43,306 nt of DNA. It comes from Candidatus Omnitrophota bacterium. GTDB taxonomy: Bacteria > Omnitrophota > Gorgyraeia > Zapsychrales > JBDRMG01. Of the stretch, positions 1 through 43,306 are shown one piece after another (the stretch's first letter is position 1; each line of letters begins with the position of its first letter). The notes under the pieces were generated by a model that was not told where the DNA came from, searched no databases, and saw only the letters and a program-made list of their open reading frames with translations. The DNA is taken from positions 1 to 43,306 of the forward strand of contig JBDRMG010000033.1 of NCBI GenBank assembly GCA_043812495.1, read 5' to 3'. The translations under genes and the position numbers were made by a program.

Positions 1-1
1 C

Positions 2-130
2 GGACAATGTAAAGAAGCTGTCGCGTCTCTTATCATCATCGACTCTACTTGCTTGTTATCAAAGAACCCTAAAGCGGCTGAAATCCTCAAGATTAAATCA
101 CAAAGGTTTAAAGAACGGCTCAAAAATTAA
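2..130 (+). CDS. 3' end of an unidentified CDS truncated by the window edge
   Basis: Open frame 2 (GQCKEAVASLIII...KERLKN) ending TAA at 128-130; no recognisable motif. Confidence 0.35.
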   Translation, partial: GQCKEAVASLIIIDSTCLLSKNPKAAEILKIKSQRFKERLKN

Positions 131-297
131 CAAAGTCCTGACCTCGTTTAAAAACTTAACATGTCGTCAAGTCGAGACCTGACCCCCTATCCTGCGACGC
201 GCCACATTCTGTTTGTCGTGAACATTAATCTAACAAATATATTCTTATTGTCAAGGGAAAGTAGGCGGCGGGATGAATTTTGATTTTTGTAATGATT

Positions 298-588
298 CTA
301 TGCATGAATGGCTTTGATGACGCCGCGAGGATTATTGTTGATGGCTGTCATCAAAACTCTGGCCGGGCCTTCAGGATATGTTCTTCCCTGCTCCCAATTT
401 CTTAGTGTCGAGACAGGGATGCCGATAATATTGGCAAATTCCGCCTGCGAAAGCTTTAACTTCGTTCTCATCGCTTTAATATTGAGCGGCGTGACTGCAA
501 AATGGCGGGAAGGTTCCTTTTTTCCATCCGCGATTTCTCTTGCTTCGGTAATACTTTTTAATAAATCATTGAATAATGTTTTTTTCAT
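298..588 (-). CDS. HigA-like XRE/HTH antitoxin
   Basis: 96 aa, HTH_3 pattern LSQAEFA..IGIPVSTLRNWEQGR..PEGPA; overlaps the upstream toxin by 4 nt. Confidence 0.85.
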   Translation of the reverse strand: MKKTLFNDLLKSITEAREIADGKKEPSRHFAVTPLNIKAMRTKLKLSQAEFANIIGIPVSTLRNWEQGRTYPEGPARVLMTAINNNPRGVIKAIHA

Positions 589-902
589 AGCACACCTTCT
601 TTAACGATTTTGGCCAGTTCCTTAAGCTGTTTTCTTGAAAGATCGGCCGATTCACTCTTTTTGTACGCCAAAAGCATAAATATCTGAGACCTGGAAAAAT
701 ACCAATAATAAATGACGCGTATTCCGGATCGCTTGCCCTTTCCCCTTGCTTTCCATCGTATTTTTCTTAATCCCGCACCCTGGGGAATCAACGCACCAGC
801 CTCGGGATGTCCCGCCAGATGTATCTGCAATCCGGCATATTCCTCATCCTGTAGAATCCCGCTGATTTGCCTGGTAAATATCGATGTTTCAAAAAATTCC
901 AT
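585..902 (-). CDS. RelE/HigB-family toxin
   Basis: 105 aa with GLRKIRW..GKGKRSGIRVIYY..IFMLLAYKK motif; toxin-first order as in higBA. Confidence 0.85.
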   Translation of the reverse strand: MEFFETSIFTRQISGILQDEEYAGLQIHLAGHPEAGALIPQGAGLRKIRWKARGKGKRSGIRVIYYWYFSRSQIFMLLAYKKSESADLSRKQLKELAKIVKEGVL

Positions 903-919
903 TGATGCGCTCTCACTGT

Positions 920-949
920 AAGTATACGCTATTAGCGTATACTTGGCAA
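920..949 (-). promoter_or_regulatory. sigma70 promoter with overlapping 12-bp palindromic operator for the TA operon
   Basis: Minus strand TTGCCA-17nt-TATACT; perfect IR AAGTATACGCTA-T-TAGCGTATACTT (920-944) covers the spacer and -10. Confidence 0.8.
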
Positions 950-968
950 GTTATTTATTACATTTGAT

Positions 969-1020
969 TTAGGGACAGGTCCCAGGTCCATCCCAAAATC
1001 ATGCCGGGACCTGTCCCTAA
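969..1020. repeat. REP-like inverted repeat
   Basis: TTAGGGACAGGTCCC ... GGGACCTGTCCCTAA, perfect 15-bp arms. Confidence 0.75.
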
Positions 1021-1062
1021 AATAATCCTATCAATAGACTTTGTCAACTGCAAATAGTCAGG

Positions 1063-1122
1063 CGGCCCGCCATTGATTCAGTGGCGGGGCGGGGATTAAG
1101 CAAATGCAATATTACCTTTCAA
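1063..1122 (+). repeat. Structured intergenic element, copy 1 (3' half only)
   Basis: CCCGCCATTGATTCAGTGGCGGG hairpin plus GGGGATTAAGCAAATGCAAT...TTTCAA tail shared with full copies. Confidence 0.75.
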
Positions 1123-1165
1123 TATCTTATGGACAACGCCTGCCATGCTTTCCCTGATAACTATC

Positions 1166-2929
1166 CTAACCTATTTTATAAATTCTGTTTTTACCTTCTT
1201 TCTTAGCCTGATACAAGGCTGTATCGGCTTTTAACATTAATTCATATCTGTCTTTCTGCCCTCCAAATTTAACCAGGCCGATGCTGATCGTTGCTTTTTG
1301 TTTTAATCGTAATTTGCCGACATTGGCCAGTATCTTTCCGGCCACGCATTCCGCATCAGCGACATCCGTATCCGGCAGAATAATAACAAACTCGTCACCG
1401 GCATAGCGGGATACGATATCGACATTGCGTGTATGCAAACTGAATAACTTTGATAATTCTTTGAGCAATATATCCCCATCCAGATGGCCGAACGTATCAT
1501 TGTACGTTTTGAAATCGTCGATATCGATCATCAAAAGGCATAACGGCCTCTTATAGCGCCGGGCCCGGTTGATTTCCCTGTCAAGGCTTTGTGCAAAGTG
1601 ACGAAAGTTGTAAATACCCGTCAAGGGATCTGTGATCGTCAGAAATTTTAACTCCTTATAAAGATGCGATGCCTCAATGGCGACAGCCACATGGCGAACG
1701 ATCATATTGAGGATCTTCAGATCCAGGTCATTATATATTTTCGTCTGCTCAGATTGCTTGTTGGTTACGCTGAGAACGCCCATCAGCTTGTCGCCTAATT
1801 TCAAAGGAGCGCTGATAAACGATTTGCTTTGATAATACGGCATGTTTCTTCTGGAAAACCGCTTATCTTTTTCAATGTCTTCGACAAGGACAGATTTTCC
1901 TTCCAGCGCGATTAATCCGGCGATAGGATCCCCCAGCTTTTTTCGTTCAGGAATATCGAAATTGTCACTAAAACCGACATGCCCTTTCAGGCATAGATCA
2001 TTTGTTTTTTCATCGTACAGCATCAAGGAGCATCTGGAGGATTCCAGGATTTTAGAAGTTTTTTTGATGACAAAATCAATCAATGTATCCATGTTCAAAA
2101 CCGCATGGAGCCCTTCTTCCAGCTTCAGCACCTGTTCCAGCTTGTTCTTCTCAACTTCCAGCAGATGTTTTAATTGCTTTTCTTTTTGTTCGGCCAGAAG
2201 ACGGCCGGAAATATCCCTGGCAATGACAGAAACCCCTATGATGGACCCCTGCATATCTTTAATCGGGGAATTGGTCAATGAAACCTGGACTATCGAGCCG
2301 TCCTTTTTCAATCGCGTAGTCTCATAATACCTGATCAAGCTATCCTGCTTGACAATATCCCGTATGGGGATGAATTCCCCCCGTTTATCTTCGGAAAATA
2401 ATATCTGATAGGATTTTCCGGTTATTTCCGCTGCGTGATAACCAAATAGATTCCGGGCGCTTTCATTCCAGCTTGTGATGATGCCGTCTAAGGACACACC
2501 CCATATTGCATCATTCGTACTCTCGACAATAGAAGACATATACAATTTTATTTCTTGAGACTGCTTTGCCTTGATTCCCAGAAAGGCCATTATCCATATC
2601 AAGGCGAATACCAGAATATGGTTGGCATAAAAACGAAGGGCTTGTTGATGCGGCGGCAACATAACGATTCCGGTCAAGACAAGAATAGAGGTAAATATGG
2701 CGAAATTGATCGTAACGTTTTTCTTAGAGGACCATAATGACAGAGCGATAATCGCAGAATAAAGAATACCGACAACAGCCCAGGGGATACACAAATCAAC
2801 AAAAAAGAATATTCCTGATAATATGAAACACGCTATTAAGATAGGCCTGTCTAAGTTCTGGCTTTTTTTCATCATCATAGGTGCTTCGGGATATCGTCCG
2901 CCTCCTTTAAAAGGTGTAACCCCGGTCAT
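1166..2929 (-). CDS. Membrane PAS-GAF-GGDEF diguanylate cyclase
   Basis: N-terminal TM helices, PAS (WNESARNLFGY), GAF, then TDPLTG..N, DIDDFK.YND.FGH, RNVD I-site, YAGDEF, KADTALYQAK; true start may be ATG 2878. Confidence 0.9.
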   Translation of the reverse strand: MTGVTPFKGGGRYPEAPMMMKKSQNLDRPILIACFILSGIFFFVDLCIPWAVVGILYSAIIALSLWSSKKNVTINFAIFTSILVLTGIVMLPPHQQALRFYANHILVFALIWIMAFLGIKAKQSQEIKLYMSSIVESTNDAIWGVSLDGIITSWNESARNLFGYHAAEITGKSYQILFSEDKRGEFIPIRDIVKQDSLIRYYETTRLKKDGSIVQVSLTNSPIKDMQGSIIGVSVIARDISGRLLAEQKEKQLKHLLEVEKNKLEQVLKLEEGLHAVLNMDTLIDFVIKKTSKILESSRCSLMLYDEKTNDLCLKGHVGFSDNFDIPERKKLGDPIAGLIALEGKSVLVEDIEKDKRFSRRNMPYYQSKSFISAPLKLGDKLMGVLSVTNKQSEQTKIYNDLDLKILNMIVRHVAVAIEASHLYKELKFLTITDPLTGIYNFRHFAQSLDREINRARRYKRPLCLLMIDIDDFKTYNDTFGHLDGDILLKELSKLFSLHTRNVDIVSRYAGDEFVIILPDTDVADAECVAGKILANVGKLRLKQKATISIGLVKFGGQKDRYELMLKADTALYQAKKEGKNRIYKIG

Positions 2930-2992
2930 TCAGCTCAGGGTCATAAAACTCAAAATAAATGGTGCATAAATGGTGTCAGACCCGATATCTTC

Positions 2993-3050
2993 TCAATGAG
3001 GCCTGCACTTCTGGATGCCGCGCCCGTCATTGATTCAGTGGCGGGCGGGA
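2993..3050 (+). repeat. Structured intergenic element, copy 2 (internally deleted)
   Basis: TCAATGAGGCCTGCACTT joined via a short linker to CGCCCGTCATTGATTCAGTGGCGGGCG; lies between imperfect IR arms GGTGTCAGAC (2972) and GCCTGTCACC (3066). Confidence 0.7.
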
Positions 3051-3078
3051 AAATGAGCCTGTCACCTTTTTCCCTAAA

Positions 3079-3564
3079 TTATCCTCCGAATATCTCTTTG
3101 AGTCTCTCTGTATCGTTGACATAAAAACAAATCGGGACTTTGTCCCTGACGTCCGGGACGAACGCCCGAAGGCAGCGGTTCCCTTCTGCATCAACGGTCA
3201 CGGCGATATCTTCTTTTTGGCATAATAAATAATTTGTCAGCATCGGAATATTATCAGGTTTATTTCTATGGGTGTAATCAATGATGCGAATTGTCATATT
3301 CGTAACCGACTGTATGATTCTCATATCGGTGACCTTAATCCCTCCGCCGGTTGCGCAATCCCCTCTTCGAATCTTCGGGCTGGTTAACGCTGTTCCCGTA
3401 ATCCCGAAACTTGTTGTTGGGTTCGTGACGACTTTTATGCCGCTTTCTTCATAGAGAATTTCCTCTCCAGGCAGAAGCTTGATGGCCGAAGACAGCATTT
3501 TCGGCAAAAAGATAACCATTAAAAGAACGATCCCGATAAAAATGATTAAAGACATAAATGCCAT
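3079..3564 (-). CDS. Hypothetical membrane-anchored protein
   Basis: 161 aa, N-terminal TM helix, SD AAGGAGG upstream. Confidence 0.7.
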   Translation of the reverse strand: MAFMSLIIFIGIVLLMVIFLPKMLSSAIKLLPGEEILYEESGIKVVTNPTTSFGITGTALTSPKIRRGDCATGGGIKVTDMRIIQSVTNMTIRIIDYTHRNKPDNIPMLTNYLLCQKEDIAVTVDAEGNRCLRAFVPDVRDKVPICFYVNDTERLKEIFGG

Positions 3565-3579
3565 CTTGACCTCCTTCTT

Positions 3580-4278
3580 TTATTTTCGTATCCGATATAT
3601 CTCGTTTTTATTTTGGGCCGGGGCCAAGAATTCATCCGGCCCTGAAACCGTCAAACCGTTAATGCGCACATCCAGCTTGTAGCGGGCGACAACATTCATG
3701 GCGGCGTCATAGGCGTAGATGGTTTGATTGTCGCAGGAATACAAGGCCGATGAATCAGCCGCCAAACCGCAGATAGCGTGATGCGCCTTAAAAGAACGCT
3801 CTATCTCAGCTTTTCCCCGGCTTAATTGGATTTCATAAATTTGACCGGCATCGTCATCCGCTATATAAATTTTACCTCGATAATACGCCATCCCTGTAAC
3901 GCGATTCATTCTTTGGGATAGTGGATAACTGGCATTTCCGGCCATAATGGCATTCGAAAGGCTGTCATACACATACACGCCCCCTGGGGCGCTTGCCACG
4001 GCCGTCAGCTGAAAACCTTTGGTAGGCGCGATAAAAGAACGCGCAAAATCAGGCTGACCCGCCCGATACGGAATCTCGCACCAAACGTCCTCCCCCGACA
4101 AAGAAATATGACCATTTCTTGAGTCGATACCGATACCGCTAAAGCGGTCGGGGGGAAGATTGCTTTTGTAATGGGGAATTTTAAAGGTTTCGACTTTTAA
4201 ATAAACACCCTGCGCAAAGACAGACACGTTGAGAAGCAATACGGCAATCGACAATAGAAAAAATCTTTTCAAGATCAT
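3580..4278 (-). CDS. Hypothetical secreted protein, possible beta-propeller
   Basis: Signal peptide (..VFA|Q), repeated G(L/M)A..xxLYIAD-type blades. Confidence 0.65.
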   Translation of the reverse strand: MILKRFFLLSIAVLLLNVSVFAQGVYLKVETFKIPHYKSNLPPDRFSGIGIDSRNGHISLSGEDVWCEIPYRAGQPDFARSFIAPTKGFQLTAVASAPGGVYVYDSLSNAIMAGNASYPLSQRMNRVTGMAYYRGKIYIADDDAGQIYEIQLSRGKAEIERSFKAHHAICGLAADSSALYSCDNQTIYAYDAAMNVVARYKLDVRINGLTVSGPDEFLAPAQNKNEIYRIRK

Positions 4279-4306
4279 AAGTTATAAAAAGAATGGTCTA
4301 GATAAT

Positions 4307-5107
4307 TCAAATGAGTTTGTTCTTCAATCCTTGAGCAAGCAGAATAAATTGCTCAAGCTCTTCGTTGTTGTCAAAATCTTTAGGCCCGTTGTTGTGCTGC
4401 ACGAAAATCATCAGATTGTTTTTATCAATGAGAGTAAAGACCTCACATGGTTTTAAAAACTTTCCCTTATTCGCTAAATAATACTCTTGGACTTCCTGGC
4501 GGATTAAGTTTTTCGCGGCGTCGGCTCTATCCGCATAAACAACAAAATGATCGTTGAATGCTTGATTGTTTCCTGCAGTTATCTCTTTCAGATCTTTGCC
4601 TTCGCGGTTCCGGAGTATTCTTCCCATAAGGGTTTGTCCACGAGGTCTTATGATTAAGTCGGCTTCAAAATATTGGTTAGCTTGATACAAATAAACAGTA
4701 TGATAAAAATCATATGTGAAATGAATACGATGAAAAATATATGAATTGCCTCCGCTATCTGAATGGACAAATATATTGCTTAAATACGGCGAGGGCTCGG
4801 AGCTCTCCATGGCCAGGGACGTGCCTTCCAGATGACGGGACAGGCCGATCGTGTCTTTCTGATAGAATCTTAAATTAAGTTTCAGAGCCAATTGCTTATA
4901 TCTTTTTTCTTTATCTTGCTCGGCCTTTTTCGAAGATTTAGCTATCAGAAAAACAATAATGCCTATCACGCCGAAGACGACAATAGCCCCTTTAATATTG
5001 GATGCGGCGGCAGACCCGGCCACTTGGCTGGTTTGAGCCAAAAGTATCTCGGCAGAAAACAAAAATAATACCAGAACAAACAGGATTAATATGGCTCTTC
5101 GAGTCAT
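4307..5107 (-). CDS. Hypothetical membrane protein
   Basis: ATG 5107 follows SD AAGGAGG; the track extension to 5134 lies inside a repeat; signal peptide plus TM helix. Confidence 0.7.
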   Translation of the reverse strand: MTRRAILILFVLVLFLFSAEILLAQTSQVAGSAAASNIKGAIVVFGVIGIIVFLIAKSSKKAEQDKEKRYKQLALKLNLRFYQKDTIGLSRHLEGTSLAMESSEPSPYLSNIFVHSDSGGNSYIFHRIHFTYDFYHTVYLYQANQYFEADLIIRPRGQTLMGRILRNREGKDLKEITAGNNQAFNDHFVVYADRADAAKNLIRQEVQEYYLANKGKFLKPCEVFTLIDKNNLMIFVQHNNGPKDFDNNEELEQFILLAQGLKNKLI

Positions 5108-5118
5108 CGCTCCTCCTT

Positions 5119-5304
5119 TCAATGAGGCCTGCACTTATGGAATGATAATGCCCGCCATTTTTTTAAATTTAGCGAGGTCTCGTCAATTCGACTTTGTCGA
5201 ATTGACGGAAACATAAGTGCATGGCCGAATTGACCTCGACACGCGCCAATAAAATTTTATCGGCGCGTGGCGGGGATTAAGCAAATACAATTATAATATT
5301 TCAA
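5119..5304 (+). repeat. Structured intergenic element, copy 3 (long form)
   Basis: TCAAT-GA-GGCC-TGCACTTATG...CATAAGTGCA-T-GGCC-GA-ATTGA, second hairpin, tail GGGGATTAAGCAAATACAATTATAATATTTCAA. Confidence 0.9.
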
Positions 5305-6312
5305 CTATTTGAAATAAATTGTTTGAGTCAGCTTGTTATTATCATAATCGGATTCGTAGACTTTTCTTTCTCGATTGACTTCTATCATAAATTCTTTGCT
5401 TTGTCCCTTGTATTGAGAGGCTGAATACCACAGGGGGGACAATTCCAGGCTTTCTTGCGGTTCAAGGCCTTCGAGGCATGACCAGAACTGACCAGGAGTA
5501 TCTCCTTCTGCCCCAAGGCTGTATCCATAACATTGCGTCCGTACCTGACCGATATTTTTTATGACCGGTGTCACTTTATAGCTGAAAACGGGCACTCTCT
5601 TGGCCTTGCCGTGCTCATCATAATCTGTGCGGATAATCCCTTTTTCCTCCTCCAGTTCAACTTTAAAATCTACCGGAATCAAGTCCGGCCGACCCTCCTC
5701 TTCGCTCATTTTACCCGGAAAAAGGCTGGCGGCGCTCTCCCACTTTTCTTCTGTTATTTTCCATTCTCCGTTTTCCTTGCTGAATCTGATCTTGCCTTCG
5801 ACCGGGCCGTATTGACCTTTGGCCTTAATGTCAAGGGATGCCTCATCACCGCTAATCTTCTCTTGCATGTCTTCAATTTGTTCCGGAACAATCGTCATGG
5901 TTTTTATCATATCCAAGACTTGTTTGGCTTTTTCTTGATCTTGCCATAACTCTTTGAGTTGTTCGTGTTTCTCGGATTTGCTGGATAAATAAGGCTTCAA
6001 TTCTTCCAGGCTTGCGGCGGCGTGCATTGCCTTAAGATAATCCAAATAGACTTCTTTTGGGCCTTGTTGAGTACTTTTTTCTTTGATGGGGTCAGCTTGA
6101 CCGGAAGAAGGAAGTTTTCCGGCTTCAATTTCTTCTATCTCATCCAAAAAATACGTAATCGCTATCCCAATGCCCATGTCCACCTTGATATACTTATCTG
6201 TTTTCTCCATAATCCTTCCTTCAATTGTTTTCCCTGATTTGAAGCGGATGGTTTCGGCAAAGGCCAAGGCGGGAATTAAAAGAACAGCTAATAAGAAAAA
6301 TAATTTCTTCAT
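5305..6312 (-). CDS. Secreted protein with C-terminal CARDB-like Ig domain
   Basis: Signal peptide (ALAFA|E); PDL..V..KNIG..E.DYDNN pattern typical of CARDB; SD AAGGAGG. Confidence 0.7.
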   Translation of the reverse strand: MKKLFFLLAVLLIPALAFAETIRFKSGKTIEGRIMEKTDKYIKVDMGIGIAITYFLDEIEEIEAGKLPSSGQADPIKEKSTQQGPKEVYLDYLKAMHAAASLEELKPYLSSKSEKHEQLKELWQDQEKAKQVLDMIKTMTIVPEQIEDMQEKISGDEASLDIKAKGQYGPVEGKIRFSKENGEWKITEEKWESAASLFPGKMSEEEGRPDLIPVDFKVELEEEKGIIRTDYDEHGKAKRVPVFSYKVTPVIKNIGQVRTQCYGYSLGAEGDTPGQFWSCLEGLEPQESLELSPLWYSASQYKGQSKEFMIEVNRERKVYESDYDNNKLTQTIYFK

Positions 6313-6344
6313 TACTTGCCTCCTTTAAAATGGTGTATGCTTAC

Positions 6345-6524
6345 AGGGACGTTCTTCGCCCCCATTTCAAGGGTGTCCCTTTAAATGAGGCCACAATTTA
6401 CGCGTGCCAATCGTTGTCGGCTAAACATAAGTTGTATGGCCGAATTTACTTCGATTCCCGCTTTTTGGGAATCGAAGCTAGTTCTTTCGGGGACACCCTT
6501 AGCTTACCGGCGAAGAACGTCCCT
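6345..6524. repeat. REP-like nested inverted repeat enclosing element copy 4
   Basis: AGGGACGTTCTTCGCC (6345-6360)/GGCGAAGAACGTCCCT (6509-6524) and AAGGGTGTCCC (6369-6379)/GGGACACCCTT (6490-6500). Confidence 0.8.
6382..6477 (+). repeat. Structured intergenic element, copy 4 (no tail)
   Basis: TAAAT-GA-GGCC-ACAATTTACG...CATAAGTTGT-AT-GGCC-GA-ATTTA then hairpin CTTCGATTCCC/GGGAATCGAAG. Confidence 0.8.
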
Positions 6525-6578
6525 AAAAATCTATTGGTTTTGCATCTTTTGGGCCTGGGCTTCTTTGCGTCGTTCGAA
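6513..6578. repeat. 66-bp direct repeat A (copy of the 3' end of gene 7276-7578)
   Basis: 62/66 identical to 7258-7323. Confidence 0.85.
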
Positions 6579-6588
6579 TAACGAGAGC

Positions 6589-7035
6589 TTATTTTTCCCC
6601 TAAGGCTTCTACGTCTGCTTCGTCTTTTTTTCGGCCGATGGCCCGCTTGTTTGACAGGAATAATTCTCTACTGATATAAAAAACCGAAACATCCCCGTAC
6701 TTGCCTTGTTCTTTGGATGTATAGGCTTGAGCCCAAGAAACACCGGAAAGAGAGGTGAGAATATCAACGCGAACGGGCGGGATCCCTAACTGGATAGCTT
6801 TTTTGGGTTGAACAAAATCGTTCGTATTTAAACCGACATTCCCGAAGCCGAATTCACTTAATGCCTTCAGTATTTTCTGCGCATTATTAGGACTGGCTTC
6901 GACAAGCAAATCCAGATCACCTGTCATGCGGGGAGCGCCGTGAAAAGCAAGGGCATATCCCCCGACAATCAAATACTTAACCTGATGCTTGTTGAGTAAC
7001 GCGAGCAGATCTTTGAAGTCGGATTGAATATCCAT
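6589..7035 (-). CDS. Nucleotidyltransferase-fold protein (DUF6036-like), putative TA component
   Basis: YLIVGGYA..HG.PR.TGDLDLLV and GR.KD..D motifs. Confidence 0.8.
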   Translation of the reverse strand: MDIQSDFKDLLALLNKHQVKYLIVGGYALAFHGAPRMTGDLDLLVEASPNNAQKILKALSEFGFGNVGLNTNDFVQPKKAIQLGIPPVRVDILTSLSGVSWAQAYTSKEQGKYGDVSVFYISRELFLSNKRAIGRKKDEADVEALGEK

Positions 7036-7165
7036 AATGTTGAAACCTTAAATGATCCACGGCCGCCGCGCGCTCTTCGGGCGGACGCCGCAGCCAATAC
7101 TGCACATCTTCCTTGATTTCCCCGGAGTCTTTGAGATTCGTTTTCCTGATAATTTTCTTAATCAT
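6977..7165 (-). CDS. Small partner protein of the nucleotidyltransferase (putative antitoxin)
   Basis: 62 aa with D..YW..RPPEER..A...LR pattern; overlaps the NTase start. Confidence 0.65.
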   Translation of the reverse strand: MIKKIIRKTNLKDSGEIKEDVQYWLRRPPEERAAAVDHLRFQHYGYSIRLQRSARVTQQASG

Positions 7166-7257
7166 ATTAAGATTATATCAAACAGGGCAAAATGAGAAAA
7201 GATGATTTTCAAGGGAAATAGCAAGAGTTAAATTATTGAGAAACTGTCCAAAACCTT

Positions 7258-7323
7258 AAGAACGTCCCTAAAGATTTACTGGTTTTGCATCTTTTGGGCC
7301 TGGGCTTCTTTGCGGCGTTCGAA
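7258..7323. repeat. 66-bp direct repeat B
   Basis: 62/66 identical to 6513-6578; spans the stop codon of gene 7276-7578. Confidence 0.85.
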
Positions 7324-7578
7324 CTCGGCGTTGATCTTCTTCTGATGGGCCTTCATGCGGGATTTCTTTCGCTCAAACTTGCGCGCATGGAGAATTTTTG
7401 TTGTCTCAAATTTGTTTTTGCCCGCAGCCGCCATCGCATCGGTCAGGTTATTAAACCATGTCTGGCGGTCGAATGGGTTGGGAATGTATCGGGTCCTGCC
7501 TGTTTGCGCCTGGCTTAAAAGACTGTAAGAAAATAAAAAGAAAAATGTAAAACTCAAAACAAGCAGTTTTCTCATCAT
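7276..7578 (-). CDS. Hypothetical secreted basic protein
   Basis: 100 aa, signal peptide, Lys/Arg-rich C-terminus. Confidence 0.7.
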   Translation of the reverse strand: MMRKLLVLSFTFFFLFSYSLLSQAQTGRTRYIPNPFDRQTWFNNLTDAMAAAGKNKFETTKILHARKFERKKSRMKAHQKKINAEFERRKEAQAQKMQNQ

Positions 7579-7598
7579 CCTACCCTTTCTTTAACTCA

Positions 7599-8276
7599 TC
7601 ACTTTGCTTCAATGAGCAATCCGCCCATGAGAACCGGGCCGTCCATGGTCCGGTCTTTGAAAATCTGCGCCAATGACTTTTCAGGCCCCTTGATCAGTAT
7701 TTTCTTAATCATCGGCTTTCCCCCTTCGAAGTAAACATAAAAAACCATAATAAAATCCTCCGGCGTCTCTGTCCGGGCAGTGTATTCGACGCGGACAAAA
7801 TAATCCCCTTTTTTGTCCTGTAAAGCCTTGGGGTCCGCGATCAAAAAAACGCTTTGCAGATTCCGATTGCGACTGATTTCCTGTGAAATGCCTGGCGTGT
7901 ATGTTTGAAAGCGTCTTAAATAATTGAATATTTCATATAAATTTTCAGTCCGTTTCTCCGTAGATACGATCTTCTGAGAAGTGAACCGCTGAATCATTTG
8001 ATCCATCTTAGTAAGCCACCGGTCCCGGGTAGGCCTATACCAGCATTCAACGGTTTCTTGGTCATCTTCTTTGGCAACGGCATTAAGAAAATAATTGACT
8101 TTTGTCTGTGCCAAAATAATTCTCTTTTCATGCTCGCTGAAGAGATATTGTTTCTTGATTTTTGTTATTTCGTTGATGAAATCATAATTGACAACAGAAA
8201 GTAAAGCCGAGCCCACGCCGATGCAAAAGGCCGCAATCACAGCAACGATAAAAATAATAAAGGAATAATTTCTCAA
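7599..8276 (-). CDS. Hypothetical membrane-anchored protein
   Basis: TTG 8276 follows SD AAGGAG; the track extension to 8357 lies in element copy 5; N-terminal TM helix. Confidence 0.7.
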   Translation of the reverse strand: MRNYSFIIFIVAVIAAFCIGVGSALLSVVNYDFINEITKIKKQYLFSEHEKRIILAQTKVNYFLNAVAKEDDQETVECWYRPTRDRWLTKMDQMIQRFTSQKIVSTEKRTENLYEIFNYLRRFQTYTPGISQEISRNRNLQSVFLIADPKALQDKKGDYFVRVEYTARTETPEDFIMVFYVYFEGGKPMIKKILIKGPEKSLAQIFKDRTMDGPVLMGGLLIEAK

Positions 8277-8288
8277 CTGACACTCCTT

Positions 8289-8409
8289 TCCATGAGCACA
8301 TAAGTTACGTGACCGTAGGGAACGTAACTTATAAGTGCGAATGGACCCCCGCACCAATTATTTCATAATTGGTGCGGGGGACGAAACAAATACAATTATA
8401 ATATTTCAA
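8289..8409 (+). repeat. Structured intergenic element, copy 5
   Basis: TCCAT-GA-GCAC-ATAAGTTACGT...ACGTAACTTAT-AA-GTGC-GA-ATGGA, hairpin CCCCCGCACCAATTAT/ATAATTGGTGCGGGGG, tail CAAATACAATTATAATATTTCAA. Confidence 0.9.
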
Positions 8410-8412
8410 CTT

Positions 8413-8943
8413 CTAGCGCGGAACAAACGCATCAACCACGGCCTTGAATCTCTCCCGGACACCCTGGCTATAGCTATCGTAAAGATGATACGTGATCAGA
8501 TAAAAAAATCGCTCGGTCTTAAGGTAAATATAATGCATATCCACGTTCCGGCCCCGGCCCTCTCCTTGTGCGAGGATTAGTCTGGCATCGTGCGCTCCAA
8601 GCCTGATACGTTCGCTTTTGCGCGACACAACCCGAAATCCCTTGATCTCCATATACATAACGTTTTTATCGATCAGCGGCTTGCTGGTCGCGTCCTCATC
8701 GATATCCGACGCAGGACCTAAAACATCGATTTCGATGAAATATTTGATATAGCCTTTGTCATAGAGTTTGAATCTCGCGCTTTTCTCTCGCTGATTTCTA
8801 CTCTGTGAAACTGCCCAACTGGACGGATGAACGATGCTAAAGAACTCATTCTCATAAGATTGATTGCCCGGCTTAATTTCGGGAGGCTTGAAGGAGCAAC
8901 CAACCGCAAAGACAAACAAAAAAAACAGTATTATTTTTCGCAA
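8413..8943 (-). CDS. Putative lipoprotein (PsbP-like fold possible)
   Basis: TTG start after GAGG; lipobox FAVG-C; FSIVHPSSW motif. Confidence 0.7.
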   Translation of the reverse strand: MRKIILFFLFVFAVGCSFKPPEIKPGNQSYENEFFSIVHPSSWAVSQSRNQREKSARFKLYDKGYIKYFIEIDVLGPASDIDEDATSKPLIDKNVMYMEIKGFRVVSRKSERIRLGAHDARLILAQGEGRGRNVDMHYIYLKTERFFYLITYHLYDSYSQGVRERFKAVVDAFVPR

Positions 8944-8954
8944 GGTGACCTCTT

Positions 8955-9143
8955 TTTTGGTTCTTTCTTATTTAGGGTGGATGAAAGAACCTTGATTACA
9001 TCGATTTAAGAACAGATTACACAGATGTGAATATCTGTGTAATCTAATACAATCTGTGCAATCAGGGCCATTCAATCTTTTTCATCATCTATTTGTCTCT
9101 CTTAAAGTTATGAAATATTTATCAATCCAAACAAGAATGGCCC
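8955..9143. repeat. 189-bp dispersed structured repeat, copy 1
   Basis: Aligns at constant offset with 24466-24654; internal IRs GGTTCTTTC/GAAAGAACC, AGATTACACAGAT/ATCTGTGTAATCT, GGGCCATTC/GAATGGCCC. Confidence 0.85.
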
Positions 9144-9148
9144 CTTTT

Positions 9149-9712
9149 TCAATCGGCCCATAATCCCCTCTTTTCTTTCCTAGCGTTTTGATACAACTCT
9201 TCAAACAAATTCATATACTTGATGTTCGGTGGAATATTCATGGGCGTGGCATAGCCGGAATAAATAATATAGGCATTTAAGAACCTCTCGACATAATTTT
9301 TATTATTTGCACGCCCATCGTAGACGACATCTTTGACACGCGCCAATTTGTATTCCTTGCTGGATGCGTCTTCTCTCAAATACACATACGCCAGCAAGCG
9401 CCCCTGGGCATTTTTCTTCTGAACATCGAATTCCAGACGCACTTCTTTCCCTTCGACGAGATTCTTGACGAAGGCCAGAGATTTTCTTCCGATCTTGAGA
9501 ATATTTTTTAAAGGCTTTCCAGTTCGGTGGGATATGCTTTTGGCTTTTTCGTTGGGCTCGCTTTCCGGGCAGTCGATGCCGATCAGGCGGACCTCCTGGC
9601 CGTTATCCAATTCAAGGACATCGCCGCCAATCACGCGCTTGACTGTGTAAATCTCGGCAAAAGCAGGTAGCGCAACTAGACCTATGAGAATAATCGCAAA
9701 GAGTATTCTCAT
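9149..9712 (-). CDS. Thermonuclease (SNase) family protein, secreted
   Basis: Signal peptide; VRLIGIDCPE, GRLLAYV, A..EKRGLW motifs. Confidence 0.9.
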   Translation of the reverse strand: MRILFAIILIGLVALPAFAEIYTVKRVIGGDVLELDNGQEVRLIGIDCPESEPNEKAKSISHRTGKPLKNILKIGRKSLAFVKNLVEGKEVRLEFDVQKKNAQGRLLAYVYLREDASSKEYKLARVKDVVYDGRANNKNYVERFLNAYIIYSGYATPMNIPPNIKYMNLFEELYQNARKEKRGLWAD

Positions 9713-10011
9713 AATGACAGCCCGCTCTTTTGCCCTACTGACTTTACTTTTTCATCGATGCGCGGCCCCTTTTTATCTTTGCGGTCATCAATCACGACAT
9801 GAATGATGACGCGTTCCGCATCCCGCATAATCGATTGATGGCATTTCTTAATCAGAGCGGAAATGTCATCGTATGTGCCTTCCACGACTGTTCCCATGGG
9901 ACCCATGCGATAGGTCAGCCCGCTTCTATGAATGATCTTCGCTATTTTGGCAACATGCCCACTTAACGAAACGCCTTGGCCGATAGGGATGACACTGATT
10001 TCGGCTAACAT
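9709..10011 (-). CDS. MTH1187/YkoF thiamine-binding family protein
   Basis: AEISVIPIG..SLS..V, GPMGTVVEG, DDRKDK motifs. Confidence 0.85.
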   Translation of the reverse strand: MLAEISVIPIGQGVSLSGHVAKIAKIIHRSGLTYRMGPMGTVVEGTYDDISALIKKCHQSIMRDAERVIIHVVIDDRKDKKGPRIDEKVKSVGQKSGLSL

Positions 10012-10095
10012 GATTGATCTCCTTACGCATTCATATTATCCTGTTTTACTTTTCTAATCAAGATTTGAATAATTTATTCTCTTCTTCAAAATAAA

Positions 10096-10266
10096 GGTTA
10101 ACCGATGTTAGCTGAGGTTAACGAAGGTTAACGAGGCTGCCGTTTTTAGGTTGTCTAAGGTTGCAAAGCAGGTTAGGGGAACATACGCAACCTTTGGCAA
10201 CCTTGGGGTAACCTTTGAAAAGCAGCCTGATTAACCTCATCTAACCTCATTTAACTTTTATAACTT
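10096..10266. repeat. Inverted micro-repeat array, ~10-nt period (AGGTTAAC/GTTAACCT type)
   Basis: Run of AGGTT units followed by a run of AACCT units, directly after the dinB stop. Confidence 0.75.
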
Positions 10267-10274
10267 GGAAGGAA

Positions 10275-11435
10275 TTAATATTCGGCGCGGGTTAAGGCGG
10301 CGGGGAAAATGGTCCATTCGCCAAAACGCTCATTGATGCGGTCCATGTTCTTAAGGAGCCTTTCGCGTTTGATCTGGCGCGCAAAAAGATACCGGTTATC
10401 GGCCTTTTGGAAACTGGAAACGCTCACCCCCAGGACCCGCGCGCATAAATGCTTGATTCCCAGAAGACGGATGATCTCCAATGACCTCTGATAAATCTCA
10501 TAGCCGTCATAGGTGGCCTCTTCGTATGTTTTCTGCTTGGCCCATCCGCACAAAAGCTGATCGCTGATATAAAAATAAACGGTCCTTCCCTGAAGCTCAA
10601 GACGGCGCAGGCGATGCGCCACCATCTCGGACAAAAGATAAATCCAGTTTTTGATGTATTCCTCATCATCTGAGCATTCGCGAAGCGTCTGCGAATGACC
10701 CACGGATTTGGGGCTGGAGGCGTGATCGTGGTAGCCGACATAACCGGTATCTTCCAAGCGACAAGCTTGCTTGAGCCACAGGCCAACCACGCCGAAATGT
10801 TCCTTAAGGACGCGGTCGGGGTATTCACTCAACTGGCCGCAGGTGTGAATGCCCAAATGATGGAAGCGTTTCTTTAATCGCTCGCCGATGCCGCAGATTT
10901 TCTCGATGGGTAAATTCTTTAATACACTCAAGGCCTGTTCTTTATCCAAAATCGTCAGGCCGTCGGGTTTTCCCAGCTTGGCGACTAATTTGGCAATAAT
11001 TTTTGTCGGGGCCACACCGACCGAGCATGTCAGACCAAAACGTTTCTTGATTTCTTTTTTGATCTCACCGGCCATATTGTGAATAGAGCCGAAGAAGGAC
11101 TTGCATCCTTCGCAATCCAGAAAAAACTCATCGATCGAATACGCCTCAACGCGCGGGCTGAATGTTTTAAGGATATCGAATATCTTTTCTGCAGTGAAAA
11201 GATACTTGGCTGTGTCGGCCGGGACAAAGATGGCCTGCGGACAAATTTCCAGCGCCCGCCAGGACGGCATGGCCGAATCTATCCCTAAGGCCTTGGCCTC
11301 GTAAGAAGCCGCGCAGACAATGGATTTGTATTTGTTGTTGCGGCCGCCGATAATCACGGGCTTGCCTTTAATCGAAGGATTCACTTCCTGTTCGATGGCC
11401 GCGAAAAAAGCGTCCATATCGATATGCATGATCAT
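10275..11435 (-). CDS. dinB: DNA polymerase IV (Y family)
   Basis: HIDMDAFFAAIE, ASYEAK, SIDEFFLD, AKL..KPDG motifs. Confidence 0.92.
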   Translation of the reverse strand: MIMHIDMDAFFAAIEQEVNPSIKGKPVIIGGRNNKYKSIVCAASYEAKALGIDSAMPSWRALEICPQAIFVPADTAKYLFTAEKIFDILKTFSPRVEAYSIDEFFLDCEGCKSFFGSIHNMAGEIKKEIKKRFGLTCSVGVAPTKIIAKLVAKLGKPDGLTILDKEQALSVLKNLPIEKICGIGERLKKRFHHLGIHTCGQLSEYPDRVLKEHFGVVGLWLKQACRLEDTGYVGYHDHASSPKSVGHSQTLRECSDDEEYIKNWIYLLSEMVAHRLRRLELQGRTVYFYISDQLLCGWAKQKTYEEATYDGYEIYQRSLEIIRLLGIKHLCARVLGVSVSSFQKADNRYLFARQIKRERLLKNMDRINERFGEWTIFPAALTRAEY

Positions 11436-11438
11436 AGA

Positions 11439-11629
11439 GAAAAAGTATTTTTGTATTTGGTTAATCCCCCCACCACTTTTTTAAGAAAGTGGGGGGGGTC
11501 AATTCGTCCTTATGACTTATGGAGGCCCCCGCCAAAGGCGGGGCTGACATAAGTCATAAGGACGAATTGACCCCGAGTCCGCCGCTCAATTCATATCGGA
11601 CGAGGGGTAAATGCAATTGTAATATTTTC
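11439..11629. repeat. Structured intergenic element, locus 6: double-ended (two 3' halves back to back)
   Basis: Perfect 27-bp IR 11495-11521/11548-11574 (GGGGTCAATTCGTCCTTATGACTTATG); each side has its own second hairpin and AT-rich tail. Confidence 0.9.
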
Positions 11630-11654
11630 TTAATGTTCTGGATGAACTGACTGG

Positions 11655-11684
11655 ACTATACCACACATGCGTGTGGGTTGTAAA
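11655..11684 (-). promoter_or_regulatory. Putative dinB promoter with palindrome in the spacer
   Basis: Minus strand TTTACA-18nt-TATAGT (TG-extended); CCACAC-N4-GTGTGG at 11661-11676. Confidence 0.55.
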
Positions 11685-11744
11685 GGATTTTTTAAGGACT
11701 TCGGTTAGAAAGGTCAGACGGATTAACGCAGATATTTGCTAAGG

Positions 11745-11871
11745 ATATCAGGGGATCGGGTGATCAGGGACTAGGCCGATCAGGAGATTGGAGACCCATT
11801 CATTTGTAAGTCCCCGATATCCCAATACCCAAATCTCCTAGTCCCCAAATCCCCGGATGACCTGATCGCCC
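11745..11871. repeat. Inverted micro-repeat array, 8-nt period (ATCAGGGG/CCCCTGAT type)
   Basis: ATCAGGGG ATCGGGTG ATCAGGG.. then TCCCCGAT ATCCCAAT ACCCAAAT CTCCTAGT ... GACCTGAT. Confidence 0.75.
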
Positions 11872-11882
11872 GTATTAATCTG

Positions 11883-11910
11883 TTGACAAAAAACAAAAAT
11901 CAAGTATACT
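11883..11910 (+). promoter_or_regulatory. sigma70 promoter of rpmB
   Basis: TTGACA-16nt-TATACT, 32 nt before the ATG; SD AAAGGA. Confidence 0.75.
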
Positions 11911-11942
11911 TCTATTCTATTATCGAGAAAGGACTTCTTTAA

Positions 11943-12170
11943 ATGGCGAAAGTTTGTGCAATCTGTCAAAAAGGCTCCCTGCCGGGACGAAAATATAAAC
12001 GCCGCGGGTTAGCTAAGGCCAAAGGCGGCGCCGGCAGCAAGATCACCGGAAAAACCCACCGAAGGTTCCTGCCGAATCTTCAGAGAATCCGCATCCGCTT
12101 AGGTAAAAGCATCAAGCCCGCGTATGTCTGCGTACGCTGTATTAAAGCAGGCAAGATTCAGAAGGCTTAA
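11943..12170 (+). CDS. rpmB: 50S ribosomal protein L28 (Zn-binding form)
   Basis: MAKVCAICQK..RRFLPNLQ..VCVRCIKAGKI. Confidence 0.93.
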   Translation: MAKVCAICQKGSLPGRKYKRRGLAKAKGGAGSKITGKTHRRFLPNLQRIRIRLGKSIKPAYVCVRCIKAGKIQKA

Positions 12171-12177
12171 GGTTTTA

Positions 12178-12293
12178 AAAACCCTAAATCCGAAATCCTA
12201 AATAAACTCAAAATCCAAAATACAAAACTCAAAACGTTTTGGGTTTTGGATTTGTTATTTTGGATTTATTTAGAGTTTAGGATTTTGGATTTG
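12178..12293. repeat. Inverted micro-repeat array, 7-nt period (AAATCCA/TGGATTT type), between convergent rpmB and recJ
   Basis: AAATCCGAAATCCTAAATAAACTC... / ...GAGTTTAGGATTTTGGATTT around a central CAAAACGTTTTG. Confidence 0.8.
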
Positions 12294-12295
12294 TA

Positions 12296-13978
12296 TTAAT
12301 TGATTTTGATATCTTTGATCTTCAGCTGGACCTGCGGATCTTTATTGTAGTCATCGATCATCACCTGATACGCGCAATCAAATTCTTTGGCTTGCGAAAG
12401 ACAATCCGCGTACCCGGCCATTCCAAAACCGACGCAAGAAAACGCCTTCTGGCCGTCGGTCGCCCAGAACTTGATCGTTTCGCGTCCGGCGATCTGGCAG
12501 GATCCTTTGAGGGACAAGCGGCGGGAACAAAAGACCGGCGTTGGATTACCCTCGCCGCAGGGTTCAATGGCCTCGATCGCTTTGGCCAAATCAAGATCTA
12601 AGGCGGCCAGGGGAATTTCACTATCCACCTCAAGCGTGGGCACCAAATCATGAACATCCATCACCCGGCTTGCGTATTCATTCATGGCCTGAGAAAAGGA
12701 ATCAATTTTTTCCGCTTTAATGGTTAAGCCGGCGGCGTGCTCATGTCCGCCGAAATTCTCTAAATGTGCCGCGCAGTGATGCAGGGCTTCGTAGATATGA
12801 AAGCTCTCAATGGAGCGCGCCGATCCTTTGCCGATACCATTGTCTAAAGAAATCACGATGGCCGGCCGGTAAAACGTATCCATAAGGCGCGCCGCCACGA
12901 TTCCCACAACACCCGGATGCCATCCTTCTTTGCTCACAACAATAACTCTATGGTCTTTAAAGTTAACGTTTTGTTCGACCATACTCAGGGCTTCATCCGC
13001 GATTTCTTTCTGCGTCTTCTGCCGAAGGCGATTGTCTCCTTCGAGACTTTCGGCGATCATCATGGCCTTAGAAAAATCATCACACAAAAGCAATTCAAGC
13101 GCTTTTTCGGCTGATCCCAGGCGGCCCGTGGCATTGATGCGCGGCCCTAAGATAAAGCCAACGGATGTGGGTTTGATTTTCTTATCCTTGATGCGCGCCG
13201 TGTGCATCAGTGCCAAAAGTCCCTGATTTTTCGTCTGCTCTATTCTTTTGAGACCCTCTTTGACGAAAATACGATTTTCACCGGTCAAGTCCGCGACATC
13301 GGCAATGGTGCCCAGGGCCACAAGGTCCATAAAATCATCCGGGACCTTTCCTAAAAGCGCATGCGCGAGTTTAAACGCAAGCCCCGCAGACGCCAAATCT
13401 TTAAACGGATACGTACAATCTTTTCTTCTCGGGTTGACGATCGCCAGAGCCTTGGGTAAATGGTCTTCGGGCGGCTCGTGATGGTCAAGAATAATGACAT
13501 CGATCCCCTGATCGTTGATCGACTCCACTTCGCTTACGGCATTGATCCCGCAGTCAATAGCGATCAAAAGGTGGATTCCTTTTTTCTTGGCAAACGCGGC
13601 GATTGTATGATTGAGGCCATACCCCTCATCGATACGATGCGGAATATAATTGATCACGTCAAGTGCAAGGGCCGTGAGAACTTTCTTAAGAATCGCCGAA
13701 GACGTGATGCCATCCACGTCATAATCGCCGAAAACCAGAACTTGTTCCTTTTTCTTTTGCGCCTGACGGATACGCCGGACAGCCTTGTCCATATCCTTAA
13801 GAAGAAAAGGATCGTGCAGGGACGAATAATCTCCTGTTAAAAAATTTCTCGCTTGTTTGATATTTCTGACGCCGCGATTAACGAGAAGCTGCGCGATGAG
13901 AGGGTGGATGCCCAAAGCATCGCTGAGTTTAACTTGGGCCTGGGGGTTAGGGGTTTTGATGAGCCATTGTTTAGTCAT
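12296..13978 (-). CDS. recJ: ssDNA-specific exonuclease RecJ
   Basis: GDYDVDG, DHH, LGTIADV, PRINATGR, GSARS, GGH..AAG motifs. Confidence 0.95.
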   Translation of the reverse strand: MTKQWLIKTPNPQAQVKLSDALGIHPLIAQLLVNRGVRNIKQARNFLTGDYSSLHDPFLLKDMDKAVRRIRQAQKKKEQVLVFGDYDVDGITSSAILKKVLTALALDVINYIPHRIDEGYGLNHTIAAFAKKKGIHLLIAIDCGINAVSEVESINDQGIDVIILDHHEPPEDHLPKALAIVNPRRKDCTYPFKDLASAGLAFKLAHALLGKVPDDFMDLVALGTIADVADLTGENRIFVKEGLKRIEQTKNQGLLALMHTARIKDKKIKPTSVGFILGPRINATGRLGSAEKALELLLCDDFSKAMMIAESLEGDNRLRQKTQKEIADEALSMVEQNVNFKDHRVIVVSKEGWHPGVVGIVAARLMDTFYRPAIVISLDNGIGKGSARSIESFHIYEALHHCAAHLENFGGHEHAAGLTIKAEKIDSFSQAMNEYASRVMDVHDLVPTLEVDSEIPLAALDLDLAKAIEAIEPCGEGNPTPVFCSRRLSLKGSCQIAGRETIKFWATDGQKAFSCVGFGMAGYADCLSQAKEFDCAYQVMIDDYNKDPQVQLKIKDIKIN

Positions 13979-14030
13979 AAATCAAGTCATATAATTCAAA
14001 GTTAGTATTTTCAAGTCTATCAAGTCAAGC

Positions 14031-14221
14031 AGGGCCAACAAGGCTAAAAGGGCCATAAGGCACCAAGGCTAAAAAGGCAAAAAGGCTACAAAAGGCGCTA
14101 CTGATTTCTTGCAAATTTTGTTAAATCCTTACGCCTTGTTAGCCTTTAAGCCCTCATAGCCCTTCATAGACCTGTTGCCTTGCTAGCCATGTCTGCCTTG
14201 TTTGCCTTTAATAGCCTTGGC
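14031..14221. repeat. Inverted micro-repeat array, ~9-nt period (AAGGC/GCCTT type)
   Basis: Repeated AAGGCnAAA units then repeated GCCTTnnnn units, between argS and recJ. Confidence 0.75.
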
Positions 14222-14246
14222 TTTAAAATATATTCGATCAATTCTT

Positions 14247-15920
14247 TTACATTTTCTCCGGTGCGCTGACGCCCAAAAGACGCAGGCCGTTCGCTAAGAC
14301 AATCTTTGCGGCTTCGATGAGGGCCAAGCGCTCAGAAGAAAGATCGACGTCCTCGCCGATCACGCGATGGCAATCGTAGAATTTATGAAAGCAGGTGGCC
14401 AGCTCCAAGAGATAATTTGTCAAGGCGAACGGGTCGCGCTGTTTTTCGCAAATGTCCAGGATATCGGCAAAGAAGGCGATTTTTCTGATCAAATCGATTT
14501 CCTCTTCTTCTTTTAAGAGCTTGAGTCCCTTGTGAATTGGCTTGATATTGGGATTTTCATTAAATTTGATAATGCTGTGAATGCGCGCATGCGCGTATTG
14601 AATATAATAAATCGGATTTTCCGGTGTTTGGCTTTTGGCTAATTCCAAATCAAAATCCAGATGCGCGGTAATATGGCGCATGAGAAAGAAGTAGCGCGCG
14701 GCATCCACGCCCACCTCATCGATGACCTCGCGCAGACTGATATATTGTCCGCGGCGCGTGGACATCGAAAGCGGCTTGCCGTCTTTGTAAATCGTGGCGA
14801 GTTGAACGATCAGGACAACGAGAGAATCCGCCGGATGACCCAGGGCTTGGATAGCGGCTTTCAAGCGCGGAATATAACCGTGATGATCCGGCCCCCAGAT
14901 ATTAAAAAGCTTTGTAAAACCTCTTTTGTATTTGTCGTCATGGTAGACAATATCCGGAGCAAGGTACGTAAAGTTTCCGTCTGATTTTCTAACGACCCGA
15001 TTCTTATCATCTCCGAAGGCCGTAGATTTAAACCAGAGCGCACCCTCCTGGTCAAACACATGTCCTTTTTTCCTTAAGACGCTCAAACTATTCTCGATAT
15101 TCTTAGTCGTTGCGATCTTGGCTTGAGAAGACCAAATATCGAAATCGACGCCGAAATCTTTCAAATCTTTCTTGATGATCGACAAGAGTGTGCTCACCCC
15201 GAAGGCATTGAATAAAGAGGCGTCTTTCTCTTGAAGATCATCCAAGCTTTTGATTTTATGCTCTTGGATGAAGTCTTGCGCAATATCTTTAATATACTCT
15301 CCCTGATAACCGTTTTCTGGCAATTGAAGGAGTTCACCAAAGATTTCTTTAGCGCGCGCTTCAATGGACTGCCCCAAAAGATTGATCTGATTGCCCTCGT
15401 CATTGATGTAGTATTCTTTTTCAACGTCGTGACCAAGGAATGTCAGGATATTCCCCAGAACATCGCCCACGGCCGCCTGCCGGGCATGCGCCACGCTCAA
15501 AGGGCCCGTGGGATTAGCGCTCACGAATTCAATGAGGATTTTTTCTTTAATTATCTCTTGGGCGCAGCCGTAACGGTCTTGGGTGCGAAAAACTTCATAA
15601 AGGATTTCATAAAAAGCTTCTCGGGCGAGAAAGAAGTTGATAAAACCGGGCTTTTTGACTTCAATCTTTTGGATAAGATCTTTGATGGGTTCTGATTTGA
15701 TTTGATTCTCAAGAAACGCTTGTACGTCTGTGGCAATCGAGAGAGGATTCTTCCTAAGAATCCTGGATAACTGTAAGGCGATATTGGTCGCGAGTTCTCC
15801 GTGGGCCTTATCGGCGGGTGTATCCAAAATGACATCGGGATAAGAATCGCGCGAAGGATACAGAGAACGAACGGATTGCTCAATCAAATCTTTGAGTTGA
15901 TTTTTGAGGTGGGTTAACAT
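14247..15920 (-). CDS. argS: Arginine--tRNA ligase
   Basis: EFVSANPTGPL, EYYINDEG, GPDHHGY, MSTRRG, YYIQYAHARI, LLGVSAPEKM; start ATG 15920 (track extension lies in element copy 7). Confidence 0.95.
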   Translation of the reverse strand: MLTHLKNQLKDLIEQSVRSLYPSRDSYPDVILDTPADKAHGELATNIALQLSRILRKNPLSIATDVQAFLENQIKSEPIKDLIQKIEVKKPGFINFFLAREAFYEILYEVFRTQDRYGCAQEIIKEKILIEFVSANPTGPLSVAHARQAAVGDVLGNILTFLGHDVEKEYYINDEGNQINLLGQSIEARAKEIFGELLQLPENGYQGEYIKDIAQDFIQEHKIKSLDDLQEKDASLFNAFGVSTLLSIIKKDLKDFGVDFDIWSSQAKIATTKNIENSLSVLRKKGHVFDQEGALWFKSTAFGDDKNRVVRKSDGNFTYLAPDIVYHDDKYKRGFTKLFNIWGPDHHGYIPRLKAAIQALGHPADSLVVLIVQLATIYKDGKPLSMSTRRGQYISLREVIDEVGVDAARYFFLMRHITAHLDFDLELAKSQTPENPIYYIQYAHARIHSIIKFNENPNIKPIHKGLKLLKEEEEIDLIRKIAFFADILDICEKQRDPFALTNYLLELATCFHKFYDCHRVIGEDVDLSSERLALIEAAKIVLANGLRLLGVSAPEKM

Positions 15921-15924
15921 AGCG

Positions 15925-16049
15925 GAAATAGCACCATTTATTTTCTCATCCCCGCCCTTTTGCCTTCGGCAAAAGGGCGGGGTTAATTCGGCCAACAACT
16001 TACGTCATCCCGCCTTTGGCGGGTTATCCGTAAGTTGCGGCCTCATTAA
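15925..16049 (-). repeat. Structured intergenic element, copy 7
   Basis: Minus strand TTAAT-GA-GGCC-GCAACTTACG...CGTAAGTTGT-T-GGCC-GA-ATTAA, hairpin CCCGCCCTTTTGCC/GGCAAAAGGGCGGG, degenerate tail ending TATTTC. Confidence 0.85.
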
Positions 16050-16062
16050 AAAGGAAGGATGA

Positions 16063-16434
16063 TTAACTACTTGTTTTCGATTTCCAGTTTACGTGCGGGG
16101 CGTCCTGCCAGAGATGTTCCAGACCATAAAACTGACGCGTATCCTCAGTGAAGATATGCACAACGACCCCGCCGACATCGAGAAGCATCCATTGAGATTC
16201 TTCTTTCCCCCTGGCAAAACGGGCGCGCACGCCCCGTTTACCAAGCTCTTGATCGATCTCATCGGCGATGGCTTTAAGTCTGCGTTCGCTGGTCGCGGAG
16301 CAAATAACAAAATAATCGCAGAAATTAACGACTTTGCGCATATCGAGAATGACGATATTGTCCGCTTTTTTATTTGTCGCAAATTCTGCGATTAATTTGG
16401 CTATTGTTCTTGAACTAGTATTCTTCTTTCGAAT
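16063..16434 (-). CDS. rsfS: Ribosome silencing factor RsfS (Iojap)
   Basis: KKADNIVILD, DYFVICSA, W.LLD.G.VVVHIF..R.FY.LE.LW; homology runs upstream of ATG 16341; probable ATT start at 16434 (start uncertain). Confidence 0.88.
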   Translation of the reverse strand: MRKKNTSSRTIAKLIAEFATNKKADNIVILDMRKVVNFCDYFVICSATSERRLKAIADEIDQELGKRGVRARFARGKEESQWMLLDVGGVVVHIFTEDTRQFYGLEHLWQDAPHVNWKSKTSS

Positions 16435-16675
16435 AGCGACGAAAACCTTCTTGTTGGCGAAATTTCTGCTGATTTTCTAAAGTTGTTCTGATCCAGGCTA
16501 TTAAAAAGAGGGTCTTGAGGACAGACTCCGTTCTTTTCTTTGATACTTTATTGACTTTTTTTATTAAAGGATTGGTGGAAGTCAATATTTGATCTTTTTT
16601 CTCATATAGAGAAAATATTAATGCCTGTTCCATTAATAAGGAAAAGATCAATAAAGCCTAGTAAAGGAATACAAA

Positions 16676-16846
16676 CTATTTCTTAAATTTGGCCGCTTGA
16701 TCGGCGGAAAGAACGCGCCAGCATTCGTGCGTACCTGCAGGAGACTTGGCGACAGCGAAATTACGACCGCTTTTTTGCCTGACCGTATATTCTGTGGTCT
16801 TGAATTTTGACTTGGTTTTGACATCGTAGAAGGATAATTCTTCCAT
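16676..16846 (-). CDS. 56-aa basic protein resembling crenarchaeal chromatin protein CC1
   Basis: MEELSFYDVKTKSKFKTTEYTVRQKSGRNFAVAKSPAGTHECWRVLSADQAAKFKK; SD TAAGGAG; own promoter; not in the ORF track. Confidence 0.8.
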   Translation of the reverse strand: MEELSFYDVKTKSKFKTTEYTVRQKSGRNFAVAKSPAGTHECWRVLSADQAAKFKK

Positions 16847-16970
16847 CGTCTACTCCTTATGATTGATTAAATGATTATTGAATGTGTCCGATTACCATCC
16901 CATGACCGATAATCTGATTTAACTGCCTTGGCACCCCCTTTTTGAAGGAACTCTCTTTTAAAGCGCTTTA

Positions 16971-16999
16971 AGTCTAACTTAACTTTCTTTATTTGTCAA
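16971..16999 (-). promoter_or_regulatory. sigma70 promoter of the 56-aa gene
   Basis: TTGACA-17nt-TAGACT on the minus strand. Confidence 0.75.
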
Positions 17000-17031
17000 T
17001 ACCTTCATGGGTGGAGTTTCCCCAGTTTTCG

Positions 17032-17134
17032 ATCTAAACGCAGATGGTCGCAGATTACACGCAGATGGTCGCAGATATTCCGACGATCTATCTGCGTAAA
17101 TCTGCGTTTGATTTGCGTGAATCCGCGTTTAGAT
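17032..17134. repeat. Inverted micro-repeat array, 10-11-nt period (CGCAGAT/ATCTGCG)
   Basis: Four CGCAGAT units then four ATCTGCG-like units, closed by ATCTAAACG/CGTTTAGAT. Confidence 0.85.
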
Positions 17135-17283
17135 GTTTCTCAAAAATTCCAGATTTCTATTTCCATTATCTTATATAATACCAAATGTTTAACACAAACT
17201 CCCGACAAATTTTGGGGAATGTCCAACTTCGTGGGTCTTTAAAGATACTTTTTCCTTTTATGCTCTTGAATCCTATGGTTTCC

Positions 17284-17526
17284 TTAGTCATGCTTCTTGA
17301 TTTTGTATTTGCATTTATCGCAAACCCAGAAATATTCTTTCTTGGACCCGATCTTAAGGCCAAAAATGACAAGCGGAACGCCGATGATAGCTCCAATAAC
17401 CGTTAAGCTGGCAAGAACGCCAATTGCTACCAGAAGAAAAACAACAACCTTGTTGCCCGTTCCCAGATAACGTGAATTCATTAGGCCATCGCACTTTTCG
17501 CATTTAATTGTTTTGATATCAACCAT
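17284..17526 (-). CDS. Small membrane protein with split Zn ribbon
   Basis: CEKC..two TM helices..WVCDKC; SD AAGGAG. Confidence 0.7.
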   Translation of the reverse strand: MVDIKTIKCEKCDGLMNSRYLGTGNKVVVFLLVAIGVLASLTVIGAIIGVPLVIFGLKIGSKKEYFWVCDKCKYKIKKHD

Positions 17527-17544
17527 AAGAATGATCTCCTTTTT

Positions 17545-17719
17545 TCAATGAGGCCCGCACTTATGGAACGATAGTGTCCGCCAATTGCATTAATGCAATT
17601 GGCGAGATCTCGTCAAAATCAAAGATTTTGACGGAAACATAAGTGCGAGGCCGAATTGACCTCGCCCGCCATTGATTCAGTGGCGGGCGGGGATTAAACA
17701 AATGTCATTATAATATTTC
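17545..17719 (+). repeat. Structured intergenic element, copy 8 (long form)
   Basis: TCAAT-GA-GGCC-CGCACTTATG...CATAAGTGCG-A-GGCC-GA-ATTGA with two inner hairpins, second hairpin, tail ATTAAACAAATGTCATTATAATATTTC. Confidence 0.9.
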
Positions 17720-17754
17720 CTTATTAATTTTGTTATCCTTTAGATTAAATTATT

Positions 17755-19026
17755 TTAAACAATATTCAATACTTTTTTCAACTCTTTTTCTTGAAAATTT
17801 GTTAGGGGACCCACAATCGAGACATTCAAATTATTTTCGCTGAATGTCTTTTGGGCCACTCGCTTGATGTCATGAGCTGTCACGCGCTTGACTTTTTGCA
17901 TAATTTCGGCGAGCGTTCTTGTGCGATTGAGCGTGATCATGGGTTCGCCCAGCCATAACATATGATCCAGCGTCTCTTCCAGGCCTAGAAGAATCTGTCC
18001 TAGAAAATAATCCTTGGCCCGGACTAACTCCGTCTTGGTCACAAATCCTGAAGTTAATTTTCTTAGCTCTTTTAGAATGACATCAAGCGCTATGGTTATT
18101 TTCTTATTATCCACACCGGCACGCACCAGCAAGATCCCGGTGTCTTCTAGAGATTTGGACGAGCTGCCGATCGCGTACGCCAATCCTCTTTTTTCACGGA
18201 CCTCGTTAAAAAGACGGCTGGACATATTCGCGCCCAAAATGACATTCAAGAGATTCAAGACCAGCTGATCCTGGTGATCACGCTTGAAACCGAAAGCCCC
18301 TAAGGCCACGTGCATTTGCTCGGTATCTTTTCGATAAAATGTCGCTTTTCTTTTGATTTGAGAATCCGAAGCCTTAAGAAAAGAAGGGTGCTCCTGCCTT
18401 TTTTGTCCACCAAACTTTTCTTGAACCAGATGCGCTAAAATGCTGTGAGATAAATGGCCGCAAGCCGCCACCACGATATTGCTCGGCTCGTAATATGTTT
18501 TGTGAAACGTGCGCAAATCCTGATAGCTCATGCGGGAAATAGATTCGAAGCTGCCGGCCAAATTCTTTCCTAGGGGATGATCGGGCCACATCAATGCGTC
18601 TAAAAGCTCAAGGACAAAGGACTGGGGTAGATCGTGATACATCTTGATCTCTTCTAAAATCACTGTCCGTTCCTTATCCACGTCTTTTCTGGCAATACAA
18701 GGATGCAGGACCATATCCGCGAGAATATCGAAGGTCTCATTTAAATGCTTGGCCGGAATCTTCGCAAAATAGCATGTGTATTCTTCGTCGGTAAAGGCGT
18801 TGAGGGACCCTCCAACGCCTTCGATCAGCTCTTTGATTTCATTGCAGGAATATTTTTGGGTTCCTTTAAAGAGAATATGTTCCAAAAAATGCGCAGCCCC
18901 TTTTTTACGGTCATTTTCGTAACGGCCGCCGGAACCGATCCAGATACCCAAGGCAACGCTGTCGCGCTGCTTCATCGGATGCGTAACAACCCTTAAGCGG
19001 TTGGATAAAAGCGATTTTTTATACAT
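17755..19026 (-). CDS. M16 family zinc metallopeptidase (pitrilysin-like)
   Basis: AHFLEHILFKGT (HxxEH), NAFT, SSRLF.EVREKRGLAY. Confidence 0.92.
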   Translation of the reverse strand: MYKKSLLSNRLRVVTHPMKQRDSVALGIWIGSGGRYENDRKKGAAHFLEHILFKGTQKYSCNEIKELIEGVGGSLNAFTDEEYTCYFAKIPAKHLNETFDILADMVLHPCIARKDVDKERTVILEEIKMYHDLPQSFVLELLDALMWPDHPLGKNLAGSFESISRMSYQDLRTFHKTYYEPSNIVVAACGHLSHSILAHLVQEKFGGQKRQEHPSFLKASDSQIKRKATFYRKDTEQMHVALGAFGFKRDHQDQLVLNLLNVILGANMSSRLFNEVREKRGLAYAIGSSSKSLEDTGILLVRAGVDNKKITIALDVILKELRKLTSGFVTKTELVRAKDYFLGQILLGLEETLDHMLWLGEPMITLNRTRTLAEIMQKVKRVTAHDIKRVAQKTFSENNLNVSIVGPLTNFQEKELKKVLNIV

Positions 19027-19030
19027 GGGA

Positions 19031-19825
19031 TTATTGCAATTTGGATAATTGAGAAACGGTGCGAGCTACGTTTTTGACAAGATTTTTTTTGCCTGTATTT
19101 TTGAGAATTTTATCAACAATTGCGCTTCCCACAATCACTCCGTCCGCTAAAGAGGCAACACTGCGCGCCTGAGCATTGGTAGAAATACCAAAACCCACGC
19201 AGATGGGCTTTGAGGTCATGCGTTTTATTCTTTGAAGATCTTGGCGCAGGGCCTTAGGTAATATTTTTCTTGCGCCTGTGACGCCTGTTAGCGACACATA
19301 ATAAATAAAACCTGTTGAGACTTTACTGATCAGTCTTGCGCGTTTTGGGGTTGTTGTCGGCGTTAAAAGAAAGATGGTCGCGATGCCCTGGCGCTTAGCC
19401 TCGCGGATGAACCCTGTGGCCTCCTCTGGCGGTAAATCCGGCACAATAAAACCATCCACGCCTGATATTCTAGCTTGCGGCATTAATTTTTCTTGAGGAA
19501 AACAAAATACCGGATTATAGTAAGTCATCAGCGCAATCGGGATCTGAGATTTTTCTCTGATTTCTTTGACAGCTTTAAGAATCTTCCTTAATGTCGTCTT
19601 TTTCTTGAGGGCCCTAAAAGAAGAGTTCTGAATAGTCGGCCCGTCGGCTAAGGGATCCGAAAAAGGAACACCCAGCTCCACGATATCGACTCCTGCTTTT
19701 TCAAAGGCTAAAACCAATTCTTTAGTTGTCTTCAGGTCCGGATCACCCGCCGTGATAAACGCAATAAAGGCCTTCTTCTTTTTCGCGCGAAGTTCTTTGA
19801 ATTTTTGGTCAATTCTATTTTTCAT
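19031..19825 (-). CDS. trpA: Tryptophan synthase alpha chain
   Basis: ELGVPFSDPLADGPTIQ, GVTG, VGFGIS, DGVIVGSA. Confidence 0.96.
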   Translation of the reverse strand: MKNRIDQKFKELRAKKKKAFIAFITAGDPDLKTTKELVLAFEKAGVDIVELGVPFSDPLADGPTIQNSSFRALKKKTTLRKILKAVKEIREKSQIPIALMTYYNPVFCFPQEKLMPQARISGVDGFIVPDLPPEEATGFIREAKRQGIATIFLLTPTTTPKRARLISKVSTGFIYYVSLTGVTGARKILPKALRQDLQRIKRMTSKPICVGFGISTNAQARSVASLADGVIVGSAIVDKILKNTGKKNLVKNVARTVSQLSKLQ

Positions 19826-19828
19826 ATC

Positions 19829-19904
19829 TCAACTCGTTAACTCGTCAACTCGAAAACTCGCCAACTCGTAACTCGCTAACTCGCAACTCGACAACTCGTC
19901 AACT
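19829..19904. repeat. Tandem micro-repeat, 7-8-nt period (AACTCG core), single arm
   Basis: Nine AACTCG units plus a partial tenth fill the trpB-trpA gap. Confidence 0.85.
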
Positions 19905-21078
19905 ATACTAGTGCTTGGATGGAACTAACGTCTTTATCTCCGCGTCCGGACAAACAAACAATCACCGTGGCTTTATTTTTAAGACGCTTATCTAATTTCT
20001 TCAAATAGCCTATCGCATGCGCTGTTTCGAGTGCCGGAATAATTCCTTCTGTTTGCGAAAGCAATTTAAATCCGCGCAAAGCCTCCCGGTCATCGACAGA
20101 AACATATTCGGCTCTTTTGATCTTCTTGTAATACGCATGCTCCGGTCCGACGCCGGGATAATCCAGCCCTGCGGCAATCGAATGCGCGATCTTCACTTGA
20201 CCGTCTTGATCCTGCATGAGATGGCTTTTGCTACCGTGCAAAACACCGACGGATTGACCGGCGAGCGGCGCCGCATGATGTTTGGTGCGCAAACCCAATC
20301 CCGCGGCCTCCACGCCGATAAACTTTACTTTCTTGTCTTTAAAAAACGGATGAAATAGGCCCATGGCATTGCTTCCGCCGCCCACGCAAGCCAATAGATA
20401 ATCGGGGAATTTCTTTTCTTTGGATAAAAACTGCCGCCTGGCTTCCTTGCCAATCACCGATTGAAACTCCCGGACCATCAAAGGATACGGATGGGGACCC
20501 GCCACCGAGCCGATAATATAAAATGTATTTCGCACATTGGTAACCCAATCGCGAATGGCTTCGTTCATCGCATCCTTAAGGGTCTTGGAGCCGCTTGATA
20601 CGGGAATCACGCGCGCGCCCAGAAGCTTCATGCGAAAAACATTCAGAGCCTGGCGCTGAATATCCTCTTCGCCCATATAAATAGCGCACGTAAGACCAAA
20701 AAGAGCAGCAACGGTCGCTGTGGCGACACCGTGCTGTCCGGCACCGGTTTCCGCAATAATACGCGTTTTTTTCATGCGCCGGGCAAGAAAAATCTGCCCC
20801 AGGGTGTTATTGATCTTATGCGCACCCGTATGCAAAAGGTCTTCGCGCTTAAGATACACCTTTAACTTTTTTAAGGGTTCGCTCAATCGGGACGCGTAAT
20901 ACAGCGGTGTCGGCCGGCCCGCGTAGTCCTTTAAATAGGACTCTAATTCCCGCTGAAATGAGCGATCCTTTCGGGCCTTTAAAAAAGCTTTTTCCAGCTC
21001 CTCGAGCATCGACATCAGGGTCTCAGGGACAAAACGTCCGCCGAATTCTTGAAAATGTCCTTTGCGATCTGGTTGCAT
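19903..21078 (-). CDS. trpB: Tryptophan synthase beta chain
   Basis: [45 protein letters not shown]. Confidence 0.97.
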
Positions 21079-21083
21079 GAGCT

Positions 21084-21881
21084 TTAACCGCCTGCTTCGT
21101 AATTCACCATAATGATATTAGTTGCCTTAATGCCGACGCTTCCGCTTATACAAAGAGGGATTTTCATCGCGCTTGTATCAAACCACACTTCGTATTGAGC
21201 GGGATCGCTTTGCATATAATAGGTTTTGTATTTCCGTCCGGCCGCCTTGAGCTGCGTTTCTTTCATAAGTTCAATTTTAACATCTTTTGTGGGCAAACGC
21301 ATCACAAATGAATCGCCCACCTGAAACTCATCCGATTGCCGAGTGCGATAAATAAAACAATAAATATTGTCAATCCGTCCGTCCTTTTCTATGACCTGCT
21401 CCTGCGTCTGATCGCCAGCGTATTTGACGATTTTAACCGTTCCTTTTTCCTGGTCATAAAATTCATCAATCTTCTCTTTCTTGCCCCAGATATTGAGATT
21501 GCGCTTGATCAAGACAGGATACAAGTGCGTCGTATCCGCATAAATGGTCTCTTCATCAAGAAAATTGAGAGCCTCAGCCCGGAAAACAATCAAGTAAACA
21601 TCCTGGCCGTTATACTGGGTTATCCCTTGAAACGATAACGAGGCATTCCCTGCTTTAAGACCAAAGCTCTTGATGGCATAGTTAATTGTTTCCCCTTTAT
21701 TAAAGGCAAATTGAAGCTCCGTCTTTTTTGAGACCCTAGGGCTGAGTTCTGTCATCGCGCTCTCTTGGGATGAACAAGACAACAAGCTGATCAAGCCGAT
21801 CATAAGGATATATTTTAAGATTCTAGGGCCGCCCCAACAATTTTTTCGCGCATAAATGGAGTGAATATTTTTTGTTATCAT
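21084..21881 (-). CDS. DUF3108-like exported protein
   Basis: GETINY..GLKAG pattern, lipobox-like LLSC; start uncertain because the 5' part overlaps a palindrome (ATG 21803 possible). Confidence 0.65.
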
Positions 21882-21924
21882 ATTATTTATTTCTTTTGGA
21901 TTCCATAAGTTGGGGCGGCCCTAG
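21823..21924. repeat. REP-like inverted repeat
   Basis: CTAGGGCCGCCCCAAC / GTTGGGGCGGCCCTAG, perfect 16-bp arms; one arm contains the upstream gene's TAG. Confidence 0.8.
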
Positions 21925-22391
21925 GTCTTCGCATGACTTTCTTGTTTGTTCAAATTCCTCTCAAGATCTTCCCTCTCGTGCAGAATCTTTTTCTGGAATC
22001 CTTGTTTGGCGCGATAAAACCAGAAGTAGGCCAGAAAATTCGTCTTATTGATCAGATGATCACACACAAGATGAATGCTCAGACCAAAAACAAATGCTGT
22101 CCATATTTGGTTTAAACGAAAAAACCATACCACCGCCCAAGCGATTATCAAGAATTCATAGGAATGAAAAACCAGATACATCTTGCCTGTTCGCTCTTCG
22201 GCGCAGTATTTTTCCAAATCCGAGAACCGCCAGCACATCTTTTTATGAAAGAAAATATAATCCAGGGCGTGATCAAGATCAATAAAAATGTGCGCCATAA
22301 AAAAACTCGCCGTGGCCGGCCAAGAACGCGTCCAAAAGCCGAACAAAGAACTTGTGACTCCCGCAACAATAAGATGATTCTTCGGACTCAT
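21921..22391 (-). CDS. Membrane protein, metal-dependent hydrolase-like
   Basis: H near N-terminus, DLDH, FHSYE, H..CD with TM helices. Confidence 0.6.
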   Translation of the reverse strand: MSPKNHLIVAGVTSSLFGFWTRSWPATASFFMAHIFIDLDHALDYIFFHKKMCWRFSDLEKYCAEERTGKMYLVFHSYEFLIIAWAVVWFFRLNQIWTAFVFGLSIHLVCDHLINKTNFLAYFWFYRAKQGFQKKILHEREDLERNLNKQESHAKT

Positions 22392-23530
22392 CGACGATCC
22401 ATGTCCTTGATAAATTGTTCTAAGACATCCGCGCCGCTCACTAAACTCTTGATCCGGACAAACTCATCGTTGGCATGGGCTGTTCCGTGAGAACTAAAAC
22501 CCGTCGCCATCGCGGGGATATTTTTCTTTTTAAAGAATGTAATGACGGTCGCTCCTTCGCTTCCTTTAATGTGAGCTTTTAATCCCATTTTTCTCGCGGA
22601 CTGAACAAAGGTGGACACAAGCGGATGACGACAATCGATTTCATATGGGTCCTGGATATTATCCACAAGGATCTTGAATTTTCTCGACTGCCGGCGCACA
22701 ATTTTTTCTATCTGCGCCAGGATCTTTTTCGGATTCATGCCCGGCAGGAACCGCAAATCAAAAGAAAACTCACATTCATCGGCGACCATATTGACCTTGT
22801 CGCCGCCCTGAATTGTTCCGATATTAACGGTCGGGCCGCGCAGCAACCGATGACGCCGGCCTTTAAAATTGTGCTTTTTAAGTTCTTCAATCACGCGCGC
22901 CGCGATCTCGATGGCATTGATTCCCCGCCAATTATACGCCCCGTGCGCCTTCTTGCCAAAAATCCGAACGCGCCCGTGAATCAATCCTTTCTGGGTAATA
23001 ACCGTATCCAGCTCATCCGAGTCAAGGATGACGGCATATTTGCATTGGATGATGTTCTTGGCAAGCAGAGGAACAATACCCAATTGGCTTCCTGTTTCTT
23101 CATCGGCGGTTGCGGCAAAAATAATATCCCTTTTGAGGCGAACCTTATCTTCGATGAGGCTGTGCATCACTTCCATGGCGCAGGCCAAGTTTCCCTTGTC
23201 GTCGGTCGCCCCGCGGCCGTAGATCTTTCCGTTTTTGATCCGAGCGGCAAACGGCGGGAACGTCCAGCCTTTTCCGGCCGGAACGGTATCCATATGCGGC
23301 GATAGCAAAATCGCTTCTTTAGCGGCGATGTTTCTTTTTAAAGACCCTTTGAGCGTAGCGATGACATTCGGTCGATTGTTTGCAAAAGAAACACAGCGCA
23401 CAGGAAGACCCCAGGAACGCATTTCTTTTGTTATAAAGCGGGCAATTTCACTTTCGTTTCCGGGTGGATTCTGCGAATCAATACGAATCAGTTTTTGAGT
23501 AAGCGCAATGAGTCGCTGGCGGTTGATCAT
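22388..23530 (-). CDS. M20 metallopeptidase (ArgE/DapE family)
   Basis: HMDTVP, GRGATDDKG, DEETG, AH.NDE motifs. Confidence 0.9.
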   Translation of the reverse strand: MINRQRLIALTQKLIRIDSQNPPGNESEIARFITKEMRSWGLPVRCVSFANNRPNVIATLKGSLKRNIAAKEAILLSPHMDTVPAGKGWTFPPFAARIKNGKIYGRGATDDKGNLACAMEVMHSLIEDKVRLKRDIIFAATADEETGSQLGIVPLLAKNIIQCKYAVILDSDELDTVITQKGLIHGRVRIFGKKAHGAYNWRGINAIEIAARVIEELKKHNFKGRRHRLLRGPTVNIGTIQGGDKVNMVADECEFSFDLRFLPGMNPKKILAQIEKIVRRQSRKFKILVDNIQDPYEIDCRHPLVSTFVQSARKMGLKAHIKGSEGATVITFFKKKNIPAMATGFSSHGTAHANDEFVRIKSLVSGADVLEQFIKDMDRR

Positions 23531-23829
23531 TTGAAGAAATCTTTGGCTTTTGAGGCACCCGTTAGCTTTTTGTAATCCTCATAATCGACAAAGGACATGT
23601 GCGGATTGCATTCGCTTAATTTCTGAAACTTCTGAATATTTTCTTTAATATTGCGAAACGTCAGGTATTTGAAATCGGTCGCGCATTCGGGGCATTTGGG
23701 TGTTCCTATCTTAAGACCCAGGGCATTGCATTTGCTGCAATTGGCGGACAGGTCTCCGCAAACAATGGTGTGCTCTTTGAGCGCATCGACATCGATCTTC
23801 TTGAACACCCTTAAGAATTTCTCGTTCAT
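23527..23829 (-). CDS. Hypothetical Zn-finger protein
   Basis: 100 aa, CSKC..CPEC; 4-nt overlap with the M20 gene. Confidence 0.7.
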   Translation of the reverse strand: MNEKFLRVFKKIDVDALKEHTIVCGDLSANCSKCNALGLKIGTPKCPECATDFKYLTFRNIKENIQKFQKLSECNPHMSFVDYEDYKKLTGASKAKDFFK

Positions 23830-23836
23830 GTTGAAG

Positions 23837-23960
23837 TTGAAATAGTATTTTTGTATTTTCTTGATCCTCGCCCACTAGAAATTTTAACCAATTTGCTGGT
23901 CGAGGTTAATTCGGCCTCGCGCTTTCGTTCATTATCATTTCGCAAGCGCAGGCCTCATTA
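23837..23960 (-). repeat. Structured intergenic element, copy 9
   Basis: Minus strand TAAT-GA-GGCC-TGCGCTT...AAGCGCG-A-GGCC-GA-ATTA, CCTCG/CGAGG hairpin, tail AAATACAAAAATACTATTTCAA. Confidence 0.85.
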
Positions 23961-24095
23961 TTGACTGTTCCATTAATAAGGAAAAGACCAATAATTGTTA
24001 CCCATTATATCAAAATAAGCTGGATTTCTATCGATTTTTAACAGAATTTTCTGAGTTTTTCAGGAATGGGATTTTCGAAAGGTCTAAAAGTGGGC

Positions 24096-24122
24096 ATAAA
24101 AAAAGCCTGGATTCCTCCAGGT
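24096..24122 (-). terminator. Intrinsic terminator
   Basis: Minus strand ACCTGGA-GGAA-TCCAGGC followed by T7. Confidence 0.75.
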
Positions 24123-24242
24123 TCAGATTCTCCTTCGCCTTAGCGATCTCAGATCATGGTATAGGCTTCGGAGAATTATTTAACGGGAACATTCTACGAA
24201 GCATATACTATTATTTAAATGGCCAATGCGAAGTAGAAAAAT

Positions 24243-24430
24243 AAAAAAAAGCCGATAAAGACCGGGATTTCTCCCCACTTCGGCAACCCAGCCACCATTT
24301 TGCCATCCACCACACCATTTCGGTATTATCGCCCGGGGCATATCCACACCCAGGCCTCTTTTGGCTTCCGACACTTTAGGTCTGTAGGCTTTGTGTCCCC
24401 GGATTTCTCCGGGTTTACCTTTATCGGCTT
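24243..24430 (-). ncRNA. c-di-GMP-I (GEMM) riboswitch with terminator expression platform
   Basis: Minus strand CGATAAAAGGTAAACCCGGAGAAATCCGGGGACACAAAGCC..CCTAA..GGTGGCTGGGTTGCCGA then TCGGC-T8; GAAA loop in P2; compensatory U-A in place of the usual C-G at the P2 base. Confidence 0.85.
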
Positions 24431-24436
24431 AATTTA

Positions 24437-24464
24437 AGTATACCATGAATTTGCCAAAAGGCAA
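24437..24464 (-). promoter_or_regulatory. sigma70 promoter driving the riboswitch
   Basis: TTGCCT-16nt-TATACT (TG-extended), about 6 nt before the aptamer. Confidence 0.7.
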
Positions 24465-24465
24465 T

Positions 24466-24654
24466 TTTTGGTTATTTCTTAGTTGAGGTGAATGAAAGAA
24501 CCTTGATGACATTGATTGAAGAACAGATTACACAGATGTCAATATCTGTGTAATCAAATACAATCTGTGTAATCAGGGCCATTCAATCGTTTTTGCCATC
24601 TATTTGTGTTTCTTCAACTTATGAAACTTTTATCAATCTAAATAAGAATGGCCC
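24466..24654. repeat. 189-bp dispersed structured repeat, copy 2
   Basis: Homologous to 8955-9143 over the full length. Confidence 0.85.
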
Positions 24655-24662
24655 TAATTTTT

Positions 24663-25340
24663 CTAACGGTCAAATTTAATATACTTATCCCAGTACAAAT
24701 AAAGCTTCTTGGTGGCCTCAATGTCCCTAAGACAATATCTGGCAATGTCTTTGTATCGTCCCTCGCGATAGAAATCTTTGACCTGTAACCCCGTAATGCC
24801 CTCGTCTTTTGGGCTTTTGATGCCAAAGGCCTTACACCACATATGAAGGCTGAATTTTCTTCGCATGGCGTCATAGAACGTAAGTTGGTCCGCCAGATCA
24901 ACATGCATATTATGGCCATAGCGATAAGGCATGAGATTTTTCGAGGCCTTAATATTCTGAATAGCCGAACGTATCATAATAAAAGGGCAGTCAAAGGTAC
25001 GGCCGTTAAATGTGATAAACTGGGCATATTGCTTCATCTGGCTCCAGAAATTCGTCAAAATCTCTCTCTCGCTTCCGGAGATATAAACAACCTCACCCTC
25101 TGTAAATTTCTCCGGCTTAGCCTGACCGTTTTGGTAATAAACAAAACCTTTCCGAGTATCGGCTTCCAGCATCCCTATGGTTATGATCTGGGCCGTCAAA
25201 GGATAAAAAGCCAGGCTGTTTTTGGCCTCATCTTTTTTCTGATCCGTTTCGGCGTACTTAAGAAAATATTCTTTTGAGGTTTCATCCAGCAATTCAAAAT
25301 CCTGTCCGACTGTTTCGACATCAAATATGATTCCACTCAC
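24663..25340 (-). CDS. PolB-like 3'-5' exonuclease (RNase H-like, DEDD)
   Basis: IIFDVET, TFNG..FD.PF, H.DL, YC..D; GTG 25340 after GGAGG (track start lies in element copy 10). Confidence 0.88.
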   Translation of the reverse strand: MSGIIFDVETVGQDFELLDETSKEYFLKYAETDQKKDEAKNSLAFYPLTAQIITIGMLEADTRKGFVYYQNGQAKPEKFTEGEVVYISGSEREILTNFWSQMKQYAQFITFNGRTFDCPFIMIRSAIQNIKASKNLMPYRYGHNMHVDLADQLTFYDAMRRKFSLHMWCKAFGIKSPKDEGITGLQVKDFYREGRYKDIARYCLRDIEATKKLYLYWDKYIKFDR

Positions 25341-25357
25341 AAATAATCCTCCCCCTT

Positions 25358-25477
25358 TCAATGAGCGCATGATTTATACGACCGATAGGGAGTATAAATC
25401 ATTTGCGCGAATTGACCCCGAGTCCGCCAAAGTTTGTGGCGGACTCGGGGTACAGCAAATTAAGAATTTACTATTTC
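25358..25477 (+). repeat. Structured intergenic element, copy 10
   Basis: TCAAT-GA-GCGC-ATGATTTATAC...GTATAAATCAT-TT-GCGC-GA-ATTGA, hairpin CCCCGAGTCCGCCA/TGGCGGACTCGGGG, tail ending CTATTTC. Confidence 0.9.
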
Positions 25478-25479
25478 CT

Positions 25480-26103
25480 TTATTCCTTGCATTGCTCGAT
25501 TTTATTAAAAAACGATTGCAGGAGCTTTTCGCTCTTCTTGCCATAGGACGATTCGACGCCGCTTGAGACATCTACGGCAAAAGGTTTGACCCTCTTGACC
25601 GCGGCAACGATATTGCGAGCGTTGAGTCCGCCGGAGAGAATCAAGGGTTTGTTGATTTTCTTCTTCTCCTTTAAAACGTTCCAGTCAAAGGTCTTTCCGC
25701 TTCCTCCGTACATTCCTTTCTGATGCGTATCAAACAAGTAAAGACTCGTTGGATACTCGCAAACTCGGGAAAAATCAAAATCTTTCCCGACGCGAAAAGC
25801 CTTAATTGTGTTAAACCCTTGAAATTTTGCGCAAAACTCCGGTGCTTCGTTACCGTGAAATTGGATGGCCTTAAGTCCGCAATAGACCGCAATCCGCTTG
25901 ATGTCGGACTCTTGCGCATTCACAAAGACGCCCACAGGTATCACTTTTTTCGGTAAACTTTTGATAATTTCCCGTGCTCGACTTGGCAAAATATAGCGAG
26001 GGCTTTTTTTATAGAAAATAAACCCGACCGCCCAAGCGCCTAAAGAAACAGCAAGCTGAGCATCTCCGAACTGCGTTATTCCGCAAATCTTAACTTTCAC
26101 CAT
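25480..26103 (-). CDS. trpF: Phosphoribosylanthranilate isomerase
   Basis: VKICGIT, SPRY, VGVF, QFHG.E, GGSGKTFDW, LSGGL, VDVSSGVE. Confidence 0.95.
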   Translation of the reverse strand: MVKVKICGITQFGDAQLAVSLGAWAVGFIFYKKSPRYILPSRAREIIKSLPKKVIPVGVFVNAQESDIKRIAVYCGLKAIQFHGNEAPEFCAKFQGFNTIKAFRVGKDFDFSRVCEYPTSLYLFDTHQKGMYGGSGKTFDWNVLKEKKKINKPLILSGGLNARNIVAAVKRVKPFAVDVSSGVESSYGKKSEKLLQSFFNKIEQCKE

Positions 26104-26881
26104 ACATAATCTCTTTGATCTTCCCTGAGACATCGTGCGCCCTCAAGAATGCTTCCCCAATGAGGACGGCATGGACTCCCATGTTTTTGAGGGCAACGAC
26201 TTCTTGGTGGGATTGAATTCCGCTTTCAGCCACGATAATTTTGTCTTTTGGAATCATGGGGATAAGTCTTTCACACGTTTTAAAGTCAACAGTGAGGGAA
26301 TGCAAATCGCGATTATTTACACCGATGATATCGGCATTCACTTTTAGCGCTCTTTGCAATTCGTTCTCATCATGCACTTCCACCAGGCACTCCATATCCA
26401 GATTGGAAGCCACATCCATCAAGTGCTTGAGCTGATCATCGGCAAGAAGTGCCACGATGAGAAGAATCGCGCTCGCGCCGTGAACAAAGGCCTCGTAGAC
26501 ATGGACTTCGTCAATAAAAAAATCTTTGGCCAGCGTCGGAATGCTAAAGTGATTCCCGACGGTTCGCAAATAAGTCCATTTTCCCAAAAAATATTTTTCT
26601 TCCGTTAAAACAGAAATGGCGGCTGCTCCATTGGCCTGGTAAATTTCAGCCAATTTAAGGACGTCAAAATTTCTGCAGATCATTCCTTTAGACGGTGAGG
26701 CCTTCTTGATTTCGGCAATCAGGTTGGTTGGTCCCGGCTTAGAAATGGCTTCTTTGAAAATACGATACCGGGAAAGCTTCTCGTTTTGGACCTTTGCTTT
26801 CAGAGAAGAAAAAAAAGCCTTTTTCTGTTCAAGAAGGCTTTTTTTGTGGTTGACGATCTTTTGTAAAAAATCTTCATGCAC
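26090..26881 (-). CDS. trpC: Indole-3-glycerol phosphate synthase
   Basis: IAEIKKASPSKG, ISVLTE, KDF, GVNNRDL, AESGI. Confidence 0.95.
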   Translation of the reverse strand: MHEDFLQKIVNHKKSLLEQKKAFFSSLKAKVQNEKLSRYRIFKEAISKPGPTNLIAEIKKASPSKGMICRNFDVLKLAEIYQANGAAAISVLTEEKYFLGKWTYLRTVGNHFSIPTLAKDFFIDEVHVYEAFVHGASAILLIVALLADDQLKHLMDVASNLDMECLVEVHDENELQRALKVNADIIGVNNRDLHSLTVDFKTCERLIPMIPKDKIIVAESGIQSHQEVVALKNMGVHAVLIGEAFLRAHDVSGKIKEIMYGES

Positions 26882-27884
26882 GATTCGAAAATTCCTTTAA
26901 TTGTTCGAGTTTCTGACGCGCCTTTCCCGAATCAATGGTCTTGCATGCCAGAACCACGCCGTCGCTGATTGTGGGGCACACCTCGGCCGTATAGAGAGCG
27001 CAGGCCGCGTTCAAAACGACAATGTCGCGTTTCGGTCCCTTTTGACCCCCGAGAATATCCTCGGCAATTCCCACATTGGTCTCGACATCTCCTCCCCGTA
27101 AATCCTCCGGTTTAGCCAAGGGAATGCCGACCTCCGCCGGAGAAATGGTATAGGACTGGATTCCGTCGCCTTTGTATTCGCTCACAAAAGTATCCCCTGT
27201 GGTCGTGGCCTCATCCAGGCCGTCGTTCCCGTGAACAACCATGGCTCGTTTCAGTCCGAGGTTTTTCAGAACCTTTGCCATAGGTTCAACAAGATCGCGG
27301 CTATACACACCCATCATCTGATGGGTGGCCATGGCCGGATTGGTTAAAGGACCAAGAACATTGAAGATCGTTTCAACACCCAATTCTTTGCGGACGCACG
27401 CGGCATGCTTCATGGCCGGATGCAGCTTCTGGGCAAATAAAAATGCTATACCGATCGTATCCAAACATTCGCCAAGGCGACCCGTGCTCATGTTAAGATT
27501 CACCCCTAAACCTTCCAGGATATCGGCGCTTCCGCATCGGCTTGAGACAGAGCGATTGCCGTGTTTGGCTACGGCCACACCCGCTGCGGCCAAAACCAGG
27601 GCCGTCAGCGTCGAAATATTGAACGTCCCTGTTTTATCTCCGCCTGTTCCGCACGTATCCAAAACGACCTCATGCTTTGTTGTGATGGGGATAACGAATT
27701 TGCGCATGATTCTGGCCGCACCGGTGATCTCTTCAACCGTGGGTCCTTTCTCGCGCAGCGCCATCAAAAAGGCCGCCAGGTCGTCTTTGGTGGCGGTTCC
27801 CGACATGACCTCATGCATCACGCGTTCCATTTCGAGGGCCGTCAGATTCTCTTTGTTTAAAATTTTTTCTATGAATTCTCTCAT
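26874..27884 (-). CDS. trpD: Anthranilate phosphoribosyltransferase
   Basis: DTCGTGGD, NIST, KHGNRSVSS, GLDE; ATG 27884 (track extension lies in element copy 11). Confidence 0.95.
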   Translation of the reverse strand: MREFIEKILNKENLTALEMERVMHEVMSGTATKDDLAAFLMALREKGPTVEEITGAARIMRKFVIPITTKHEVVLDTCGTGGDKTGTFNISTLTALVLAAAGVAVAKHGNRSVSSRCGSADILEGLGVNLNMSTGRLGECLDTIGIAFLFAQKLHPAMKHAACVRKELGVETIFNVLGPLTNPAMATHQMMGVYSRDLVEPMAKVLKNLGLKRAMVVHGNDGLDEATTTGDTFVSEYKGDGIQSYTISPAEVGIPLAKPEDLRGGDVETNVGIAEDILGGQKGPKRDIVVLNAACALYTAEVCPTISDGVVLACKTIDSGKARQKLEQLKEFSNRA

Positions 27885-27901
27885 CGGATATTTAGAAAGT
27901 A

Positions 27902-28034
27902 GAAAAAGTATTGTTGTATTTACTTTATCCCCGCCCGCCACTGAAGCAATGGCGGGCGGGGTCAATTCGTCCTTATGACTTATGTCGTCCGCCCCTGAAT
28001 CTATGGCGGACTCCATAAGTCATGGCCTCATTGA
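27902..28034 (-). repeat. Structured intergenic element, copy 11 (supplies the trpG stop)
   Basis: Minus strand TCAAT-GA-GGCC-ATGACTTATG...CATAAGTCAT-AA-GGAC-GA-ATTGA, hairpin CCCCGCCCGCCATTG/CAGTGGCGGGCGGGG, tail. Confidence 0.9.
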
Positions 28035-28590
28035 TCAGAAAGTTGCTTAAAATCTTTTTTCCTTCATCGGTAAGAATGGATTCCGGATGAAACTGCACGC
28101 CCTTCAAGGGATATTCTTTATGACGAACACCCATAATTTCGCCGTCTTTGGTCCACGCTGTGATCTCTAAACACTTGGGCAAGCTCTTTTTTTCAACCAC
28201 AAGAGAATGATAACGCGTTGCCTCAAAGGGATTTTTGATAGACTTAAAAATATCCTTTTGATGATGGTGAATCAGTGAGGTCTTTCCGTGCATGAGTTTC
28301 TTGGCGCGGATAATCTTTCCGCCGAAAGCATAGCCAATGCACTGATGCCCCAGACAAACTCCCAAAATAGGAATTTTGGCCGCAAGCGACTTAATAATAT
28401 CAACCGAGATTCCGGCGCCTTCGGGACGGCCCGGCCCGGGGGAAATCACAATCTGCTGTGGATTGATTTTCTTGATTCCCTCCAGAGTGATTTTATCGTT
28501 GCGAATGACCTTGAGGTCTGCACCAAGCTCTCCTAAATATTGAACAAGGTTATACGTGAAAGAATCGTAATTATCGATCACGAGAATCAT
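27973..28590 (-). CDS. trpG: Anthranilate synthase component II / PabA-type glutamine amidotransferase
   Basis: [30 protein letters not shown]; directly upstream of trpD. Confidence 0.92.
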
Positions 28591-28609
28591 GATTTATACC
28601 TTTCCTAAA

Positions 28610-28750
28610 AAATGACAAATACCAAATGTCAAATGACAAACAAATCTCAAATGGAAAATGTCAAAACAAAAAAATGATATTTCAATTCTTTCATTTGGAT
28701 TTTGGCATTTGGCATTAATTTGACATTTGAAATTTGACATTTATCATTCA
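28610..28750. repeat. Inverted micro-repeat array, 7-nt period (AAATGAC/GTCATTT type)
   Basis: AATGACAAATACCAAATGTCAAATGACAAA... / ...TTTGGCATTTGGCATT..TTTGACATTTGAAATTTGACATTT. Confidence 0.85.
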
Positions 28751-28757
28751 TAGCCAC

Positions 28758-30026
28758 TCATTCTTTCTCTCGTGTGACCTTAGCGCCCAGTTGAGCTAGC
28801 TTCTTATCCAGATCTTCATATCCGCGTTCCAAGTGATAAATGCGGGATATTTCCGTTGTTCCTTGCGCGGCGAGCCCCGCGATCACTAAAGCGGCTGAAG
28901 CGCGCAGATCAGAAGCCATCACAGGCGCTCCATAAAGTTTTTTCACACCTTGAATAATAGCGCTATCGCCCTCTCGCCGGATATTGGCTCCCATGCGATT
29001 GAGTTCGGCGATATGCATATAGCGGTCCGGGAATACCTTTTCTGTAACCACGCTTACACCCGGCGTCAAGGCCATGAGCGTGATGAACTGCGCCTGAAGG
29101 TCTGTCGGAAATCCGGGATAGGGATACGTGGAGACGCTAACAGCCTCTAGAGTTTTATCGCAGCGCACAGTGATATTATTTCCGTCGCGGTCAATTTTCA
29201 CTCCGGCTGACCTCAATTTATCAACTAAAGCCATAATATGTTTGTAGCGAACGTCTTTGAGTGTAATACGGCTTTTTGTGGCCACCGCCATTAAGATGAA
29301 TGTTCCTGTCTCAATGCGATCAGGAATCGCCGAATAGTCAGCTCCGTGAAGTTTTTTGACGCCCCGGATGGTTATGGTTGGCGAACCATGGCCTGAAATA
29401 TTGGCTCCCATTTCGATTAAGAAATTGGCCACGTCTTCAACTTCGGGTTCGCAGGCCGCTGACTCGATCATGGTTTCGCCCGAAGCCAAGGTGGCCGCCA
29501 TCATCACATTAACCGTCGCAAGTACCGAAGATCCATAAACACCGCCAAGATAAATATGATTTCCTTTTAATTTGGATGTTTTTCCGATGACATAACCGCC
29601 TTCGAACTCAAATTTGGCTCCCAAATCCCGCAGACCCTTCAAGTGCAGATCGACCGGCCGCACGCCGATGACGCAACCGCCAGGCAAAGAAACCTTGGCT
29701 TTTTTGAGTTTCGCTAAAAGCGGTCCCAGCACGCAAAAAGAACCGCGCATGGTTGAGACAAGCTTGTAATCCGCGATATGAGACAACGGCCCCTTTGATG
29801 AAATGGTAACTCGATTTCCGCCGACTTCGACAGACTTTCCCATGGAACGCAACAGCTTAACCATCGTCAATGTATCGCGCAAGCGGGGAACATTGCGAAG
29901 GATGCAGGGTTCATCCGTCAAAAGCGTAGCCGCCATCAGCGGAAGGGCCGCATTCTTGGCCCCGCTGATTTTGATAGCGCCTTTTAATTTTTGATTTCCC
30001 TGAATGACAAGTTTATCCATGCTCAC
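28758..30026 (-). CDS. murA: UDP-N-acetylglucosamine 1-carboxyvinyltransferase
   Basis: GAKNAALP, LPGGC.IG.RP, PDRIE, PGFPTDLQ, DLRA. Confidence 0.96.
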   Translation of the reverse strand: MSMDKLVIQGNQKLKGAIKISGAKNAALPLMAATLLTDEPCILRNVPRLRDTLTMVKLLRSMGKSVEVGGNRVTISSKGPLSHIADYKLVSTMRGSFCVLGPLLAKLKKAKVSLPGGCVIGVRPVDLHLKGLRDLGAKFEFEGGYVIGKTSKLKGNHIYLGGVYGSSVLATVNVMMAATLASGETMIESAACEPEVEDVANFLIEMGANISGHGSPTITIRGVKKLHGADYSAIPDRIETGTFILMAVATKSRITLKDVRYKHIMALVDKLRSAGVKIDRDGNNITVRCDKTLEAVSVSTYPYPGFPTDLQAQFITLMALTPGVSVVTEKVFPDRYMHIAELNRMGANIRREGDSAIIQGVKKLYGAPVMASDLRASAALVIAGLAAQGTTEISRIYHLERGYEDLDKKLAQLGAKVTREKE

Positions 30027-30817
30027 CTCACCTGTGCCATTATAGCACGTTCTGTGTTGGCGTAATCTTTAAGAATATCCTTTATAACCCAGCAGGAATT
30101 TTCATTGAATAAAGCCACGATATCTTCTGATTGTCCGTCGCCCATTTCAAGAAACAAAAATCCTTTGTCCTTTAGAAATTCAGGACTCTTTCGAATAATG
30201 CGCCGATAAAAATCCAAGCCGTCTTCTCCTCCGTCCAGGGCAATTTTTGGTTCTCGCTGAACATTCGCGGGAAGTTTGCCGAGTTCGCCCGTTGGGATGT
30301 ACGGAGGGTTGGATACGATGCAATCAAACTTTTTTGATTCACTTGGCGCGTCAGAAAAAGAGAATAAATCACTTTTGATCCATTGAACTCGCTGTGCTAG
30401 GCCGTTGATCTGAGCGTTCTTTTGAGCAACAGCCAAGGCTTCTTGAGAAATATCGAGTGCCGTAATCATCGCTTTAGGTAACTCCTTGGCTAGGCTTAAA
30501 GCAATATTGCCGCTACCGGTCCCGATATCCAGAATAGAGGAAGATTCCCATCCGGCCAATCTTATTTGATGAAGCATAAATTCAACCAAAAGCTCTGTTT
30601 CCGGCCGTGGGATAAGAACAGATGAATTCACTGTTAAGACAATATTCATAAATTCACATTGACCGGTAATATATTGAAGCGGCTCTCCCGCATCTTTGCG
30701 GGATTGCATAAGCGCAAGCTCAAGGCGTTCGCTTGGCGTCAGAGGCTGGGGATCAACGTACAGATCAATCCGTCGGCATTTTTTGATAGTCGTAAGCAAT
30801 AATTCATTTTCGTTCAT
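30023..30817 (-). CDS. prmC: Release factor glutamine methyltransferase
   Basis: GEPLQYI, VLIPRPETE, LDIGTGSG, SNPPY; follows prfA; ATG 30817. Confidence 0.93.
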   Translation of the reverse strand: MNENELLLTTIKKCRRIDLYVDPQPLTPSERLELALMQSRKDAGEPLQYITGQCEFMNIVLTVNSSVLIPRPETELLVEFMLHQIRLAGWESSSILDIGTGSGNIALSLAKELPKAMITALDISQEALAVAQKNAQINGLAQRVQWIKSDLFSFSDAPSESKKFDCIVSNPPYIPTGELGKLPANVQREPKIALDGGEDGLDFYRRIIRKSPEFLKDKGFLFLEMGDGQSEDIVALFNENSCWVIKDILKDYANTERAIMAQVR

Positions 30818-31889
30818 GGGATGCCTTGGCCTCTGCTTCTCTTTGGGCTTGAGAGAGTGCGTCTGTAATTTCATTTAAGTCGCCGTCTAAAACCTTCATG
30901 AGCTGATGGGTCGTAAAATTGATCCGATGATCTGTGATGCGTCGATCGGGAAAATTGTAGGTGCGGATTTTCTCGCTGCGATCTCCGCTGCCGACCATTG
31001 CCTTGCGTTCCTGACTCGTCTTGTCCAGGTTATCTTGTTTCATTTTATCCAGAAGCCGCGCACGCAAGACACGCATGGCCTTTGTCTTATTCTTAAGTTG
31101 CGAGCGTTCGTCCTGGCAGATGACCACCATCCCCGTGGGAAGATGGGTGATGCGAATCGCCGAATCCGTTGTATTCACGCTTTGGCCTCCGGGGCCTGAG
31201 GAGCGAAAAACATCGATTTTCAGCTCCTTGGGATCAATGTTTAATTCCACCTCTTCGGGCTCAAATAAAACAGCGACGGTGGCGGCGGATGTATGAATAC
31301 GGCCTGAGGCTTCGGTCGTTGGAACGCGCTGAACGCGATGCACACCGCTTTCCCATCGCAAGCGCTGGGACGCCCCTTTTCCGCTTAAACTAAAAATAAC
31401 TTCTTTGATCCCATTCCCTTCGTTTGTGCTGATGCTGATGGGCTCCAGTTTCCACCCTTGTTGGGCCGCGAATTTGGAGTACATCCGATACAAGTCAGCG
31501 GCAAAAAGACCGGCTTCGACGCCGCCGGTACCGGCGCGAATTTCTATAATCAAATCCATATCTTTTTCTTGCAGCTTCGGATTCAAATAATCATTGAGCG
31601 CGGCCTCAAGGTCATTAACCTTTTCTTCCAAATCCTTCAATTCCGCTAAAGCAAGCTGTTCAAAGTCTTTATCATGTTTTTCCTCGAGCATTTTTTTGGT
31701 TTCTTTGATTTGACTTTGCCATTTCTTGTATATGCGGAAAGAACGAACCAAGCCGGACAAATCAGAAAACTCCTTGGCGAGTTTTTGATATTGTGATTGA
31801 TCGGCCATGGTTTCCGGCTGAGACAAAAGATGTTCAAGATCTTGATAGCGTTTTTCTTTAATCTGACATTGATCAAACAAAGAGCTCAT
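30804..31889 (-). CDS. prfA: Peptide chain release factor 1
   Basis: VQRVPTTE (PxT), GGQSVN, RTYNFP; next to prmC. Confidence 0.96.
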   Translation of the reverse strand: MSSLFDQCQIKEKRYQDLEHLLSQPETMADQSQYQKLAKEFSDLSGLVRSFRIYKKWQSQIKETKKMLEEKHDKDFEQLALAELKDLEEKVNDLEAALNDYLNPKLQEKDMDLIIEIRAGTGGVEAGLFAADLYRMYSKFAAQQGWKLEPISISTNEGNGIKEVIFSLSGKGASQRLRWESGVHRVQRVPTTEASGRIHTSAATVAVLFEPEEVELNIDPKELKIDVFRSSGPGGQSVNTTDSAIRITHLPTGMVVICQDERSQLKNKTKAMRVLRARLLDKMKQDNLDKTSQERKAMVGSGDRSEKIRTYNFPDRRITDHRINFTTHQLMKVLDGDLNEITDALSQAQREAEAKASHERK

Positions 31890-31921
31890 TTGACATAATC
31901 CTATCTTTCAAAAGAATAATC

Positions 31922-32128
31922 TTACGATTTCTTCTTGCCGTATCGTTTTTCAAACCGCTCGATGCGTCCGGCGGTATCCACATACTTTTTATCGCCGGTA
32001 AAAAACGGATGGCAACTGGAACAAATCTCCACGCGAATATTTTTTGTGCTGGATCGTGTATGAATCACATTCCCGCACGCACAAGTCACGGTCGTTTCTT
32101 CATATTTGGGGTGGATTCCCTTTTTCAT
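31922..32128 (-). CDS. rpmE: 50S ribosomal protein L31 (Zn-binding form)
   Basis: [29 protein letters not shown]. Confidence 0.96.
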
Positions 32129-32152
32129 TTTCTTCTCCTTCTTTCATGGATA

Positions 32153-33472
32153 TTATTTGTTAAGATTTTCCAAAAATTCTTTATTGGTCTTAAACCGTGC
32201 CAGTTTCTCGAGCAACAATTCCATGGACTCGGCGGAATTCAAGTCATTTAAGACTTTCCTCAAAAGCCAAATACGCTGCAGTTCATCTTCTTGGATCAAT
32301 AACTCCTCATGACGCGTATTGGATCGGCGAATATCGATGGCCGGATAGATACGGCGTTGGAACAAATTGCGGTCCAACTGCAATTCCATATTGCCCGTTC
32401 CCTTGAATTCCTCAAAAATAACTTCATCCATGCGGCTGCCCGTATCGACTAAGGCAGTAGCGATAATCGTGAGACTTCCGCCTTCTTCCACAGCACGCGC
32501 GGCACCGAAGAATCTTTTTGGCTTGTGCAAGGCGTTGGAATCAACACCGCCGGATAGAATTTTGCCGCTGTGAGGTTCAACCGTATTATAGGCGCGCGCC
32601 AAGCGTGTGATGCTGTCTAAGAGAATAACCACATCACGCTTGTGCTCCACCAAACGCTTGGCCTTCTCAAGGATAATTTCCGCGATCTGCACATGCCGTT
32701 CGGCCGGCTCGTCAAACGTGGAGGAAATTACTTCACCTTTGACGGAGCGCTGCATGTCGGTCACTTCTTCGGGCCGCTCATCAATCAGAAGAATCAGCAA
32801 AATGACATCCGGCTGATTTTGCGTGATCGCATTAGCGATTTTCTGAAGAAGAACTGTTTTCCCCGAATACGGCTGCGCCACAATCAAGGCCCTTTGCCCT
32901 TTTCCTAAAGGTGTCAAAAGATCCATCACCCGCATGGACATTTCTTTGGGCGCAGTTTCTAAAAGAATTCTTTCTTTCGGATAAAGCGGCGTCAGGTTAT
33001 CAAAAAGAATTTTATCTTTGCATTTTTCCGGATTCTCAAAATTCACCGCTTCCACCTTCAGGAGCGCAAAGTATTTTTCGCCTTCTTTGGGCGGACGGAT
33101 GTGACCGCTCACGATATCGCCGGTCTTCAGATTGAATTTGCGAATCTGTGACGGAGATATGTAAATATCATCCGGACACGGCAGATAGTTGTAGTTGGCG
33201 CTCCTTAAGAATCCGAAACCTTCGGGCAGGATCTCGAGCGTTCCGCCGCCAAACATCAATCCTTCCTGCTCCGCTTGACCTTGCAGAATCCTAAAAATAA
33301 GATCCTGTTTCTTCATTCCGCTAATGCCGTTGATATTCATGTCTCGGGCGAATTTCGCAAGCTCGGAAATCTTCATGAGCTTTAGCTTATCGATATCCAC
33401 TTGTTGCGACTTTGTTGGTTTTTTCTCTTTTTCTGTCATGTTCTTTTCTTCCTTTTCGACAGTCTCAGCCAT
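32153..33472 (-). CDS. rho: Transcription termination factor Rho
   Basis: [47 protein letters not shown]. Confidence 0.97.
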
Positions 33473-34044
33473 ATATCCTCCACTTGTTTTTCTGTTTGTG
33501 CTAAACGATTTCTGTTATCAATCATTATATCCGCGCATCGGATTTTTTCGCGCATGGACAACTGAGCCCGTATTCTCTTTTTGATATCGGCCGGACAAAT
33601 GCCTTTACGCTCGACAATCCGCTTGATTTGTAAGGCCCGATTGGCCTTGACAACGATAAGAGTATCAACATATTTATGTAAACCGGCTTCGATCAAAAGA
33701 GGGGCATCGATCACAACAGCCGAAATGGCTTTGTTTTTTTGATATTTCCTGATGGCTTTCTTGATATCCCGCACAACAGGAGGATGAATGATGTTGCATA
33801 ATTTTTTTAAACCTTTGGGGGAATTGAATACAATGCGCGCCAACTTTTTCCGGTCAATCCGGCCATCCGTGAGAATCCTTTGGCCAAACAAACGCACAAC
33901 CGCTTGAAAACACTCGCCGTTTCTTCGCATCAAGGGCCGCGTCATTTCATCGGCATTCAGAAGGCGAGCGCCTTTTTTCTCAAACATTCTGGCCACTGTT
34001 GTTTTTCCGGATCCAAAACTTCCAGTAATCCCTATGACAAGCAT
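33436..34044 (-). CDS. coaE: Dephospho-CoA kinase
   Basis: [30 protein letters not shown]. Confidence 0.93.
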
Positions 34045-35423
34045 TGCCGATATAACCTCACGTAGTCCTGAGCTGATTTTTCCCAGGAAAAATCCACTTG
34101 AAATGCTCGGGCGATCAAATCGCGGAAATCATCTTTTCTCTTAAAGACCTCAACGGCCCTTTCCATTTCCCGGATTAATGTCTTTGCATCGTACGCCGGC
34201 ATGACAAACCCGTTTCCGTTGCCGGCTGCTGATTCCAAAGGCTTCACGGTGTCAACCAGTCCTCCGCGGTCAGAAACGATCGGGATTGTCCCGTAATGGA
34301 GACTGATCATTTGATTCAAACCGCACGGTTCATAGGCCGAGGGCATCAACAGAAAGTCACAGCCCGCATACATCTGATGCGCTTTTGTTTCGTTGAAATC
34401 AAGGAAAGTAGCCATTTTTTGAGGATGCTGTCGGGCTAAATCGCTTAAAAAATGCTCAAATCTTTCTTCGCCGACACCCAGAAAGATCAACTGCAGATCC
34501 AGCTTCAGAATCTCGGCAAGAGCCTCTTTTAAGAGCACAAGGCCTTTTTGTTCAACCAATCGCCCGATAAATCCAAAAAGAGGAATATCCGCATCCGCGG
34601 GAAGCTGCGCCGTCTCCTGCAACTTCTTTTTGTTGACCTGCTTGCCTGTGCAATTTTCTTTGTTATATGTTTTTTCAATAAAGCGGTCGCTCTCGGAATT
34701 CCACGTGGTTTCATCCAGGCCATTTAATATGCCGATGACGGGATTTTTCCTCTTGCGCAAAGTCCCTTCCAGACCGCAACCAAATTCTTTTTCCTGAATC
34801 TCTTTGGCGTACTGAGGGCTGACCGTTGAAACACAGTCACTGTGCATAATCCCCGCATGCAGAAAGTTGATTCGGTTGTTGAACATCAATCCGTCCTCAA
34901 TGAAATCCAGCTTTGCCGCTTCGTTTTTTGGAAAAATTCCCTGATAGGAAATATTATGTATGGTTAAGACCGATTTCATGTTCTGATAGAATGGATCGGT
35001 TTTGTATTTCGTCTTCAAAAGAACAGGGATCAGGGCTGTCGGCCAATCATGACAATGGATAATATCCGCTTGAAAAGAGATTGTTTTCAATAATTCCAAC
35101 GCAGCTTGACTAAAGAAGTGAAAACGTTCTAGATTGTCTTTGTAATCGCCCTTTTTGTCTCCGTAGATGCCTTCCCGGTCAAAATATTCCGCATGATTGA
35201 TCAAATAAACCTTGATATTTTTGCCGATACGCGTCTGGGTGACATGCTCATTCACTTGCCGGATCGAAGCTTGATTGACTCGGATGCACAGATAATGCGG
35301 CAAGATTATGACGACCTCTATTCCTTGTTTCTCTAAAGCCAGGGGCAAGGCGCCGCAGACATCTCCCAGGCCGCCTGTTTTGGCTAAAGGTGCAACTTCT
35401 GTTGAAAAAAAGGTAACTTTCAT
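34032..35423 (-). CDS. glgA: Glycogen synthase (GT5)
   Basis: KTGGLGDV, HCHDW, TIHN, GILNG, GRL..QKG, EPCGL.Q. Confidence 0.93.
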   Translation of the reverse strand: MKVTFFSTEVAPLAKTGGLGDVCGALPLALEKQGIEVVIILPHYLCIRVNQASIRQVNEHVTQTRIGKNIKVYLINHAEYFDREGIYGDKKGDYKDNLERFHFFSQAALELLKTISFQADIIHCHDWPTALIPVLLKTKYKTDPFYQNMKSVLTIHNISYQGIFPKNEAAKLDFIEDGLMFNNRINFLHAGIMHSDCVSTVSPQYAKEIQEKEFGCGLEGTLRKRKNPVIGILNGLDETTWNSESDRFIEKTYNKENCTGKQVNKKKLQETAQLPADADIPLFGFIGRLVEQKGLVLLKEALAEILKLDLQLIFLGVGEERFEHFLSDLARQHPQKMATFLDFNETKAHQMYAGCDFLLMPSAYEPCGLNQMISLHYGTIPIVSDRGGLVDTVKPLESAAGNGNGFVMPAYDAKTLIREMERAVEVFKRKDDFRDLIARAFQVDFSWEKSAQDYVRLYRQCLS

Positions 35424-37990
35424 GCTTCTTTTAGATCAAGCCAATTGTGTCCGGCCTTGATACTGACCTTGATAGGAACATGCAAGACTAAGGGGTGTTC
35501 CATCTTTTCCCGTATCAGGGCAATCATCTCTTCTTTTTCTTCCCTGAGAACATCAAAGACCAGTTCGTCATGAACCGTGATAATCATTTTAGACTGCAGC
35601 GTCCTTGAATGGATTTCTTCGTGAATATGAATCATGGCGCATTTGATCAGATCTGCGGCCGATCCCTGAACGGGCGTATTAATAGCCTGCCGTTGGGCAA
35701 ACTGGGCGATGGCCATATTGTCGCTGTTGATCTCGGGTAAATACCGACGACGATTCAAAATGGTCACGACAAAACCTTTATCTTGCGCTTCTTTAATCTT
35801 TTCATCCATAAATTTCCTGACCGAAGGGTAACGTAAAAAATATTTATCGATAAACTCTTGAGCCTGAGTCTGTGAGATTTTAAGATCCTTGGCTAAACCG
35901 AAGGGGCTCATCCCATAAATAATGCCAAAATTAACTCTCTTGGCCGTATCTCTCATTTCTTTGGTGACCTTGCCCTGATGAACATCAAAAATTAAGGAAG
36001 CGGTAAATCGATGAATATCTTGATCCTCCTCAAAGGCTTTGATGAGATTTTTGTCACCGGAAAGGTGCGCCAGAATCCTCAATTCAATCTGCGAATAATC
36101 CGCCGAAATAATTTCATGCGAATCTTTGGAGGCAATAAAGGCCTTGCGAATTTTCCGGCCAAGTTCTGTGCGAACAGGAATATTCTGCAAATTGGGGTTG
36201 TTGGAACTCAACCGCCCCGTCTCGGTTCCCGTCTGATTAAAAGAGGCATGAATGCGTTTCGTGTAACGATCAACGAGTTTCGGCAAGGCATCGATATAGG
36301 TTGATTTGAGCTTCGTTAGCTGCCTGTATTCCAAGATCAACGCCGGCAGTGCATGTTTCTCGGCGAGCTTGCTCAAAACCCCCTCATCGGTCGAAAAACC
36401 GGTTTTCGTTTTCTTGATCACCGGTAATTTCAGCCGCTCAAACAAAACATGGCTCAACTGCTTGGGAGAATTCAAGTTGAACTCCATACCCGCCATGTGA
36501 GTCAACTTCTTGATCAGAGTCCCAATCTTTTCCTGGCATTCAAGCGAGAGTGTTTTGAGTAATCCCTCATCAATTTTGACACCTTCGGATTCCATGGCGG
36601 ACAAAACAAACGCCAGGGGCATTTCAATCTCGTCAAAAAGCTTAATGAGCGCCTTTTCCTCCAATTCTTTGGACAAAACAGAATACAACTCAAACAATAG
36701 ATTTGTTTCAAGGGCTAAATTTCTGTCCTCGGAAACCGTCTTTTTCGCATGACGCCAGGCTAAAGATGCCAAATCAAAAGTTCCTTGGGAAGGCGCCAAA
36801 AGATAACCGGCTAACATCACGTCAAAAGTTTTCCCCTTAAGTGTGATCTTTTTATCGCGTAAAGTTTTCAGTGAATTCTTAATATCATGATTGATTTTGA
36901 CAATATCCTCATTTTCAAAAACATCTTTGAGCTGGGAGATTTTATCTTGCGCTATGGCATAGACTTGGCCTTCGTCAACGGATATCATCATTTGGTCAAA
37001 CAAGACCTCTTGCGATTCGTCGGATGAGCTGAAAAGAAAAGCAAACCGGCCGCGCGTTTTAACCTTCTCTATGAAAGCATCCATTTCTTTGTTCGTTGTC
37101 AATTCTCTCGATTGAACGTGCATCCTGTCCTCTTGATGACCGGAAAATTCTTGAGCGATTTTGCGAAATTCCAGTTCTTTGAAAAGCTCAAAAAGGCCCT
37201 GGCGATCCGGCTCGATGACCTTCAAATTCTCCATTTGAAAATGGATGGGAACCTGGTCGTCTAAGATGGCTAATTCCCTGCTCAATAGGGCCTGCTGTTT
37301 TTGCTGCGTTAAAAGGCTCCTCACCTTCACAGACTTGATTTCATCAATATTTTTGAAGATCTCGTCCATAGAACCAAAACGATTGATGAGGGCGCGCGCT
37401 GTTACATCGCCAATACCGAGAACGCCCGGGATATTGTCTGTTTTATCTCCCGCCAGGCCGATAAAGTCCACAATCTTTTCCGGATCAATGCCAAGCGATT
37501 TCTTGACATCCTCTTTGTCCAAAATTTGATCTTGGCGAGAATGATAGACATAAACCTGATCCCCGAGCAATTGATACATATCTTTATCGCCGCTGACGAT
37601 CACAACTTTCAATTTCTCCTCTTTTGCTTTCTTAGCTATCGTTGCGATCACGTCGTCGGCTTCGAACCCTTCCATCTCGAAAATGGATAAGCGATGGGCT
37701 AGAACCATTTTCTTAATGAGAGGGATTTGGCTAACCAGCGGATCGGGCATAGGCGGACGATGGATTTTATATTCGGCGAACTTTTCTGTTCGCCGGGTTT
37801 TTTTGCCCACATCAAAACAAATGGCCATGTATGCGGGGCGATGGTCTTTGAGGATTTTACGCAGTGTATTGTAAAATCCAAAAACGGCATTCGTGGCCTG
37901 GCCGTAGGACGTCGCCAATCCCTTAATGGCAAAAAAGGACCGATAGCATAACGCATTGGCATCAATTAAAAACAGCGTAGGTTCGGACAT
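35420..37990 (-). CDS. polA: DNA polymerase I
   Basis: 5'-3' exo domain (EADD, SGDKD, GDKTDNIPG), TGRLSS.NPNLQNIP, ADYSQIELR, VHDEL. Confidence 0.97.
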   Translation of the reverse strand: MSEPTLFLIDANALCYRSFFAIKGLATSYGQATNAVFGFYNTLRKILKDHRPAYMAICFDVGKKTRRTEKFAEYKIHRPPMPDPLVSQIPLIKKMVLAHRLSIFEMEGFEADDVIATIAKKAKEEKLKVVIVSGDKDMYQLLGDQVYVYHSRQDQILDKEDVKKSLGIDPEKIVDFIGLAGDKTDNIPGVLGIGDVTARALINRFGSMDEIFKNIDEIKSVKVRSLLTQQKQQALLSRELAILDDQVPIHFQMENLKVIEPDRQGLFELFKELEFRKIAQEFSGHQEDRMHVQSRELTTNKEMDAFIEKVKTRGRFAFLFSSSDESQEVLFDQMMISVDEGQVYAIAQDKISQLKDVFENEDIVKINHDIKNSLKTLRDKKITLKGKTFDVMLAGYLLAPSQGTFDLASLAWRHAKKTVSEDRNLALETNLLFELYSVLSKELEEKALIKLFDEIEMPLAFVLSAMESEGVKIDEGLLKTLSLECQEKIGTLIKKLTHMAGMEFNLNSPKQLSHVLFERLKLPVIKKTKTGFSTDEGVLSKLAEKHALPALILEYRQLTKLKSTYIDALPKLVDRYTKRIHASFNQTGTETGRLSSNNPNLQNIPVRTELGRKIRKAFIASKDSHEIISADYSQIELRILAHLSGDKNLIKAFEEDQDIHRFTASLIFDVHQGKVTKEMRDTAKRVNFGIIYGMSPFGLAKDLKISQTQAQEFIDKYFLRYPSVRKFMDEKIKEAQDKGFVVTILNRRRYLPEINSDNMAIAQFAQRQAINTPVQGSAADLIKCAMIHIHEEIHSRTLQSKMIITVHDELVFDVLREEKEEMIALIREKMEHPLVLHVPIKVSIKAGHNWLDLKEA

Positions 37991-38029
37991 GAAGTGATCT
38001 TACAATTTTTAAGGATTTAACATGCTTGG

Positions 38030-38932
38030 CTATTTAGATACTTGAATAGGCTCGTTTGGAATAATGGCGAGTATCTTACGAAATTCAATTTTTGCGGATA
38101 CGGTGTCTCCCAGTCTCAACATCTTAAGGGCAGAATCCGCATGCACCTTGGCTTGGTCATAGGTATAATTCAGTATCGCCTGATTACGGGCTGCAATGAT
38201 GTTAGGATTCTGCGGAGTAAAGGACAGAGCGCGGTTATATTCCATAATCGCTTCCTTGTACTTCTTGTCTTTGTCTAGCTTTTGCCCCCTTTCATAAAAA
38301 TCTTTGGCTTTAATGACCTGCTGATGGAAATCCTCTCTGGCTTCTTCAACCAGGGCTTGATTCAATTCATCAATTTGCTGCCGCTCAAGCCAAGCGCGGA
38401 TATCGGGAAACCTTTCACTCAGTTCGCTCAAACGCTCCTTGGCATGTTTGGTCCACGGGTCGTTGGCATCACCCCAAGCAACGCGTTTTTTCAAATACTC
38501 CGCTGCTTTTCGGTAATCTTCCTGGCGTTCATACAAATAGGCGAGATTCGCGTAGGTCGGTAAGTAGTGACTATCCGAATGAAGAGCTTCCAGGTAGCTT
38601 GTTTCCGCTTGCTCCAGTAAACCTAATTTTTCATAAACCACGCCGATATCATTGTAAAGGATCGCCGGGTTGGCGCTCAGGGCAGCGGCCTTAGTATAGA
38701 AAGAAAGGGCCTCGTCTAACTTGCCTTCCTGCTGCGCGCTATAGCCCTTCAGGCGATAGTCTTCGGCAGACTCTTCTTTTAAATCGGCAAAAACGTTAGA
38801 ATGAAAGGTGAATAAAAATAAGGAGACAATCAGAAGCGTTCGCAAGATCGAATTGAGTGTTTGAAATCTTTCAGTGTTTTTATAATAGCTGACAAAATTT
38901 TGTTTGGCAAGTAAATTTTTGGATTCACGCAT
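38030..38932 (-). CDS. Tetratricopeptide repeat protein
   Basis: Several TPR units (YNDIGVVYEKLG, YANLAYLYE); hydrophobic N-terminal segment; start uncertain. Confidence 0.8.
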   Translation of the reverse strand: MRESKNLLAKQNFVSYYKNTERFQTLNSILRTLLIVSLFLFTFHSNVFADLKEESAEDYRLKGYSAQQEGKLDEALSFYTKAAALSANPAILYNDIGVVYEKLGLLEQAETSYLEALHSDSHYLPTYANLAYLYERQEDYRKAAEYLKKRVAWGDANDPWTKHAKERLSELSERFPDIRAWLERQQIDELNQALVEEAREDFHQQVIKAKDFYERGQKLDKDKKYKEAIMEYNRALSFTPQNPNIIAARNQAILNYTYDQAKVHADSALKMLRLGDTVSAKIEFRKILAIIPNEPIQVSK

Positions 38933-38979
38933 GCATAACTCTCTTTGTTACCATCTAGATCCGATGTGATAACTCCTGA

Positions 38980-40293
38980 TCAATTGATCTGAATATTTTC
39001 CCCATCAGGAAGCTGGTCAAGTGAAGAACTCATGCCTTGAGGATCAGCCGGATGTTCTTCGGTCGCGGGACGATCGGGAATCATTTCAAGAATCTCCGCG
39101 TAAGAGCAGGGATTCAAAAGGCGTCCTCCGAGGCTTGAAACATCGACCCTGTCTTCGATCAGACGCAAATACTTATCCTTTTCTTCCTGAGTATTTATTA
39201 AAACAACGCCGATCGCACGATCATTTTTGATTAAAATGCTCTTATAGGATTGAGAGTCCCCATCGGATTGAGAAAGCACCTTGCAGCCTTCATGAGATTT
39301 GGTTTGGCCTAAAATATCAATTTCAAGATCACCTATCTTAAGAGCATATGATCGCAAGGAAGGCTGATAGGCTGCTGGCTGACCGGAGATATTGGCGCTC
39401 AAAACTTTTGCCTGAGCTTCTTGATCAGCAAGAGGGCTCTCTTCGCCTTGTTTGGAGTCCGCAAATTCGCATGCCTTCCCCATAGCGTACACATGATCAA
39501 GGTTGGTGCGTAGAAATTCGTTAACCATCAAGCCCTGCTTGATTGCTAGGCCTGAATCAGCCACAAGGCGCCAATCGGGCTTAATCCGGCCCAGAATCAC
39601 AACCTGAGCCGCAAGGACTTTGCCTGATTCGAGCCTGATGGCTTTGACATCTCCGTTGCCGAGGATTTCGTTGATGTCATTGTTGCGTGCCACGCGTATA
39701 TCATTTTTTTCAAGGGCTTGCGTAATAAGTTCGGCAGGTTCTTTTTCAATCAACTGAGACAGAATATATTCTTTTCCGGTTAGCACGATGACATCTTTTT
39801 TCCGCTCTTTAAGCCGGCAGGCGACGGTTAGCCCCTTTGGCGTATCCACATCGATCGCGACGGTCTCTGTGACAGGTAAAACAGCGGCCATATTCTTCAC
39901 GTCGGTCCACCGCTCAAGACTGAAGACACCCGCCTTCTGCGTACCTTTCATTTCCGGAAAACGAATCGCGGGCGCGTCGGCAATCACCAGAATATCGAAG
40001 GAAATCTGTTCTTTGTCATCTGTCGCGAGGATGTTCTTCTTGAGGTTAATACGGCTTATTGTTTTATTCGCTATGAGCTGAATTCTCTTTTGCTGATAAT
40101 AATTCTCATTCTCGAAATAAACGTCTTTTTCTTCGATTTTCTTGCTTAGAAAATCCACAAATAAGTGAGAATGGAAAGGAAGCGCTGCGTCCGTACAGAA
40201 AATGATGATTTCACTTTCTGAATCCGCAAGACGAATCTCTTGGGCGCATTTTGCACCGGCGTAAGAATTCCCGAGTATAAGAATTTTCTTCAT
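38980..40293 (-). CDS. FAD/NAD(P)-dependent oxidoreductase-like protein (NirB N-terminal/rubredoxin reductase fold), degenerate motifs
   Basis: KILILGNSYAG, G..VNEFLRTN..HVYA.G, C-terminal dimerisation domain. Confidence 0.75.
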   Translation of the reverse strand: MKKILILGNSYAGAKCAQEIRLADSESEIIIFCTDAALPFHSHLFVDFLSKKIEEKDVYFENENYYQQKRIQLIANKTISRINLKKNILATDDKEQISFDILVIADAPAIRFPEMKGTQKAGVFSLERWTDVKNMAAVLPVTETVAIDVDTPKGLTVACRLKERKKDVIVLTGKEYILSQLIEKEPAELITQALEKNDIRVARNNDINEILGNGDVKAIRLESGKVLAAQVVILGRIKPDWRLVADSGLAIKQGLMVNEFLRTNLDHVYAMGKACEFADSKQGEESPLADQEAQAKVLSANISGQPAAYQPSLRSYALKIGDLEIDILGQTKSHEGCKVLSQSDGDSQSYKSILIKNDRAIGVVLINTQEEKDKYLRLIEDRVDVSSLGGRLLNPCSYAEILEMIPDRPATEEHPADPQGMSSSLDQLPDGENIQIN

Positions 40294-40298
40294 ATATG

Positions 40299-41165
40299 TT
40301 ATTCTTTTCTTGTTTGGAGTTTAAAAACCTCGATCCCGTTTTTCATCAATAGCATAACCGTCATCGGCCCCACACCGCCCGGCACAGGCGCAATATAAGA
40401 TGCTCTTTTTTTCGCCTCTTCAAATTCAACATCACCGACTATTTTTGAGCCTGCTTTGTTGATGCCGACATCGATCACGCAAGCCCCTTCCTTGATCCAA
40501 TCACCTTTGATCAGATCGGCTTGGCCAACAGCCACAATCAAGATATCAGCTTGTGCCACATGCTCTTTGAGCCGGCCGGCTTCGCTTGTCGCAATATGGC
40601 AAATTGTTACGGTGGCCAACTCTCTCAATAAAAGCAAAGCCAGGGGCTTTCCAACAATATCGCTGTGCCCGACAATCACGACGTCTTTTCCTCGGACCGT
40701 TAAGCCCGTGGATTTGATTAAGGCCATCACCGCTGCGGGCGTGCAAGGGATAATGGTCGTTTCTCCTAAAAGCATCCGTCCGATATTGACCGCATTGATT
40801 CCCTCGATGTCTTTATGGATGTCGATTGCGCTTAAGGCTAGCCGATAATCAATAGCCTCCGGAACCGGCCGGTGAATCAGAATGCCGTTGATTTTGGGAT
40901 CATGGTTTAACTTGTTGACATAATCCATAAAATCTTCTTGGGAAATATTATACGGGAGGTGAATCCATTGATAATCCACACCGATGAATTCGGCCGCTTT
41001 CTTCTGCGCCTGCGCGTACGCGCAAGACCCTCCATCGTCTCCGATCATCAAGTTGACCAGCGTAGGGACGCGGCCGGTTGCTGCCTTTAAATCATCAACG
41101 TCCTTTTTTAACTTTTCTTTGAGCTGGTTCGCCAGCCAATTTCCGTCAATCAGTTTGGCGCTCAT
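40299..41165 (-). CDS. folD: Methylenetetrahydrofolate dehydrogenase (FolD family)
   Basis: LIDG, PCTP, G.SDIVGKP, VIDVGIN, GDV.F, PVPGGVGPMT. Confidence 0.95.
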   Translation of the reverse strand: MSAKLIDGNWLANQLKEKLKKDVDDLKAATGRVPTLVNLMIGDDGGSCAYAQAQKKAAEFIGVDYQWIHLPYNISQEDFMDYVNKLNHDPKINGILIHRPVPEAIDYRLALSAIDIHKDIEGINAVNIGRMLLGETTIIPCTPAAVMALIKSTGLTVRGKDVVIVGHSDIVGKPLALLLLRELATVTICHIATSEAGRLKEHVAQADILIVAVGQADLIKGDWIKEGACVIDVGINKAGSKIVGDVEFEEAKKRASYIAPVPGGVGPMTVMLLMKNGIEVFKLQTRKE

Positions 41166-41647
41166 TGATTCACCTCGATATGAATCAGGCTCGCGCGAAA
41201 CGCGGCCAATAAGAATTCCACGGCCACCTGAATATCGCTCACAAGATAAGGGCTTCCGTGCTTAACCAAAAACGGCGTCATCCCGACGGCCTCATAACAT
41301 AATCGGCAAACTTCCCGCGGAACGTCCTGTGCTTTCTTTAAGGCCTTCTTCTTTAATGTGGTTTTGCTGTTAGAAATCTTCCTTACATTAAGATAAACCT
41401 TGGCATCCAAATCAACGAGCTGAAGAAGGCGTCGGCGCATCGCTTCGCTTCTTTTCAAAATGTTCTTGATTTTTTGATCAACGGCCTTGGAATTCTTCCG
41501 TCCCTTGGCATAGCGAGCCGCCATGCCTATTAATCCGAGGCCAAGCGCAGCCACCAAAGAAGCCGCGGACCCTCCTCCTGGCACGGGTTCCTTACTGGAC
41601 AAGTGGCCCAGATATTCTTGAATGGTTTGGCTCTTATAGGAACGCAT
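41162..41647 (-). CDS. Cyclodeaminase/cyclohydrolase family protein (FchA-like methenyl-THF cyclohydrolase)
   Basis: L.S.EPVPGGGSAA, D.D...Y, VP, SD, N motifs (FTCD_C); 4-nt overlap with folD. Confidence 0.85.
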   Translation of the reverse strand: MRSYKSQTIQEYLGHLSSKEPVPGGGSAASLVAALGLGLIGMAARYAKGRKNSKAVDQKIKNILKRSEAMRRRLLQLVDLDAKVYLNVRKISNSKTTLKKKALKKAQDVPREVCRLCYEAVGMTPFLVKHGSPYLVSDIQVAVEFLLAAFRASLIHIEVNQ

Positions 41648-41761
41648 TTTTATTTTCTAAGCGTATGGACCTTGCTGGGATAATCACAAATTGAAAGGAT
41701 GAATGTATGGTTTCTTAATCGTTGGAATAGAAAAACTTACCTCGCTAACACAAGTGATAAG

Positions 41762-41879
41762 GAAATATTATCATTGCATTTGCTTAATCCCCGACTTCTT
41801 GCTTTCGCAAGAAAGCAGCGGGGTCAATTCGGCCATGCACTTATGTTGATTATCATTCCATAAGTGCAGGCCTCATTGA
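41762..41879 (-). repeat. Structured intergenic element, copy 12 (short form)
   Basis: Minus strand TCAAT-GA-GGCC-TGCACTTATG-GAATGATAATCAA-CATAAGTGCA-T-GGCC-GA-ATTGA-CCCCG...CGGGG-ATTAAGCAAATGCAATGATAATATTTC. Confidence 0.92.
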
Positions 41880-41889
41880 AAAGACAATT

Positions 41890-41918
41890 TATAATACCTT
41901 ATGCAAAAACCATTTTCA
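41890..41918 (-). promoter_or_regulatory. Putative sigma70 promoter immediately upstream of element copy 12 and the fchA-folD operon
   Basis: Minus strand TTGAAA-17nt-TATTAT. Confidence 0.55.
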
Positions 41919-41960
41919 ATATCTTCTTAACTTTTTTCAACTTTGCTTTTTTGCCTGATG

Positions 41961-42344
41961 TTAATACAGATAGGGGCCCATGGCATCAAAGGCATTTTCC
42001 AGAATTTTGACGCAAGGCTTTTGATCCTCATCCGTTGTCACGGCCGCCATGTCAAAGCGTGCCTTTCTCTTGAGCCAATTTTTACGCTTCAAGTAGACCA
42101 AGGCCAGTTGCGTGAGTTTATGTTTTTTTCGCGGCGTGATCGCCTCCAAAGGAGTGCCCCTACTGGCGGTTGTGCGCGTCTTGACTTCGATAAAGCACAC
42201 TGTATCCTCATGGAGGGCAATAATATCGATTTCGCCTAAAGGATGACGAAAATTTTTTTCAAGAATCCGATATCCTTTTTTCTTGAGAACATCAGCAGCC
42301 CAGTCTTCGCCTGCCTGTCCTAATATTTTCTTGCCTAAAGTCAT
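41961..42344 (-). CDS. yraN: YraN family (UPF0102) endonuclease-like protein
   Basis: G..GE..A, GY.ILEKN.R, GEIDII, FIEVKTR, RFD. Confidence 0.92.
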   Translation of the reverse strand: MTLGKKILGQAGEDWAADVLKKKGYRILEKNFRHPLGEIDIIALHEDTVCFIEVKTRTTASRGTPLEAITPRKKHKLTQLALVYLKRKNWLKRKARFDMAAVTTDEDQKPCVKILENAFDAMGPYLY

Positions 42345-42353
42345 TTAGGAATT

Positions 42354-42537
42354 TTGAAATATTATAATTGTATTTGTTTAATTCCCAGAGTCCGCGACTA
42401 TTTTTGGTCGCGGACTCTGGGTCAATTCGGCCTTATGACTTATGTTCCGTCAATTCGATAAAATCGAATTGACGAGACCTCGCAAAAAATTCAAAAAATT
42501 GGCGGGCGCTTCACTCCATAAGTCATGGCCTCATGGA
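42354..42537 (-). repeat. Structured intergenic element, copy 13 (long form, supplies the rnhB stop)
   Basis: Minus strand TCCAT-GA-GGCC-ATGACTTATG...CATAAGTCAT-AA-GGCC-GA-ATTGA, hairpin CCCAGAGTCCGCGAC/GTCGCGGACTCTGGG, tail CAAATACAATTATAATATTTCAA. Confidence 0.92.
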
Positions 42538-43153
42538 ATCGAAATGTTTTGCGGTGAATGGCGGAAGGCCCAAATCTCTTTAACGCCATTCTGTGCTTTC
42601 GGGTCGGATAACCTTTATGTTCTTTGAAACCATACTGAGGATAAACCGCATCATAGGTCGCAAGAATACGGTCACGGATCACTTTGGCGACGATCGAGGC
42701 GCACGCAATCGAACGGCTCAATTGATCGCCACGGATAATGGTTTTATACGAATAGGGCAAGTCGGCACGGAACGATTGACCGTCGACTAGAAGACAAACT
42801 TTTTTTGCAAAATTCTTATGAAGCTTTTTCTTTGCAGGCAATCGGTCTATCAACCGTTCCACGGCCTGGGCCATGGCCCGATAGGTGGCTTCTAAAATAT
42901 TGATCTCGTCAATCACGGCTTCATTCATAATGCCGACGCCCAGATAACCATTTTGGAAAATTTCATGAAAGGCATTTTCGCGTTGTTGAGGCGTCAGGGT
43001 TTTGCTATCTTGGATTTTATGACGGAATCGTTTCTTGGTCAGAATGACCGCTGAGGCCACTACCGGACCGGCCAAAGGCCCTCGCCCCGCTTCATCAATG
43101 CCAACGATGAATTGAAAGCCTTGTTTTTTTGCTTTATTTTCGTAATAAAGCAT
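42491..43153 (-). CDS. rnhB: Ribonuclease HII
   Basis: GIDEAGRGPLAGPV, DSK, LVDG, IACASIVAKV.RD, KGYPT..H, HRKTF. Confidence 0.96.
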   Translation of the reverse strand: MLYYENKAKKQGFQFIVGIDEAGRGPLAGPVVASAVILTKKRFRHKIQDSKTLTPQQRENAFHEIFQNGYLGVGIMNEAVIDEINILEATYRAMAQAVERLIDRLPAKKKLHKNFAKKVCLLVDGQSFRADLPYSYKTIIRGDQLSRSIACASIVAKVIRDRILATYDAVYPQYGFKEHKGYPTRKHRMALKRFGPSAIHRKTFRFHEAMTYGVKRPPIF

Positions 43154-43306
43154 GCGGGGTTGAGGACAGTACTTTGTTAAAAAATATTTTAAAATAATTT
43201 TTTTACGTTTATTTTGAAAAACTGTCTTTACGTAAAATTTGCGGAATCATAACTTACGTCATTTCAATGCGTTGCGTCAAATTTTCTTCATTTCCCCTTG
43301 ATTTAT

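Follow-up and report, generated by a model that had tools for sequence, protein, structure and literature searches.

Hairpin elements with tandem stem mismatches at Omnitrophota gene junctions and their clade-specific link to a small GIY-YIG nuclease gene

The origin and spread of REP-like repeats are an open question. Ssn nucleases are suspected to act as mobilisers of such repeats, although this role is unproven. SsnA of Neisseria cleaves its hairpin repeat as single-stranded DNA, on one strand only and at a point just upstream (PMC11893778). In the published Ssn/SRM layout the GIY-YIG gene lies between inverted hairpin repeats (Chenal et al., 2025; PMC11893778), and the NTS-ssnA-NTS arrangement was called IS-like by its authors (PMC11893778). 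The REP bulge of E. coli places AA opposite GC and is needed for TnpA-REP activity (PMC8266576). Here we describe a hairpin element of Omnitrophota which, together with a GIY-YIG gene, is a new variety of these nuclease-plus-hairpin (Ssn/REP-like) systems. No Rfam family matches the repeat at gathering score (a sub-threshold match to NsiR4, 27.6 of 40 bits, falls on hairpin 2 of one copy). The element is less novel than a sequence-only reading had claimed, its layout having been published for Ssn/SRM (PMC11893778). A literature search covering freely readable main texts found no paper on this hairpin family.

The window, a stretch of 43,306 nt from Candidatus Omnitrophota, holds the described sequence at all 13 loci (Table 1). 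The presumed 13-copy family resolves into nine complete copies with hairpin 1, hairpin 2 and tail, whereas the remaining four are one tail-less copy, one double-tailed palindrome and two fragments. A covariance model recovered 11 loci, six of which were part of its training set; the 1063 locus gave no hairpin-1 match and the 2993 locus no full match. The left end of the 5119 copy touches the Shine-Dalgarno (SD) sequence of a minus-strand gene, and its tail runs to within 2 nt of the stop codon that lies upstream, at 5305. Similarly, the 25358 copy has its left end at the SD site of the next gene and its tail 2 nt from the trpF stop. One end of the 11439 dimer is 3 nt from the dinB start, and its central stem pairs TC with GA, hence lacking GA/GA. 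Downstream of the 27902 copy, in which one middle-stem pair is broken, follow the native trpG end and its ATGA overlap with trpD, and the copy is flanked by a 9-nt duplication with one mismatch. Hairpin 2 of the 8289 copy is the CCCCCRCACCAATT arm pair, which encloses a GIY-YIG gene elsewhere. The 6382 copy neighbours a different hairpin family.

Table 1. Copies and fragments of the hairpin element in the window.
Feature	Position	Strand	Evidence
Fragment, remnant of hairpin 2 then AT-rich tail	1063..1120	+	
Fragment, hairpin 1 left arm then cap module	2993..3049	+	
Complete, tailed, cap long and branched	5119..5302	+	covariance model, 55 bits
Hairpin 1, then second hairpin, without tail	6382..6477	+	covariance model, 53.6 bits
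Complete, tailed	8289..8407	+	covariance model, fold
Symmetric dimer, tail-HP2-palindrome-HP2-tail	11439..11629	.	covariance model
Complete, tailed, upstream of argS	15925..16049	-	covariance model
Complete, tailed, cap long and branched	17545..17719	+	covariance model
Complete, tailed, eroded	23839..23961	-	covariance model, 44.9 bits
Complete, tailed, fills gap behind trpF	25358..25477	+	covariance model, fold
Complete, tailed, within last trpG codons	27902..28034	-	ortholog comparison
Complete, tailed, yraN-fchA gap	41762..41879	-	covariance model
Complete, tailed, at rnhB 3' end, ahead of yraN	42356..42537	-	covariance model

The fold of hairpin 1 is conserved, and the covariation of its stems between copies that had been read from the window is borne out. 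In an alignment of 41 copies, most rows of which had been chosen for pairing at the outer nine pairs but not at the inner ten, 98.2% of 761 cells are paired and 184 changes are two-sided (compensatory; 0 of 500 shuffles). Thirty-six copies from other genomes, picked by sequence pattern only, show 96.8% helix pairing, compared with 25% at two flanking control pairs. Folding energies of four copies reach z scores of -5.8 to -11.1 on either strand, and under the energy model neither strand folds better than the other. The folds of the 25358 and 27902 copies also contain a second GA/GA-type mismatch at the cap base, which the earlier reading had missed. G-U pairs are rare (9 of the 761 cells), cap modules are found in both orientations, and at least eight of 20 listed caps in genome G059 close on a GNA triloop (counted by eye), a loop that is stable in DNA; these three features point to reading at the DNA level.

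The tandem GA/GA mismatch had been considered invariant, which fails family-wide: the 24 copies of genome G069 comprise 16 GA/GA, seven AA/GC and one GA/AA. AA stands opposite GC in 7/7 of these copies and GA opposite GA in 16/17, a consistency that implies a reader of the mismatch. A genome-wide descriptor (5bp-XX-4bp...4bp-YY-5bp), compared across mismatch types, returned 128 matches with GA/GA, 94 with the Watson-Crick control GA/TC, 38 with AA/AA, 28 with GG/AA, 16 with CA/CA, 13 with AG/AG, 10 with GA/AG and 8 with AC/AC. The excess of GA/GA over the other mismatches indicates that the element is commoner than chance. Two RNA motifs were rejected as identities. The likeness to a hammerhead core (ATGA-stem-GAA) breaks down at its CUG, in place of which another sequence stands, and the flanks form an ordinary stem. 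A K-turn does not fit because the GA pairs are not adjoined by a bulge.

At least 131 covariance-model matches are present in the source genome, and hairpin 1 occurs in 47 of 60 relatives, with up to 71 matches per genome. Orthologous gaps, suggested earlier as a check on mobility, are empty in rnhB-yraN (3/3), yraN-fchA (2/2) and trpG-trpD (5/5), as seen in relatives too distant for a base-exact empty site. Alongside the Rfam result, these gaps support the earlier proposal of a non-autonomous mobile element with conserved structure, which is most likely read as single-stranded DNA. Element ends adjoin stop codons, start codons or SD sites, and the flanks are variable and pyrimidine-rich, 20 of 36 ending in the SD complement. 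Duplications of 3-13 nt accompany some insertions, among them 13 nt from the 3' end of a tRNA, 9 nt at one cassette and 3-6 nt at stop/start overlaps; judged by eye, most tailed copies show none. The AT-rich tail is lineage-specific, the tailed form having expanded only in the lineage of this genome. We rejected it as a family-wide end, since its exact pattern is found in 0 of 60 relatives and otherwise matched 13 scattered non-Omnitrophota sequences, all without hairpin 1. One strict pattern had no match in viral contigs, and contigs from three DNA runs, whose coverage over 23320-43300 is too sparse, contained no joint skipping a copy.

The gene-carrying form consists of an 84-aa GIY-YIG gene between two arms and two inverted copies of hairpin 1 (hairpin1 > arm - gene - arm < hairpin1; about 450-500 bp). 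Such cassettes occupy ten different sites in ten genomes (C5 in the source genome G000, with its nuclease gene at 24312-24563 on the minus strand; L069, L070, L071, L072, L075, L148, L194, L195 and L197), three with broken genes. Copies without the gene also exist in a symmetric form that has these arms. As the cassette loop varies freely and also contains unrelated filler DNA, the gene could be cargo. Hairpin 1 adjoins 5 of 78 GIY-YIG loci, all within the seven best matches, and 1 of 17 and 4 of 6 in further sets (one of these four being L071 again); it brackets 1 of 16 GIY-YIG matches in the source genome. The link is therefore clade-specific. At E<=1e-15 the only bracketed GIY-YIG among the 60 relatives is a broken gene in G001, and the high-copy genomes G059, G010, G006, G015 and G034 show none.

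The cassette protein matches Pfam GIY-YIG at 62 bits, and its catalytic residues Y5, Y16, G18, R26, H30 and E62 are invariant in 21 alignment rows. Its predicted structure (pLDDT 91.7) best resembles the UPF0213, HIGLE and Slx1 folds, and its nearest solved relatives are UPF0213 and Slx1/HIGLE. NCBIfam holds no family above cut-off for it, and the Atlas places it in unnamed GIY-YIG clusters. A paralogue in the source genome, flanked by SRM-like repeats, shares 40% identity over 65 aa and has a longer C-terminus. A W..L C-terminal extension is typical of cd10448; the 84-aa nuclease is without it.

We think it somewhat probable that the window repeats are gene-less derivatives of the GIY-YIG cassette, that is, a single-stranded hairpin cut by its own nuclease and inserted by host repair. 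The nuclease, with its Slx1/UPF0213-like fold, would identify hairpin 1 on a single strand of DNA by the purine-rich tandem mismatches and the one-sided bulge, and would nick at the foot of the hairpin. Since it lacks strand-transfer activity, it would depend on host repair to paste a copy in at gene junctions, where short duplications of differing length would remain. Gene loss may have produced the symmetric form, and the swap of one hairpin 1 for the AT-rich tail the window form, on both of which the nuclease would act in trans. Against this reading count the high-copy genomes, most of which show no cassette, the three broken cassette genes, the lack of duplications at most tailed copies and the equal folding of both strands.

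Base pairing might also decide where a GIY-YIG-driven element inserts, with host stop/start-junction sequence and an internal guide arm together forming the outer stem; we regard this as possible, though unlikely. At conserved genes the 5' strand of the outer stem is host sequence, with TAATG, TAG and the SD edge as candidate targets. In the hypE copy it comprises the end of a conserved Cys codon plus the stop, matched by the arm, and the sister hypD copy has a different pair. In one genome four successive ribosomal-protein junctions are occupied by copies whose arms fit the native junction, and the same four are empty in five other genomes. If true, this would amount to a new programmable insertion chemistry, with an 84-aa nuclease at the core of a reprogrammable system for single-stranded DNA insertion.

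The sequence-only reading had pointed to an enzyme of the HUH or tyrosine-recombinase type, or to a multicopy structured RNA. As to the HUH class, none of 19 Y1 genes is bracketed by hairpin 1 (0/7 in the source genome, 0/12 from five high-copy genomes) and the gene that is bracketed encodes the small GIY-YIG nuclease. It thus seems unlikely that a REP/REPIN-type element is moved in trans by a Y1 enzyme (RAYT or IS200/IS605 TnpA), with the GIY-YIG as passenger or second user of the hairpin, even though the inverted-pair layout resembles REPINs, G069 carries the bulge form of E. coli REP, and strand transfer is possible for Y1 enzymes and not for GIY-YIG. The source genome does have seven Y1 genes, one of them an IS200-type tnpA that interrupts a hairpin copy; yet its RAYT-like genes are flanked by other inverted repeats, the GTAG foot is absent, and the draft genome G006 has 51 hairpin-1 matches and no Y1 match. 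RAYT and IS200 were likewise rejected as parent element, none being bracketed by hairpin 1; the IS200-type tnpA has end hairpins of its own.

Quite doubtful is spread with no dedicated enzyme at present, in which host processes (slippage during replication, template switching, repair) would act on single-stranded DNA at junctions, selection sparing only intergenic insertions and the GIY-YIG colonising secondarily. Modules of the elements are indeed shuffled, inverted and nested, duplications are irregular and most carriers show no cassette, but copying by fold-back would remove the mismatches and the bulges, both of which are kept across a phylum, and the mismatch consistency in G069 implies a reader. 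A host-selected RNA module for processing, stability or translational coupling of polycistronic mRNA is improbable: the placement of ends at stop codons, start codons and SD sites and the tandem G-A pairs, common in RNA, would suit it, but tailed copies point either way between genes that run in one direction and sites are unconserved, and together with the inverted cap modules, rare G-U pairs, GNA triloops and lack of an Rfam match this leaves a multicopy structured RNA disfavoured.

Outside the Ssn clade, the family offers a tractable case, with an 84-aa nuclease and cassettes at ten independent sites, and hundreds of natural covarying hairpin variants that map a recognition code. Its two mismatch states, GA/GA and AA/GC, converge on the bulge of E. 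coli REP. Should the enzyme cleave its own hairpin, the pool of site-specific single-stranded DNA nucleases would be much larger than cd10448.

Among known systems, integron attC sites have R''/R' boxes and belong to single-gene cassette arrays with IntI; our alignments show no attC boxes, and copies lie within core operons in both orientations. IS200/IS605 elements work on a principle of guide-target pairing. They share imperfect subterminal hairpins and possibly a flank that pairs with internal sequence, whereas the ends here are inverted rather than co-oriented, duplications vary and no tnpA lies between the ends. Some caps are CGTCA hairpins, on the opposite strand (15925 in the window), similar to the CGTC-tagged palindromes (Di Nocera et al., 2013). 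Those are units of 20-40 nt, whereas in the present family such a hairpin is just an inner module that may be absent; GIY is not mentioned in the main text of that paper (PMC3733652). With REP/BIME/REPIN repeats the element shares dispersed, intergenic, imperfect palindromes in high copy, inverted pairs and mosaics, and a conserved stem mismatch that is strand-specific and in one lineage takes the AA/GC form of E. coli REP; it differs in having a GIY-YIG gene instead of Y1 HUH, no bracketed RAYT and no GTAG foot. The published SRM pattern, run in the version whose third gap has length 0, gave four genome and four control matches, none at a copy. Ssn/SRM systems nevertheless share a single-domain GIY-YIG gene, inverted oriented hairpin repeats on both sides and hundreds of gene-less copies, while the Omnitrophota repeat combines an interrupted stem of 55-130 nt with a second hairpin instead of being a hairpin of about 30 nt, its copies sit exactly at gene junctions, and its protein has 84 aa.

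The family of intergenic hairpins dispersed through this window is both real and mobile. All 13 loci reported from the sequence alone are present on inspection, among housekeeping genes that lie almost all on the minus strand; the closest relatives of one of these genes, rnhB, are found in Ca. Omnitrophota. Hairpin 1, an interrupted stem with a tandem GA/GA mismatch and a one-sided bulge, is followed in complete copies by a second hairpin (HP2) and an AT-rich tail. In an alignment of 41 copies, most of them preselected on the outer nine pairs and not on the inner ten, 98.2% of 761 helix cells are paired, 9 of the cells being G-U, and 184 changes are two-sided; neither any of 500 shuffles nor any shifted register comes near this pairing. 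The claimed covariation of the stems is also borne out by 36 copies from other genomes, chosen by sequence pattern alone (the plus-strand loci among 80 fetched, of 108 found), in which the helix is 96.8% paired versus 25% at two control pairs in the flanks; at the second pair, which the pattern did not select, there are 11 two-sided changes and 6 breaks. The GA/GA mismatch, thought to be unchanging, does prevail (128 structural descriptor matches in the own genome versus 8-38 for six other mismatch pairs), but the dimer at 11439 lacks it and another genome, G069, displays other states: its 24 copies comprise 16 GA/GA, 7 AA/GC and 1 GA/AA, GA/GA and AA/GC being two linked states. No Rfam family matches, in agreement with the initial view of an unnamed family.

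Copies of the hairpin family and other features observed in the window and elsewhere
Location	Feature	Details
5119, 8289, 15925, 17545, 23837, 25358, 27902, 41762, 42354	Complete tailed copies	9 of 13 window loci
6382	Copy without tail	
11439-11629	Symmetric double-tailed dimer	without GA/GA mismatch
1063 and 2993	Fragments	
27973-28590 (trpG), 42491-43153 (rnhB)	Reading frames now terminating inside inserted copies	C-termini altered
24278-24428	Sub-threshold c-di-GMP-I-GGC riboswitch match	53.3 of 59 bits, E 6.7e-10; 151 nt versus 80-nt model
8954-9143, 24465-24654	Direct repeat	190 nt, 88% identity
6345-6578, 7258-7323	Separate hairpin family	arms GGGACGTT/GGGACACC
12176-12295, 17032-17134, 19827-19904, 28607-28670	Further intergenic palindromes	short tandem units of 7-8-nt period
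Own genome, contig C64:87-625 (L001)	IS200-type tnpA inserted in a tailed copy	one internal TAG; own end hairpins
Patescibacteria, L077:882-982, 1487-1768	GIY-YIG gene and gene-less sister	bracketed by HP2-type arm alone; both exactly at stop codons, pilin-like gene cluster
Relative G006, L159:1813-2119	Two elements in tandem at tRNA 3' end	13-nt repeat of tRNA end between; pair adjoins a tRNA-linked GIY-YIG gene

A covariance model yields at least 131 matches in the 1.94-Mb own genome, with 150 of 732 candidates scored. Hairpin 1 was found in 47 of 60 relatives (1 to 71 matches each), and the matches listed from a genome collection include 80 loci (57 Omnitrophota, 13 Planctomycetes, 7 unnamed bacteria and 3 others); viral contigs gave no match to one strict sequence pattern of the hairpin. 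The tailed form, with 65 matches in the own genome versus none in the 60 relatives, is private to its own lineage among them. Orthologous gaps are empty at rnhB-yraN (3/3 relatives), at yraN-fchA (2/2 keeping gene order) and at trpG-trpD (5/5; in four the two genes overlap by ATGA). In one genome, copies fill four successive ribosomal-protein operon junctions, and all four are empty in 5 others (gene names by eye from translations). The length of the riboswitch match suggests that a hairpin was inserted in it; the tailed repeat may be a target of the IS200-type element, which lies directly after TCAA on the complementary strand of its copy; and the GGGACGTT/GGGACACC hairpins resemble inverted repeats around two RAYT-like genes (L003, L004).

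Copy ends adjoin gene boundaries. Of the five plus-strand window copies that keep a left end in intact surroundings, four lie at or close to the next gene's Shine-Dalgarno sequence, the exception being 6382; by eye, 5119, 8289, 17545 and 25358 are at it or within 3 nt, the tails of 5119, 8289 and 25358 stop 2-5 nt from a stop codon, and those of 11439, 15925, 23837, 27902 and 42354 stop 3-18 nt from a start codon. Elsewhere, 15 of 24 G069 copies adjoin ATG or AGGAG of the other strand and 9 come after a gene end, and for 20 of the 36 other-genome copies it is the flank that ends in a Shine-Dalgarno complement. Duplications vary from 13 nt of a tRNA end, through 9 nt (one cassette) or 9 nt with one mismatch at trpG, to 3-6 nt at stop/start overlaps; in most tailed copies none was seen. 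We infer that this irregularity speaks more for a hydrolytic nuclease than for a transposase. Target choice by pairing, in which the outer stem would join host junction sequence to an internal guide arm, is doubtful: at hypE the host's last codon and stop form the first outer-stem bases, matched by the internal arm, and a sister copy has a different outer pair, but arm and flank are mismatched at one cassette locus, at L218 in G069 and in 6 of 36 other-genome copies.

The own genome carries, on contig C5, an 84-aa GIY-YIG gene inside two inward-facing hairpin 1 units and both HP2 arms. This cassette layout recurs in nine further genomes, each time at another site (two of the right hairpins, whose long caps kept them from being scored, were identified by eye); the gene is broken in three cassettes. 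Symmetric copies that have these arms but no gene are frequent, and the window copies are thus half-elements in which one hairpin 1 was swapped for the tail. Catalytic residues are intact in the alignment, and the predicted structure (pLDDT 91.7) matches UPF0213, HIGLE and Slx1. We lean slightly towards a mechanism in which this small nuclease would recognize one strand of hairpin 1 and nick at its foot, host repair then finishing the insertion. A precedent is SsnA, a GIY-YIG nuclease that acts on its repeat as ssDNA, binding just one of the two strands and cutting it a few bases upstream (PMC11893778). Hairpin 1 adjoins 5 of 78 related GIY-YIG loci, all within the seven best matches, and two more distant loci retain an HP2-like arm pair only. 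Of 16 own-genome matches, only that on C5 is bracketed by hairpin 1, the rest having other hairpins or duplicated tRNA pieces. Fifteen small GIY-YIG genes (L023-L038) occur in 1.9 Mb, many adjoining tRNA or tmRNA genes, many with a duplicated tRNA piece nearby, and with hairpins of different families; L027 among them has a longer C-terminus and flanks that resemble SRM. The main weakness of the nuclease reading is that a bracketed gene was shown in 1 of 60 relatives, most high-copy genomes showing none in a search that reached close homologues in draft genomes.

A HUH-type reader, as first proposed, fared poorly: hairpin 1 brackets none of 7 Y1 genes in the own genome and none of 12 in five high-copy genomes, which makes a Y1-driven REPIN improbable. 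We give enzyme-free spread a little less credence still. That the copies are a structured RNA is very unlikely, since copies lie in both orientations, cap modules can be inverted, G-U pairs are rare and caps close on GNA/GNNA loops (counted by eye), all of which favours a DNA hairpin; such loops are stable in DNA. Energy models give no separation of the two strands' folds.

Literature searches, which covered papers other than those cited here by their listings, showed no published account of the family, and the main text of one report on CGTC repeats nowhere mentions GIY (PMC3733652). The hairpins work like both the Ssn/SRM system, GIY-YIG nucleases with hairpin repeats, and the REP/RAYT system, palindromes with a Y1 HUH enzyme. 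They are assigned to neither, because the SRM pattern, run with one gap length in the own genome, gives background only, and because no RAYT is bracketed by hairpin 1. The AA/GC state of G069 is the same bulge as that of the E. coli REP, where AA-GC is required for TnpA-REP activity (PMC8266576).
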